A DNA stretch of 64,000 nucleotides from an uncultured delta proteobacterium (GCA_963737905.1 CAVTUQ010000002.1:192001-256000), one strand, 5' to 3'; shown: positions 1-64,000, numbered from the stretch's first letter. Translations and numbers: made by a program. The notes: generated by a model from the letters alone, not told the origin.

Positions 1-8
1 TATGTCTC

Positions 9-590
9 ATGAGTCGGAGTCCAACTGTGCAGCCCGGAGATGAAGATCTTGTCGCCCTGGCTCGAAACGGGGACCACAAGGCTTTCGAAGAACTCGTGGA
101 GCGGCACAAACAGAAAGCGTACCGGATCGCGTTCGATTTCGCCCGCGATCGTGAGGAAGCAAAGGATCTCTCTCAAGAAGCATTTTTGCGAGCTTACACG
201 CATCTGGGTAATTTCGACGGCCGGTCGGGTTTCTATACATGGTTCTACCGGATTCTCGTGAACGTCTGCCTGGACTACAAACGGCGAAAAAAGCGCACCT
301 TCGCCGAGGAGTTTAACGAAGCGGTCGAAAACCAGGTGGAGCCGAGCCATCTGTCACAAAAGCAGCCTTCGCCTGATCAGCAAGTCCTGGCGGGACAGTT
401 GTCGCGTAAAGTCAGCGTCGCGCTAGAGGGGTTGCCGCCCAAACAGAGAACTGCATTCATTTTGAAAAACAACCAAGGGCTTTCGATCAAAGAGATCGCG
501 GAAATGATGCAAACCGCCGAGGGCACAGTCAAAGTTCATCTCCATCGCGCGGTGACGGCGCTCCGCCAAAGCCTGGCGGAGTTCGCTTAG
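9..590 (+). CDS. ECF-type RNA polymerase sigma factor
   Basis: Region 2 (DLSQEAFLRAY...FYTWFYRILVNVCLD) and region 4 (LPPKQRTAF...SIKEIAEMMQTAEGTVKVHLHRA); 193 aa. Confidence 0.93.
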   Translation: MSRSPTVQPGDEDLVALARNGDHKAFEELVERHKQKAYRIAFDFARDREEAKDLSQEAFLRAYTHLGNFDGRSGFYTWFYRILVNVCLDYKRRKKRTFAEEFNEAVENQVEPSHLSQKQPSPDQQVLAGQLSRKVSVALEGLPPKQRTAFILKNNQGLSIKEIAEMMQTAEGTVKVHLHRAVTALRQSLAEFA

Positions 591-599
591 GAGGTCAGT

Positions 600-1118
600 A
601 TGGCGCAACATGAAAAATTAGATACCGTAGCTTGCACGAATCGGGAAGAGGATCTGGTGCTCTACTACTACGGCGAACTAGGCAATGGACGCACAGCGTT
701 AGAAGAGCATGTGCGAGGTTGCGAGCCCTGTCGGTTCTATCTGAAAGAGCTGGAGTCAATTCTTCCGTTGACCGTCAAGCCCGACGAGCCACCGCAGGCC
801 TTCTGGGACGATTACAGCCGGGAGATGCGACGCAAGCTAACGGAGGTCAAAGAGAGAAAGTCGTGGTGGCAGAGCTTAGCGTCATTTTTACAACCCTGGG
901 CAATCCCCGTTTCTGCTACGGCGATCGTGGCGCTATTGGCGCTGACGTTGACTCTTGGCAAGGGATTTTGGAGCTCCAAGGAAGTCCCGCAGGATGATGA
1001 AGCATTTATGGAGATTCTGCCGGCGGTGGAGAACCTGGAGTTCTTCAAAACCATGGAGGTGCTCGATGCGATGGATTTTCTGGAAAATATGGGAAACACG
1101 AGCAACCGCTCAACCTAG
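600..1118 (+). CDS. Putative zinc-finger (HxxxCxxC) membrane anti-sigma factor
   Basis: HVRGCEPC motif, one hydrophobic helix, AGGAGG RBS, directly downstream of the ECF sigma. Confidence 0.8.
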   Translation: MAQHEKLDTVACTNREEDLVLYYYGELGNGRTALEEHVRGCEPCRFYLKELESILPLTVKPDEPPQAFWDDYSREMRRKLTEVKERKSWWQSLASFLQPWAIPVSATAIVALLALTLTLGKGFWSSKEVPQDDEAFMEILPAVENLEFFKTMEVLDAMDFLENMGNTSNRST

Positions 1119-1132
1119 CAAGGTCAAAGTTC

Positions 1133-2014
1133 ATGACACAAGTGACTTGGCTAATATTCCTTCTGATCCTGGCAGTGCCACCGGTTGTGTCTACCGCTAC
1201 CAAAGAGACTGAGCCACCGGACAAAGAAATGCTCCGCATGATGGATCTTTTGCGCGAGATGGAGATGATCAAGCAAGTGGAAATGATGCAGGACTTATCG
1301 CAGGTGGAGCAGATAGGAGATCCTGGTGCAGATAATCGCGGACGCGAAACCGTTGCCGGCGAAAAGAAAGGAGGCGGCAAAGTGAACAAACTGATAAAAG
1401 TCTTTCCGCATGTCCTGCTTGCCGCTTTGTTTTTGTTTCCGGCTGCGGTATGGAGCCAGGTGCAGCCAGGGGAAAGGCTAACCCAAAATGACCAGGGGGC
1501 GCTGGATCGCTGGCAGCGAATGACCCCGGAGGAAAAACAGGATCTGCGCGATCGCTACCAGCGCTGGAAGGGTTTGCCACCGGAACAAAAGGCCGACTTG
1601 CAGAAGCGGTATGACAACTGGCGCCGTCTTTCGCCCGACGAAAAGGCGACAGTGCAAAAGAATTACGAGCGTTGGCAGGGCCTTTCCCCCGATCAGCGGG
1701 AACGGTTGCAGCAGCGCTGGCAACAATGGCGCGCGCTTCCGCCGGAGCGCCGTCAGGCGCTGAAGGAGCGCTTTGAGCGCTACCGCGAATTGCCTCCGGA
1801 GAAACGGCGCGAGCTCAAGGAAGAGTTTCAGGAAAAATTCCAAAACCTCTCTCCCGAAGAAAAACAGCAATTGCGCGACAAGTTCCGCGAGCGCGCCCAA
1901 CGGCTTTCACCGGAGCAGAAGCAGCACCTGCGCGAGAAGCTGGAGCGACTCTCACCGGAAGAAAGAAAAGCTTTGCGGCAACAGTTCAAGGACAAGACTC
2001 AACCGGCCAAATAA
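1133..2014 (+). CDS. DUF3106-like helical repeat protein (may be two genes joined by an indel; second start GTG at 1382)
   Basis: Repeated W..L(S/P)PE(E/Q)(K/R) units; two signal-like hydrophobic segments; internal AGGAGG RBS before GTG 1382. Confidence 0.7.
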   Translation: MTQVTWLIFLLILAVPPVVSTATKETEPPDKEMLRMMDLLREMEMIKQVEMMQDLSQVEQIGDPGADNRGRETVAGEKKGGGKVNKLIKVFPHVLLAALFLFPAAVWSQVQPGERLTQNDQGALDRWQRMTPEEKQDLRDRYQRWKGLPPEQKADLQKRYDNWRRLSPDEKATVQKNYERWQGLSPDQRERLQQRWQQWRALPPERRQALKERFERYRELPPEKRRELKEEFQEKFQNLSPEEKQQLRDKFRERAQRLSPEQKQHLREKLERLSPEERKALRQQFKDKTQPAK

Positions 2015-2030
2015 AGACGAGGACTCGAAT

Positions 2031-3451
2031 ATGAGTGCACAGTTAACCGAGGAACAAAAGGTCATCCATTTCTTGAACCGAACCAGCTTTGGACCGACGC
2101 GAGAAGAAGTGCAGAAAGTCAACCGGCTGGGAATCCACGCCTACCTGGAGGAGCAGCTCCACCCTGAAAGTATTTCCGACACCCTCGTCGAGGAAAAACT
2201 CGCCGGTCTCAAAACCATGCGGCTCAGCAGCCGCGAGCTCATCGAACTTTACCCGCTGCCAAAACAGCAACGGGCCGGCCAGCAAGAGATGATGGGCCAG
2301 CAGCAGATGCAAGGACCGCGCACCGTGATTCTTGAGCTGCAACAGGGCGCGGCTACTACGCGTCGATCTATAGCCAGCGACAGCTCTATGAAATTATGGT
2401 GGATTTTTGGAGCAACCATTTTAATGTATTCTCGGCCAAGGGAGCCGATCGGTGGTTAACGACCGCTTACGACCGGGACACCATTCGACCCCACACGCTC
2501 GGCCGTTTTAAAGACCTTTTGCTCGCCACTGCCCAGAGTCCGGCGATGCTTTTTTATCTGGATAACTGGCTCAGCGCCAGCCCCAACGCCGTCGTCGCCA
2601 GGTTCGCGCCCAACAATCCACGTCGCGGCCTCAATGAGAATTATGCGCGGGAGTTGATGGAGCTCCATACGTTAGGGGTGGACGGCGGTTACACGCAAAA
2701 AGATGTGCGCGAAGTCGCCCGCTGCTTTACCGGATGGACGATACGGCAACCGCGAAGCGAAGGGACGTTTCACTTCGAGCCGCGGATCCACGACGGCGGC
2801 GAGAAAATCGTTCTGGGTAATCGCATCCCGCCGGGAGGAGGAATGGAGGATGGCTTGCGAGTCATCGACCTACTGGCGCGCCATCCCTCCACGGCTCGTT
2901 TTATCTCTTCGAAACTGGCGCGGCGGTTCATCTCCGACAACCCGCCGGCGTCGATTGTGAACAAAGCAGCCGAAGTATTTAGCAACAGCGCCGGCGATAT
3001 TCCGACGGTCCTCAGAACGCTCATCGACTCACCGGAATTTTTTTCGCCAGAAATCTATCAAGCGAAAGTAAAGAAACCCTTGGAATTTGTCGCCAGCGCG
3101 CTACGCACCACCGGAGCCGAAGTGCAATTATCGCATCAGCTCCTGCGCTACCTCGGCCGCATGGGAGAACCGCTCTTTCTGGCCCAGCCGCCCACCGGCT
3201 ACCCCGATGTCGGCGCTTCGTGGACTAGCTCTGACATGCTGCTCACGAGAATGAACTTTGCCACCGACTTGATCGCCAATCGGATTCCGGGATCGCGCGT
3301 GAGACTTGAGGCGCTCGGCGACAAAGATTCTTTTGCGCATTTGATCGCCCCGGACGCGCTTTCGACCGCAACCCGTTCGGCTCTTGCCGAAACCGAGGGG
3401 AGCCAAGCCATCGCGCTGCTCATGGCGGCGCCGGAATTCCAGAGGAGGTAA
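2031..3451 (+). CDS. DUF1800 family protein (apparent frameshift near 2345-2362)
   Basis: N-terminus HFLNRTSFGP in one frame, then MVDFWSNHF, PAMLFYLDN and NENYARELMELHTLG in another. Confidence 0.85.
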
Positions 3452-3453
3452 GC

Positions 3454-4674
3454 ATGAACCCATCTCGTCGCCGCTTTCTCAAATCAACCGGTTTAGGCTT
3501 TTTGGCCCTGGGGCTTCCCCCATCCTTTCTTGTTCGCGCCGCACAAGCCCAGCAAGCGGGCAAAGGCAAAGTGTTGGTGGTTGTCTTCCAGCGCGGCGCC
3601 ATGGACGGACTCAATGCGGTCATCCCGTTCAAAGACCCCATCTACTACACCTTACGGCCGAGTATCGCTATCGCCGAGCCTGCCGCAGGAGAAGAGCGTG
3701 CCATTGATCTCGACGGCTTCTATGGACTCCATCCGGCGCTGGCGCCGCTCAAGAGTATTTACGACAAAGGCCAGTTAGCGATCGTTCATGCTGCAGGATC
3801 ACCCGACAACACACGTTCCCATTTCGACGCCCAGGATTACATGGAAATGGGCACGCCGGGAATCAAAAGCACACCGGACGGTTGGCTCAACCGTTATTTG
3901 AACGAGCAAAAAAAGGGTGAATCGGCGTTCCGTGGCGTAGCCTTGACCGCACGGCTGCCACGCATGCTCGCCGGCGGCGCGCCGGCTGTGAGCTTGTCCT
4001 CCATTGATGAATTTCGCCTGCGCAATGAAGCGATGTCGGCGACTTTGCAAAAACTCTATACCCGCACGTCGGACACGCTGTTTCGGTTGGGCGGTCAGAA
4101 TCTTTTTGCAGCGATCGCTGAGCTCAGGCGAGTCGAGTCGAAGATTCCACCCTCGGCGGAGCGCTATCCCACCGGCCGCTTCGGCGCGAGTCTCGCGCAG
4201 ATTGCCCGTCTCATCAAAGCCGACGTCGGCTTAGAGATCGCCTTCACAGAAATCCAAGGATGGGATACCCACGTGAATCAAGGAGGTGTTAAAGGGCAAA
4301 TGGCCAACCGCCTGAAAGATTTAGCCGAGAGTTTGGCGACTTTCCATCGAGACCTGGGAGACCGTGTCGAGGACGTGGTGCTCATCACCCTGTCGGAATT
4401 CGGCCGCACGGCGCGCGAGAATGGCAATCGCGGCACAGATCATGGCCATGCGAATGTCATGTTTGCTCTCGGCGGTCCGGTGCGCGGCGGCAAGGTCTAC
4501 GGCCGCTGGCCCGGTCTGGCGCCTGAAGTGCTCTATGAGGGCCGGGATCTTGACTTGACCACCGACTTCCGCACCGTTTGCGGTGAGGTGATTTCACGGC
4601 ACCTGGGGCAGAAAGATCTTTCGAAGATCTTTCCGGGATTCCGTGCTGGCAGTCATCTAGGAATCTTGGTATAG
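3454..4674 (+). CDS. DUF1501 family protein with Tat signal
   Basis: SRRRFLK Tat motif; RGAMDGLN, RSHFDAQ, GWDTH, SEFGRT and GTDHG motifs; typical partner of DUF1800. Confidence 0.9.
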   Translation: MNPSRRRFLKSTGLGFLALGLPPSFLVRAAQAQQAGKGKVLVVVFQRGAMDGLNAVIPFKDPIYYTLRPSIAIAEPAAGEERAIDLDGFYGLHPALAPLKSIYDKGQLAIVHAAGSPDNTRSHFDAQDYMEMGTPGIKSTPDGWLNRYLNEQKKGESAFRGVALTARLPRMLAGGAPAVSLSSIDEFRLRNEAMSATLQKLYTRTSDTLFRLGGQNLFAAIAELRRVESKIPPSAERYPTGRFGASLAQIARLIKADVGLEIAFTEIQGWDTHVNQGGVKGQMANRLKDLAESLATFHRDLGDRVEDVVLITLSEFGRTARENGNRGTDHGHANVMFALGGPVRGGKVYGRWPGLAPEVLYEGRDLDLTTDFRTVCGEVISRHLGQKDLSKIFPGFRAGSHLGILV

Positions 4675-4705
4675 AGGCGACCAGCCGGTCGCCCCTACAT
4701 TTTTT
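4672..4705 (+). terminator. GC hairpin with T-run between convergent genes; resembles a GTAG-type REP on the minus strand
   Basis: GGCGACC-agcc-GGTCGCC stem followed by cctacaTTTTTT. Confidence 0.6.
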
Positions 4706-4737
4706 GTTCTTGGCAAGCACTGCGAGCATGCCACGAA

Positions 4738-6588
4738 CTAAAAATCTCTCCTGTTTTCCCCTTGTTCCGTGCTCTTTGCTCCGTGCTCCATGCTCCCTGC
4801 TGTTTCCCCGCCATTCTGGAATCGATACTGCAAATCATAAAGATGTGAGTACAGCCCGCGCTGCGCAAGCAGTTCCTGGTGAGTTCCCTGTTCCCATATT
4901 TCACCCTTGTGAATCACTAGAATTCTGTCGGCGTTTTTAATGGTGGACAGCCGATGCGCGATGATCAGCGCCGTCCGATCCTTTAGAAGCTCATACAGCG
5001 CGTCCTGAATGAGCATCTCTGTTGCGGTATCGACAGAACTGGTGGCCTCGTCGAGAATGAGGATTTTTGGATCAAACGCCAGCGCGCGCGCAAAAGACAG
5101 CAACTGGCGCTGTCCTTGAGAGAGCGTCGAGCCCCGTTCTTGGACTTCTTGATGATATCGATTGGGCAGGTTCTCAATGAACGGCGCGATGTGAACACGG
5201 CGCGCCGCTTCGATCATTTTTTGTTCACTGATGCGCGCATCTCCCAGAGTGATGTTCGCGGCCATATCACCGGAAAAAAGGAAAACGTCCTGTAACACCA
5301 AGCCGATATGGCGTCGCAAGCGTTGCTTTTCCCAGTCGCGAATGTCGATATCGTCTACCAGGATCGCCCCACCAGTGACATCATAGAACCGGCATAGGGC
5401 CGAGATCATCGATGTTTTACCGCCCCCTGTTGCGCCCACCAAGGCGATCTTTTCTCCGGGCCGAACCCGGAAAGAGATCCCCTTCAGGATCGGCTCTCCA
5501 GGATTATAAGCGAGCCATACGTCTTTGAATTCGACTTCCCCTTGAAACTGTCGCGGCGCTTTGGGTTGCAAAGGATTCTTGATCGTCGCCGGGGTGTCGA
5601 GCAGCGCGAAGATCCGCTCCGACGAAGCCATCGCGGCCTGCATGATGTTGTACTTCTCCGCCAAATCGCGAATGGGCTGATACATGCGCTGAATGTACTG
5701 GATGAAGGCAACGATGACCCCGGCCTGGACCGCTTGCTGCAGAATCAATCCTCCGCCGTACCAAAGGAGCAGGCCAATGGTCAGCGCGCTAAAGATCTCG
5801 ATGATCGGAAAAAATACCGCGTTGTACTGCACGCTTCGCAGCAAGACATTACGATAACCGAAATTGATTTGTTGGAAGCGGCTGTACATCTTCGCCTCCT
5901 GGCCGAAGGCCTGAACCGTTCCGATGCCGGCGATGTTCTCTTGCAGCTCCGCATTGAGCCGCGCCAGAATCAGCCGGCTTTCCCGATAGACTTCCCGCGC
6001 GCGGCGGCGATAAAATCGGCTGAGGTAAAGGATCGCCGGAAATGCAGTGAGACAAACGAGCGCGAGCTGCCAATCCAGCCAGAGCATGACGGCGGCAATA
6101 CCGACGACAGTAAACAAATCGCCCAACAGTCCGACCACTCCGGTGCTGAAAAGTTCGTTGAGGGTTTCGACGTCGTTGACGGTTCGAGTCATGAGACGCC
6201 CCACGGGATTGCGGTCGAAGTAGGCCATGTCTTGCGTTTGCAAGTGAGAAAATATCTCCATCCTTAGATCGTGCATGGCCCGTTGGCCGGTGTATTCAGT
6301 GGTGTAGGTCTGAATGAAGAGAAACACAAATCCCAAAAGAACAGCGCCCAGATAGGCCAAAGCCATGAGGTCCAGTCCATGGATATCGTGGTTCAAGATG
6401 TACCGATCGATGGCGACCTTGGTGATATAAGGACCCGCTAACTGGGTTCCGGTGTGGAGCAAAAGAAAGGTAAAAGCGAGCGAGAGCAGTTTCCAGTAGG
6501 GTCGCAAGTAACGGAGGATCCGCCCCATCAAACGTGCGTCGTATGCCTTGCCGAGGATCTCTTCTTCCCCGTGAGGATCCGTGGTCAC
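4738..6588 (-). CDS. ABC exporter, fused permease/ATPase (MsbA/MdlB-like)
   Basis: TM domain; Walker A GATGGGKT, LSQGQRQ, ILDEATS. Confidence 0.93.
   Translation of the reverse strand: MTTDPHGEEEILGKAYDARLMGRILRYLRPYWKLLSLAFTFLLLHTGTQLAGPYITKVAIDRYILNHDIHGLDLMALAYLGAVLLGFVFLFIQTYTTEYTGQRAMHDLRMEIFSHLQTQDMAYFDRNPVGRLMTRTVNDVETLNELFSTGVVGLLGDLFTVVGIAAVMLWLDWQLALVCLTAFPAILYLSRFYRRRAREVYRESRLILARLNAELQENIAGIGTVQAFGQEAKMYSRFQQINFGYRNVLLRSVQYNAVFFPIIEIFSALTIGLLLWYGGGLILQQAVQAGVIVAFIQYIQRMYQPIRDLAEKYNIMQAAMASSERIFALLDTPATIKNPLQPKAPRQFQGEVEFKDVWLAYNPGEPILKGISFRVRPGEKIALVGATGGGKTSMISALCRFYDVTGGAILVDDIDIRDWEKQRLRRHIGLVLQDVFLFSGDMAANITLGDARISEQKMIEAARRVHIAPFIENLPNRYHQEVQERGSTLSQGQRQLLSFARALAFDPKILILDEATSSVDTATEMLIQDALYELLKDRTALIIAHRLSTIKNADRILVIHKGEIWEQGTHQELLAQRGLYSHLYDLQYRFQNGGETAGSMEHGAKSTEQGENRRDF
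4763..4801. repeat. Heptamer tandem repeat (TGCTCnn x5)
   Basis: tgttccg tgctctt tgctccg tgctcca tgctccc, within the C-terminal tail of the ABC exporter. Confidence 0.75.
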
Positions 6589-8264
6589 GGTCTATCCTCT
6601 TCCTGATGCTTCAAGGCCTGGACTTGTCGAGCCAATTGCTGCCGTTGATAAAGCTCGTAGTACGCGCCGCGCCGCGCAAGCAGTTCATCATGCGTGCCAA
6701 GCTCAATGATCCTGCCGCCTCGGAGATAAACGATCATATCGGCAGTGCGGACGGTGGAAATGCGATGGGAGATCAGCAACGTCGTCCGTCCCTTCATGAA
6801 CTGTTTGAGCTCCCCGAGAATTTCCTCTTCAGTCTCGACATCGACGCTGGAAAAAGCATCGTCGAGGATCAGGATCGGGGGATTCTTAATAATTGCCCGG
6901 GCCAAAGCGGTTCGCTGTTTTTGGCCGCCGGAAAGACGAACTCCCCGCTCACCGATGATCGTATCGAATCGATTGCTGAAGGACTCGATGGCCGGCAGCA
7001 ATCGCGCGACCCGCGCCGCTTCTTGGGCTTTCTGGGCATCGCCATTGTCAAGGCCGAAGAGGATATTGTCGCGGATCGTCCCGGAAAAGAGGAAGATATC
7101 TTGCGAAACAATGCCGACGGCGGCCTCGACTTCGGCAATGGGCAACCGCTTAATGTCAGTCGTATCGATAAAAACCGTTCCGTCAGGCGGCTCGAAAAGC
7201 CTGAGCAACAAACTGACCATAGTGCTCTTGCCCGAACCCGTTTCTCCCACAATACCGCAGATTCCCCCGGGAGGGATCACTAGATTGATGTTTTGCAGCA
7301 CGGGGGGATGATCAGCGGCATAAGCGAAAGTCAGATTACGAAATTCGACGGAGCCTCGGTTCAAAGCCGGCCGACCATCAAATTCAACTATCTCGTAACG
7401 AGGCGAAACGGGTGTATCCAAAACTTCAAATACCCTGCTGAGCGCGGCCGTGCCCCTCTGGTACTGGTTGACAACGTAGCCCACCGCCATGAGAGGCCAG
7501 GTCATCATCGCGAGGTAGCCGTTGAAGGCGACGAACTCGCCGAGTGTCATGGTTCCCTGCAACACCTGGCGACCGCCCAACCAGAGGACCAAGGTCGCCC
7601 CGATTCCCGCCAACACTTGCATGAGCGGCCAAAAAATTCCCCAGAGAGTGGCAAGCCACATAGTACTGTATCGATAGCGCTCGCTGATGGCGTTAAAACC
7701 GCTTATTTGATTTTGCTCCTGGGCGTAGGCCTGGACCACCCGAACGCCCGCGAAATTCTCTTGCACATAGGCGCTCATGACACTGATCTGGTCCTGGGTA
7801 TCCCGGGACCAACGAAAGATATGCCGGCCGAAGAAGCGCACCACTACCGTGATCAGCGGCATCGCCAGCATCGACCACAGAGTCAGCCAAGGATCGATGC
7901 TGATCATGAAAGTGAGGCAAAAAACAATGACAACCATGGCATCGACGATGGCGAGAGAGCCAAACCCCATGAGCTCGCGCACCGCCTGAATGTCATTGGT
8001 CATCCGCGACATCAGATCGCCGGTCTTGGTATGCTGGAAATAGTCCAGCGGCAGTTTCTGCAGGTGAGAGAAAACGCGATCCCGCAGATCCGCCTCACAG
8101 CGCCGCGAGAAACCATGAACGTTGATGCGCCAGCCGTAACGAAATAAACCCTGCAGCATGGCCGCGCCCAGGATCAACAAAGGGTATCGCAGTAAAGAAA
8201 CCGAACCGTCGGCCTTGTACAGCGTCGTATCGATGGCGTCCTTGATCAGCCAGGGAAGCGCCAT
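6585..8264 (-). CDS. ABC exporter, fused permease/ATPase (MdlA-like heterodimer partner); frame stays open about 35 codons upstream
   Basis: GETGSGKS, LSGGQKQR, degenerate Walker B ILDDA; overlaps the next gene by 4 nt. Confidence 0.92.
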   Translation of the reverse strand: MALPWLIKDAIDTTLYKADGSVSLLRYPLLILGAAMLQGLFRYGWRINVHGFSRRCEADLRDRVFSHLQKLPLDYFQHTKTGDLMSRMTNDIQAVRELMGFGSLAIVDAMVVIVFCLTFMISIDPWLTLWSMLAMPLITVVVRFFGRHIFRWSRDTQDQISVMSAYVQENFAGVRVVQAYAQEQNQISGFNAISERYRYSTMWLATLWGIFWPLMQVLAGIGATLVLWLGGRQVLQGTMTLGEFVAFNGYLAMMTWPLMAVGYVVNQYQRGTAALSRVFEVLDTPVSPRYEIVEFDGRPALNRGSVEFRNLTFAYAADHPPVLQNINLVIPPGGICGIVGETGSGKSTMVSLLLRLFEPPDGTVFIDTTDIKRLPIAEVEAAVGIVSQDIFLFSGTIRDNILFGLDNGDAQKAQEAARVARLLPAIESFSNRFDTIIGERGVRLSGGQKQRTALARAIIKNPPILILDDAFSSVDVETEEEILGELKQFMKGRTTLLISHRISTVRTADMIVYLRGGRIIELGTHDELLARRGAYYELYQRQQLARQVQALKHQEEDRP

Positions 8265-8495
8265 CCCCGCGAAGTCCGTAGCAATCAGCGAAAGAATGCC
8301 GAGGATGAGGAAACGGCGGTAGCGGTCAATGAGAAACTTGACGCGGTGGTAATGCCGAAGAATCTTTAATTCCTCTTACTGGAGCCGTTGGACCGGCCCG
8401 ATTTTATTCACCGAAGATGACCGAGCAACGAGCCTCCCCGGTCGCAGGCAATGGGCCTGTGACTTGAGGAAGCCTGACAAATTGGAGGGCTGGAG

Positions 8496-10080
8496 CTATT
8501 CTCTCTTGATGCCATGCTCTTGTTCCACCTCGGCCCACTTTCCGGCCATCAGCTTTTCCATGACGGGCTCAAGCCCTGAAATCGCGATCCGAACTTGCTC
8601 CATCGTATCGCGATCGCGAATCGTGACTTTTTCATCCGCCTGCGCTTTTTCGTCGCCCACTGTTTGAACGTCCACGGTGACGCAAAACGGCGTGCCCACT
8701 TCGTCTTGGCGCCGATAGAGACGGCCGATGGACGCCGTGTCGTCATAGACCGTGTACCGGTGCCGACGCAGGTCAGCGGTGAGCTTCTTTGCTGTCTCCA
8801 CGATTCGATCGTTCTTCTTCAGCAGTGGCAACACGGCGATCTTGATCGGCGCCAGCTCCGGATGAAATTTCAGAACGACACGCTTTTCTCCTCTGACCTC
8901 TTCCTCGTGATAAGCGTCGACCAGAAACGCGAGGGTCGATCGATCCGCTCCGGCCGAAGGTTCGATGACATAGGGAACGATCTTTTGTTTGCTTTCTTCG
9001 TCGAAATACTCGAGGGCCTTGCCGCTGAACTGGGAGTGTTGTTTTAGATCATAGTCGGTGCGGTTTGCGATGCCTTCGAGCTCGCTCCAGCCCATCGGGA
9101 AGAGATACTCGATATCCACGCATCCCTTGGCATAGTGGGCCAGCTCATCTTGCTCATGTTTACGCTGTCGAATGTTTTCTGTTCCTATGCCGTAGCGCTG
9201 GTACCATTCAAAGCGCTCATCGACCCACTTTTGATGCCATTCTTCATCCGTCCCCGGCATACAGAAAAATTCGATCTCCATCTGCTCGAACTCGCGCGTG
9301 CGGAATGTAAAATTGCCCGGCGTGATCTCATTACGAAACGCCTTACCGATCTGCGCGATTCCGAAAGGCAGCTTCTTCCGCGAAGCCTGAAGAACATTGT
9401 CGAAATTGACAAAGATTCCCTGGGCCGTCTCGGGCCTGAGATAAATCTTGATCGCCGTTTCTTGCACCGGACCGAGAGACGTTTCGAGCATCAGGCCTGC
9501 GGGTCTGGGCTCGGAAAGCTTTCCACCGCAGCTCGGGCAGATGGAATCGGATCCGCCGATTTCGTTCAGGAATTCTCTTTCTGGAGATTTGATTGGGCCC
9601 ATGTTGTACCCGGCGCGAGACTCTTTCGGCAAATGCCTCCGCCTGTTTGACCGAGGCTAAGTTCGGGGCGAGTTTTTTGCCATCACCCTTGACCCAGTTG
9701 ATAACGGCAGCCCATGTTCCCTTGTCTCGAACTTCCGTCAACTTCTGCCACCACTTACTGCTCTTCCTCGCCTCCTCGACGTGATCTGCGCGGTAGTGCC
9801 TACCACAATCAAGGCAGCCCGTAAAAGGATCAGAGAAGCTGGCGAGGTGTCCGCTCGCCTCCCACACTCTGGGGTGCATCGTGATCGCGGCATCGAGCCC
9901 GACCATGTCGTCTCTCAGATGAACGTTATCGCGCCACCACAGACGCTTGACGTTGTTCTTGAGCTCAACACCCAAAGGCCCGTAGTCCCAAGCGGAGCCC
10001 AGCCCACCGTAAATCTCACTCGACTGAAAAATAAACCCGCGCCGCTTGGATAGCGACACGATCTTGTCCATGTCTACCAT
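8496..10080 (-). CDS. glyQS: Glycine--tRNA ligase, homodimeric type (apparent frameshift near 9610)
   Basis: [53 protein letters not shown]; split over two ORFs. Confidence 0.95.
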
Positions 10081-10194
10081 TTAGACCGCCTTCACTCATC
10101 ACAAATGCATTTTAATGTAATCAATGACGGAGGAGGAGTCAAAAAGGCGATTTATCGATCGGCAATGCCGATTTTTTTCGCACCCAGCTATGAA

Positions 10195-11001
10195 CTACGT
10201 CAAGCCCAGGACATCCGGCATGCCGTAGAGCCCTGGCTTCTGCTTGGCGAGCCACTGGGCGGCCCGAATAGCGCCGCGGGCGAAGGTGTCGCGGCTATGA
10301 GCGCGGTGAATGAATTCGAGTCGCTCACCGATGCCGCCGAAGATGACGGTGTGCTCGCCAACGATGTCACCAGCGCGGACGGAAAGCAGCGCAATCTCTT
10401 TCTTTGACCGCTCGCCGACGATACCTTTTCGGCCGTTGATGCCGATTTGGTCCAAATCGCGATTCAGCGCTTTCGCTACTGACCTCCCCAAGGCCAAAGC
10501 CGTCCCGCTGGGAGCATCTTTTTTGAAGCGATGGTGGGCCTCAATAATCTCGACGTCGTAATCCTCGCCGAGCATCTCGGCAGCCCTGCCAAGAAGAGAG
10601 ACGAGCACGTTCACGCCCAAGCTGGTGTTGGCCGAAAGGAGAGTAGGCGTGCGCCGCGAGAGTCGTTTGATCTCGGCCAGTCGCGTCGAGTTGAATCCGG
10701 TAGTTGCAATAACGATGGGGATGGCCTTTTTTGCCGCAGCTCTCAGGTAACCTAGGGAAGCTTCGGGGTTGGTAAAGTCGATGATGACTGTATTGGGCTC
10801 GAGCTGCGATTCGATCTTGTCCTTGACTTCGACACCCAGATGTCCGGCGCCGGAGACGTCCCCCGCGTCTTTTCCCAACCTGGTGCTCCCAGGTTTATCG
10901 ACGGCAGCCATCAACCGGACGCCAGCAGTCTGGGCTGCGGCACGCACGACCGCCCCACCCATGCGCCCGCCGACGCCGCAGACAATGAGGCCCAGCGCCA
11001 T
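10195..11001 (-). CDS. dapB: 4-hydroxy-tetrahydrodipicolinate reductase
   Basis: GRMG, IDFT, EAHHRFKKDAPSGTAL, GEHTV. Confidence 0.96.
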   Translation of the reverse strand: MALGLIVCGVGGRMGGAVVRAAAQTAGVRLMAAVDKPGSTRLGKDAGDVSGAGHLGVEVKDKIESQLEPNTVIIDFTNPEASLGYLRAAAKKAIPIVIATTGFNSTRLAEIKRLSRRTPTLLSANTSLGVNVLVSLLGRAAEMLGEDYDVEIIEAHHRFKKDAPSGTALALGRSVAKALNRDLDQIGINGRKGIVGERSKKEIALLSVRAGDIVGEHTVIFGGIGERLEFIHRAHSRDTFARGAIRAAQWLAKQKPGLYGMPDVLGLT

Positions 11002-11006
11002 TGGAA

Positions 11007-11879
11007 CTAAAACAAACCGAATTCGGCCATCTGTTGTTGTAGTTTTTTCAGATTGCCTTCCGACATGGGCGTCAGAGGCAGACGCAGCTCGCTCGTGCAC
11101 TTGCCCATGAGCGAGAGCGCGGTTTTGATCGGAATCGGATTGGTTTCGAGAAAAACACTGCGAATCAACGGAATCAGTTTCAGTTGCAGCTTACGCCCCT
11201 TATCCCAATTCCCTTGCAAGCAGGCATCCGTCAACTGCGACATTTCCTTGGGCGCGATATTGGCGACGGTAGAAATCACACCTTTGCCGCCCAGGGCCAT
11301 GAGCGAGAAGGTTAGAGAATCCTCGCCGGAATAGACCGCCAGATTCTCACCGCAAAGACGAATCACGTCGATGGCCTGATCGACGGAGCCGGTGGCCTCT
11401 TTGACTCCGGCAACGTTTTCGATCTCCGACAGCCGCGCCAACGTTTCCGGCTCGATTTTCGAACCCGTACGACCGGGAATGTTATAAACGATAATTGGAA
11501 TGCCCACCGACTCAGCGACTTTCTTGTAGTGCTGATAAATGCCTTCCTGGGTGGGCCGGTTGTAATAGGGTGAAATCATCAAAGCGCCGTCGGCGCCCGC
11601 CCTCTCCGCTCCCTTCGTCAGTTCAACCGCTTCCGCAGTCGAATTCGATCCCGTCCCGGCGATGACTGGAACTCGCTTGTTTACTGCTTTAATGACCCTT
11701 TCGACGACTTCACGGTGCTCCTTATGGTCAAGCGTCGCCGACTCGCCGGTGGTCCCGCACGGGACGATACCGTTCGAGCCGTTCTTGATGTGAAAGTCCA
11801 CCAGCCCTTCGAGGCTTTGCCAATCGACTTTGCCGTCTCTGAAAGGCGTCACCAAGGCGACCATGGAACCAGCAAACAT
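11007..11879 (-). CDS. dapA: 4-hydroxy-tetrahydrodipicolinate synthase
   Basis: ALVTPF, GTTGES, YNIPGRT, GVKEA, ETNPIP. Confidence 0.97.
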   Translation of the reverse strand: MFAGSMVALVTPFRDGKVDWQSLEGLVDFHIKNGSNGIVPCGTTGESATLDHKEHREVVERVIKAVNKRVPVIAGTGSNSTAEAVELTKGAERAGADGALMISPYYNRPTQEGIYQHYKKVAESVGIPIIVYNIPGRTGSKIEPETLARLSEIENVAGVKEATGSVDQAIDVIRLCGENLAVYSGEDSLTFSLMALGGKGVISTVANIAPKEMSQLTDACLQGNWDKGRKLQLKLIPLIRSVFLETNPIPIKTALSLMGKCTSELRLPLTPMSEGNLKKLQQQMAEFGLF

Positions 11880-11890
11880 AGGCTTCTCTC

Positions 11891-12712
11891 CTAATGGACC
11901 TTGACGGTGCCGTGAAAAACCTCTTCGGCTCCGCCCGTCATATAGACGCGGTTATTGTCCCGCCATTCGATGAAAAGATCTCCGCCCTTGACGTGGATCG
12001 TCACCTCCCGCTCCGTCCGACCGGTGAGAACTCCGGCAACGCCAACTGCGGAAGCGCCGGTGCCGCAAGCCCAGGTCTCTCCCGCGCCCCGTTCCCACAC
12101 CCGCATGCTTACCTCGTTAGGACTCAATATTTTGATAAACTCCGTGTTCACCCGCTTAGGGAAAAAAGGATGATGCTCGAAACGGGGGCCAATTTTTTCC
12201 AGGTCCAGGGAATCAATGTCATCCAGGTAAAGCACGCAATGGGGGTTCCCCATGGAGACGCACGTGATCTGATAAGTCGCGCCATCCACCGTCAACGGAT
12301 GATTGATGATCTGCCCATCGGCATCTACGGGGATCTTTCTCCCCTCCAGAATCGGCTCTCCCATGTCCACTTCGACCAATTCACCGACGATCTTCGGGCG
12401 AATGATGCCTGCTAGGGTCTCGACTTCCAGCTCGCGCTTCTTCGTAAGGCCATGATCGTAAACATATTTGGCAAAGCAGCGAATGCCGTTGCCGCACATC
12501 TCCACCTGGCCGCCGTCGGCGTTGTAGATTTCCATCTTGAAGTCGGCGACCTTCGAAGGATGAATCGTAAGCAGCTGATCGGCGCCGATGCCGAATCTTC
12601 GGTCGCACAGTTGTTTTGCAATCGCCTCCAGGTTGTCGATGTTCTTCTTGAGACAATCCAGAAAAACGAAGTCGTTGCCGCAACCATGCATTTTAGTAAA
12701 GGCAATTTCCAT
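11891..12712 (-). CDS. dapF: Diaminopimelate epimerase
   Basis: FTKMHGCGNDF, MCGNGIRC, GNPH, ERGAGETWACGTG. Confidence 0.97.
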   Translation of the reverse strand: MEIAFTKMHGCGNDFVFLDCLKKNIDNLEAIAKQLCDRRFGIGADQLLTIHPSKVADFKMEIYNADGGQVEMCGNGIRCFAKYVYDHGLTKKRELEVETLAGIIRPKIVGELVEVDMGEPILEGRKIPVDADGQIINHPLTVDGATYQITCVSMGNPHCVLYLDDIDSLDLEKIGPRFEHHPFFPKRVNTEFIKILSPNEVSMRVWERGAGETWACGTGASAVGVAGVLTGRTEREVTIHVKGGDLFIEWRDNNRVYMTGGAEEVFHGTVKVH

Positions 12713-12830
12713 CTTGCTTACTTTTTCGAGCTCCGAAATCCCCCGGCCTTCGGCCCGCGCCTTTGCAAAGGGGGCTCATGGGGGATTTTGCCCTGCTGAC
12801 CGCTGACTTCCGACTTCTTTTACCTCTGGT

Positions 12831-14105
12831 TCATTGCAGCGCCGCCGGGATGACTTCGCCTCTGATCAAATCGTCAAAGTTCTCCCGCGCGCGAATCACA
12901 TAGTACTGATCCCCATCCACCAAAATCTCCGGCGGCTTGGGATGGGAATTGTAGTTCGACGCCATAGTAAAACCGTAGGCGCCCGCGCTCATCACCGCCA
13001 GGAGGTCACCGCGCCCGGGTCGCGCAATCTCCCGGTCTTTGGCGAAGAAGTCCCCGCTCTCGCAAATCGGACCGACGATGTCCGCCACGATCCTTTCACC
13101 GTTTTTTTGCACCACCGGCTGAATCGCCTGATACGAACCGTAGAGCGCAGGCCGAATAAGATCATTCATCCCGCCATCGACGATGACGAATTTCTTTTCG
13201 TCGGTCTCCTTGAGGTACTGGACTTCGGTGACAAGAATGCCGGCGTTACCCACGATGACGCGACCGGGTTCGAGGATGAGAGTCACATCGAGCCCTTCCA
13301 GGCCCTGTATGATCGCGTTGGCATATTCCTCCGGATGCGGAGGCATTTCATCTTTATAACTGATTCCCAAGCCTCCACCCAGGTCGAGATAGCGGATCCG
13401 GGCGCCTTCTTTTTGCAAGGAACCCACGAGAACACGATCCAAGTATTCGCGCACGCGCGCCAGAGCATCGACGAAAGGGGAAACGGAGGTCAGCTGGGAA
13501 CCAATGTGGCAATCCACACCCACGACTTCCAGGTTCCGCAGCGAAGCGGCTTTTCTGTAGCTCTCGACGGAGCGTTTGATATCGACGCCGAACTTGGCCT
13601 TTTTCATGCCGGTGGAAATATAAGGATGGGTTTGCGGATCGACGTCCGGATTAATCCGCAAGCTGATGGGCGCCCTTTTGCCGATCCCGCCGGCGATTTC
13701 GTTTAAAACCGTCATCTCATGCTCGGACTCAACATTGAACATCAGGATGCCGGAGTTGAGAGCGTATTCGATTTCTTCTTTCTTTTTACCGACGCCGGAG
13801 AAGACAATCTTTTTCGGATCGGCCCCGGCTCTGAGCGCGCGAAACAACTCGCCGCCGGAAACGATGTCGAACCCGCCCCCCTCTTTGGCGAAAGTCCTCA
13901 AGAGCGCTAGGTTGGAGTTTGCCTTGACAGAGAAACAGACGATGTGCGGAACCTTTGCGAAAGCTTGATCAAAAACGCGGAAGTGACGTTTCAACGTCGC
14001 GAGGCTGTAAACATAAGCCGGCGTGCCGACTTCTTTGGCAATGCGCTTCACGGGCACGTCCTCGGCGAACATTTCTCCGTTGCGGTATTCAAAATGATTC
14101 ATCAC
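12831..14105 (-). CDS. lysA: Diaminopimelate decarboxylase
   Basis: VKAN, HIGSQ, LDLGGG, EPGR, GPICESGD, GAYG. Confidence 0.97.
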   Translation of the reverse strand: MMNHFEYRNGEMFAEDVPVKRIAKEVGTPAYVYSLATLKRHFRVFDQAFAKVPHIVCFSVKANSNLALLRTFAKEGGGFDIVSGGELFRALRAGADPKKIVFSGVGKKKEEIEYALNSGILMFNVESEHEMTVLNEIAGGIGKRAPISLRINPDVDPQTHPYISTGMKKAKFGVDIKRSVESYRKAASLRNLEVVGVDCHIGSQLTSVSPFVDALARVREYLDRVLVGSLQKEGARIRYLDLGGGLGISYKDEMPPHPEEYANAIIQGLEGLDVTLILEPGRVIVGNAGILVTEVQYLKETDEKKFVIVDGGMNDLIRPALYGSYQAIQPVVQKNGERIVADIVGPICESGDFFAKDREIARPGRGDLLAVMSAGAYGFTMASNYNSHPKPPEILVDGDQYYVIRARENFDDLIRGEVIPAALQ

Positions 14106-14542
14106 GGACCTCGCATAATTTCGACTTCATTCGATGGCTCGCTCAATGAACCGTCCTTTAACTCGGACGACACCCTATAACGATACGTCATCTTGGCCTG
14201 GACCTCTTCATCCACATACCGATATTGCTTTTGTTGGACAAATCTTTCTCGATCTTCGACGTCCACCGTCGTCAACGGTCGATAGGGAGCCGGGCAGTCG
14301 ACGCACGTCGGGGAAATGTCCTTCCGAAAAATAACAAAGCCCGTCAGATCCTTTAGCGCGCTGCCGTCTACATACTCCGTCGGCCGTCTCCAGGTGAGAG
14401 ACACGCCGTTGGGGACGGACGTGGCCGTCAAATTTTCGATAACCCGAGGCGTGGCTAACTCAGGCGCCCGCAGATCTCCTCTTTTTCCACAACCCGCGAA
14501 GAGGAGAACAAGCATCGGTATCAGAGCAACGAGGGCCCTCAT
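14102..14542 (-). CDS. Lipoprotein with a fibronectin-III-like domain
   Basis: Lipobox FAGC-GKRG; LTW and YRYRV motifs; located between argH and lysA. Confidence 0.75.
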   Translation of the reverse strand: MRALVALIPMLVLLFAGCGKRGDLRAPELATPRVIENLTATSVPNGVSLTWRRPTEYVDGSALKDLTGFVIFRKDISPTCVDCPAPYRPLTTVDVEDRERFVQQKQYRYVDEEVQAKMTYRYRVSSELKDGSLSEPSNEVEIMRGP

Positions 14543-15916
14543 CTATGCCCTCAATTCTTTCAGCCGTCGCATGACAGTGTCCCGGGCCGTGCCTCCGAAA
14601 GCGCGCCGGCGATTGACGACCGACTCCGTCGACAGAAAGTCATAGACGTCTTTGTCGATTTTTTTGGAAAAGCCCTTCAGTTCTTTCAATGAAAGGTCTT
14701 CGATCCGGCAACCCTTCGCGGCACAGTGCCGAACGATTCTACCCGAGATTCCGTGGGCATCGCGAAAAGAAATCCCGCGCTCCACGAGATAATCCGCCAG
14801 ATCAGTGGCATTCATGAATCCGTCTTGTGCCGCGGTCAGCATTCGGTCCTTGCGGACCTTCATACCGTGCACGACCTCAGCCATGATTCGCACGCTCGTC
14901 TTGACGGTATCGACGGTGTCGAAAAGCGGTATTTTGTCTTCCTGCAAATCCCGGTTATAAGCCAACGGCAACCCCTTCATGATCGTGAGCAGCGCCTGGA
15001 GGTGACCAAAGACCCGCCCTGCTTTGCCGCGGACCAACTCGGGCACGTCAGGGTTTTTCTTCTGCGGCATCATCGAGCTGCCGGTGCAGTAACGATCCGG
15101 TAACTCAACGAATGCAAATTCTTGACTAGACCACAAGACCAGCTCCTCCGCAAGGCGACTCAAATGCACGAACAGAACGGCCGCCACCGAAACAAACTCC
15201 AGAACGAAGTCGCGATCGCTGACCGTGTCGATACTATTTTTCGAAACCCGTGGGAAGTTGAGAAGCTTGGCGACATACTTCCGATCGATGGGAAAGCTCG
15301 TGCCCGCCAAGGCGCCGGCGCCGAGGGGCAGCACGTTGATGCGCTCGAGACAGCTCCAAAGCCGCTCCCGGTCGCGGTCGAACATCTCGTAGTAAGCGAG
15401 CACATGATGGGCAAACCGTACCGGCTGGGCGCGCTGCAGGTGCGTATAGCCGGGCATGATCACGTCCAAATGTTTCTTGGCTGCGTCCGTCAGCGCCTGC
15501 TGGAGCACTTGCAGATCCTCGTTGATGAGCGCAACTTCTTCCCGCAGAAAAAGACGCATATCCAGGGCGACTTGATCGTTGCGACTGCGCGCTGTGTGGA
15601 GCTTCCTTCCGGCCGCCCCGATCTTCTCGCTTAATCGGCGCTCGATGTTCATATGGATATCTTCGTCGGCTGAAGAAAAAACAAACTTGCCGCTCTCGAT
15701 TTCTTGCTCGATGGTTTTCAAGCCGCGGACAATTTTCCGCGCGTCCTGCGCCGGGATGATCCGTTGTCGCGCCAGCATTTTGGCGTGGGCGATGCTGCCC
15801 GCGATGTCGTGACGGTAAAGCCGGGAATCGACATCGACGGAAGCCGTAAAGGCCTCCACCGAACCCACCGTCCCGGCGGCAAACCGCCCGCCCCAGAGCT
15901 TTTTGACTCTAGCCAC
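14543..15916 (-). CDS. argH: Argininosuccinate lyase
   Basis: [36 protein letters not shown]. Confidence 0.97.
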
Positions 15917-15968
15917 CCTTGCTTCTCTCTCGATTTTCGATTTTGTTTTTGTGATTTTAGATTGGACC

Positions 15969-17165
15969 CTAAGCCCGTTTCAATCGTCGCAGCCTGAGTC
16001 GCAACGCGTTCAGCCGAATAAAGCCATCGGCATCGCCCTGGTTATAAACATCGTCTTCCTCGAATGTCGCCACCTTGGGATCATAGAGCGATGAATCGGA
16101 CTTACGTCCGGCGACAATGACGTTGCCCTTATAAAGCTTGAGCCGAACGCGGCCGCTCACGTTAGCCTGCGCGGCATCGATGGCTTTTTGCACAACCTCG
16201 CGTTCGGGCGCAAACCAATATCCATAATAAATCATCTCCGCATAGCGCGGGATCAGGGCATCCCTTAGCCGCAGTACTTCGCGGTCCATGGTGATCGACT
16301 CCAAGGCGCGGTGCGCCGCATGAAGGATCGTTCCTCCGGGCGTCTCATAAACACCCCGGGACTTCATTCCCACGTAGCGATTCTCGACCAGGTCCACGCG
16401 GCCGATGCCATGTTTTGCGCCGGTATCATTCAGCTTGGCCAAAAGTTTTGCCGGCGAAAGCTGCCTGCCATTCACGGCGATTGGATCCCCGCGCCTATAG
16501 TCGATCTCCACATACTCCGGGCGGTTCGGCGCCTTCTCCAACGGCCGGCACCAGACGAACATGTCCGCCGGCGGCTCCTTCCAGGGATCTTCCAAGATGC
16601 CGCCTTCATAACTAATATGAAAAATATTTCGATCGGTGCTGTACGGCCGCGTTTTCGTCACCGGCACCGGGATCCCATGTTTTCGCGCGTAGGCGATCAA
16701 CGACGTGCGCGAGTTCAAATTCCACAACCGCCACGGCGCGACGACTTTGATGCTGGGTTTCAGAGCGTAATACGTCAGCTCAAAACGCACCTGATCGTTG
16801 CCCTTGCCGGTGGCGCCATGGGACACAGCGTCGGCGCGTTCCCTGGCGGCGACATCGATCTGCGCTTTAGCTATCAAGGGCCGGGCGATTGAGGTGCCCA
16901 GCAAATAGGATCCTTCGTACACAGCATTGGCACGCAGCATGGGGAAGACGTAGTCCTTGACAAACACTTCGCGCAGGTCCCCAACAATGGCTTTACTCGC
17001 GCCGGTTTTAATGGCTTTACGGCGAATCGCCTGCAAATCCTCGCCTTGACCGAGGTCGGCGCAAAACGCGATAACCTCACAGCCGTACTGTTCCATGAGC
17101 CAACGCAAAATAACCGAAGTGTCCAGTCCGCCTGAATAGGCCAAGACAACCTTTTTCACTTTCAT
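15969..17165 (-). CDS. argG: Argininosuccinate synthase
   Basis: [35 protein letters not shown]. Confidence 0.97.
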
Positions 17166-17183
17166 CTTGGTCTTTGCAGTCCT

Positions 17184-18134
17184 TTACGTGCTAATCCATG
17201 GGTCATTGTCTAGATCTTTAAAGCTTCTTAACAGCCAAACCATAATCGCCTTCTGCACATGAAGCCGGTTTTCGGCCTGATCGAAGGCGATGCATTGCGG
17301 TCCTTCCAGCACTTCATGAGTAATCTCTTGACCGCGATGGGCTGGGAGACAGTGCATCACCACTGCATCCTTCTTCGCCATCGCCACGACTCTCGCATTC
17401 ACTTGATACTCCTGAAAGGCTTTGAGTCGCTTCGCGGCTTCCTCCTCTTGTCCCATGCTGGCCCAAACATCCGTGTAAACCGCATCGGCTCCTGTGACGG
17501 CTTCTTCGACAGAGTGCGTCACTGTGATTCGCGCCCCGTCTTTTCGCGCCTGCTCTTCGATTTCCCGGTTGGGCTCGTAACCTTGAGGACATGCCACGGC
17601 GAACGAAATCGGCAACTTTTCCGCCGCCTCCATCCAGGAGTGGACCATATTATTGCCATCCCCGACAAAAGCCACTTTCAACCCTTTTAAATCCCCTTTG
17701 TGCTCTATGAGCGTGAGACAATCCGCAAGCACCTGGCAAGGATGGGACAGATCCGTAAGCGCGTTTATGACCGGCACCGAGGCATAGGCGGCCATTTCTT
17801 CCAGCGTGCTTTGCGAAAAAGTTCGCACCGTAATGAGGTCCACCCATCGGCTAAGACTGCGGGCGCAATCAGCGGGAGTCTCCCGCACCCCGAGTTGGAC
17901 TTCGTTGGGGCCCAGGAACACCGCATGGCCGCCGAGTTGCACCATCCCCGCCTCGAAGGTTACGCGCGTTCGCAAGCTCGGTTTCTCGAAGATCATCGCC
18001 AGACATTTACGGGCCAACAGCGGATGGGGAATCTCCTGTCTTTGTTTCCGTTTGAGACCCGTCGCTAGCCCAAAAATCCTCACCATCTCTTCACGACTGA
18101 GATCCCTGAAATTGAGTAGGTCGCGCTTGTTCAT
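17184..18134 (-). CDS. argF: Ornithine carbamoyltransferase
   Basis: FEKPSLRTR, HPCQ, DVWASMG, HCLP. Confidence 0.96.
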   Translation of the reverse strand: MNKRDLLNFRDLSREEMVRIFGLATGLKRKQRQEIPHPLLARKCLAMIFEKPSLRTRVTFEAGMVQLGGHAVFLGPNEVQLGVRETPADCARSLSRWVDLITVRTFSQSTLEEMAAYASVPVINALTDLSHPCQVLADCLTLIEHKGDLKGLKVAFVGDGNNMVHSWMEAAEKLPISFAVACPQGYEPNREIEEQARKDGARITVTHSVEEAVTGADAVYTDVWASMGQEEEAAKRLKAFQEYQVNARVVAMAKKDAVVMHCLPAHRGQEITHEVLEGPQCIAFDQAENRLHVQKAIMVWLLRSFKDLDNDPWIST

Positions 18135-18148
18135 AGGCCAAACGGTGG

Positions 18149-19339
18149 TTACAGGCGTGCGAGCACTTTGTCTAAAATCGCAAGCCCGCGATCGACCTCT
18201 TTTTGCGTGATGGTCAGCGGCGGAACAAAACGAAGAATTTTATAGGCCGTACAATTAATCAGCAGTCCTTCTTCCATGCAGGCATCGACAATCTTCGCCC
18301 CCTCGATTTCCAGCTCCAGGCCGAGCATAAGTCCCTTGCCGCGAATGTTCTTCACGAACGGAAAACGATCTTTCAGTCTGCCCAAGCCGCGTACAAAAAC
18401 TTTTTCCATCCTGGCACAATTCTTAAGCACGCCGCCTTTGAGCAAGGTTTTCATCACCGCCAAGCCGACGCTGCAAGCCAGCGGGTTGCCGCCAAAAGTC
18501 GAAGCATGACTTCCAGGGACAAAACTCTGCGCCACTGCTTCTCGCGCCAGCATCGCGCCCAGCGGCAATCCGCCGCCTAAAGCCTTTGCCAGCGTCATGA
18601 TATCCGGCGTCACGCCGAAGTGTTCATAGCCGAAAAGTTTCCCGGTCCGCCCCATGCCCGTTTGTACTTCGTCAAATATCAGGAGCAGGCCACGGCGGTC
18701 GCACAGCTCTCGGAGACCCTGCAGATAATTTTGATCAGGCACATTGATGCCACCCTCGCCCTGGATGGGTTCCACGAGAATGCCCACCGTTTTTTGGGTG
18801 TCGATCGCCTCCTCAGCGGCCCGCAGGTCATTAAAAGGAACCTGGCGAAAGCCCTCCGGCAAGGGGTCGTACCCCGCCCTCACCTTTTCCTGGCCCGTCG
18901 CCGTTAACGTCGCGAGTGTGCGTCCATGAAAGGAATTGTGGGCGGAGAGAATCTCATATTTGCCGCCGAGATGCGCCGCGCCGTAGCGCCGCGCCAATTT
19001 GATCGCGGCTTCGTTGGCTTCCGCGCCGCTGTTACAAAAAAAAACGCGGTCAGCGAATGAATGGCGGCAAAGGTCCCGCGCCAGCTCCGATTGCGGCAGA
19101 ATATGATAGAGGTTGGAGACGTGCAGTAGTTTGCGCGATTGTTGCTGGATCGCGCGGACGACGGCCGGATGGCAGTGGCCCAGGCTATTCACGGCGATGC
19201 CGGCCAAGAAGTCGAGATACTCTTTGCCGTCAGCGTCCCACACCCGGGCGCCTTTGCCGCGAACCAGGGCGATGGGATAGCGCGCATACGTCTGAGCGAC
19301 GTATTGATCGGTGAGCTTGGCGACATCCCGGTTCTTCAT
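18149..19339 (-). CDS. argD: Acetylornithine aminotransferase
   Basis: NSGAEANE, FHGRT, DEVQTG, AKALGGG, HASTFGGN. Confidence 0.95.
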   Translation of the reverse strand: MKNRDVAKLTDQYVAQTYARYPIALVRGKGARVWDADGKEYLDFLAGIAVNSLGHCHPAVVRAIQQQSRKLLHVSNLYHILPQSELARDLCRHSFADRVFFCNSGAEANEAAIKLARRYGAAHLGGKYEILSAHNSFHGRTLATLTATGQEKVRAGYDPLPEGFRQVPFNDLRAAEEAIDTQKTVGILVEPIQGEGGINVPDQNYLQGLRELCDRRGLLLIFDEVQTGMGRTGKLFGYEHFGVTPDIMTLAKALGGGLPLGAMLAREAVAQSFVPGSHASTFGGNPLACSVGLAVMKTLLKGGVLKNCARMEKVFVRGLGRLKDRFPFVKNIRGKGLMLGLELEIEGAKIVDACMEEGLLINCTAYKILRFVPPLTITQKEVDRGLAILDKVLARL

Positions 19340-19341
19340 GT

Positions 19342-20223
19342 CTATTTCCTCACCACCTCGGTGCCGACGCCCTCTTTCGTGAAGATCTCCAGGAGAACGG
19401 CGTGCTTGACCCTGCCGTCGATAATGTGCGTTTTCTCCACGCCGCCTTTCAGAGCGTTAATGCAGCATTCCACTTTAGGGATCATTCCCGAGGCGACGAC
19501 GCCGTCCTGGATCATTTTGCGCGCCTGATTTACCCTGAGCGTACTGAGCAGTTCGCCCTTCTTGTCTTTGACCGCTTCAACGTCGGTCATGAGAATGAGC
19601 TTCTCGGCATGCAACGCCTCGGCCACTTCGCCCGCTACCAAATCGGCATTGATGTTATAGGTCTCGCCCTTGTCTCCACAGCCCACCGGGGCGATGACGG
19701 GAATGAACTTGTTCTCGTCCAGGGAGTCGATCACCAACGGGTTGATGCCCACGATCTCGCCTACCATGCCGATATCGACGATCTCCGGCGGCTCGCCATT
19801 GGAGGAAACAGTAACGTTCATTTTGCGCGCGAGGATGAGTCCGCCATCCTTGCCGCTCAAACCCACTGCCATGCCGCCGTGCTGATTGATCAAGGTAACA
19901 ATCTCCTTGTTGACCTTGCCCACAAGAACCATCTCCACAATGTCCAACGTCTCTTGGTCTGTCACCCGCATCCCGCGCACATAGCGGCTCGTTATCCCCA
20001 TCTTGTCCAACACCTCGTCGATCTGGGGACCGCCACCGTGAACCACGACCGGGTTGATACCGACATACTTGAGCAGCACGATGTCCTGGGCAAAGCTTTC
20101 CTTCAGCTCTTCATCGGTCATGGCATGGCCGCCATACTTGATGACAAAAGTTTTCCCGTAGAAGCGTCGAAAATAGGGAAGCGCCTCCATCAAGACGTCA
20201 GCCTTGCTGATGAAATTTTCCAT
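19342..20223 (-). CDS. argB: Acetylglutamate kinase
   Basis: IKYGG, VHGGGP, NINAD, GMIPK. Confidence 0.96.
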
Positions 20224-20326
20224 AGAAGGGCAATCCTCTTAAGGCACCGGCCTATGCGCTCGGCAGGAGTCGGTCCAAGGTCGAAGCAATGTCCGCTGTC
20301 CAGATACCAATAAACCCATTAATAGA

Positions 20327-21721
20327 TCAGAGGATATAGCGTGACAAGTCCTCGTTGTCCAAGATGGGGTTGAGCCGATCGCGGACATACTGGGCGTCGA
20401 TCGGTACGTCCCTGCCCGGCATCTCCGGAGCGGAGAATGAGACATCGTCGAGTAAGCGTTCCAAGATCGTGTGCAGTCGCCGGGCGCCGATGTTCTCCGT
20501 CCGTTCATTAACGTCAGAGGCGATACGGGCGATCTCCAAAATCGCGTCTTCTCCAAACTTCACGTGAACTTTCTCAGTTTCGAGCAAGGCTGCGTACTGC
20601 TTGATCAGCGCGTTTTTGGGCTCCGTCAAGATACGGACAAAGTCCTCCGTACCCAACGAACTCAACTCGACACGAATCGGAAACCGGCCCTGAAACTCTG
20701 GAATCAGATCCGAAGGCTTCGCGGTGTGAAAGGCCCCGGACGCGATAAAAAGTATATGATCGGTCTTGACCATGCCGTACTTGGTGTTCACCGTAGAGCC
20801 TTCGACAATGGGCAACAGATCTCGCTGCACCCCTTCTCGCGATACATCCGGCCCATGGGTCGATTCCCGGCCGGCGATCTTGTCAATCTCATCAAGGAAG
20901 ACGATTCCCGACTGCTCGACGCGGCGGACCGCCTCACCGATGACTTTGTCCATGTCGATGAGCTTAGCGGCTTCCTCCTGCGTGATGATATCCATCGCCT
21001 CGGGAATCTTCACTGTCTTCTTCTTGGTTTTCTTCGGCAAAAGGTTGGAAAACATCTCCTTCAGATTGAACTCCATCCCTTCCATCCCCTGAGGCGTAAG
21101 CACCTCGATCATCGGCATCGCCGTCTGGGTCATCTCGATTTCCACAAACCGTTCATCCATCTTCCCGTCCCGAAGCATTTTCTTGAGCTTGTCCCGCGTG
21201 CCCTGGAGACGCGCGCTGTCGATGGCCTCTCCATCATCCACGGCCGCGGCGGCACCCGCAGGTAACAAGAGATCCAAAATACGCTCTTCGGCAACCTCCC
21301 GGGCTTTGATTTCGACTTTTTGCTTCTCTTCTTCTTTCACCATATTAACGGCGAGATCCGTCAGATCGCGGATGATCGACTCCACATCGCGCCCGACGTA
21401 GCCGACCTCGGTAAACTTTGAGGCTTCGACTTTGATGAACGGCGCCTGCGCAAGTTTTGCCAGGCGGCGGGAAATCTCGGTCTTCCCGACCCCTGTTGGC
21501 CCGATCATAATGATGTTTTTTGGCGCGATCTCCTCGCGCAAATCTTCCGGCACGAGCTGGCGCCGCCAGCGGTTGCGCAGGGCAATGGCTACGGCACGCT
21601 TTGCCTCTTTCTGGCCGACGATGTAACGATCCAACTCCGAGACAATCTCACGGGGCGTCATGACCGGCGTTGGAACAGCAGAACTGGTTTCCGGCGAAGC
21701 CGTACTTTGAACTTCATTCAT
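20327..21721 (-). CDS. hslU: ATP-dependent protease ATPase subunit HslU
   Basis: [29 protein letters not shown]-terminal SRYIL. Confidence 0.97.
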
Positions 21722-21812
21722 GGGAATAGGATAACTCCTAGCAAGTTCAACAGGAAATGCAAATCTCTTTTTTGGAAGAACGTCGGACGGATCAGCTCGC
21801 CCGCCGCTCACA

Positions 21813-21848
21813 TTGAACGATTTGAACGGCTTGAACGATTTGAACAGC
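21813..21848. repeat. Nonamer tandem repeat TTGAACnnn x4
   Basis: ttgaacgat ttgaacggc ttgaacgat ttgaacagc. Confidence 0.85.
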
Positions 21849-21851
21849 CCG

Positions 21852-22382
21852 CTAGGGCAACTCTTCAAAGGTAAGCTGATTGTTAGTGTAGACGCAGATT
21901 TCTGCCGCCACTCGCATCGCCTCTTCAGCGATGACTCGAGCATCCAGCTGCGTATGTTTGACCAAAACACGCGCCGCCGCCAGAGCGTAATTTCCACCTG
22001 ATCCAATGGCGATGAGGCCATCATCCGGTTCGATGACGTCCCCGCTGCCGGAAATAACCAGCAAGTCGCTGAGATCAGCGACGACTAACAGCGCCTCGAG
22101 CCGCCGCAAAACTCGATCCGTCCGCCAATCCTTGGCCAGCTCCACCGCCGCTCGCTTCAAGTTGCCGTTAAATTGCTCCAGCTTGCCTTCGAATTTCTCG
22201 AACAAGGTGAAAGCATCCGCAGTCGCTCCGGCAAAGCCGGCGATCACACGGTCATGATGGAGCTTGCGCACCTTGCGGGCGCTGTGCTTCATAACCGTCT
22301 GACCCAGACTGACCTGACCGTCCCCGACGACCACCACTTTTCCCCCATGGCGAATCGCTAATATAGTTGTACCGTGAATCAT
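21852..22382 (-). CDS. hslV: ATP-dependent protease subunit HslV
   Basis: HG-TTIL N-terminal Thr, GDGQV, GFAG, IGSGG. Confidence 0.97.
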
Positions 22383-22516
22383 AACGCCAGTTAGCTCCGA
22401 GCTAATCACGTTTGAAGTCTTCAACGATTTGAGACGCTCGAAAAGTTGCGAGAATCAAGTCGATAGCGTTCTATACGTTCAAATCGTTCACATCGTCATA
22501 GATTTTCTGAGCCTGT

Positions 22517-23440
22517 TCATGCCCGCGGGTGGGCCTTGTCATAAACCGCCGTCAGTTGATCCAAATTCAGGTGCGTGTAGCGCTGGGTGGTCGAAAGGCT
22601 GGCGTGCCCGAGCAATTCTTGAATGACCCGCAAATCGGCGCCGCTGTTCAGTAGATGGGTGGCAAAGCTGTGACGCAGTCCATGGGGACCCATTTTGACG
22701 GCGATCCCCGCCTCCCGTAGATGTTTCTCGACCACGCGCGCCACACTCCGGGTCGTGATCCTGCCGCCCCGATGGTTTAAAAAGACAGGGTTCTCCCCGG
22801 TGCAAGGCAAATTCCATTTTGTGCGCACTTCTTGACCATAGTCGCGAAGCGTCTGCAGCGCTACCTCACCGATGGGCACAATCCGTTCCTTGGAACCTTT
22901 CCCGACGACGCGGATTATACCTAGTTGAAAATCAACATCACTCCAATTGAGACCCACCAATTCACTCGCCCGAACGCCTGTGGAATAGAAAACCTCCAAG
23001 ATCGCGCGGTCTCGAACATCTAAAGAACTATTCACCTTGATCGCGCCCAACAACTGAAAGACATCGTCCACCGAAAGAAAATTGGGCAACGGCTTTTCCT
23101 GCTTGGGACTATGAATCAGCCGCAGCGGATCTTTTTCGATCTGACGCGTGGCGACCAAATAACGAAAGAACCCTTTCAGCGCGGCAAGTTTCCGGCCCAT
23201 GGAACTCTTTTTTCGGTTCTTCGTTAGCGCGGCCAAGTATGCCCGCGCGACATAAATGTCGACCTTGTGTACGTCCACGGTCCCATCGTCGTCCAGACAG
23301 AGCTTCCGTTCCATCAGGAAGCTGTAAAATTGGACCAGATCGCTCCGATAATTTCTTAACGTGTGCCGCGACACGTTGCGCTCGTTGCAAAGATGGTCGG
23401 CGTAGTGTTCGATTAGTTCTTTCACGATTCGCGTTCCCAC
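22517..23440 (-). CDS. xerC: Tyrosine recombinase XerC
   Basis: RDRAILE..YSTGVR, GKGSKER, HGLRHSFATH, LGHASLSTTQRY; upstream of hslVU. Confidence 0.92.
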   Translation of the reverse strand: MGTRIVKELIEHYADHLCNERNVSRHTLRNYRSDLVQFYSFLMERKLCLDDDGTVDVHKVDIYVARAYLAALTKNRKKSSMGRKLAALKGFFRYLVATRQIEKDPLRLIHSPKQEKPLPNFLSVDDVFQLLGAIKVNSSLDVRDRAILEVFYSTGVRASELVGLNWSDVDFQLGIIRVVGKGSKERIVPIGEVALQTLRDYGQEVRTKWNLPCTGENPVFLNHRGGRITTRSVARVVEKHLREAGIAVKMGPHGLRHSFATHLLNSGADLRVIQELLGHASLSTTQRYTHLNLDQLTAVYDKAHPRA

Positions 23441-23632
23441 AGAATAACACGCGTGTGAAAAAAAACGAAATCATCCTCGACCCGGTCTGGTACAGACTGT
23501 GGCTACAACAAAGTGCAACAACGAAGGGAACTTGACATAACCAGCCATTAGGGGTAGTTCGCATAGTGCGACTTAGGTCGTAGTCCGGTCACGACACCAA
23601 AACGGAAAGGATTTCAACCGGGAGGATAGTCG

Positions 23633-24811
23633 ATGAAACCGCACCACAATAAGGTAGACCGCCGGTTTTCCATTCTAGGTCCGTATTTCTCCGTAACAGC
23701 CTTTCTTATTCTTTCGCTCACCCCAACATCTTTCGCGCAGAGTAATGCCCAGAGCAAGCAGACATGGGAGCAAGTGCTCGTCGAAGCCAAAAAGGAAGGT
23801 CGGGTTGTGGTTTGGGGACCGCCGGGCGAGCTCATTCGAGAAGCGATGACCCAGGGATTCAAGAAGGCTTTTCCGAACATCGCGATCGAGTATTCGGGTG
23901 CCCGCGGTGGGGAACAGGCGACACGGATCAAGGCCGAAAGAGACGGCGGGGTTTACAGCGTCGATGTAATGCTAAGCGGCACGACGACTGCGATGAACCA
24001 AATGAAGCCCATGAAAGCGCTCGATCCCATCGCGCCGGTACTGATGCTGCCGGAGGTGACCGATTTAAAGAACTGGCGCGGCAACAAACTGGAATTCTCC
24101 GATGAGACCACGCGTTTCAACCTGGTCTTTGCGACGATGCTTAAAACCCCGTTGGTTTATAATCCCAAGCTCGCCAAGCCCGAAGAGATTGATGAGCTGG
24201 CCAAGCTCTTGGATCCCAAATGGAAAGGAAAATTTGTTCTCAACGATCCTTTGCCTTCGGGCTCAGGCAACGTTACCTTCCGCTGGATCTGGCGCATTAT
24301 GGGGCCAGAAAAAGCCCAAGACTATTACCGAAAGATCCGCGCTAATGCGGCGCTTGCCGATCGAGACCAGCGGCGCCAAATCGAGTGGGTCGCTTACGGT
24401 AAATACGCTTTTTTGCTTGCGCCGAGCGACGGCACCTTGGGGCAGCTGCTCGGGCGCGGGTTGAAGCTCGGCGTTCTTCCTGAGTTCAAGGATGGCACTT
24501 ATGTGACTGCCAGCTTCGGCAGCGCGATGCTCCTCAACAAGGCTCCCCATCCCAACGCGGCCGCCGTTTTTCTCAATTGGGTCTTGACCAAACAGGGACA
24601 ATTAGCCTGGAGCAAAGCGATGGATCATGTCAGCCGCAGGATGGATGTTCCCACCGATCATCTTCCTCCGTACATCGTGCCGCCGCCGAACGCTAGGTTT
24701 TTCAGCGGCGAGCCCAAGCCCGGGGACCGCTATTGGCTCAGCTACACCGAAGAAAACGTCCACCGAAGCGCCGAGGAAACCAAGATCCTGAAGGAGCTAT
24801 TTGGCAGGTAA
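23633..24811 (+). CDS. Extracellular solute-binding protein (Fe3+/thiamine-type family)
   Basis: Signal peptide; AKKEG, LLDPKWKGK, APHPNAA. Confidence 0.85.
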   Translation: MKPHHNKVDRRFSILGPYFSVTAFLILSLTPTSFAQSNAQSKQTWEQVLVEAKKEGRVVVWGPPGELIREAMTQGFKKAFPNIAIEYSGARGGEQATRIKAERDGGVYSVDVMLSGTTTAMNQMKPMKALDPIAPVLMLPEVTDLKNWRGNKLEFSDETTRFNLVFATMLKTPLVYNPKLAKPEEIDELAKLLDPKWKGKFVLNDPLPSGSGNVTFRWIWRIMGPEKAQDYYRKIRANAALADRDQRRQIEWVAYGKYAFLLAPSDGTLGQLLGRGLKLGVLPEFKDGTYVTASFGSAMLLNKAPHPNAAAVFLNWVLTKQGQLAWSKAMDHVSRRMDVPTDHLPPYIVPPPNARFFSGEPKPGDRYWLSYTEENVHRSAEETKILKELFGR

Positions 24812-24839
24812 GCAATACTTCTAATTGAGGGAAGGAAAG

Positions 24840-26570
24840 ATGGAACTCACGAGACCAGCCGTCTTCAGGGCGGTTCAATTTCCTAGGATCTCTTGGACCT
24901 GGATTCCTCTAGCGTTGCTTGTCGGTCTACTGTTTCTCATTCTCGCCTATCCCCTGGGACTGCTCCTCGTTAAAAGCTTCGTCATAAGCCGGCCGGGGCA
25001 GCCCACGGTGTGGGCACTCGACGGTTGGCTGGCCGCTTTTACGGATGTTAATCTAGCGGTTGCCATTGGGAATACTTTTTACCTGGCCATTGTCAGAGTT
25101 ATCATCAGTAGCGCAGTGGCGATTTTTTTCGCCTGGGTCGTGACGCGCACCGATACGCCGCTAAAGGGCTTTATCGAAGTGACGTTCTGGCTGGGATTTT
25201 TCCTGCCGTTGCTCCCCATGACCATGGGTTGGATTTTACTCTTGGACCCGTATTACGGGCTCATCAATAAGTTTTTGATGTCCACTTTCGGTTTGTCGCA
25301 GCCTCTCTTTGATGTCTATTCGTATTGGGGAATTATCTGGTGCCATCTGGCTTTCAGTACCTCCGTCAGATTCCTTTTGATGACTCCCGCATTCACGGCG
25401 ATGGACGCAGCGCTGGAGGACGCCGCGCGCACATCCGGCAGCAGCAACATGGGAGTCTTAATGCGCATCACCGTGCCAATTTTAGCGCCTGCTATTCTTG
25501 CCTCTACGGCCCTGGGCTTCATCAGGAGCCTTGAATCTCTAGAGATCGAAATGGTTCTCGGTATCCCTGCGGGAATCTACGTCGTGCCGACGAAGATCTG
25601 GGACTATATCCACTGGGAGCCGCCGCTTTATGATCGCGCCACCGCCCTCTGCAGTATCTTCCTATTGTTTGTCTTCTTCCTGATCTGGATTCACCGGATC
25701 TTTCTTCGCGGCAAAGAATTCACGACCGTCAGCGGCCGCAGCTACATGGTGCGGACCTTCCCGCTGGGCCGGTGGCGTTGGGTGACGTGCGGGCTGTGCT
25801 TGCTCTTTATCCTCGTGATGATTGTCCTGCCGTTGGCAACTCTCATTATGGGTACGTTCATGGAATTCTTCGGCAATTTCGATATGGAACATGTTTGGAC
25901 GATCCGTCACTGGACCTCGGTATTTAGTGACGCCGTGTTTCTGCGCTCGTTAAGAAATACGCTGATTCTTGGACTGGGAGCGGGAATTGTGGGGACCTTG
26001 CTTTACGCGTTAATCAGCTATCTCATCGTGCGCACCCGACTCGCCGGCCGCGGTATCATCGACATTCTCTCCTGGTTACCGTGGGCTTTGCCGGGCGTCT
26101 TGATTAGCCTGGCGCTCTTATGGGCGGTTTTGGGCTCGGGTGAATATGTCAAGATGATCTACGGGACCATATCCGTCCTGGTCTTGGCCATCATCATCAA
26201 AGAGATGCCTCTCGGAACCCAGATCATCAAAGCGGGCGTACTGCAGATCAGTAACGAGCTGGAGGAAGCCTCCAGCGCTTCGGGCGCCACGTGGCTGGCC
26301 GGTTTTCGCCGCATTCTGCTGCCGCTTCTGAAGCCGACCATGCTGGCTGTGGGAATTATCGTGTTTATCTCCGCGGCGAGGGATATTCCGACGGTGATTT
26401 TCCTGGCAACGAATCAAAGCCGAACGCTCTCGCTCTTGATGCTGGACTACATCGCCGACGCCAACAAGGAGAAGGCGGCGGTGCTCGGGGTGTTTTTAGT
26501 ATTTCTCATCTTCGCGCTTCTCTTGATCGGACGGTTATTGGGTTTTCGCAGGTCATCGGTGCATTCATGA
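24840..26570 (+). CDS. FbpB-like ABC permease with duplicated TM domain
   Basis: Two EAA loops (LEDAARTSG, LEEASSASG), many TM helices. Confidence 0.9.
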   Translation: MELTRPAVFRAVQFPRISWTWIPLALLVGLLFLILAYPLGLLLVKSFVISRPGQPTVWALDGWLAAFTDVNLAVAIGNTFYLAIVRVIISSAVAIFFAWVVTRTDTPLKGFIEVTFWLGFFLPLLPMTMGWILLLDPYYGLINKFLMSTFGLSQPLFDVYSYWGIIWCHLAFSTSVRFLLMTPAFTAMDAALEDAARTSGSSNMGVLMRITVPILAPAILASTALGFIRSLESLEIEMVLGIPAGIYVVPTKIWDYIHWEPPLYDRATALCSIFLLFVFFLIWIHRIFLRGKEFTTVSGRSYMVRTFPLGRWRWVTCGLCLLFILVMIVLPLATLIMGTFMEFFGNFDMEHVWTIRHWTSVFSDAVFLRSLRNTLILGLGAGIVGTLLYALISYLIVRTRLAGRGIIDILSWLPWALPGVLISLALLWAVLGSGEYVKMIYGTISVLVLAIIIKEMPLGTQIIKAGVLQISNELEEASSASGATWLAGFRRILLPLLKPTMLAVGIIVFISAARDIPTVIFLATNQSRTLSLLMLDYIADANKEKAAVLGVFLVFLIFALLLIGRLLGFRRSSVHS

Positions 26571-26629
26571 CGCAACTAAACTGGTTTAATACGTTCGCCG
26601 AGAGACATTGCACTGTAAAGGAGGAAATC

Positions 26630-27766
26630 ATGAAGACAAGAGTGGATGTGGTTCATGCGAAGTCTGCAATTGTTCTTGTGGCTTTGCTCACGCTATGCGT
26701 GGCAAATGCTCAATTCGCCCGGGCCCAAAGCGATTCCGGGTGGAAACAGAAATGGGACACAGCGCTCGCCCAAGCGAAGAAGGAGGGGAAAGTGGTGGTA
26801 TTGGGACCGCCGGGTGATCGCATCCGAGACGCGATTACCCAGGGCTTCGCCAAGGCTTTCCCGGATATCAGCCTGGAGTTTTCGGGAGCGCGAGGTGGCG
26901 AGTTGGCCACCCGGGTGAAGGCAGAACGGGATGCCGGTATTTACAGCGTTGACATCGTGATCAACGGGACCAGCACCGCCAACGCCTATTTCAAACCGAT
27001 GAAGTCGCTCGACCCCATCGAGCCGGCGCTCATATTGCCCGAAGTGCTCGATACAAAGAACTGGCGCGACAATCGTCTCGAATTCTCCGATCGCGAGACG
27101 CGTCTCGATTTGGTCTTTACCACGCAGAACAATGTGCCGTTGATTTTTAATCCGGCGCAGGTGAAAGCCGAAGAGGTAGACGAGTTATACAAACTTTTGG
27201 ACCCAAAATGGAAAGGGAAGATTGCCGTCCAGGATCCGATCCCTTCGGGAACCGGAAACGGGATCTTCCGTTGGGCATGGCACGTACTGGGTCCCGAAAA
27301 GGCAATGGATTTCTATCGAAAGATCCGCGCCCAGGCGGCCGTTGTCGACAGGGACCAACGCGCGCAAATCGAGTGGGTTGCTCAAGGCAAATACCCGCTA
27401 AACCTGGGTCCAGGTACTGTCATGTATCAGCTACAAGCCCGCGGGCTTAAGTTCGGTGTGGTACCCTATTTTAAAGACTACGGCACTTACCTTACTCCCG
27501 GTTTCGGCAGCTTAATGTTTATCAACCGGGCCCCGCATCCCAACGCCGGAAAGGTTTTTCTCAACTGGCTCCTCAGCAAAGAAGGCCAGACGGTTTTTAG
27601 CAAGGGCATGGGTTATGTAAGTCGGAGGGTGGACGTGCCCACCGATCACGTCCCTTCCTATTGGGTGCCCAAACCCGGAGTCAAATATTGGGCGGGTTAC
27701 TACGAGGAAGATGCAACGATGTCGCCGGAGCAAATAAAATTTCTCAAATCGATCTACGGGAGATAG
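26630..27766 (+). CDS. Extracellular solute-binding protein, paralog of 23633..24811
   Basis: AAGGAGG RBS, signal peptide, same motifs as the upstream SBP. Confidence 0.85.
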   Translation: MKTRVDVVHAKSAIVLVALLTLCVANAQFARAQSDSGWKQKWDTALAQAKKEGKVVVLGPPGDRIRDAITQGFAKAFPDISLEFSGARGGELATRVKAERDAGIYSVDIVINGTSTANAYFKPMKSLDPIEPALILPEVLDTKNWRDNRLEFSDRETRLDLVFTTQNNVPLIFNPAQVKAEEVDELYKLLDPKWKGKIAVQDPIPSGTGNGIFRWAWHVLGPEKAMDFYRKIRAQAAVVDRDQRAQIEWVAQGKYPLNLGPGTVMYQLQARGLKFGVVPYFKDYGTYLTPGFGSLMFINRAPHPNAGKVFLNWLLSKEGQTVFSKGMGYVSRRVDVPTDHVPSYWVPKPGVKYWAGYYEEDATMSPEQIKFLKSIYGR

Positions 27767-27811
27767 ACCGCGACCGAAACCACATCAGTACTCGTTGGAT
27801 CTTAACTCGAC

Positions 27812-27849
27812 AGGCCCGTCCTAGTGTGAAGGGGACGGGCCTTTTTTTC
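27812..27849 (+). terminator. Intrinsic terminator
   Basis: AGGCCCGTCC...GGACGGGCCT stem followed by a T-run. Confidence 0.85.
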
Positions 27850-27931
27850 TTGATTGACGTTCATCGGCGATTCGCAGTAGGCTGAGTCGTTAAGGGCGGG
27901 TCAGAGTGTCTTCAGAAAGAAAGGAGATTTC

Positions 27932-28378
27932 ATGCCTAAGTTAAGACATATAGCGCTGCATACTCCGGATCCGGAGAAGACCGCGGAGTTTTACAAGCAG
28001 GTTTTTGACATGGTCGAGGTGGGGCGAACCGATTCTCCGATCGCCAAGGGCATTTATTTAAGCGACGGCACCATCAACATGGCGGTGCTCCGTTTCAAAA
28101 CCAGAGAAGCGGCGGATCGGAACTTGACGGTCTAGGTCCGGTTTTCGGCCTGCATCACTTTGGGTTTTGGGTCGAGGATCCGGATGAGACGCGCCGCAGA
28201 GCTGAAAGAGGCGGGCGCAGACTATCGCTTCGGCCGCCCTGCGGAGGCGATAACCGGCTTTTTCGAAGAGAAGTATAAAGGGCCCCGACGCCGTGATGAT
28301 CGATATCACCGAACATGGTTGGGTGGGAGCGGAACCGCTAGAGGGAAAAAACTCCACAGCCCAGGAGCATCCGATTAG
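27932..28378 (+). CDS. VOC/glyoxalase family protein (apparent frameshifts)
   Basis: KLRHIA, FYKQVF, YLSDG.IN; GLHHFGFWV in a shifted frame. Confidence 0.75.
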
Positions 28379-28718
28379 CGCCGGACAAACGTTGACGGCG
28401 CGATAGGCGTCTGAACACGGTCCTCAGGCGCGGCATGAGAGGTTGCTCGTCAGATCGAGAGAGCTGCGTCGTAACACGCTAGTCGCCCTTCGATGTAAGC
28501 AAATCTCCCCTTACCCCTCTTTTTCAAAGAGGGGGACCGGAAAGCTGGAGTTACTATCGAGTGGCGGACTTGCAGAAATTTTAAGATCTCTAGATGCCCT
28601 ATCTTTCGTGAATATGTCCACCGTTGGAAAAGGGGGACTACATGGGCGGACTTTGGTTCCAGCGAAACGGAGATGCCTGTGGACGATAGAACGCGAGCTA
28701 GCGAATAGGCAACTCCGA

Positions 28719-31069
28719 ATGGCGGAAGAGTTCAACCCCATTCATCGGCCGCAGCATTAAACCACACAAGACGAGCCGCTTTCTCACCGGAGGCGGCGTC
28801 TACGTCAGCGATATTCGTCTTCCGAATATGCTGCATGCTGCCCTGGCGCGCAGCATTCATGCGCACGCACGCATTCTCAGCATTGATGTCGAGCAAGCGC
28901 TCCGCTTGGACGGTGTTGCCGGCGTTTGGACCGGAGATGACATCAAGGATCGAGTCGCTCTTTTTCCGGAGAGCTTCGAGATCCATCCCCGCCCATGGCT
29001 CGAAGGTGTGAAGCCAATCCTGCAGGGACCTCGACCTGCCGCTCTGGCCCATCGAAAAGTCCACTACGTTGGCGAGCCCGTGGCCATCGTCGTGGCCGAG
29101 GATCGCCATAGGGCGGAAGACGCCGTAGACGAAATCGTCGTCGAGTATGAAGCATTGCCCGTAGTCGTCGACCCTAGCGAAGCGCTAAAAGACGGCGCGA
29201 CCCTGGTCCATGACGAGTCCAAGGATAACGTCGTATTCAGCTTCAAGGTGAACAAGGGAAACGTCGATCAGTCGTTGCGCGATGCGTCCCACACTTTGCG
29301 CGAGCGTTTTCGGCACCATCGCTATTGCGCAGCGCCTCTGGAAGGCCGCGGGGTCGTGGCGTGGGTCGAACCCAAAACGAATATCCTCACCGTCTGGTCG
29401 TCGACCCAGATGCCGCATCTGGTTCGTCGTCAAATTGCTGGCCAGCTAAATCTTCCTGAAGAGACGGTCCGCGTGATTGCGCCGGATATCGGCGGCGGAT
29501 TCGGCCCTAAGGTCTTCGTCTATCCGGAGGAGATTCTCATCCCGTTTCTGGCGTTGCAGCTAGGCCGGCCGGTCAAGTGGATTGAAGACCGCCGCGAACA
29601 TTTCATCAGCACGGCTCACGGGCGCGACCAGGTCCACGACGTCGAGCTTGCGTTTGACGAAACAGGCCGGATCTTGGGGCTGCGCGATCAGTTCCTGCTG
29701 GACAACGGCGCTTACAATCCAATGGGTTTGACGGACGCATACAACACGGCGGCTCATCTCCAGGGACCATACAAAGTCCCCAATCTATCGGTCGGCGGAA
29801 CCTGTGTCTCAACCAACAAGGTGCCAAATGCGCCTTATCGAGGTGCCGGGCGTCCGGAAGCCGTGTTCGTCATGGAGCGCTGCATGGATTTGATTGCAGT
29901 GAAGTTGAGTTTGGATCCGGCGGAGGTGCGCCGGCGTAATTTCGTCCAGCCCGAGGAGATGCCGTATCATGCCGGAATTTTATATCGCGATGGTGAACCG
30001 ATTTGCTACGACAGCGGCAACTATCCGGAAACACTGGCTCGGGCGCTGAAAGCAGCAGGGTACGAAGAGCTGCGCAAACAACAACAGGAGCTGCGGCAAC
30101 GCGGACGATATCTCGGTATCGGCATCGGGTGTTACGTGGAGGGGACCGGCGTGGGTTCGTTTGAGGGTGCCAAGGTGCGCATTGATCCTTCCGGCCGGAT
30201 CGTAGTTGCGACCGGCGCAACCGGACACGGTCAAGGTCATGAAACCATTTTCGCCCAGATCGCCGCCGACCTTTGGGGAGTGAGCCCGGAAGATGTTCGC
30301 CTGGTCGAAGGCGATACCTCGTCGATACAGTTCGGCTGCGGCACGTTTGGCAGCCGGAGCACCGTCAACGTCGGCTCCGCCCTGTTCGAAGCTTCAGCGC
30401 GCTTGAAAGAAAAAGTGCTGCAGCTCGCCGCGCACTTGCTGGAAGCTAATCGCGATGATTTGGAGCTTGGCGACGGAAAAGTTTTTATCCGGGGAATGCC
30501 GCAACGATCGCTCTCGTTCAGCGAGCTGGCCCGCGCTGCGGTGCCGGGCTGGGCGTCTAAGCTTCCCGATGGGTTGGAACCGGGCCTCGAGGAAACTTTT
30601 TATTTTGTGCCCGCCACGGTGACCTGGGCCAATGCCGCCCATGTTGCGGTCATCGAGGTCGATAGTGACACCGGGGAAATCAAACTGCTCGATTATGTCG
30701 TCTCCCACGATGCGGGGAAGCTCGTCAATCCCCTGCTGGTGGAAGGGCAAATCCACGGCGGCGTCGCTCAAGGGATTGGCGCCGCGCTTTACGAAGAGAT
30801 TTGCTACGATCCCAACGGCCAATTGCTGAGCGGTAGCTTCATGGATTATCTTTTGCCCGGCTCTATGGAAGTGCCCAAGATAAAAACGGTCCATCTCGAA
30901 TCGCCTTCACCGCTCAATCCCCTGGGTATAAAAGGATTGGGCGAGGGAGGAGCGATTGCGCCTCCGGCGGCGATTGCCAACGCCTTGGCGGATGCGCTGT
31001 GCGTAGGTTCAAGTGAACGAAATTCCTCTCAGCCCCAGCCGGGTCCTGGAGATCATCTGGCGCACGTAA
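28719..31069 (+). CDS. Xanthine dehydrogenase/CoxL-family molybdopterin-binding subunit (indels near both ends)
   Basis: GGGFG, PYRGAGRPE, GQGHET, GSRS, GQIHGG, KGLGE. Confidence 0.9.
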
Positions 31070-31144
31070 TTCAAGAGTCCAGATATTGTTTTCGAACCAA
31101 TTGAGACTGTTTGAACGGCTTGAACGATTGGAACGGAATATTAG

Positions 31145-31640
31145 ATGATCGCAAAGCTTCCTATTGAGCTGACTGTCAACGGCAAACAGTGCGAAGGACT
31201 TGTGGAGCCGCGTCTGTCTTTGGCTGACTTCCTGCGCGACCATCTAGGGCTTACCGGAACTCATCTAGGCTGCGAGCAGGGAATCTGCGGTAGCTGCACC
31301 GTTCTTTTTAATGGCGAGACCGTTCGCTCATGTCTCCTCCTCGCCGTGCAAGCAAACGGGGGAGAGTCTTGACCGTCGAGGGGTTGGCGGGATTGGCGAA
31401 AGATGGCGAGCCACTCCATCCGATTCAGCAGGGATTTTTGGAGAAGCTTGGTTTTCAATGCGGCTTTTGTACTCCGGGTTTCTTGATGACCGTCTATGAG
31501 TTACTCAACGAAAATCCTTCTCCCTCCGAAGACGGAAATACGCGAGCACTTGAGCGGTAATCTTTGCCGTTGTACCGGTTATCAGAATATCTGTTGCTGC
31601 CGTCATGTGGGCAGCGGAGCGCCTGCGGAAAACAAGCTGA
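31145..31640 (+). CDS. CoxS-like (2Fe-2S) subunit (apparent frameshifts)
   Basis: GCEQGICGSCT, QCGFCTPG, NLCRCTGY across frames. Confidence 0.88.
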
Positions 31641-31699
31641 TGTATTGTTAATCAGCTCCGATCGTTCTGATGCAACTGGCTACGGGTAACGAACTGGCG

Positions 31700-31773
31700 G
31701 GTTCAGGGTTCAAGAGTTCAAAGGTTCAACGTCCTCTCCCACCTTGAACATTGAACTTTTGAACCCTTGAACA
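31700..31773. repeat. Inverted clusters of GTTCAA and TTGAAC short repeats
   Basis: Four GTTCA(A/G) units facing four TTGAAC units. Confidence 0.75.
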
Positions 31774-31786
31774 TTAGTAAAACGTA

Positions 31787-32569
31787 ATGGCGATCATTCT
31801 GCGAATCAAGGATATCGGCAAGGTCTGGCACATCGAGCGGACCAAAGAACAGGTGGTGGCGCTCGGCGGCATCAGTTTAGATGTCGAGCAAGGCGAGTTC
31901 TTGGTTTTCGTTGGACCGTCGGGTTGTGGCAAATCCACCCTCCTCCAGATCATTGCGGGATTGGAGAAACCCGGGAGCGGCACGGTCGACGTCAGCCGAT
32001 CCGTAGACGGTCAGAAGCAAACCGGAATGGTGTTTCAGGAATTCGCTCTGTTTCCCTGGCGCACGGTTCTGGAAAATATCGTCTTTGGTCCGGAAGTGAG
32101 AAGCGTGCCAAGAGTCCAGCGCGAAGCCAATGCTCAGAAACTGATCGAGTTAGTTCATCTGCGGGGCTTTGAGCATCGCTACCCGCACGAGCTGTCAGGC
32201 GGCATGCGCCAGAGGGTTGCGCTCGCGCGCGCGCTTGCCAACGATCCCGCCATTTTGCTTTTTGACGAACCGCTCGCTTCACTGGATGCCCAGACCCGCA
32301 AGGTGCTGCAAGCAGAGCTCGTGCGCATCTGGCAAGAGACCAAACGGACCTTCATCTATGTGACTCATGGCCTGGACGAGGCGGTCCTGCTCGGTGATCG
32401 GGTCGTGCTCTTTACCGCTCGGCCTGGCCGCATCAAAGAAATCGTGCCGGTGCGGCTGCCCAGGCCCCGCAGCATTACGGGCCGCGCCGAAGCCGAACTG
32501 CTTGAATACCTTTCGGAGCAAATCCGGGAAGAGGTGGAGCGGTCGTTAAAAGCGGAGGGACTGACGTAA
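31787..32569 (+). CDS. ABC ATPase, nitrate/sulfonate (TauB/SsuB-like)
   Basis: GPSGCGKS, LSGGMRQR, DEP. Confidence 0.92.
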   Translation: MAIILRIKDIGKVWHIERTKEQVVALGGISLDVEQGEFLVFVGPSGCGKSTLLQIIAGLEKPGSGTVDVSRSVDGQKQTGMVFQEFALFPWRTVLENIVFGPEVRSVPRVQREANAQKLIELVHLRGFEHRYPHELSGGMRQRVALARALANDPAILLFDEPLASLDAQTRKVLQAELVRIWQETKRTFIYVTHGLDEAVLLGDRVVLFTARPGRIKEIVPVRLPRPRSITGRAEAELLEYLSEQIREEVERSLKAEGLT

Positions 32570-32571
32570 GA

Positions 32572-32699
32572 CAGGCCGCTGAAAAAGACTCATATGCTTC
32601 GTTGCGCTCGACCGAATTTCGCGTCAACGTACAAAAAGAGTACGCCTCCGCTCATCGATCTTCGCGCGCCTCGCCTCTGAGGACTTTTTGAGCAACCTG
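32572..32699. mobile_element. Putative MITE of about 128 bp
   Basis: Terminal inverted repeats CAGGCCGCTGAAAAAG / CTTTTTGAGCAACCTG (13/16 match); non-coding; lies between the ATPase and permease genes. Confidence 0.55.
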
Positions 32700-32802
32700 C
32701 AATTAAATTTTACTAGAGGAATCGGGCAAGACTGGGGTGAAGGGTGAGAACCAACACTCCAATACTCCATCACTCCAACTGTTTCTTAAGCGGGGGTTTT
32801 TT

Positions 32803-33555
32803 ATGTGGAAACGTTACCGGCCGCTCAGGATCATTTCTCCTATCGTTTTCCTTTTGCTCTGGGAGGGCGCGGTGCGGCTGGGCGATGTCAATCAGCTGAT
32901 TATCCCCGCGCCGCTCGCGGTTCTTCGCACCATGATCGACCTGACCCTCGACGGCCGCTTGCCTTGGGCCGTCGCTGTGAGTCTCCAGCGGGTGCTTCAA
33001 GGCTTCATCTACGGCTCACTCCTGGGGATTGGTTTAGGACTTCTGGTGGGATGGTTTCGTGCCGTCGAAGATGCTGTCGACCCCCTTGTTGCCGCCATCT
33101 ACCCGATCCCAAAGTCGGCGCTGTTTCCGCTTTTCATTCTCTGGTTCGGCCTGGGCGAAACCTCCAAGGTCATGACCATCATGATCGGCGTCCTGTTTCT
33201 CGTTCTGATCAACACCGTCACCGGAGTGAAAGCCATCGATCCGGTCCTTCTCAAGGCCGCCCGCGACCTGGGCGCGAACCAACGCCAGATCTTCGCCAAA
33301 GTAGTGATTCCGGGAGCCTTACCCAATATCTTCACCGGCCTCAGGCTGGGAGCCGGTACGGCTTTGATTCTGGTTTTCATCACCGAGATCGAAGCCACTA
33401 AGGCGGGACTCGGATTTTTGCTCTGGGAATCTTATCAGTTGCTTTTGGTGAAGCAGGTGTTCAGTTGTACGATCGCCTTCGGCATTCTCGGGATCCTCGG
33501 CACCTGGCTGCTACAGTGGCTCGAGCGCGTGATGTGTCCGTGGAAACGGGCTTAA
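32803..33555 (+). CDS. ABC permease (TauC/SsuC-like)
   Basis: PIPKSAL, EAA loop KAARDLGA, TM helices. Confidence 0.9.
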   Translation: MWKRYRPLRIISPIVFLLLWEGAVRLGDVNQLIIPAPLAVLRTMIDLTLDGRLPWAVAVSLQRVLQGFIYGSLLGIGLGLLVGWFRAVEDAVDPLVAAIYPIPKSALFPLFILWFGLGETSKVMTIMIGVLFLVLINTVTGVKAIDPVLLKAARDLGANQRQIFAKVVIPGALPNIFTGLRLGAGTALILVFITEIEATKAGLGFLLWESYQLLLVKQVFSCTIAFGILGILGTWLLQWLERVMCPWKRA

Positions 33556-33765
33556 AAGGTTTCTGGTTTTAGCTTCAGATCGAAACTGGGAACCCGAAAA
33601 CATAAAGCGATTGAGGCAAAAATACATGAACAAAACATTTCGAATTCGGTTTGGTTCGATTGAGCTTTAGCAGTTACCCTGGCCGCTACGCTACGATCAA
33701 GGAAGCTGTTGAGCCAAACCGCGAGAAGGGAGTATGCTTTCTCGTAAAGACGAGGTGAGCGAGCG

Positions 33766-34074
33766 ATGAAGACGAATCATATCAAAGTCGACCTCCCGAA
33801 GGAGAAGATTGCCGACTTCTGCCGTCGTCATCACATCCGCAAGTTGGCGGTGTTTGGCTCGGCGTTGCGCAAGGACTTTCGCCCCGACAGCGACATGGAC
33901 GTCCTGGTGGAGTTCGATCCGGGTCACACACCTGGGCTGGCATTTTTTGGGATGGAGCAGGAGCTTTCCGAACTGCTGGGACGAAAGGTAGACTTGAACA
34001 CACCGCAGTTTCTAAGTCCTTACTTCCGCGACAAGGTGCTTGCAGAGGCGGAGGTGCAGTATGCCGAGCCATGA
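33766..34074 (+). CDS. MNT (minimal nucleotidyltransferase) antitoxin
   Basis: FGS-x10-DMD motif, GRKVDL. Confidence 0.9.
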
Positions 34075-34405
34075 CACTAACGTACGGTTACGTCACATGC
34101 TCGATGCTGCGCGCGAGGCGGCGCAAATGGCGCAGGGCAAGACTCGCGCAGATTTGGATACTGACCGTCCGCTCAACCTTTCGTTGGTGCGGTTGCTGGA
34201 AATCGTCGGCGAAGCAGCGAGCCGTGTCCCGGTTAGTGAGCGCGCACAATACTCTGGCATTCCGTGGGTGCAAATCGTCGGCCTGCGCAACCGACTTATC
34301 CACGGCTACGACAACGTGGACTTCGACATTCTCTGGGAAATCGTCACCCAAGACCTTCCACCACTCATTGCAGAACTGGAGAGGATACTATCGTCGGAGC
34401 CGTAG
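34061..34405 (+). CDS. HEPN (DUF86) ribonuclease toxin
   Basis: [15 protein letters not shown] (RxxxxH); overlaps the MNT gene. Confidence 0.9.
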
Positions 34406-34477
34406 CCAAAACAACTTCGTCAAATACTAACCCGTCAAAACAAAGCAGCGAGCAGCAAGAAACGCGGAAGAAAAGTT

Positions 34478-35473
34478 ATGAGAAAAAAACTCATTGGTCC
34501 TACGCTTGCCGCCATGCTCTTTGCACTTTGCTCCCCCGCCCAGGCGCAGCAGCCGAAGAAAGTCCCGCGGATAGGGTATCTATCCGAGGTCGAACGCAGC
34601 TACCTGACTCCGCCCGTACCGAGGCAATTCGGCTGGCTCTGCGCGAGCGTGGCTACATAGAAGGACAGAACATCGCCATCGAGTACCGATATGCGGAGGG
34701 AAAGCGCGATCGGCTCCCTGAGCTTGCGGCCGAGCTGGTGCGTCTAAAGGTCGATATCATCGTGGTAGGAGGGGACCCGACGATCCAGGCGGCCAAGAAT
34801 GCAACCAAGACGATTCCCATCGTGATGGCGGGCCGTTGGGTCCGATCCTGTTGAGGCAGGCTTCGTTGAAAGCCTTGCTCGTCCCGGCGGCAACGTCACC
34901 GGCTTCACAACCCTTGACACGGAACTAGGCGGAAAGCGGCTGGAGCTGCTCAAAGAAGTCGTTCCTAAACTTTCCCGTGTCGCGGTTCTCTACGATCCGG
35001 CCAATCCGGGCAGTGTACGCGAGGTAAAAGAGCTTCTCCCAGCCGCGGCGCATGCGCTAGAGTTGACTATTCAGCCTTGGGAGATACGAGCTGCGGACGA
35101 TTTCGAGAAGGTATTTGCTGCGCTAAGCAAGCGGCGCCCGGATGGACTCTTTGTGCCCGCGGGGCGCGGTAATGACTGCTAACCAAAAACGGATTGTAGG
35201 ACTTTGCGTTAAAGAGCCGGCTACCGTCGATATACAGCAGCAGAGCATCTGTAGATGCTGGTGGGCTCATGTCCTACGGCGCGGACCTCGCGGACGGCTA
35301 CCGGCGCGTAGCATATTACGTGGACAAAATCCTGAAGGGAGCCAAGCCCGCCGATCTGCCGGTGGAACAGCCGACGAAGTTTGAGCTGGTGATCAATCTG
35401 AAAACGGCTAAGCAGATCGGCATGACAATCCCGCAGACGTTGCTGGTATCGGGCGGACAAAGTAATCAAATAG
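34478..35473 (+). pseudogene. ABC_sub_bind-type periplasmic binding protein, copy A (several indels; pseudogene or sequencing error)
   Basis: [72 protein letters not shown]. Confidence 0.85.
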
Positions 35474-35669
35474 CCGTAAGGAGTGAACGGTGAGGAGTGA
35501 GGCGATAAAACGAGCGGCTGCGTTGACACTTATTGAATGACAATGTTACATGCGGCTTGAAGCCCGAGTCGGGCGCGGCATGATTTTTCTAGGGAGTGGT
35601 TCATGAGCTTACGCTCGCCCACAGAGTATGAATATGGAGGGACCCCTTCACACGGTCCTCCCCTCGGCT

Positions 35670-35747
35670 CGTCATTCCCGTGCACGCGGGAATCCAGGTT
35701 TGTTCCCCACCGAGTTAGCCTGGATACCCGCTTTCGCGGGTATGACG
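35670..35747. repeat. Paired palindromic REP/dRS3-like element
   Basis: GTCATTCCCG..CGGGAATCCAGG facing CCTGGATACCCG..CGGGTATGAC. Confidence 0.75.
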
Positions 35748-35801
35748 TAATCCAAGTAGCCTCTGCAAATCATCCGGCACGTATTTTCAAAGGAGAAAAC
35801 T

Positions 35802-36797
35802 ATGGCGAGCAGAAAAATAGCGGGCAAAAAACTAGGTTGGGCTTTAGCCGGGGCACTCCTTGTTCTGTTGCCATCCATGGCCCGGGCGCAGTCGGAAACA
35901 GTAAAGTTGGGAGATCTGGCGGCGATCTCTAATGCGCCAATTTACATCGCCATCGAAAAAGGATTTTTCAAGGAGCAGGGCGTTAACACCGAAATATCGA
36001 ATTTTGACTCGGCGGCAAAGATGGTTCCAGCTATGGTTGCGGGAGAGCTTGAAGTATCGGTCGGGTCGGCGAGCGCCGGGCTTTTTAATGCGGTAGCTCA
36101 GCAAGCGCCGTTTCGTATCGTAGCGGACAAGGGCCAGACGCGGGAAGGATACGGCTTTTCACTGTTGGCAGTGCGCAAAGACCTGGTCGATTCGGGACAG
36201 GTCAAAACATTCAGGGACCTCAAAGGAAAAAAGATCGCTATTCTGGCTAAGGGAAACATTCAACATTATCTGGTGGGAAAGATGGCTGAAGAAGTCGGGC
36301 TCACGATCAACGACGTTGAGCTAAGCTTTCTAGGCGCTCCCAATCAGGTGACCGCTTTCGAGACCAAAGCTATCGATGCCGCCTATGCGGTGGAGCCGTG
36401 GGTGGCTCGATTCACCGAGCGCGGTGTGGCGGTGCGGTTTCGCACACCGGATCAGGTAAAAGGCTTGGGGCCTGTCCAGGTCGGCGTGATTATTTATTCC
36501 GGGAAATTCATTAACGAGCGCAGGCCAGTGGCGCAGCGCTGGATGAACGCCTATATCAAGGCAGCCGAGTTGTTCCATACAAAGGGGACAAAAGATCCGG
36601 AGATCACGGCCATTCTGGAAAAATACACAAAGGTTCCGGCCAAAGTTATTCAAGCAGCCATTCCGCCCTATCAAGATCCCAACGGTAGAGTCCTCCGAGA
36701 GAACTTGGCGGATCAAGCCCAGTGGTTTGCCAGCAACGGCATGCAGCAGCAGAAAGTTAGTATTGATAGCGCTTTGGATTTGAGCTTTTTGAAGTGA
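35802..36797 (+). CDS. ABC substrate-binding protein, NMT1/SsuA-like
   Basis: Signal peptide, IAIEKGFFKEQG, DLKGKKIA. Confidence 0.88.
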   Translation: MASRKIAGKKLGWALAGALLVLLPSMARAQSETVKLGDLAAISNAPIYIAIEKGFFKEQGVNTEISNFDSAAKMVPAMVAGELEVSVGSASAGLFNAVAQQAPFRIVADKGQTREGYGFSLLAVRKDLVDSGQVKTFRDLKGKKIAILAKGNIQHYLVGKMAEEVGLTINDVELSFLGAPNQVTAFETKAIDAAYAVEPWVARFTERGVAVRFRTPDQVKGLGPVQVGVIIYSGKFINERRPVAQRWMNAYIKAAELFHTKGTKDPEITAILEKYTKVPAKVIQAAIPPYQDPNGRVLRENLADQAQWFASNGMQQQKVSIDSALDLSFLK

Positions 36798-36985
36798 CAA
36801 ACTTCCACTCCGATTTTTTTAGCCGCAAAGAACGCAAAGGGCACCAAGTTAAAATCGCGGACAGAAAACTCGACACTCGAAATCTAACACGGTTGCAAAT
36901 GATCAAAGATGAAAAAGAGAGAATGTTCCAAATGAACGTGGAATTCGTAATTGTTTCGGCTTCACATTCGGATTTGTCTTACGGC

Positions 36986-37021
36986 TTGAACGATTTGAAC
37001 GACTTGAACCGCTTGAACGGT
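36986..37021. repeat. Nonamer tandem repeat TTGAACnnn x4
   Basis: ttgaacgat ttgaacgac ttgaaccgc ttgaacggt. Confidence 0.85.
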
Positions 37022-37041
37022 TCTAATCAAGGAAGTGTCTC

Positions 37042-38430
37042 GTGGCGAAAGACCTAAGAGGTTTTTTAAAAGAACTGGAAGCGGAGGAGCCGGACCAAAT
37101 ACTCCGCGTCAAACGGGAAGTTGATCCGCACTTCGAGGTGACCGGTGTTCTCGCCAAGCTAGAAAAGGAGCGACAATTTCCAGTCGTCATCTTCGAGAAA
37201 GTCAAAGGGTCCACCTTGCCGGTTGTAACCAATGTCCACGCCGATGCTCGGCGCCTGTTCCGAGCCATCGGGCTCAAGAATGCCACCTTGCCGGAATTTA
37301 TCCGTGAATACGCCGCTCGCGAGGATTGTCCCAAGCCGCCGGTCATGGTCAAAGAGGCTCCCGTGCAGGAGGTGGTCCTTGCCGGTAAAGATATCGATGT
37401 AACGCGACTGCCCATTCTGACCTACCACGAGAAAGACGCCGGCCGATATATAACCGCCGGCTTTGGCATCATGCGCGACCCCGACTCGGGCGTCCGCAAT
37501 GCCGGTATTTACCGCCTCATGATTCACTCCAAAGATACCTTCGGCATCCAGCTCTCAGAGACAGCTCACGGCCACTACATTTGGCAGACTTATGAGCGAC
37601 AAAATCGACCCACGCCGATGGCGGTGGCCATCGGCCATCACCCCGCTTTCTATATCGGCTGTCTTTCCTTCACTTCTTTGGAGACGGACGAGTTCTCCGT
37701 GGCGGGCGGAATCATGGGAGAGCCCGTGGAGCTGGTGCGCTGCCGGACATTGGACTTGGAAGTGCCGGCCTATGCCGAGATCGTGTTGGAATGCGAGATT
37801 CTTCCCCAGCTCCGCAAAAAGGAAGCGCCGTTTGGCGAGTATCCGGGAACCTACGGGCCGCAGCGCGACAATCCAGTGGTTCAAGTGAAGGCCATTACGA
37901 TGCGTCGCGACGCCCTGTACCAGTCGAGCTTCGTTGGTCACGCCGATAACTTGCTTCTTTCGGGAATCGTCCGCGCGACGACCATCATGAAGACGGTCAA
38001 GATGGCGTCGCCCAAGGTCCGGGCGGTCCATGTGCCGGCCTCGGGCAGGTGCCGTTTCATTTGTTATGTGTCCATTGAAAAGATTATTGAGGGCGAGCCG
38101 AAGAATGCCGCGATGGCGGCATTCGCGGCCGATCCGTTTCTTAAATACGTCGTCGTGGTCGATCAGGACGTCAACATTTTGAACGACGAGGAAGTCCTCC
38201 ACGCGATCGCCACTCGAGTGCGGGCGGACACGGACATATTCATGGTCACACACGCCAAAGGCTCTCCCCTCGATCCCGCGTCCTATGACCCCGCAGCGGG
38301 GTCCCATCTGGTCACCAAGATGGGAATTGATGCCACCCGGAAGTCGAATTATCCAGAGGAGATCAAAGTCCCGGGCTCCGACGACATCAAGCTGGAAAAT
38401 TACTTCCCCGGCTGGCGCTCGGCGAATTAG
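37042..38430 (+). CDS. UbiD family decarboxylase
   Basis: DLRGFL, RNAGIYR, EAPFGEYPG, LDP, KMGIDAT. Confidence 0.92.
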   Translation: MAKDLRGFLKELEAEEPDQILRVKREVDPHFEVTGVLAKLEKERQFPVVIFEKVKGSTLPVVTNVHADARRLFRAIGLKNATLPEFIREYAAREDCPKPPVMVKEAPVQEVVLAGKDIDVTRLPILTYHEKDAGRYITAGFGIMRDPDSGVRNAGIYRLMIHSKDTFGIQLSETAHGHYIWQTYERQNRPTPMAVAIGHHPAFYIGCLSFTSLETDEFSVAGGIMGEPVELVRCRTLDLEVPAYAEIVLECEILPQLRKKEAPFGEYPGTYGPQRDNPVVQVKAITMRRDALYQSSFVGHADNLLLSGIVRATTIMKTVKMASPKVRAVHVPASGRCRFICYVSIEKIIEGEPKNAAMAAFAADPFLKYVVVVDQDVNILNDEEVLHAIATRVRADTDIFMVTHAKGSPLDPASYDPAAGSHLVTKMGIDATRKSNYPEEIKVPGSDDIKLENYFPGWRSAN

Positions 38431-38490
38431 CATGCTTCGACACTCGACTTGGCTCAGCGCAGGTTGCCTCGACTCACCGTCCAAAGCCGT

Positions 38491-41028
38491 TCAGCGCCAG
38501 TTATGCTTCGGATACTTGCGCTGCAATTCCTGTTTGAGTTTCGGATAGGTTTCACGCCAGAAAACCGCCAGGTTCTCAGTTATCTGCACCGGACGGTTAT
38601 TTGGCGCGAGCACCTGAATGCGGACGGCAACGCGGCGTTTGGCAATCCAGAGCCCTTCTTTGATGCCGTACAAATCCTGAATGCGCGCCGCAATCGTCGG
38701 TGCCCCATCGACGGAGTAGACGACCTTCAGTGCGCGGCCGTTGGGCAACCCAATCCGCTCAGGCGCGTGATCTTCTATGCAGGCCTGTTGCTGCCGGGAG
38801 AGCCACGACTTCACGACGGGCAAAACAGGCCGGCCTTTGATTTCGTTGTAACTGATTGCACCATGGCAAATGCGCCGGAGCATAGCATCCCGCTCCTCGG
38901 CTCCGATAGCGGGCAATCCGAGTTCCGGCATCCATTCACGTAACCGATTGATCCGCAGGATCCATTGTTCAACCGATTCGTTCCAGTTATCGAGGGCGCA
39001 GCGGCCGCCGGCAACTTCGCGCGCTAGAATACCGGCCGCTTCCTCAGCCGGCGGACTGTCGGAAAGTCTCTCTTCCAGCACCAGATCTCGAAAGCGCGTC
39101 TCGTTCCGGGCAATGACGCGCCGCAATGTCGGGTCGTAGACCACGGTATGGACTTCCTTGAAGTCAGCGGGGAAAAGTTCGCGCAACCACTCTTCTTTGA
39201 TTGCCGTTGCCAGATTCAGCACGACATTCAAGGCACGGTCCCTGCCGCCGCTTTCCACCTCGCGCACCTCGGAAACGACAAAGAGCGGCGCTTTCACGAC
39301 GCTTTCGCGCGCCAACACACCGCGCCGGCCGTGGACCAGTTCGCAACGCCGCGAGGCCGCGTCCAGACGCTTGGCGAGTTGGTCGGAAAACCCAACCAGC
39401 ACGCAACGCTGCACCGCAGCGTTATCGACAGGCTTCTCGCTGACGTCCAGGCCCTCGGCTGCGGCGATCCGCAAGAATTGCTCGAACAACGGTCCGACCT
39501 GACGCGCCGCCTGCGCGTGAACACCCAGCCGGCGGCAGCGGTCGATGTGGTAGCCATTGCGCTCGGCGTAGCGCCAGGCTTGCATCAGCACAAAAAAATC
39601 CGATTCCATCTCTCTATCGAACGGATCATCGCGCGGCTCGTCAATTGGTTTTTCTCGCGAGCGCGTCAACAAGCCCCGCCCTTGTGTCAGGGCGGCGATC
39701 AACGCGACGGGTCGCACACAACCATAGTCGTGGGCGGCCAGGAACATACGCGCGTAGCGTGGATGCGTCGGAAATGCGAGCATGCGTCGCCCGAGTGCGG
39801 TGATGGCACCCGTCGTGTCGTCAATGGCTCCCAAGTCGGTGAGCAGCGTCTCGGCGCGTTCCAGCATGCGAAGGTCGGGGACCTCCAGCCAGCGAAAAGT
39901 CTTTACGTCGTTCACGCCGCTCGCCTTGAGCGTGAGGATTACCTCCGAGAGATCGAGGCGTTTCACTTCGGAAATTTCCTGGGCGCGGCGCGCGCTCTGG
40001 TCATGGGCCGTCCACAAACGCAAGCAGTGCCCGGGCGCCGTCCGTCCCGCGCGACCTGCCCGCTGGTCGGCTGCGGCGCGGCTGATCTTTTCGACCAGCA
40101 GCGTGTTGATGCCGCGATACGGATCATATCGGGGAATACGCGCCAAACCGCTGTCGATTACCAGGCGAACACCGTCGATGGTGAGCGACGTTTCCGCGAC
40201 GTTGGTGGCGACAACGATTTTGCGCCGGTCATAGCGGGCCACCGCTGCGTCCTGATCCATCGGCGGCAATTCGCCGTGCAACGGAAACACGACGAACCGT
40301 TGGCCGAGGGCGTCGCGCGCCGCCTGCACGGTGCGAGTGATCTCATATGCTCCGGGCATGAAAATGAGCGCGTCGCCTTCGGGATCTTCGCTCACCAAAC
40401 GGTGGAGTTCTCTGACCGCAAGTTCCCAGACGGGCGCGTCACCGGCAGGGTTGGAAAGATATTGGACGGCGACGGGGTAAGTGCGACCTTCCGCCGATAA
40501 CACTGCGCAAGGGTGGAGATACTTCTCCACCGTGGCAACATCCAATGTGGCCGACATGACGACGATGATGAGATCGGGCCGTGTCGATTCCTGGATTTCG
40601 AGCGCGCGGGCCAAGGTGATGTCCCCGTAGAGATGCCGTTCGTGAAATTCGTCGAACAGTATGGCGCTGACACCCTTCAAGCCGGGATCAGCCAGCATCC
40701 GGCGCAGCAGCACGCCTTCGGTGACGTAACAAATCCGTGTGGCGGGAGAGGTGACGTTGTCCAGCCGCATCTGGTAGCCAACTTCACCGCCGAGTTTTGT
40801 CTGTCGAGCTTGCGCGACCCACGCCGCGAGCATCCGTGTTGGCAACCGGCGCGGCTGCAAGACCGTCACCTGGCCATCGCGCAGTAAACCCCCGTCGAGC
40901 AGCATCTGCGGCACTTGGGTTGATTTGCCCGAGCCGGTGGGCGCAGTTAGAACCAACCGCTTCTGCGTGGCCAGGGTTTTGAGTAATGACTGCTCTATTT
41001 CGAGGATAGGTAAATCCGGCTTTCGCAT
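38491..41028 (-). CDS. hrpB: ATP-dependent helicase HrpB
   Basis: APTGSGKS, DEFHER, MSAT, QRAGRAGR, C-terminal KYPKHNW. Confidence 0.93.
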   Translation of the reverse strand: MRKPDLPILEIEQSLLKTLATQKRLVLTAPTGSGKSTQVPQMLLDGGLLRDGQVTVLQPRRLPTRMLAAWVAQARQTKLGGEVGYQMRLDNVTSPATRICYVTEGVLLRRMLADPGLKGVSAILFDEFHERHLYGDITLARALEIQESTRPDLIIVVMSATLDVATVEKYLHPCAVLSAEGRTYPVAVQYLSNPAGDAPVWELAVRELHRLVSEDPEGDALIFMPGAYEITRTVQAARDALGQRFVVFPLHGELPPMDQDAAVARYDRRKIVVATNVAETSLTIDGVRLVIDSGLARIPRYDPYRGINTLLVEKISRAAADQRAGRAGRTAPGHCLRLWTAHDQSARRAQEISEVKRLDLSEVILTLKASGVNDVKTFRWLEVPDLRMLERAETLLTDLGAIDDTTGAITALGRRMLAFPTHPRYARMFLAAHDYGCVRPVALIAALTQGRGLLTRSREKPIDEPRDDPFDREMESDFFVLMQAWRYAERNGYHIDRCRRLGVHAQAARQVGPLFEQFLRIAAAEGLDVSEKPVDNAAVQRCVLVGFSDQLAKRLDAASRRCELVHGRRGVLARESVVKAPLFVVSEVREVESGGRDRALNVVLNLATAIKEEWLRELFPADFKEVHTVVYDPTLRRVIARNETRFRDLVLEERLSDSPPAEEAAGILAREVAGGRCALDNWNESVEQWILRINRLREWMPELGLPAIGAEERDAMLRRICHGAISYNEIKGRPVLPVVKSWLSRQQQACIEDHAPERIGLPNGRALKVVYSVDGAPTIAARIQDLYGIKEGLWIAKRRVAVRIQVLAPNNRPVQITENLAVFWRETYPKLKQELQRKYPKHNWR

Positions 41029-41219
41029 CGTTTGAGGTTACTTTAACACAATCAAAGAAGACTGAACGTCAACGAAGTCTTGCCCCTGATCCCAAATCAC
41101 CCGCGAGTTGTCTCTAATAAGGGATGGGACAGTGGGAAGTCCTGCTGCACCCGACAAAAAAAAGACGATCAGCGCGGAGGCGCGGGGTGGAATAGGTGTG
41201 GCGATTCCAAGCGACTCCG

Positions 41220-41873
41220 CTATGGAAAGATACGGCGATACACGCCCGGAGATCCGGCGGCCATGGTCATAAGTGCGCGCATGCGTCCGGAGCGGGGAGA
41301 GGAATGTTCCCTTTGATGTGACCAATCGGCGCTCTCGGACACCTTATCGTTCACCAGTTCATAGACGGTTGCGAAGCTGCGATCATCTTCTACTGCGCGG
41401 TAGCGCCGCGCATAGATGACGCCGGGGACTTTAAGATACCCGGGGATATACTCGGTATTGTACCACTCGTTCCATTCGGCATCCGCGCTCTCCGGCAAAG
41501 ACATGCGACCGATCTGAAGGGCGGGCGCCATCCCGCGATCGGGATCTTCCAAGGTGCTTGGAAAAATCTGCCGGCCGACGATTCGCGTCACGTTTTTGCC
41601 GGTCACTCGCGGCGACATACGGTTTTCCCAGGGCGTACGTTTGCGTTTGCCGAATTCCGGGCTTCGAATGGCCTCAACACTCGTGAGTTCATAGACGGCC
41701 ATATATTTCGGACCTCCCCGAGTGGCCACATAACGCGCCGCGTCGAGAAAACCCGGTAAAGTCAGCAGTTCTGGCAAATGCTCGGTGTTGTACCAGGCAT
41801 TAAATTCTTCCTCATGCTTTGGATCAATGAGGTCGGTATAGACTAAAAACAATCCCTCTCCCTTTTTTGCCAT
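41220..41873 (-). CDS. Tandem EthD/DUF4286-like domain protein
   Basis: Two FN.WYNTE(H/Y)...PG...ARRY...YEL repeats; GGAGG RBS. Confidence 0.75.
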   Translation of the reverse strand: MAKKGEGLFLVYTDLIDPKHEEEFNAWYNTEHLPELLTLPGFLDAARYVATRGGPKYMAVYELTSVEAIRSPEFGKRKRTPWENRMSPRVTGKNVTRIVGRQIFPSTLEDPDRGMAPALQIGRMSLPESADAEWNEWYNTEYIPGYLKVPGVIYARRYRAVEDDRSFATVYELVNDKVSESADWSHQREHSSPRSGRMRALMTMAAGSPGVYRRIFP

Positions 41874-42139
41874 GGCGGTCCTCCACCGTTTACCCGTATC
41901 ACAGAACGGCCTCATACGTGAATGTAGAGGGTGAGTGTTCTGAATTCCGTTGACTAAGAAAAGTGGTCCAAAGTTACGGCCGCACCCTTGGCCGGCTAGG
42001 CCAGCGAGATCTCCGACCGTTTGATAGACGTTCACGAACACGAAGAATGAAATCAAGCGGTCGGCCTGCGCGAAGGAACAAGGGCCGAATTCGTTGAATC
42101 TTGAACATGGAACTTTGAATAATGGATTGAGCCGGTGCT

Positions 42140-43144
42140 TCAGCCGAACTGTCCGAGGCGCTCGATAACGTTGACGCAGCGGTTGGAATAGCCCCACTCG
42201 TTGTCGTACCAGGAGACCACGCGAGCGTAGCCGTCGCCCTTGGACTGAGTCACCAGCGAATCGAAGATTGACGAGTGCGGGTTGCCAATGATGTCGCTCG
42301 AGACCAGCGGCACCTCGGAGTACTCCAGCACGTTCTTGAGCGGGCCCTCGGCGTTGCGTCTTACCGCCTCGTTGATGGCTTCTTTGTCGGGATGCTTTTC
42401 GAGCTCCACGACGAGATCGACCACCGAGCCGTCGGACACCGGCACGCGTGCCGCGATGCCATCGAGCTTGCCCATGAGCTTGGGCAGCACGACACCCACC
42501 GCTCGGGCGGCGCCGGTGGTGGTCGGGATGATGTTTTCCGCCGCGGCACGGCTGCGCCGGAAGTCTTCGTGGGGCACGTCCGCCAGGCGCTGGTCGTTGG
42601 TATAGGCGTGCACCGTGGTCATGATGCCGTGCTTGATTCCGAAAGAATCGTCGAGCACCTTGGCCAAAGGCGCGAGGCAATTCGTGGTGCACGAGGCGTT
42701 GGACACCAGGCGGTGCTCGGGCTTGAGCTGGTCATCGTTGACGCCCATAACGACCATTTGATCGACATTGTCCTTGGGCGGCACGGTGAGGAGCACGCGC
42801 TTGGCGCCCGCAGCCAGATGCTTCTCGAGATCGGCGCGCGCGGTGAAGATTCCCGTCGACTCGATCACCACGTCGATGCCCAGCTCCTTCCATTTGGCCT
42901 CGGCCGGATTTCTGACGCTGGTCATGAGGATTTTCTTGCCGCCGACGTACAGCGCGTGGTCGTCGTGGGTGACGTCCTGCTTAAGGGTACCCATGATGGT
43001 GTCGTACTTGAGCAGATAGGCCAGCGCTTCGTTCTTGAAGATGTCGTTGATGCAGACCACTTCAATACTCGGATGGTCGCACAGGATACGGAAAACGCTC
43101 CGGCCGATGCGCCCGAAGCCATTGATGGCAACGCGAATGTTCAT
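42140..43144 (-). CDS. gap: Type I glyceraldehyde-3-phosphate dehydrogenase
   Basis: INGFGRIGR, SNASCTTNCL, TVHAYT, SWYDNEWGY. Confidence 0.96.
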   Translation of the reverse strand: MNIRVAINGFGRIGRSVFRILCDHPSIEVVCINDIFKNEALAYLLKYDTIMGTLKQDVTHDDHALYVGGKKILMTSVRNPAEAKWKELGIDVVIESTGIFTARADLEKHLAAGAKRVLLTVPPKDNVDQMVVMGVNDDQLKPEHRLVSNASCTTNCLAPLAKVLDDSFGIKHGIMTTVHAYTNDQRLADVPHEDFRRSRAAAENIIPTTTGAARAVGVVLPKLMGKLDGIAARVPVSDGSVVDLVVELEKHPDKEAINEAVRRNAEGPLKNVLEYSEVPLVSSDIIGNPHSSIFDSLVTQSKGDGYARVVSWYDNEWGYSNRCVNVIERLGQFG

Positions 43145-44157
43145 TTGAGACCTCCATCGATTTGCGTCATACGCTCGATCAGATCGACGACGCGGTGGGC
43201 GTAGCCCCAGCCGTTGTCGTACCACGCGATGGTCTTCACCATATGCTCACCGAGCATGGTCGTCGCCAGGCTGTCATAGGTGCTCGAGTACGGGCTCATC
43301 TTGACATCGCTCGAAACGATCGGGTCCTGCGCGTACTCAACGTATTTCGCGAATTTGGCGGCGATGCCGGTACGCACGACTTCATTGACCGCTGTCTTGG
43401 TAATGGCCTCTTTGGTAAACATGGTCATGTCGACCAGCGAGCCATTCGGCACCGGCACGTTCAGCGCCATGCCGGTGATCTTGCCCTCGAGATGCGGCAT
43501 CATTTGCTCGAGCACCCGCGCCGCGTTGGTATCGGTGGGAATGATGTTCTCCGAGGCGGCGCGCGAGCGGCGTAAATCACCCGCCGGCACGTCCGCTAGT
43601 CGCTGATCGTTTGTGTAAGCGTGCACGGTAGTAAAAAACATCCGCTCGATGCCGAAGGCGCTGTCGATGATCGAGATGATTGGAGCGGCGCAGTGGGCGG
43701 TGATCGAGCCATTGGAGATGATGCGATGCTCAGCCTTGAGCTGTTTGTCGTTGACCCCCATCACCACGGTGATATCAGGCTCATCGACCGGCGGCACGCA
43801 CAGGATGACGCGTTTGGCACCGGCGTCGAGGTGCTTCTTCAGCTCGGAGCGGCTGCGGTAACGCGCCGTCGCTTCGACCACCACGTCGACACCCAGCTCG
43901 CCCCACTTGACGTCGCCGGGTTCGCGGCCGGAGAGCATCTTCACCTGCCGGCCATACGTGTACAGCGCGCCTTCGCTGACCGATACCACGTCGGGAAAGC
44001 GCCCCATGATCGTGTCGTACTTGACCAAGTACTCCAGGTTCTTGTGATCAGCGACGTCGCTCACCGCCGTTACTTGGATATCGTCCCGCTTATACAGGAT
44101 GCGGAACAAGTTGCGGCCGATGCGGCCGAAGCCCATCAAACCCACCTTTGTAGTCAT
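43141..44157 (-). CDS. GAPDH-like protein lacking the catalytic cysteine
   Basis: MGFGRIGR, TVHAYTNDQ and WYDNGWGY retained; SNGSITAHC replaces SNASCTTNC; ATGA overlap with gap. Confidence 0.9.
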   Translation of the reverse strand: MTTKVGLMGFGRIGRNLFRILYKRDDIQVTAVSDVADHKNLEYLVKYDTIMGRFPDVVSVSEGALYTYGRQVKMLSGREPGDVKWGELGVDVVVEATARYRSRSELKKHLDAGAKRVILCVPPVDEPDITVVMGVNDKQLKAEHRIISNGSITAHCAAPIISIIDSAFGIERMFFTTVHAYTNDQRLADVPAGDLRRSRAASENIIPTDTNAARVLEQMMPHLEGKITGMALNVPVPNGSLVDMTMFTKEAITKTAVNEVVRTGIAAKFAKYVEYAQDPIVSSDVKMSPYSSTYDSLATTMLGEHMVKTIAWYDNGWGYAHRVVDLIERMTQIDGGLK

Positions 44158-44446
44158 TAGCTCCTCTGCTTTTTCTTGGCCCGTCCGGGTCCCGGTATGT
44201 TTTCCGAACTGCCTGCTTGATCGTAGCCGATCAGGGATTAGTGCCGTCAGCAAGTTTCTAGATGATCGCGGGTCTTGTAGGGTGATAAGATTTTCAGGTC
44301 AGACCGGCGCCGGACAGGCTGGACCCGGATCAACTTCCCTAAATACAACTATCCGACAAAGTGCTGTAAGTCAATTCAGAAACAAGGATTGTAATGATTG
44401 TTATCTCAGACACTAATCGGCCTGTAGATGCTGAGCCACAGATAAA

Positions 44447-45358
44447 TCAATCGGTCGCGCTGCCGCGCATAACGAGTACAGGATCGCCTGAATGGCGCAC
44501 CACCTTCTCAGTAACGCTGCCGAGCCCCCAACGCTTCACCCCTGACCTGCCATGCGTGCACATCGTGATCAGCGGGTTAGGGCTTTTACGCGCATAATCT
44601 ATAATTTCATTCGGACCCAGGCCTTCGATTACGACCGACGATACTGTCTGGACTCCCTCGGCCTTGATCGCTTCAATCCTCTTGTCGAGATAATCTTGGG
44701 CCTGTTCTTTGACACGATTTTTAAGTTCTTCGTAGTTAGGAAGGTAATTCTCCCTTCCATAGTAAGCCGACGCAGGCAAATCATACGCTCTGAATAAAAC
44801 CATTCCAATATTGAACAATCGGGCGAATTTCACTGCGGTCGGCAGGACGGACTCCGCCAGTTCGGAACCGTCGAGTGGAACAATGATAGATCTAAGAACT
44901 GCTTCCCCTTCGGTCGGCGCTTCTTCGTTAGCTCTTACTAAAAGCAACGGGTTGGTTGTAGCACGCAAGACTTTCTCCGCAATGCTCCCTAATAGCCAGC
45001 GGCTCATCCCCGATCGCCCGTGCGTGGCCATGGCGATGAGTGTGGTCTTGTCCGCTGCAGCTTTCTCGATGATCATGTCTTCAGGCCTGCCCCTTTCAAC
45101 TGTGCATCTGACGTTGACATCAGAAAAACTGCTTGCAATCTTTTTCAGGTATTGCTCGCTGCTGCATTCGCCTTCAATGATGACCGTGTCTAGGCGACGA
45201 GCTTTCTCTGCAGCAACATGGCTCGCCATCCCGGCAATATAGAGGACTTCCATGAGCTCCACAGGAATCTGAAAAACCCTTGCCAAGATGCGCCCATAGG
45301 GCAAAACATTTTCTGCCGTTTTCGAACCATCCAGCGGTATCAGCATCCGAGTGTACAT
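44447..45358 (-). CDS. Universal stress protein with two USP domains
   Basis: IPLDGS...HGRSG...LGS.AEKV motif set present twice. Confidence 0.92.
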   Translation of the reverse strand: MYTRMLIPLDGSKTAENVLPYGRILARVFQIPVELMEVLYIAGMASHVAAEKARRLDTVIIEGECSSEQYLKKIASSFSDVNVRCTVERGRPEDMIIEKAAADKTTLIAMATHGRSGMSRWLLGSIAEKVLRATTNPLLLVRANEEAPTEGEAVLRSIIVPLDGSELAESVLPTAVKFARLFNIGMVLFRAYDLPASAYYGRENYLPNYEELKNRVKEQAQDYLDKRIEAIKAEGVQTVSSVVIEGLGPNEIIDYARKSPNPLITMCTHGRSGVKRWGLGSVTEKVVRHSGDPVLVMRGSATD

Positions 45359-45403
45359 CTTCTCCTCCTCGTGAGTTGTTCCCGCCAAGAACTCTCCCGC
45401 GCG

Positions 45404-45482
45404 TCAATCGATTCTGACTTTGGCCTTCGCTTCTTCGGTCGTGAGTAATCTTACCTCCAAGATACCGTTTTTGAAACTTCCT
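45404..45482 (-). pseudogene. Hsp20 C-terminal fragment
   Basis: Minus strand reads FQNGILEVRLLTTEEAKAKVRID*; no N-terminus is present. Confidence 0.55.
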
Positions 45483-46086
45483 TTACCTTCTCACTATGAA
45501 CCTCCTTAGGCAAATCAAGGAAGCGCTGATCGGGGCGAAGAGCTCACCTGGTTTCCGAATAACCTGATAGATCCAGTTGAGCCCGAAGAATCCGCCGATC
45601 GCCAGAAGGCCGTACCAGGCAATGGCTTTCTGCCAGCGGGACCGGGAGACCCTTCTGGACCTTTGCCGAAAATATCGCAGCCGGCCGCTATAGACGATCG
45701 CCGTCACGTCAAACCATCAACCTCTCTCGGTCGTTCTGGACGAAGGCAGTACTTTCTTAACCTGAATGTCAATTAGCGGAAACAATCGCTGAATAACGAA
45801 AAGCTAGCCAAGCCTTTAGATTGCGCTGTCGATGGACCGCAAAATACAAGACCCTCGGAGCGGAGTTAAAGGCAGGTTGCCGCCCCAACCCAACGGCGAT
45901 GACATCGGCGTCTGAACCCGTCAACTGTTTACAGGCGCATTGAGAAAGATACGCAAGATTAGAAAGCACGACCCCATTCAACTTCCCGCAACCATGAGCG
46001 CAACATTGACAGATGAGGAAGCTTAACACCGGTGCTTTTCGCTATTGAAGTTGATAGAACGAAGATTGGCCCGTCCGAGCAGGCAG

Positions 46087-46704
46087 ATGAAACCCGCGCA
46101 CTTCTCCATGCTACGCGCCTATCGTGCCGCCGATTTTTTCACTCTGGCTAACGGCGCGGCGGGAACCGGATCGATTTTCGCCGTCATAAGCTACGTGGAA
46201 GCGCCCGACCGCTGGCGGATCTACCTGGCTCTCTGCTTGGTGCCGCTTGCGCTATTGTTGGACATCGCCGATGGGCGAATCGCCCGGCGGCTGAACGAAC
46301 ATTCGCTCTTTGGCGGCGAGCTCGACTCTCTCGCGGATATCGTGAGCTTCGGCGTAGCGCCCGCGGTGCTCGCCTATGGGTTGGGGATGCGCGGCGGTCT
46401 CGACGTGGCTATCCTGTTGATTTTTGTGGCGTGCGGGATCAGCCGCCTGGCGCGTTATAACATTACCGCCGCCGAGATCGCCGCAGCCGGTGATAAGGTA
46501 AAATATTTTGAGGGAGCGCCGATTCCCTCGAGTTTGCTACTCGTTGCCGTGCTCGCCTTCTGCTTCCATCTGGATCTTGTCGCTGACAACTTTCCGCTTG
46601 GCGTGCTCGAAATCGCGTCCCTCCGCTGGCACCCAATCTCTTTACTTTATCTCGTGAGCGGCTCGGCCATGATCAGCAAGACGCTGCGGATTCCGAAGTT
46701 ATGA
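46087..46704 (+). CDS. CDP-alcohol phosphatidyltransferase (PssA-like), copy 1
   Basis: DIADGRIAR...GGELDSLADIVSFGVAP, RLARYN, FEGAPIP. Confidence 0.9.
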   Translation: MKPAHFSMLRAYRAADFFTLANGAAGTGSIFAVISYVEAPDRWRIYLALCLVPLALLLDIADGRIARRLNEHSLFGGELDSLADIVSFGVAPAVLAYGLGMRGGLDVAILLIFVACGISRLARYNITAAEIAAAGDKVKYFEGAPIPSSLLLVAVLAFCFHLDLVADNFPLGVLEIASLRWHPISLLYLVSGSAMISKTLRIPKL

Positions 46705-46821
46705 GCTGAGCAGTCAAAACTCGATCACCTGAATCCCGCGACCAGGACATAGGCGCGTGATTCTGAAAGATACGCAAGATTAGGAAGCCCGATCATCCCC
46801 CTGCCTTGATGAACTATGGCC

Positions 46822-47146
46822 TGCTTCAGACGAACTGTCCGAGGCGCTCGATAACCGTTGGAATAGCCCCACTTACTTGATGTCGTCCCGCTTATACAGG
46901 ATGCAGAACAAGTTGCGGCCGATCCGGCCAAAGCCCATCAAACCCACCTTTGTAGTCATTAAGTCCTATGCTTTTTCTTGACCTGTTCGGGTCCCGGTAA
47001 ATTTTTCCGAACTGACTGCCTGGCCGCAGCCGATCGAGGGATTAGTGCCGTCAGCAAGTTTCTAAGAGGATCGCGGGCTTGTAGGGGTGGTAAGATTTTT
47101 CACCAAACCGGCGTCGGACAGAGCAGTTGGACCCGGATCAATTTTC
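46822..47146 (-). pseudogene. Collapsed gap-operon remnant 1
   Basis: Matches 42136-42198 joined to 44071-~44340. Confidence 0.85.
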
Positions 47147-47238
47147 TAAGTGTTTAAGTGGATTGCTCTCTACCTTAACACCGGTGCTTTTCGCTATTGA
47201 AGTTGATAGAAGGAAGATTGGCCCGTCCGAGCAGGCAA

Positions 47239-47856
47239 ATGAAACCCGCGCACTTCTCCATGCTACGCGCCTATCGTGCCGCCGATTTTTTCACTCTGGC
47301 TAACGGCGCGGCGGGAACCGGATCGATTTTCGCCGTCATAAGCTACGTGGAAGCGCCCGACCGCTGGCGGATCTACCTGGCTCTCTGCTTGGTGCCGCTT
47401 GCGCTATTGTTGGACATCGCCGATGGGCGAATCGCCCGGCGGCTGAACGAACATTCGCTCTTTGGCGGCGAGCTCGACTCTCTCGCGGATATCGTGAGCT
47501 TCGGCGTAGCGCCCGCGGTGCTCGCCTATGGGTTGGGGATGCGCGGCGGTCTCGACGTGGCTATCCTGTTGATTTTTGTGGCGTGCGGGATCAGCCGCCT
47601 GGCGCGTTATAACATTACCGCCGCCGAGATCGCCGCAGCCGGTGATAAGGTAAAATATTTTGAGGGAGCGCCGATTCCCTCGAGTTTGCTACTCGTTGCC
47701 GTGCTCGCCTTCTGCTTCCATCTGGATCTTGTCGCTGACAACTTTCCGCTTGGCGTGCTCGAAATCGCGTCCCTCCGCTGGCACCCAATCTCTTTACTTT
47801 ATCTCGTCAGCGGCTCGGCCATGATCAGCAAGACGCTGCGGATTCCGAAGTTATGA
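47239..47856 (+). CDS. CDP-alcohol phosphatidyltransferase (PssA-like), copy 2
   Basis: Protein identical to copy 1 from the ATG onward. Confidence 0.9.
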   Translation: MKPAHFSMLRAYRAADFFTLANGAAGTGSIFAVISYVEAPDRWRIYLALCLVPLALLLDIADGRIARRLNEHSLFGGELDSLADIVSFGVAPAVLAYGLGMRGGLDVAILLIFVACGISRLARYNITAAEIAAAGDKVKYFEGAPIPSSLLLVAVLAFCFHLDLVADNFPLGVLEIASLRWHPISLLYLVSGSAMISKTLRIPKL

Positions 47857-47973
47857 GTTGAGCAGTCAAAACACGAGCACCTGAATCCCGCGACCAGGAC
47901 ATAGGCGCGTGATTCTGAAAGATAAGCAAGATTAGGAAGCCCGATCATCCCCCTACCTTGATGAACTATGGCC

Positions 47974-48249
47974 TGCTTCAGACGAACTGTCCGAGGCGCT
48001 CGATAACCGTTGGAATAGCCCCACTTACTTGATGTCGTCCCGCTTGTACAGGATGCGAGAACAAGTTGCGACCGATGCGGCCGAAGCCCATCAAACCCAC
48101 CTTTGTGGTCATTAAGTCCTATGCCTTTTTTTTGGCCTGTTCGGGTCCCAGTAAGTTTTTCTGAACTGACTGCCTGGCCGCAGCCGATCGAGGGATTAGT
48201 GCCGTCAGCAAGTTTCTAATAGGATCGCGGGCTTGTAAGGGGTAATAAG
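47974..48249 (-). pseudogene. Collapsed gap-operon remnant 2
   Basis: Same junction as remnant 1. Confidence 0.85.
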
Positions 48250-48592
48250 TGGCCGCCCGCGTGAATAACATGACGATGGCGTTAGGAACGTTTGTCCCGA
48301 CGGGAAGCCTCCCTACATTGTGCCACCGCCGTTTGCTTTTCCGGTCAACTAAACATTTCAAGCTTCTACCCAAACTAGGCTTGTCTTCTCTATCCCAGAA
48401 ACCGAAGATTCTCGGCTCAACGTTGGAATTGCCACTTTACTCTAACCTATCATTTTCTCCATATCTGTCATCATGGAAACGTTCGTGCATGGATTGGCGC
48501 TATCGATCGAATTTTAGTTTACCGTGTCGACAGCAGCTATACATGTGCCATGATTGGGTAGGAGCTTCGTTCGAACGGATGGAGGGAATATC

Positions 48593-49474
48593 ATGGCAAC
48601 CAACATACCTGTAGAGGTGATCAAGAAGCAGAACTGGTTAGAGCCGATTGCAGATCGCTTGCAGCCCACTGTAGCGGCAGCACTTGCCGCTGACGGGCCC
48701 ATCGGACCCAAGGTTGCAAATATTCTGCATGGAACGTGGTTGGGACATCCGTTACACGTAGTATTGACAGATGTGCCGCTCGGTTCCTGGACTACGGCGG
48801 CTGTTCTCGACGTCCTCGAGGAAAGGACCGGAAACAGGGCCATCGGCCGAGGAGCGGACGCCGCAATCGCGGTAGGTCTGGTTGGAGCAGCGGGATCAGC
48901 GATCACCGGATTGGCGGATTGGTCCAGGATCGGCGGCGGCCAGACTCGCCGCATCGGTCTGTCGCACGGATTGCTCAATGCTACCGCCACAGCCTGCTAC
49001 ATGACATCACTATTTCTTAGGCGTGCTCACTCCCGAAGCGCCGGCCGGAGATTTGCTTTGCTCGGTTTAATCGTTTCGAGCGTCGCAGCCTATTTAGGTG
49101 GACATTTAGTGTACAAGGAAAAACTCGGCGTCGATCATACGGCCGACTACTCACCGCCGGAGAATTTTGTTCCGGTCTTGGCCGAGGCTGAACTGCATGA
49201 GAATCAATTGCGGCGCGTAAACGCCAATGGCATGCCCGTCCTGCTCGTGCGAAAGAGCCAGCGCATATATGCCATCGCCGAAACCTGTGCTCACCTGGGC
49301 GGGCCTCTCTCGGAGGGAAAGTTAGAAGATACTACGGTTAGGTGCCCCTGGCATGGGTCGCGTTTTTCGCTCGAAGATGGGAGCGTTGTCGATGGTCCAT
49401 CGGTGCACGCGCAGCCGGTATTGGAGGTTCGAGTACGCGATGGTCAAATCGAAGTGCGCAGAGGGGATCTCTAA
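48593..49474 (+). CDS. DUF2231-type membrane domain fused to a Rieske (2Fe-2S) domain
   Basis: LHGTWLGHPLH, GLADW, YLGGHLVY; CAH...CPWHGSRF. Confidence 0.88.
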   Translation: MATNIPVEVIKKQNWLEPIADRLQPTVAAALAADGPIGPKVANILHGTWLGHPLHVVLTDVPLGSWTTAAVLDVLEERTGNRAIGRGADAAIAVGLVGAAGSAITGLADWSRIGGGQTRRIGLSHGLLNATATACYMTSLFLRRAHSRSAGRRFALLGLIVSSVAAYLGGHLVYKEKLGVDHTADYSPPENFVPVLAEAELHENQLRRVNANGMPVLLVRKSQRIYAIAETCAHLGGPLSEGKLEDTTVRCPWHGSRFSLEDGSVVDGPSVHAQPVLEVRVRDGQIEVRRGDL

Positions 49475-49593
49475 CTCTTTGATGAAATCTAGCAGTCTCC
49501 GCCAAAGGGCGGACGAGTCGTTCGAATCCGTTCAATTCAAAGCTATCGGGCCATCTCCCTCGTTCCCCGGGTCTTGGTATGCTAAATTTAGAC

Positions 49594-50016
49594 ATGGCCC
49601 TCAATATCGTTTCACCGGCAAAAGAGAAATCCCTCATAGAGCGCATGCAGGCTTTGGGTGTTCGGGAACAGGACATCGAGGAACAGTTTGTTCGCTCTTC
49701 GGGAGCCGGCGGTCAGAATGTCAATAAAGTCTCCACCTGTGTAGTGCTCCACCACCGGCCCACGGGCATTCGAGTGAAGTGCCAAAGAGAGCGCTCTCAA
49801 GCTCTCAATCGCTTTTTGGCTCGCAGAATCCTGTTGGATAAGGTCGAGGCGAAGCTAACCGGGGCCCGCACGGCGGCAGAGCAAGAGATAGCCAGGATCC
49901 GCCGCCAGAAAAGAAAGCGCTCACAGCGCGCCAAGCTCAAACTGCTCGCCGATAAGCGCCACCGCACGGAGAAGAAATCCCAGCGAGCCGCCGTGCATCC
50001 CAACCACGACGATTAA
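49594..50016 (+). CDS. Peptide chain release factor-like ribosome rescue protein (ArfB-like)
   Basis: [21 protein letters not shown], basic C-terminal tail. Confidence 0.88.
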
Positions 50017-50272
50017 AGCGCTACGGCTGCCGGCAGTTCAAATCTATTTTCCAGTCGATTCGATACTCTCGCAGTCGTCGCCAGAGCTCTTTGCTATCTC
50101 CTCGGCTTTTATTGTAAAGGGAATTTGACCCACTTGTTAATTTCAATACGGTAGTGAAGGAAACATCAGTGAAGCGAGCATTCCTTTTTAGTGTGAGTAT
50201 CATCTTGCTCCTTCACTTCGTCGCGAGCGGAGCGGGGCGAGCGGGTGAGTCTAGACCTACCTGGCAAGTTGA

Positions 50273-50506
50273 GTGGGACAAAACTCCGCCCACTTAAATT
50301 TCCTCCATAAAATATTCAAGCCCGACGCGCGCAGGGAGTTTCTGAGGCACGAAGATCATTCTCCCACTTTCGAAATCGACGAGATGGGCTTCGGCTTTCG
50401 GGTCGCCGCCATCAGGAAAATCGGACCCGACAAGAGTTACGTTCGCATCTCTCAATTTGTCATGCCGTTTATCGGCTGTGTTCCGGTCGGCCGCAATGAG
50501 GGTTAA
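50273..50506 (+). pseudogene. Internal fragment of a Rieske aromatic oxygenase (LigXa/phthalate dioxygenase-like)
   Basis: SAHLNFLH and FG.R.AAIR...YVRISQFVMPF; no Rieske N-terminus. Confidence 0.55.
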
Positions 50507-50558
50507 CTGTCACAATCCGCTGAGCTCTCAGCACGAACTGTCGACGTGGCATTGGTCT

Positions 50559-52076
50559 TTAACTATGCGCCTTGATGAAATCCGCCGCGCGCTCGCCGAT
50601 CATCATGCAGGTCAAATTGGTGTTCGCATGGGCGACCGTCGGCATGATCGAGGCATCGGCGACCCAGAGATTTTCCATTCCATGTACGGCGAGTTTTTGA
50701 TCGACGACCGATCTGGGATCGGAAGCGGGGCCCATTTTGCAAGTGCCGACGCCATGATAGTAGCTCGAGTAGCTTGAGCGCGCGAATTTTTCCCAGTCTT
50801 CATCCGGACCGGGGGATATTAACTCGCCGCAGAATTGGCTCAGGGGCTCGGTATCCATGAGCCTTTGGACGAACCTCATCGCGGCGACCATGCGCCGGAT
50901 ATCTTTAGGGTGCTCTAGCACCTGCGGATCGATCAATGGCAAATCCACCGGATCAGCGCTCGCAAGGGATAAGCGGCCGCGGTTGGTTTGTTCCAAGAGA
51001 TTGCACGAGAAGCCGGTCATGTCGCCCACGCCGGCAATCTGGGTGACCTCCCGCGGGATGATGTGAAAGTCGATAGTGTCGCGCGCCGGATCGCTTTTGT
51101 AGTAGATCTTCAACGTCGAGCGCCCGCGCAATTGAAACTTGGCGTCGTTGTTTTTCGCTTTTGCGGTGACCGTGACCATCGGATGGTCCTGGTAGTTTTG
51201 GCCGATGCCTTCGAGTGCATGGATGACAGGTATGCCATGGCGCGCGAGTTCCGCGCGCGGGCCGATGCCCGACAGCATGAGGATTTGCGGTGAATGATAA
51301 ACCCCGGCGCTGAGCACGACCTTGTCTGCCATGGCCGTGCATTCTTGACCGGCTTTGCGGTAACGCAATCCACGAGCCTTGTTGCCGTTGAGAATCACAG
51401 ACGTCACCTGAGCTTCGTCGATAATCGTCAGATTAGTCCGCTCTCGCGCGGGTTCGAGATAAACTAGCGCGGCAGATTGGCGCCTGCCGTTTTTGATATT
51501 GCTCGCGCGCGGGGCGACACCGTAGGGGTTGGGAATGTTTTGATCTTCGAAGCGCGGAATACCGAGTTTCGTCAATGCCTCCAACATCGCTTGCTCTTGA
51601 GCGCTGATGGGTGCGTCGAACAGATGTTTACGTTTGACGTAAATGGGGCCGGAGTTGCCGTGGATCGGACTGTTGGGGAAATCTTGATCGGACTCCATCC
51701 GGATCAGCACCGGCAAAACTCTGTCCCAAGTCCATTCTGGGTTGCTCTCCGCCGCCCAGGTGTCGAGGTCGGCCTTGATCGGCCGCGGGATTGCCATCAT
51801 GTTGACCGATGAACCGCCGCCGCTGATCCGGCCCGCCAGAGAATAAAATTCGCTGCCGTCGAAATTGCGTCTGGTCGGATACATCATGATGTACGGGCTT
51901 TGAAGCAGAAGCTGGTTGCTCTTCTCCGCGTCCAACACGGTTTCCGGAATCGGCTGCGGATCAGGTCCGGCTTCGAGCAGCAGGACCTTGCGCTTGGGGT
52001 CTTCCGACAACCGAGCTGCGATCACGCAACCCGACGAACCCCCACCGGCGACGATGACATCGTAATGATCAGCCAT
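50559..52076 (-). CDS. GMC family oxidoreductase
   Basis: GGGSSG..A.RLSE, GGSSVN, LMLSGIG, H.VGTCKMG, ADASIMP, NTN. Confidence 0.93.
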   Translation of the reverse strand: MADHYDVIVAGGGSSGCVIAARLSEDPKRKVLLLEAGPDPQPIPETVLDAEKSNQLLLQSPYIMMYPTRRNFDGSEFYSLAGRISGGGSSVNMMAIPRPIKADLDTWAAESNPEWTWDRVLPVLIRMESDQDFPNSPIHGNSGPIYVKRKHLFDAPISAQEQAMLEALTKLGIPRFEDQNIPNPYGVAPRASNIKNGRRQSAALVYLEPARERTNLTIIDEAQVTSVILNGNKARGLRYRKAGQECTAMADKVVLSAGVYHSPQILMLSGIGPRAELARHGIPVIHALEGIGQNYQDHPMVTVTAKAKNNDAKFQLRGRSTLKIYYKSDPARDTIDFHIIPREVTQIAGVGDMTGFSCNLLEQTNRGRLSLASADPVDLPLIDPQVLEHPKDIRRMVAAMRFVQRLMDTEPLSQFCGELISPGPDEDWEKFARSSYSSYYHGVGTCKMGPASDPRSVVDQKLAVHGMENLWVADASIMPTVAHANTNLTCMMIGERAADFIKAHS

Positions 52077-52207
52077 TGAAATCTCCGATAGATTTTAACG
52101 CATAGCGTGTTTAAAATGACTTCAAGGAATTTCTCCCGCTAAGCACGTCCTGAGCAAAGTCGAAGGGGCGCCAAAAGCGCAAGGTACGAGTGCTATAGTG
52201 AAAGGTT

Positions 52208-52244
52208 CCCTCTCCCTTTTGTGGGAGAGGGTTAGGGTGAGGGG
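52208..52244. repeat. CCCTCTCCC-N6-GGGAGAGGG palindromic intergenic element
   Basis: Perfect 9-bp stem followed by ttagggtgagggg. Confidence 0.6.
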
Positions 52245-52305
52245 TAGTAACAGGCGTATTACGACATTACACTCGTGGCGCTGAATCTCAGAGTCTTATG
52301 ACCAA

Positions 52306-53538
52306 CTATCCGACCGCCCGCACCTCCTGCCGCCCAAACTCGGCATCAGCCGCCTTTTTGAAATCCTCCTCCTTGAAGGAGTAGAGTCCAGCGCCTCCAA
52401 GAAAAATCTTCGCGGCTATCTCTCTCGGCACGTTCTGAAGCAGGTTGCTTGAGACGTTGGGGAAGTTGGAGTCGAAGTGGGGATAGTCCGTCGAAATACA
52501 CATGTGATCGGCGCCAATGAGGCTGGCCGTGGACGCGATCTCGGGTTCGCTGCCCTCGACTGCAGCCCAGCAGTTGCGTTGAAAGTACTCCTTGGGTGTC
52601 AAGGACAAGTAGGGCGCATGGGAATCCCGGTAGTTCGCATAGTCCCACTCGATGCGGCTGAGCAACCCAGGCACCCACGAGTTCTGCGCCTCCAGGTAGC
52701 CCACCCGGAGCTTGGGGTGGAACTCGAAAACCCCGGAGATGATCTGCGCGATCAAGGCCTGCTGCATCTCGATCCAATGGCTGGCAACGTGCCGGTAAAA
52801 CCGGTTCTCCCCATAGAGCTCGTTCATGTGGGAGTACCAGGCGCCCGTCCCCTCATGGAAGCACCAGGCGACGTCGAGCTCCTCATGAAGGCTGTACAGG
52901 GGATCCCAGTAGTTCGAATGCCAGTAGTGGCCGTTTAGCAGGTTAGGGCGAATAAACGAAGCCACCGCGCCCAGTTCACGAACACAGCGCACCAGTTCCT
53001 GGCAGGCCAGGTTGACATCATGTAGTGGAAGCATGGCAGCGAATTTTAATTGGTTGGGACTGTGCTGGCAGAACTCGTGGATCCAATTGTTGTAGGCCTG
53101 GCTCAGGGCCAGGGAGAGTTGTGGGTCCATTCCGTTCCGAGAAAGGAGGCTGAGACCACCGGTAGGGAACAGGACCGCGATATCGATTCCTTCCATTTGC
53201 ATCCCCATGATTTGGGCTTCGGCGTCATAATCTCGCTCGATGGCGAAGCGCAACCGCCCTGTCGCAGCCGAGCGGGAGGCCGATAGCTGACCCGTGGCAC
53301 TCCCGATAATAGGGCCACTGGCACGCGATGATGCGGGCTTTTTGCGGTGTTGCTGCAGCTCCACGTCCATGGAGGCGGGCAAGCCATCGATGTTCCACGA
53401 CCGGCGGCTTAGTTTCCCGTCCGCGCCTACTGCCGACGTGACCCGGGACTTGAAGGCCGGGTCCAGGTACTTCTCAAAAATATCTCCCGGCTCCTGGACG
53501 TGCATGTCACTGTCTACGAACCTCAGTCCTTCTTTCAT
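52306..53538 (-). CDS. Amidohydrolase_2 family protein
   Basis: VDSDMHV, AYNNW, FH, HPKLRVGYLE, STDYPH. Confidence 0.9.
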   Translation of the reverse strand: MKEGLRFVDSDMHVQEPGDIFEKYLDPAFKSRVTSAVGADGKLSRRSWNIDGLPASMDVELQQHRKKPASSRASGPIIGSATGQLSASRSAATGRLRFAIERDYDAEAQIMGMQMEGIDIAVLFPTGGLSLLSRNGMDPQLSLALSQAYNNWIHEFCQHSPNQLKFAAMLPLHDVNLACQELVRCVRELGAVASFIRPNLLNGHYWHSNYWDPLYSLHEELDVAWCFHEGTGAWYSHMNELYGENRFYRHVASHWIEMQQALIAQIISGVFEFHPKLRVGYLEAQNSWVPGLLSRIEWDYANYRDSHAPYLSLTPKEYFQRNCWAAVEGSEPEIASTASLIGADHMCISTDYPHFDSNFPNVSSNLLQNVPREIAAKIFLGGAGLYSFKEEDFKKAADAEFGRQEVRAVG

Positions 53539-53922
53539 GGCATCCTCCGTTTCCGCTGTTAATGGGTTACAAACTCACGAAAGCTTCAACGTCGCGCGCG
53601 CATGTCGTGTCACATATGATTTTGATTGAATAGTGCGGCAGCAGAAAACTAGCACCATCCCTCGAAAAATTTCCGCTTACACTCTTCCGAAATAACCGGA
53701 GTGATTCAATCAAATAAGGTGGTCTTATGTCAACCGTTACAAATAGCACGGTGTAAAGCCACGTGCGAAGTCTAACAGGGTTTCGGAGACAGGAGGTTAC
53801 AGATAATGGCATCAGGGATAAAAGGCAAACTTGAGTGGATGGTAAATTCTTGAGGGGATAGCTAAGCATTGCGTTTTGGACCCGGCGACTAAAGGGTCTC
53901 GTTAAAGCGTTGGATCTAAACG

Positions 53923-54197
53923 ATGGCCAAGAACCCAATCAAAATCCCAATCAGCGCCTTTAACAAGACGCATCTTGCAACCCTCAATCGCGCCGTAAAT
54001 CCAAGCTTCCCTTAATCGTGACTCAACGCGTGAAGGCCTGCTGCGGTCTTGCTGAGTGTAAACGCTTACCAAAAGGGCGAGCAAGAACGTAAGATCCTCA
54101 AACTGCTAGCTCTGGGTGAGAGAGAGATCGCCGTTGGCGAAGGATATGATCTTGACGACGTATTGGCTGAAGCTGACGTGTTCTCTCGAAAGCGTGA
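53923..54197 (+). pseudogene. Degenerate Phd/YefM-type antitoxin
   Basis: Across frames: MAKNPIKIPIS...LIVTQR...PAAVLLSVNAYQK...GYDLDDVLAEAD. Confidence 0.6.
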
Positions 54198-54275
54198 GAG
54201 TACGAGGTGCTCAATGAATCAAGTGAGAAGGGGCGAGTGTCGAGTGTCGCGTGGATCGAGACAAAAGAAAAATAC

Positions 54276-54674
54276 ATGAAGAGAAAAATAACGGTCCTTA
54301 CCCTTTGCGCTATGCTCTTTGCGCTTTGCTATTCTGCGTCGGCGCAGCAGCCGAAGAAAGTCCCGCTGATAGGGTATCTATCGAACGGCGTTCCAGCTAC
54401 TGAGTCCACCCGTGCCGAGACAATTCGGCTGGCTCTGCGCCAGCTTGGTTACATAGAAGGACAGAACATCGCCATCGAGTACCGATATGCGGAGGGGAAG
54501 CGTGATCGGTACCCTGAGCTTGCGGACAGAATCCTGAAGGGAGCCAAGCCTGCCGATCTGCCGGTGGAGCAGCCGACAAAGTTCGAGCTGGTGATTAATC
54601 TCAAGACGGCGAAGCAGATCGGCCTGACGATTCCACAGTCTATGCTGTACAGAGCGGACAAAGTGATCAAGTGA
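54276..54674 (+). pseudogene. ABC_sub_bind copy B with an in-frame internal deletion
   Basis: N-terminus up to RYPELA fused to [11 protein letters not shown]...KVIK*; junction near 54525. Confidence 0.88.
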
Positions 54675-54797
54675 GAAGAGGGGTGAGTGACGAGTGGAAA
54701 GAGTAGAGAAAAACATGAAGTAAATCGACTGTAAATCTGGTGCATATCAGCACTAGACTTGCCAAATTATATGCAATTCGGCAATATACTTGCCGAA

Positions 54798-55939
54798 ATG
54801 TATAAACGAATCTTCAATATCCGGGAAACTGTCAAGCAGAAGTCTCTGTTCCTCTTTGGCCCGCGCCAGACCGGTAAGAGTACTCTGGTGCGTCAGAGCT
54901 TTCCCGATGCCGCCTATTACGATCTTCTCGAAGCCGACACATTTCGCGAGCTGAGCGCCCGTCCAGAGTATCTGCGGCAAACCCTCAGCCCCCAGCAATC
55001 ATTAGTCATCGTCGACGAGATCCAAAACTCCCTGCCCTTCTGGATGAGATTCAACTATTGATCGAACGGAACAAGAAGTTGCGAGTCATTCTAACCGGAA
55101 GCAGCGCTAGAAAACTCAAGCGAGGAGCCGCCAATCTTCTCGGCGGACGTGCCTGGGTCTGCCGCCTGCATCCGCTTGTGTCGGCGGAGCTGGATGGCCA
55201 AAGATTACTCCATCGTCTCAATCGCGGGAGTCTCCCGTCGATCATTGATTCCGAGCACTACAAGGAAGACCTTAAAGCCTACGTGGGCACGTATCTACAG
55301 GGAGAGATCCGCGCTGAGGGATTGACCCGCTCCATTGAGAATTTTTCCCGTTTTCTTGAGGTCGCCGGACTTACGAGTGGTGAGCAGATTAATTTTAGTT
55401 CAGTAGCTGCCGACGCTGGATTCCCGCCAAGAACGGTGCGAGAACACTACCAGATTCTCGAGGACACGCTGGTTGGACACCAGCTCCCGGCCTATCAAAA
55501 GACTGCCAAGCGTAAGCCGGTGGCCACCGCCAAGTTCTACCTTTTTGATGTCGGTGTCGCCAACACGCTCAAGCGAATACCCGGGATTGAAGAGGGTTCC
55601 AACGCCTACGGTCACGCCTTGGAACATCTCATTTTTTTGGAACTTCGAAGCTATCTGGATTACCACAGGCTGGATCATGAGCTCACCTATTGGCGCAGCC
55701 GCTCTCAGTTCGAAGTGGACTTCCTGGTGGGAGACCAGATCGGAATTGAAGTGAAATCAAAGGCGCGGGTATTGCCTCGCGATTACAAAGGACTTAGCGC
55801 TCTAAGCGAGGAAGTTCGACTGAAGCGAAAGATCGTAATCTGTGCGGAGAAGATGCGGCGCCGGGCCGACGATGGCACAGAGATCATGCCGGCAACGCTT
55901 TTTCTCAAAGAACTGTGGGCGGGCGATTTAATTCATTGA
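54798..55939 (+). CDS. AAA_14 ATPase with DUF4143 domain (apparent frameshift near 55030)
   Basis: GPRQTGKS, DEIQ, LTGSSA, AKFYLFDVG, EVDF...IEVK. Confidence 0.88.
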
Positions 55940-56161
55940 TTCATAGCAACCCCAACGCTCGTGTGCAAGACTCAACTGTTAAGCCAAGCAAAGATTTCTC
56001 CCTTCGAATTCAAGGATTTTATCCTGCTTGACAGGTGAACCACTCGCTGGTCTATAGTCCGACGTGAAAGAGAATCATCGCTCTTGATCCAACGAAAATG
56101 AACAGACCAATCTTTATCTCCCAGGGGGCGAGTGTCGAGTTGTAAGAGAGAGCAGGGAAAA

Positions 56162-57152
56162 ATGAAGAGAATAATCAGCGTCCTTACCCTTTGCGCTTTG
56201 CTCTTTGCGCTTAGCTATTCCGCCTCGGCGCAGCAGCCGAAGAAAGTCCCTCGGATAGGCTATCTATCGAGGAGCGATCCAGCTCGTGAGTCCACCCGTT
56301 CCGAGCTAATTCGGCTGGCTCTACGCGAGCGTGGCTACATAGAAGGACAGAACATTGCCATCGAGTACCGATATGCGGAGGGGAAGCGCGATCGGTTCCC
56401 TGAGCTTGCGGCCGAGCTGGTGCGTCTCAAGGTCGATATCATCGTGGTAGCAGGAGGGAACAGGCCAACCCGGGCGGCCAAGAATGCGACCAAGACGATT
56501 CCCATCGTTATGACGGGCCTGGGGTCGATCCGGTCGAGGCAGGCCTGGTTGAAAGCCTTGCCCGTCCCGGCGGCAACGTCACCGGCATTACACTCCTTGC
56601 CGGAGAACTAGGTGGGAAGAGGCTGGAGCTGCTCAAAGAAGCGGTTCCCAAACTTGCCCGTGTCGCGGTTCTCTACGATCCGGCCACTTCGTCCACTGTA
56701 CACGAGGTGAAAGAGGTACTTCCAGCCGCGGCGCGCGCACTGGGGTTGACTATTCAGCCTTGGAGGTACGAGGTGCGGACGGTTTCGAGAAGGTATTCGC
56801 TGCGCTAAACAAGGAGCGCCCGGATGGACTCTACGTGTCCTGGGGCCCGCTAATGCTTGCTAACCGAAAACGGATCGCGGGCCTTGCGTTAAAGAGCCGG
56901 TTACCTTCGATGTACGTCAGGAGAGAATTTGTAGATGCCGGCGGGCTCATGTCCTACGGCGCGGACTTCGCGGACAGCTACCGGCGCGTCGCATATTTCG
57001 TGGACAAAATCCTTAAAGGCGCAAAACCAGCCGATCTCCCGGTGGAGCAGCCGACGAAGTTCGAATTGGTGATCAACTTGAAGGCAGCGAAGCAGATCGG
57101 CCTGACGATTCCGCCCAATGTGCTGGCGAGGGCGGACAAGGTAATTCAATGA
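56162..57152 (+). pseudogene. ABC_sub_bind copy C (two indels; possibly sequencing errors)
   Basis: Full set of family motifs across three frames. Confidence 0.88.
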
Positions 57153-57240
57153 TGGCAGAAAACCAAGCAGCGATGCCAGGATTGAACTGAATTCTCCATC
57201 TATCAAAACTAAGTCCCGTTTGTTGTCGTCCGTATTCAGT

Positions 57241-57368
57241 CCTAGAACCGGAGCTAGTGGCACAGATCGAGTTCACCGAATGGACGCCGGACGGTCACCT
57301 GAGACATTCGAAGTTTGTCGGGTTGCGAGAAGACAAGAAGGGCGCGGAAAGTTGTCCGGGAGGATTAG
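57241..57368 (+). pseudogene. C-terminal fragment of an ATP-dependent DNA ligase (LigD/LigC-type OB domain)
   Basis: LEPELVAQIEFTEWTPDGHLRHSKFVGLREDK. Confidence 0.75.
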
Positions 57369-57385
57369 ACGGCTCGTCTATCCAG

Positions 57386-58135
57386 TTACGGATTCTTCTC
57401 GTTCTTCCCTACGACCACCGTGTAGAGAGATAGCTTGGAAAGCTTGTAGATGTCTTCCACGTTAAACTCTGTCGCTTCCAGAAAAGGCTCCAATTTCAGT
57501 TTAGTGCGCCAGCCGAGGTGGCGTGTAACGGGATCGAGCGCCTCCGTTAGCGGGCCAAAAATGGGTAAGTCCGTTGTAAAGTGGTTGACGATCACGATTT
57601 TGCCTCCTGGACGGCAAACGCGCTTGGCCTCAGCCAGCATGCGAATAGGATCCGGAACTACCGTGACCGTATGAAAGGCTGTGACATAATCGAAGCTGTT
57701 ATCGGCAAAGGTTAAATTGAGCGCATCCATTTCGATGACTTGTAAATGAGACCAGTTGTTTGTCGCGATTTTCGCACGTGCCTGGGCGAGCATATCCGCC
57801 GCCAAATCAATGCCAATAACCTTGGAATGGCGCGGGTAGGCCGGAAATGAAGTGCCGGTACCTACGCCGAGTTCAAGCACTTGCGCTCCGGGTGGAATGT
57901 TTAGCGACTCGATCACCTGTCTTATCTGATCATAAAAGATCTTGCCGAAGGTCTTGTCGTAAAGCAGAGCGTACTCTGAGTAAAGCCTGCTCTCGTGGGC
58001 CTGTGGACGATTTCTTTTCCGTCTCGGCGCAAGGCTCCGGATGTTCTTGATGCCACTTCTTAGTTCCCTCAGCTCTTTTGGAAGAGTTCTTTTTACTTTT
58101 TCACGAAAATTCTTGCGAAGCTCCATAGCGTCCAT
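57386..58135 (-). CDS. Class I SAM methyltransferase (PmtA-like phospholipid N-methyltransferase)
   Basis: LELGVGTG, GIDL, MDAL, VVPDP, RVCRPGG.IVIVNHF. Confidence 0.8.
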   Translation of the reverse strand: MDAMELRKNFREKVKRTLPKELRELRSGIKNIRSLAPRRKRNRPQAHESRLYSEYALLYDKTFGKIFYDQIRQVIESLNIPPGAQVLELGVGTGTSFPAYPRHSKVIGIDLAADMLAQARAKIATNNWSHLQVIEMDALNLTFADNSFDYVTAFHTVTVVPDPIRMLAEAKRVCRPGGKIVIVNHFTTDLPIFGPLTEALDPVTRHLGWRTKLKLEPFLEATEFNVEDIYKLSKLSLYTVVVGKNEKNP

Positions 58136-58227
58136 TTTTCTGTCTGTAGGCATTCCAAACGTAACTTGCGCAAAGCGAGAGTTTGTATTCCTCACTCGTT
58201 GTCCATCTTCCGTCTAGGCCGTGAAAA

Positions 58228-58371
58228 TCAGCGAACCGATGGTTCTAACTTCTCCACCTTCTCAAGCTCAAGGGCCAAATCGTAAAGCTCTTTTATGATT
58301 TTCTTGTCGTGTGTCTCGACTAACCTACGGCTCAGTTCATCCATCCGTTCTTCTATCTCTTGAAGGGTCAT
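58228..58371 (-). CDS. Small helical hypothetical protein (47 aa)
   Basis: MTLQEIEERMDELSRRLVETHDKKIIKELY..., amphipathic helix pattern. Confidence 0.4.
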   Translation of the reverse strand: MTLQEIEERMDELSRRLVETHDKKIIKELYDLALELEKVEKLEPSVR

Positions 58372-58555
58372 AATCATAAAAAAGGAATAATCCTTTGAAC
58401 AGAGGTTGTCTTGACATTGGGCGACATTCTCTTGACACCTCAACGGTGTCCTGGGTTGAAGGGGCAAGAGATTGAACTGAATTCTCCAACGAACAAATCC
58501 TGTGAGATTTGCCTGCGGCAGGCTGATTCTGGCCTTCCCACTCAACTAATCCCTA

Positions 58556-58616
58556 TCGCCTTTCGCCGTGTAAATCACACTTTCCTTTATCTCTATCCGC
58601 GTGATACATAACGCTC
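58556..58616 (+). promoter_or_regulatory. Conserved upstream element of the SBP genes, copy 1 of 4
   Basis: TCGCCTTTCGCCGTGTAAATCACA...GTGA(T/G)ACATAAC; also near 59890-59949, 61872-61931 and 63249-63309. Confidence 0.6.
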
Positions 58617-58625
58617 GAAACGAGG

Positions 58626-59586
58626 TGCTCAAAAGAACTGCGGCGCCATCAATTGGTTGTAGTGGTGTTGCTTGCTTTGGAGTGATAGCGAGGCGAGCAG
58701 CGAGAAAATCCAGGATAGGTTTCCTGGGTGTGACCTCCCTTCACATACAGCTCGTCTTGATGCATTCGACAGGGTCTTCGCGATCTCGGCTATGTGGAAG
58801 GCAGAATATCATCATTGAATATCGCTATGCGGATGGAAAATTGGATCGCGTTCCGCCCTCGCGGCCGAACTGGTGCGCCTCAACGTTGACGTCATCGTCA
58901 CGGGCGGTTCAGCGGCACCGCCCCGCTAAGGAAGCGACGGCGACTATTCATTGTAATGGCACAGGATAGATCAGTTGGCAACGGATTGTCGCGAGCCTGG
59001 CGCGGCCGGGCGGGAATATTACGGGACTGTCCATTGTGGCGCCGGAACTGAGCGGCAAACAACTGGAGCTTCTGAAGGAGACTGTTCCCGAGCTTTGGCG
59101 CGTGGTCGTCCAAGCAATCCCAACGAGCCGAGTTATATGCAATTGCGAAAAGAGACGGAACTCGCGGCGAAAGCGCTCAAAATACAAATTCAATTTTTAG
59201 ACGCACGCAGTGCTAAGGATGTTGAACCGCATTCGTGAGGCAACCAAGAGGCGCGCTGACGCAGTTCTCGTACCGACCATGCCGATCGTTGCCTCCCAGC
59301 GGGCACAGATCGCCGATCTCGCGGTCAAAAACCGCCTTCCGGCGATGTACGGGCAGCCGGAGTATGTGGACGTTGGTGGTCTGATGTTTTACGGTGCCAG
59401 TATTACCGATTTGTTTCGTCGCGCCGCCACTTACGCGGACAAGATTCTCAAAGGCGCTAAGCCTGCCGATCTTCCCGTGGAGCAGCCGATCAAGTTCGAG
59501 TTCATCATAATCTGAAAGCCGCGAAGCAAATTGGCCTGACCATTCCGCCGAACGTGCTGGCGAGAGCGGATAGGGTTATTAAATAA
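58626..59586 (+). pseudogene. ABC_sub_bind copy D (many indels)
   Basis: [54 protein letters not shown]. Confidence 0.85.
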
Positions 59587-59646
59587 TTTCGGATTGCGAA
59601 TTTCGAATTTCGGATTGAGAGGAATAACAATGCGGCAAGTTCGGAT

Positions 59647-59805
59647 CGACGGCTTGAACGCTTTCCAAACTCGGGAAGGCATTTGCCGGAGTTTCCAGAG
59701 TTACCGCATCGAGAGGTCATCGTTTGGCCTTACCGTTTTTTCTATCGGCAGCAGGGGGAAAACAATGGGTCGTTGCTGTCTGGCACGGTGCGCAAATCCC
59801 CAAAG
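59647..59805 (+). pseudogene. RelE/ParE toxin C-terminal fragment, copy 1
   Basis: RRLERFPNSGRHLPEFPELPHREVIVWPYRFFYR. Confidence 0.75.
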
Positions 59806-60018
59806 TTCCCTCGGGCAGCTAACACGCCGCTCAAACCTGCTGCGGGTCATTTTTGGGAGAACTCCGGCCTTCCTACGTCACGACTACCGTCGCCTTTCGC
59901 CGTGTAAATCACATTTTTCTTTATCTTATCCACGTGAGACATAACGCTCTAAAGAGGGCGCTGAATCAAGTGAGAAGGGGCGAGTGTTAAGTGACGAGTG
60001 GCGAGAGCAGAGAAAAAT

Positions 60019-61011
60019 ATGAACAGAAAAATCACCGCCTTTACTCTTTGCGCTATGCTCTTTGCGCTTTGCGGCTCAGTTGACGCGCAACAGACGGGAA
60101 AAGTCTTTCGCATCGGCATCCTGGATCCGACCACTGCTTCCGGTAGTGCCGTCGTTTGGGAAACGTTGCGACAGGAACTCAGCAAGCTTGGATGGATCGA
60201 GGGAAAGAATATCGCCATCGAGTACCGGTTTTCAGAAGGAAAAACTGAGAACCTACCTGAGCTTGCGGCGGACCTGGTTCGTCAAAAGGTTGATCTAATT
60301 GTGACCTCAGGGGTACCGCCGGCATTGGAAGCCAAGAAAGCGACCTCGACCATCCCCATCGTGATGGCAGCCGCTCTTGACCCTGTGGCTTTAGGTCTGG
60401 TTGCCAGTTTGGGGCGGCCGGGAGGCAATGTCACCGGGCTCGCGACTTTAGGGCCCGAGCTAAATACCAAAAGGCTGGAGATACTCAAGGACATAATCCC
60501 CAAGCTCGCCCGAGTTGGACTGCTGCGGCGGCCGCCGGGAGTTAACGTTGGGCAAGACCTCCAACTGAAAGAGCTCAGGCTTGCGGCTCTGGCGCTGAAG
60601 CTAAAATTGGAGGAGATCGACACTCAACTCGACGCCAAAGGTTTGGAGAGCGCCTTTCAAACCGCGAAGCAGAAACAGGTCGGTGCGATTATGACGACCG
60701 CCCTTCGCGTCTTTTTCGCCGAAAGGAAGCGAATCGTCGAGCTTGCCACAAAACACCGGTTGCCGGCGATTTACGGCCGGAAGGAGTTCGTGGATGAGGG
60801 TGGCCTTATGTCCTATGGGGAGGACTCCATTGACCAATATCGGCGGGCGGCCGGTTACGTCGACAAGATTTTGAAGGGTGCCAAGCCCGCCGATCTGCCG
60901 GTACAGCAGGCAACGAAGTTTGAGTTCGTGATCAACTTGAAGGCAGCGAAACAGATCGGTCTGACAATTCCACCTGACGTGTTAGCGCGGGCGAATAAAG
61001 TGATCAAGTGA
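60019..61011 (+). CDS. ABC_sub_bind-type periplasmic binding protein, copy E (intact)
   Basis: Signal peptide, uninterrupted 330-aa frame with all family motifs. Confidence 0.93.
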   Translation: MNRKITAFTLCAMLFALCGSVDAQQTGKVFRIGILDPTTASGSAVVWETLRQELSKLGWIEGKNIAIEYRFSEGKTENLPELAADLVRQKVDLIVTSGVPPALEAKKATSTIPIVMAAALDPVALGLVASLGRPGGNVTGLATLGPELNTKRLEILKDIIPKLARVGLLRRPPGVNVGQDLQLKELRLAALALKLKLEEIDTQLDAKGLESAFQTAKQKQVGAIMTTALRVFFAERKRIVELATKHRLPAIYGRKEFVDEGGLMSYGEDSIDQYRRAAGYVDKILKGAKPADLPVQQATKFEFVINLKAAKQIGLTIPPDVLARANKVIK

Positions 61012-61944
61012 TGGAAAAAACCAAGCAGCGGTGGCGGAGTGAATTGAATTCTCCTCACAAATACTGCGGGTCACAGTGATTTGAATGCAATGATGAAAGA
61101 CGTGAGTACTATTTGGTGCGACGTTTTTGTTTGACGCTCTTGAAGGGCCTGCAGGCGCTTGATGGCTCTGCTCGACATTCACAACATGCCAGGATAGAAA
61201 ACGACACCTCTCGACAGGCCGGACAAGTTAGGTGGCCACAGAGTAAACATCTTACTTTAAAAGAGGCCACTCTGGTCGCTTGCTCATTTTTGAATCCGGC
61301 TATTCTTAGTTTCATTGCCGCTATCGTGAGTTTGAGCGGTCATCAGGGGATGTAGACGAATGTTACGCCGCCGATTAGAGGGCCGCGCTCTTTGTTTTCC
61401 TTGAGCAAGATTCTTAGTATTGGATGCGGACTTTACTCTCTCAATCTCTTCTGACATCCTGCTTTAACTCAACGATTTCTTTCTTCTGGGTTCATAGGGG
61501 ACTCCAAATCGCAGATCCCTCAAACTCTGCCCCAATTTGCTCAAGGAACAGTCGATGACTACGGAGACCGCCAATTTTTTCTTGAAAGATTCCATCAAAG
61601 CCCACTCCTCTAGTCACAAATAGTAGATCACCTTTGGCGCAAAGATGATGCCGGGTAAAGTCGTCACGTCTTGTACTGAAGTAGCCTTAGATGGAAACTC
61701 TTCTACCGGGTCTTGCCAGTCGTGAGGGAGACGTTTGACAACTTGACAAAAGCCGGGACTCGGAAGACTGAAATGAATTCCCCGACCTAACCAGTTCACT
61801 TCTTGTTCAACTGACGCGCCGTACAATTCAATCTCAGGCTGATTCTGGCCTTCCCACTCGATGAACTCCTGTCGCCTTCCGCCTTGTAAATCACACTTTT
61901 CTTTATTTCCGTCCGCGTGATACATAACCTCGAAGAGGTGTGCA

Positions 61945-62942
61945 ATGAAGAAGAGCTGGTCTGTCATCAATCCTGGTTGCAGTGGTACTGCTTGCTGTTG
62001 TGGTCATAGCCGAGGCGCAGCAGCCAACGAAATTCCCCGGCTAGGACGCCTAAGCTCCTGGCTCCCCGTCCGCTTAACACGGCCCGCATCGAGGCATTCC
62101 GCCAAGGTCTGCGCGAGCTTGGGTACGTCGAGGGGAAAAACATTGTCATCGAAAGGCGATCTGTAGAGGGAAGACTCGATCGCCTCCCCGCGCTCGCGGC
62201 CGACCTAGTGCGTCTCAAGGTCGACATCATCGTCACGGCTGGTCAGCCAGCAACGCGCGCCGCCAAAGAAGCAACTTCGACGATTCCCATTGTCATGACG
62301 CAATGATGACGATCCTGTTGCCAACGGGTTCATCGCCAGCCTTGCGCGACCCGGCGGGAACATTACTGGATTGTCCACGCTTTGCCCCGGAGCTAAGCGG
62401 AAAACAACTGGAGCTTTTGAAGGAGATCGTTCCTACGCTATCCAGCGTGGCCGTCCTGGGGACTTCGACCGTCCCCAAGCAACGTGCTAATGCGTAAAAG
62501 AGATAGAACTCGCCACACGAGGCGTTTGAAAGTGAAGTTTCGATTCCTAGACGTACAAAATCCCGAGGAAATCGAGAGCACATTCCGAGCCATAAAAAAG
62601 GAGCGTGCTGAAGCAGTCCTTTTGCTGAGTGGACCGGACCTTTGGCTTCTCAGCGAACACAGATTGTAGACCTCGCGGTGAAGAACCAACTTCCGGCGGT
62701 GTACCCCTCTTTAGATTTTGTCCAAGACGGGGGGCTTATGAGCTACGGCACGAACTATGCACGACTTAGACCGGCGCGTCGCTACCTATGTGGATAAAAT
62801 CCTGAAAGGCAGAAAGCCCGCTGACCTGCCAGTAGAACAGCCAACGAAGTTCGAGCTCGTCGTCAATCTGAAAGCCGCAAAGCAGATCGGCTTGACGATT
62901 CCGCCGAATGTGCTGGCGAGGGCGGATAGGGTTATTAAATAA
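61945..62942 (+). pseudogene. ABC_sub_bind copy F (many indels)
   Basis: GAGGTG RBS; family motifs across frames; ends RADRVIK*. Confidence 0.85.
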
Positions 62943-63002
62943 TTTCGGATTGCGAATTTCGAATTTCGGATTGAGAGGAATAACAATGCGGCAAGTTCGG
63001 AT

Positions 63003-63162
63003 CGACGGCTTGAACGCTTTCCAAACTCGGGAAGGCATTTGCCGGAGTTTCCAGAGTTACCGCATCGAGAGGTCATCGTTTGGCCTTACCGTTTTTTCTA
63101 TCGGCAGCAGGGGGAAAACATATGGGTCGTTGCTGTCTGGCACGGTGCGCAAAATCCCCAAA
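63003..63162 (+). pseudogene. RelE/ParE toxin C-terminal fragment, copy 2
   Basis: ...REVIVWPYRFFYRQQGENIWVVAVWHGAQ. Confidence 0.78.
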
Positions 63163-63392
63163 GTTCCCTCGGGCAGCTAACACGCCGCTCAAACCTGCTG
63201 CGGGTCATTTTTGGGAGAACTCCGGCCTTCCTACGTCACGACTACCCGTCGCCTTTCGCCGTGTAAATCACATTTTTCTTTATCTCTATCCACGTGAGAC
63301 ATAACGCTCTAAATGAGGTGCGCGCTGAATCAAGGGAGAAGGGGCGAGTGTCGAGGGTCGAGTGACAAGTGGATCGAGACAGAGAGGAGCAG

Positions 63393-64000
63393 ATGAAGGA
63401 AAAAATTAGGGTCCTGACGATATGCGCCATGCTCTTTGCGCTTTGCCCGTCCGCCGAGGCGCAGCAGCCGGGAAAAGTCTTTCGCATCGGCATCCTGGAT
63501 CCGACCACTGCTTCCGGTAGTGCCGTCGTTTGGGAAACGTTGCGACAGGAACTCAGCAAGCTTGGATGGATCGAGGGAAAGAATATCGCCATCGAGTACC
63601 GGTTTTCAGAAGGAAAAACTGAGAACCTACCTGAGCTTGCGGCGGACCTGGTTCGGCTAAAGGTTGATCTAATTGTGGTCTCGGGGGGGCCACCGGCGTT
63701 AGCGGCCAAGAGCGCCACCACAACAATCCCCATCGTGATGACGACCTCTGGAGACCCCGTAGCTCAGGGTCTGGTTGCCAGTCTAGGGCGGCCGGGAGGC
63801 AATGTTACCGGGCTGTCGAGTTTAGTGCCTGAGCTAAATAGCAAGAGGCTGGAGATCCTCAATGATGCAGTCCCCAAGCTTGCCCGAGTTGGATTTTTGC
63901 GGCCGTCGAGAAGCGGGTTAGGAGACCTCTCAATGAAGGAGATCAGGCCTGCGGCTCTGGCACTGAAGGTAAAATTGGAGGAGATCGAGACTCAGGTCGA
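63393..64000 (+). CDS. ABC_sub_bind copy G (runs off the window end)
   Basis: GAGGAG RBS, MKEKIRVL..., AQQPGKVFRIGILD, SLGRPGGNVTG. Confidence 0.88.
   Translation, partial: MKEKIRVLTICAMLFALCPSAEAQQPGKVFRIGILDPTTASGSAVVWETLRQELSKLGWIEGKNIAIEYRFSEGKTENLPELAADLVRLKVDLIVVSGGPPALAAKSATTTIPIVMTTSGDPVAQGLVASLGRPGGNVTGLSSLVPELNSKRLEILNDAVPKLARVGFLRPSRSGLGDLSMKEIRPAALALKVKLEEIETQV

Follow-up and report, generated by a model that had tools for sequence, protein, structure and literature searches.

The window analysed in this study is a 64,000-nucleotide stretch of DNA (GCA_963737905.1, CAVTUQ010000002.1:192001-256000). A preliminary reading made from the sequence alone had placed seven ABC_sub_bind-type genes (A to G) in it, and all seven were recovered on the plus strand, with the starts given there, and assigned to PF04392 (ABC_sub_bind) by Pfam. 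Against a gathering cut-off of 25.9 bits, E reached 171.5 bits with an alignment spanning positions 19-293 of the 293-position profile, the part of G lying within the window reached 76.4 bits, and B, which matched just the final 50 positions, reached 42.6 bits. The genes and nearby elements, in order, are:

31781..33552, plus strand: ABC ATPase (31781-32566) and BPD_transp_1 permease (32707-33552) of the NitT/TauT type, not the PF04392 partner type
33766..34405, plus strand: nucleotidyltransferase/HepT toxin-antitoxin pair, between the BPD_transp_1 permease and copy A
34478..35448, plus strand: copy A, PF04392 gene of the A/C subfamily, in four pieces and two frames as assembled (HMM matches 34430-34600, 34420-34833, 34835-35161 and 35200-35448)
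35802..36797, plus strand: NMT1_2 binding protein, likely partner of the ATPase and permease upstream of A
54276..54674, plus strand: copy B, deletion remnant, signal peptide and first ~90 residues fused in frame to the last ~50
56162..57152, plus strand: copy C, A/C subfamily, in three pieces with 1-base breaks near 56518 and 56761
58556..58579, plus strand: conserved 24-nt upstream element, with further copies upstream of E (59890), F (61872) and G (63249)
58626..59586, plus strand: copy D, degraded, at least three pieces with a decayed N-terminal half; first gene of the duplicated D-E unit
60019..61011, plus strand: copy E, intact single open frame of 330 aa; signal peptide with a terminal A-x-A and QQ after it
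60095..60281, plus strand: 187-nt tract in E that recurs exactly at 63469-63655 in G, the two genes being about 79% identical outside it
61945..62942, plus strand: copy F, split into six pieces across three frames; corresponds to D within the F-G unit
63393..64000, continuing to 64376 past the window, plus strand: copy G, intact single open frame; paralogue of E

As assembled, E and G are the only intact copies and five of the seven are broken, so this stretch may contribute little function. Copy B matches HMM positions 19-117 and then 313-361, the internal deletion covering positions 118-312, and both of its parts are about 86% identical to A and C at the nucleotide level. The match region of D contains one TGA and two TAG codons. 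Every variable string quoted in the sequence-only reading was recovered, with the caution that the EVE after GYLS in A falls on a frame break; its comparison of A with C was one of two broken copies. The similarity of the DNA framework within subfamilies had been overstated: nucleotide identity is 84.5% between A and C (975 nt) and 79.3% between the D-E and F-G units (2557 nt), with the 187-nt tract as the only truly identical stretch. This tract is the longest exact match between E and G, with pS = pN = 0 in the windows there, and is read as a gene-conversion tract. The 24-nt element had seven matches genome-wide at up to three mismatches, each of them no more than 450 bp ahead of a PF04392 locus.

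As had been claimed, no window copy is flanked by a type-matched permease or ATPase: the ABC genes upstream of A probably go with the NMT1_2 protein, which belongs to a second, larger expanded family of the same genome (NMT1-like, about 315 loci), and two ABC_membrane/ABC_tran fusions at 4741-8375 are of the exporter type. The window also holds a Xer-type tyrosine recombinase (22520-23470) and, as stated before, no reverse transcriptase.

Family expansion, transporter partners and kinase neighbours

The genome (87% complete, 6.7% contamination) gave 127 Pfam matches to PF04392, which were chained to 119 loci. A single open frame of at least 300 aa is present in 52 of these, while 34 are multi-frame and 31 partial. 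Large tandem arrays of up to about 15 loci occur on contigs C27, C29, C7, C31, C26 and C37. PF04392 matches were found in all 24 genomes of the same taxonomic family (including the unpublished G006 and G012), many with at least 43 each, in none of 11 genomes of the sister family, and at 0-10 per genome elsewhere in the phylum. Other phyla have related orphan arrays as well, and 32 of 78 related loci from several phyla hold 2-7 tandem copies. The window genes are a sample of a lineage-wide PF04392 expansion in Binatia-like genomes, and they come from an uncultured soil bacterium that is itself Binatia-like.

The canonical PF04392 partner, a single BPD_transp_2 permease in an operon with an ATPase, was not found in the window or in the 87% complete genome, in which all four PF02653 loci are of the LivHMGF type. 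At this completeness and contamination, a permease that looks lost could also be unassembled; relatives at 98-100% completeness were likewise devoid of the canonical permease. It was detected in two of 41 relatives, intact in one and with three stop codons in the other (2 TGA, 1 TAA; same-genus G002), and relative G018 carries the canonical permease-ATPase-binding protein operon. No canonical permease lay within 4 kb of any of the 78 related loci. The relatives had 1-10 PF02653 matches versus 26 to more than 43 PF04392 matches, and the present genome about 52 intact copies versus no canonical permease. These counts bear out the earlier proposal that the repertoire is uncoupled from transporter genes. 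Moreover, the expanded clade shares just 23-28% identity with the transporter-linked G018 binding protein, which indicates that the clade may never have relied on that transporter.

A recurrent neighbour was found among histidine kinases. Of the seven dCache_1 genes in the genome, four are immediately downstream of a co-oriented PF04392 locus, against a chance expectation of about 0.9% each, and one PF04392 domain is fused to HisKA/HATPase_c. The same kinase type adjoins seven of the 78 related loci, with Pfam confirmation in five (L020, L021, L025, L029 and L059); at L020, a copy 84.7% identical to C at the nucleotide level ends 13 bp before the kinase. Kinase neighbours are absent from all seven window copies and present at only 4-5 of the 119 genome loci, and a sensory role for the remaining loci would thus be an extrapolation.

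Fold, cleft-side differences and selection

The AlphaFold model of E (pLDDT 89.9) had 3LKV, 3LFT and 6HNI as its best structural matches, with a Foldseek E-value of 1.9e-27 and TM of 0.81/0.89 for 3LKV and TM of 0.80/0.89 for 3LFT. On this model, E is predicted to have the two-lobed class I/cluster B binding-protein fold of these structures. In published accounts, the canonical PF04392 proteins are aromatic amino-acid binders, namely VC_1101 (3LKV, Phe), SP1069 (3LFT, Trp), CD0873 (6HNI, Tyr) and TrpX (PMC6816091; PMC10443332; PMC9382623), and Ala-246 and Tyr-262 of VC_1101 are specificity residues of the solved Phe/Tyr/Trp binders (PMC6816091). Residues 253/254 and 270 of E align to these two, and the aligned residues vary among the paralogues studied here. 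By analogy with the solved relatives, the best guess is that the ligands of the orphan clade would be amino-acid-like or aromatic acids.

The sequence-only reading had further stated that amino-acid changes cluster in the same short segments, and this proved significant. Taking the last two strand residues through the first turn of the next helix as cleft-side positions, A and C differ at 34 of 83 such positions versus 30 of 190 elsewhere (Fisher p = 1e-5), and E and G at 27 of 92 versus 28 of 205 (p = 0.0014). Across 52 paralogues, entropy was 2.26 bits on the cleft side versus 1.40 on the opposite side (p = 3e-9), the cleft side being set by secondary-structure topology and alignment to solved relatives. 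Non-purifying sites showed the same pattern in the E subfamily (44/89 cleft side versus 13/81 opposite) and the A/C subfamily (42/92 versus 14/81), and candidate positive sites were on the cleft side in 3/3 and 7/9 cases, respectively. Hence the variable positions sit on the cleft side and are not scattered. In homologues from other metagenomes with 93% identity to E, 71/73 and 70/73 pocket-side residues were kept, and homologues at 80-87% identity carry pocket residues in recurring combinations, for example MTNGG with YFQKEF.

Pairwise omega across the compared paralogues was 0.11-0.50 at dS of at least 0.38, and the closest intact paralogues had dS of 0.38-0.9 with a gene-wide omega of 0.2-0.5. 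In the C-terminal region of E versus G, pN was 0-0.06 at pS of about 0.6. Site models were run with branch lengths fixed from M0 on few sequences (7 and 5) of recombining paralogues, which inflates such tests; the M0 omega was 0.30 (E subfamily) and 0.40 (A/C subfamily), and M2a was favoured over M1a in both (2dlnL 10.7 with 1.6% of codons at omega 10, and 2dlnL 27.1 with 5.1% of codons at omega 6.7, respectively). About 65% of codons were at omega near 0.06-0.1 and 1.6-5% in the positive class, which includes a position aligned to a known specificity residue. With separate trees for three partitions, the M2a/M1a sums were 14.4 and 23.6 on 6 degrees of freedom, and partitioning weakened the E-subfamily result to one significant part of three. 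Thus, dN/dS does not stay at or below 1 everywhere, and the diversifying selection that had been proposed is supported for a small class of sites in both subfamilies but not at the gene-wide level.

Adenine-biased substitutions were absent in the four pairs tested, in which mismatches track base composition; between E and G, 48 of 188 mismatches have A in E, compared with 25% A in the composition. No reverse transcriptase of the type found in diversity-generating retroelements (DGRs) was detected in the 87% complete genome, the single RVT_1 match carrying a group II intron maturase (GIIM) domain. The group II intron type of the sole reverse transcriptase in this 87% complete genome and the composition-like mismatches in the four pairs speak against the window genes being a DGR target.

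Interpretation and known systems

The reading that we favour, with a probability of roughly 80%, is that one PF04392 clade expanded in a lineage-specific manner, by ordinary duplication and selection without a hypermutation system, and that the seven genes are its local members. The family would grow by tandem duplication, as exemplified by the D-E and F-G units, and its copies would then diverge slowly, being at times homogenised by gene conversion and at times lost. Purifying selection would hold the two-lobed scaffold, above all the last ~55 residues, while the cleft-lining residues at strand ends and helix starts would be relaxed or, at few sites, positively selected. The pockets of the paralogues would consequently fall into distinct and stable types, presumably suited to different small ligands. 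The proteins are probably secreted to the periplasm and would function with no dedicated transporter, the ligand-loaded forms docking on shared membrane partners. The best-supported candidates for these partners are the dCache-HAMP-GAF histidine kinases recurring directly downstream of PF04392 genes, with which at least part of the family may act as sensory co-receptors; alternatively, the proteins may deliver ligands to non-cognate ABC permeases. A bolder form of this proposal, which we offer tentatively and consider rather unlikely, is that the orphan proteins form a bank of interchangeable ligand-recognition subunits whose near-invariant C-terminal ~55 residues are a shared docking face feeding a few dCache-HAMP-GAF kinases, that their ancestor was a binding-protein-plus-kinase module instead of a transporter, and that the excess of breaks partly reflects strain-to-strain repertoire turnover. 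If so, each kinase would receive many chemical inputs in a modular periplasmic sensory system.

It is quite conceivable, at somewhat below even odds, that consensus errors in a metagenome assembly of the long-read type account for the frameshifts in A, C, D and F and that six of the seven window copies are intact. All four examinable break sites (55023, 56518, 56761 and 59508) have one extra, frame-restoring base in contigs from other metagenomes: at 55023 it is present in every covering contig of all four runs, at both breaks of C (56518 and 56761) it is a G, and at 59508 D lacks a C. The compared contigs, however, are at least 92% alike and may derive from other strains or paralogues, and a homopolymer of at least 4 bases is present at only one of the four sites. 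Loci related to ours in Binatia-like genomes had 28 breaks in 36.0 kb on long contigs versus 2 in 56.9 kb on short ones, yet long-contig loci from other phyla had only 2 in 32.0 kb. Within the present assembly, the NMT1 family sets a baseline of 0.11 breaks per kb, against which PF04392 has 0.71, with at least three pieces in 19 PF04392 loci versus 5 of 315 NMT1 loci; nor can the 195-position deletion of B and the 31 partial remnants be single-base errors. The same excess of breaks, the multi-frame and partial loci, the remnant B, and the canonical permease absent here and a pseudogene in G002 would also suit a decaying relic, in which the transporter was lost and the useless binding proteins drift to pseudogenes, the variable segments being the least constrained parts. 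Nevertheless, we regard this as very unlikely: 52 copies are open and under the purifying selection described above, the C-terminal region of E and G is strongly conserved, 93%-identity homologues occur in other metagenomes, the short-contig assemblies of relatives show few breaks, and the clade may never have depended on the G018-type transporter.

In its strong form, the sequence-only reading would make the genes an antibody-like repertoire, with CDR-like segments kept hypervariable by continuing diversifying selection or a targeted mechanism, for scavenging, sensing or decoy roles. The cleft-side clustering in both pairs and across the family, the small omega>1 class in both subfamilies, and the disproportionate pocket-side change in homologues at 80-87% identity (for example P0039, 43/72 versus 205/232) are in its favour, and the concentration of assembly breaks in PF04392 genes could reflect strain-level heterogeneity. 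Against these stand the old divergence and low omega of even the closest intact copies, the small share of codons in the positive class, the 70-71 of 73 pocket-side residues kept at 93% identity, the composition-like mismatches and group II intron type of the only reverse transcriptase, the E-G tract free of any point difference, and pocket variants that form a few recurring types and no continuum. Antibody-like hypervariability therefore does not describe these genes, and we consider such a repertoire very unlikely.

Diversity-generating retroelements focus variation on the ligand-binding surface of a conserved scaffold, and the expanded family resembles their targets in this respect; unlike in those systems, neither a DGR-type reverse transcriptase nor adenine-specific mismatches nor a template repeat was seen, and the divergence is old and affects synonymous sites too. 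Binding-protein-dependent sensor kinases are known from LuxP-LuxQ and TorT-TorS, in which, as at the kinase-linked loci here, the gene of a type-I binding protein immediately precedes that of a kinase whose periplasmic sensor is of the double-PAS/Cache type. The present proteins differ in belonging to another binding-protein family, in that few of their many copies are kinase-adjacent, and in that the pairing is known from gene order. With the canonical aromatic binders (VC_1101, SP1069, CD0873, TrpX), the expanded clade shares the Pfam family, the fold and a strongly conserved C-terminal motif, and its variable positions align to the residues that set Phe/Tyr/Trp preference. The two are only 23-32% identical, and the canonical binders are single-copy and share an operon with a single permease and a single ATPase, an arrangement that the expanded clade lacks.

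The closest precedent is the expansion of orphan Bug/TctC (TTT family) binding proteins in Bordetella, Cupriavidus and Rhodoplanes (PMC5994714). The present family is PF04392, an ABC-type class I protein in another phylum, not TctC (PF03401); its canonical membrane partner is wholly missing in most genomes instead of merely outnumbered, and a second expanded family (NMT1-like) is found in the same genome. In both cases, tens to hundreds of paralogous periplasmic binding proteins per genome lie in tandem arrays, membrane components are very few and most copies are orphan, some copies adjoin histidine kinases, and the same two roles, shared transporters or sensing, have been proposed (PMC5994714).

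Copies in the window and extent of the family

We propose that the seven PF04392 (ABC_sub_bind) binding-protein genes of the window, A to G, belong to a lineage-wide expansion of orphan binding proteins, whose pockets would have diverged by duplication and selection without hypermutation. All seven genes lie in 34478-64000 on the + strand, with the starts that the sequence-only reading had given, and the peptide strings it had quoted were all found in the window.

PF04392 copies in the window, as assembled
A: from 34478, + strand, pieces in two frames
B: from 54276, + strand, in-frame deletion remnant without profile positions 118-312
C: from 56162, + strand, three pieces
D: from about 58626, + strand, recognisable pieces of the C-terminal two thirds only
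E: 60019-61011, + strand, single open frame of 330 aa
F: from 61945, + strand, six pieces
G: 63393-64376 (past the window end), + strand, single open frame

As assembled, only E and G are intact, and the segment 'EVE' of A sits directly at a frame break. The break sites are near 34600, 34834 and 35170-35200 in A, near 56518 and 56761 in C and near 59508 in D, and F has five. Self-comparison of the window revealed a tandemly duplicated two-gene unit, D-E (58519-61007) matching F-G (61835-64375) with 79.3% identity over 2557 nt, while A and C share 84.5% identity over 975 nt and B is about 86% identical to A and likewise to C. The DNA framework, which had been described as highly similar, is therefore similar but only moderately so. 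A different tandem duplicate (46022-47094 and 47174-48249; 97.8% identity over 1076 nt) carries two CDP-alcohol phosphatidyltransferase genes, and its flank has a third, partial copy at 44070-44336.

A conserved 24-nt element was found at window positions 58556, 59890, 61872 and 63249, and elsewhere in the host genome (G000; C numbers denote its contigs) at G000:C7:456103, C13:9957 and C33:13274. Each of these seven occurrences in the genome is upstream of a PF04392 locus, and the element could act as a common promoter or operator. No Rfam family matched it or any other part of 53900-64000 at E up to 0.1. A nucleotidyltransferase/HepT toxin-antitoxin pair (33766-34405) adjoins A, and a MazF-like and a CopG-like gene adjoin copies in extracted loci L002 (9581-10138) and L001 (10091-10567). 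UbiD-family decarboxylase genes occur near PF04392 copies at three separate loci (window 37027-38427; L002:8135-9469 and 11920-12930; L001:2-973), a recurrence that gives a weak hint of aromatic-acid ligands. The window also carries a Xer-type tyrosine recombinase gene (Phage_integrase plus N-terminal SAM-like domain; 22520-23470, - strand), an integron integrase having been stated to be absent.

Binatia are widespread uncultured bacteria of soil and sediment, and to our knowledge their physiology is known from genomes alone. The host assembly (6.7 Mb, 46 contigs, 87% complete, 6.7% contamination) yielded 127 PF04392 matches, which were chained into 119 loci, 52 of them single open frames of at least 300 aa, and many loci form arrays of up to about 15. 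Homologues at 78-92% identity number in the hundreds, and the close ones that carry a name are assigned to 'Candidatus Binatia bacterium'. PF04392 matches were present in all 24 genomes of the same taxonomic family, many with at least 43 (a tally that includes the unpublished G006 and G012), in 0 of 11 genomes of the sister family, and at 0-10 per genome in 90 further genomes sampled from the phylum. The same PF04392 clade and its conserved C-terminal motif were also found in metagenome-assembled genomes labelled Rokubacteria/Methylomirabilota, Alpha- and Betaproteobacteria and others, and 32 of 78 related loci hold 2-7 copies within 9 kb. A second, larger expansion comprises about 315 NMT1-like loci, 256 of them intact by a profile made in this analysis (for example window 35802-36797 and G000:C27:14509-17655). 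They often lie intermingled with the arrays of PF04392 genes, and the two families jointly exceed 430 loci in the 6.7-Mb assembly.

The many broken copies could be real pseudogenes or products of assembly errors, and the evidence points both ways. Decay is favoured by the density of breaks in PF04392 loci, 67 in 94.6 kb (0.71/kb) against 33 in 295.5 kb (0.11/kb) in the NMT1-like loci (about 315) of this assembly, and by the number of loci in three or more pieces (19 against 5). Moreover, the large deletion in B and 31 partial remnants are impossible as single-base errors, and the long-contig loci of other phyla are almost free of breaks (2 in 32.0 kb). Errors are favoured by the four break sites (55023, 56518, 56761 and 59508) at which contigs from four other metagenomes could be compared: these contigs have one extra base, which restores the frame. 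No sequencing run searched held more than 28% of the sampled words, and the comparison thus covers other metagenomes. At 59508, the extra base accounts for 15.7 of 21.3, 34.8 of 146.4, 648.9 of 1301.5 and 456.6 of 1207 of the depth, and at 55023 it is present in all covering contigs of all four runs. The latter site lies beside a four-A run in the neighbouring AAA_14/DUF4143 ATPase gene (54735-55939), which is split there by a one-base break and has one A more in the contigs of the other metagenomes. Binatia-like related loci point the same way, with 28 breaks in 36.0 kb on long contigs against 2 in 56.9 kb on short contigs, the two groups being assigned here from contig names. Programmed frameshifting or phase variation was rejected, the break sites not being long repeats. 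The expansion of orphan binding proteins stands as our reading whether the breaks are real or errors.

Transporter genes and histidine kinases

The absence of an own-family permease or ATPase beside these genes, as claimed from the sequence alone, was borne out, none of the PF04392 type being found near the seven copies. The ATPase and BPD_transp_1 permease genes at 31781-33552 probably belong with the NMT1_2 binding-protein gene at 35802-36797, from which the toxin-antitoxin pair and copy A split the permease (to 33552). Genome-wide, PF02653 permeases occur in four places, each a LivH/LivM pair with two ATPases, and in three of the four a Peripla_BP_6 gene or fragment lies alongside. One of these LivHMGF operons is degraded (G000:C4:192957-194634, locus L006): the first permease gene is broken in two and contains stop codons, and of the Peripla_BP_6 gene only a 142-aa fragment is left. 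Another, 3 kb from the C7 array, was rejected as the cognate transporter: it owns a Peripla_BP_6 protein, and such a permease is near none of the 78 related loci.

The canonical arrangement of one permease, one ATPase and a PF04392 protein is present in the relative G018. Its type of permease was found in only two of 41 relatives, G018 and the same-genus G002, and in G002 (L016, G002:C269:16419-20468) it contains three stops (two TGA and one TAA) and looks like a transporter caught during loss. A tblastn search of the host genome with the G018-type permease gave no match at all, and none lies within 4 kb of any of the 78 related loci. Identity between the binding protein encoded in the G018 operon and the host-genome copies is only 23-28%. 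In five relatives that are 95-100% complete, PF02653 matches number 1-10 and PF04392 matches 23 to more than 43.

Several PF04392 loci are associated with histidine kinases. A single gene (C26:87295-89079) fuses the PF04392 domain to HisKA and HATPase_c, and genes for a dCache-HAMP-GAF histidine kinase and for response regulators lie inside the C37 array. The genome has seven dCache_1 genes, four of which immediately follow a PF04392 locus and share its strand, the chance expectation being about 0.9% each. The same kinase type occurs in 7 of the 78 related loci, with a sensor part 47-84% identical, and was confirmed by Pfam in L020, L021, L025, L029 and L059 among the 102 scanned of 275 ORFs. 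In L020, a copy 84.7% identical in nucleotides to window copy C ends 13 bp before the kinase. Among the kinase-linked copies placed in a tree of the 52 intact genes (midpoint rooting), two branch at the base and one falls within the expanded clade. The adjacency and the fusion support a putative sensory role for some PF04392 members, and dCache kinases, among them those of C37, C40 and C26, appear to be the strongest candidates for a common partner, with LivHM-type permeases as the alternative. For the seven copies in the window, such a partnership would be an extrapolation. Lipoprotein anchoring was rejected: Leu precedes Cys, the usual lipobox disagrees with Leu directly before Cys, and many copies carry no Cys.

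Variable positions and selection

To locate the variable positions, E was modelled from an alignment of 53 sequences (pLDDT 89.9, pTM 0.82). The best structural matches of the model were three solved family members, 3LKV, 3LFT and 6HNI, which are also sequence matches. Because coordinates were lacking, the cleft side was set by topology, as the C-terminal ends of strands plus the first turn of the next helix, with the opposite loops as the far side. Mean entropy among the 52 intact paralogues of the genome was 2.26 bits on the cleft side and 1.40 on the far side (p = 3e-9, Mann-Whitney). Non-purifying codons were likewise more frequent on the cleft side, in the E subfamily (44/89 vs 13/81, p = 3e-6) as well as in the A/C subfamily (42/92 vs 14/81, p = 5e-5). 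The clustering of amino-acid changes noticed in the sequence-only reading is real in both pairs, with differences at 34/83 cleft-side positions against 30/190 elsewhere for A and C (p = 1e-5) and at 27/92 against 28/205 for E and G (p = 0.0014). The CD0873 paper (PMC6816091) gives Ala-246/Glu-263 and Tyr-262/Gln-284 as specificity residues. Through the VC_1101 alignment and that source, E residues 253/254 and 270 fall opposite both, and both positions are changed between E and G. Together, the cleft-side clustering and the alignment to specificity residues indicate that the observation is real and that the variable patches are most probably pocket positions. Compensated frameshifts were rejected as the origin of the variable E/G loop, a segment that has the lowest DNA identity (0.63) and no shifted match.

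Comparison of E with G gave dN 0.129, dS 0.501 and omega 0.26, and in the C-terminal 60 codons pN was 0-0.06 while pS was about 0.6. The closest intact paralogues gave omega values of 0.21-0.48 among the seven genes of the E subfamily and 0.27-0.50 among the five of the A/C subfamily, and dS was never below 0.38; these are old duplicates. None of the intact pairs exceeds 80% amino-acid identity (median 48%). A tract of 187 nt is identical between E and G, the rest of both genes being about 79% identical, which we read as gene conversion.

Codon site models, in an implementation made for this analysis, gave an M0 omega of 0.30 for the E subfamily and 0.40 for the A/C subfamily, with about 65% of codons at omega of about 0.06-0.11 and about 32% near neutral in each. 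M2a improved on M1a in both the E subfamily (2dlnL 10.7; positive class 1.6% of codons at omega 10) and the A/C subfamily (2dlnL 27.1; 5.1% at omega 6.7). Since paralogues recombine, the test was repeated on three partitions with separate trees, giving 2dlnL of 0.09, 2.2 and 12.2 for the E subfamily and 12.3, 7.4 and 3.9 for the A/C subfamily. A modest signal of positive selection remains after partitioning; the models drew on few sequences, kept branch lengths at their M0 values and used naive posteriors. Candidate positive sites were 120, 125 and 253 in the E subfamily and, in E numbering, 38, 76, 79, 101, 120, 236, 254, 257 and 320 in the A/C subfamily; 10 of these 12 are on the cleft side.

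The antibody-like hypervariability claimed from the sequence alone is contradicted by the age of the duplicates (dS at least 0.38), by omega of 0.2-0.5 and by mismatches that follow base composition with no adenine bias. A targeted mechanism is also disfavoured by the sole reverse transcriptase of the genome, which is of group II intron type and bears the maturase domain, and by the identical E-G tract. At 93% identity, public homologues of E retain 71/73 and 70/73 of the pocket-side residues, and at 80-87% identity these residues are altered out of proportion, yet in recurring combinations. The pockets are discrete inherited types and do not form a hypervariable continuum. The antibody analogy is apt as a rough image, one constant scaffold with differing pockets, but fails as a mechanism.

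Comparison with known binding-protein expansions

We found no papers on expansion of PF04392/COG2984 or on binding proteins of Binatia/Binatota, and the available part of the main Binatota genome paper (PMC8262859) does not mention a PF04392 expansion. The dCache kinases offer a concrete, testable partner, and the naturally varied pockets of a single scaffold are of use for working out what sets specificity and for designing biosensors.

The closest known parallel is the excess of orphan TTT (Bug/TctC) binding proteins described for Bordetella, Cupriavidus and Rhodoplanes (PMC5994714). According to the same text, the TTT expansions share with the present one few membrane components, common tandem arrays and proposals of both transport and sensing. 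In contrast, the expansion described here concerns the PF04392 family in another phylum, where the canonical transporter is mostly gone. With about 119 PF04392 and about 315 NMT1-like loci, the binding-protein complement of this genome is on the scale of the largest reported, the 434 TTT proteins of Rhodoplanes being among the largest complements given there (PMC5994714), and it provides a second, independent case of binding proteins multiplied away from their own transporters.
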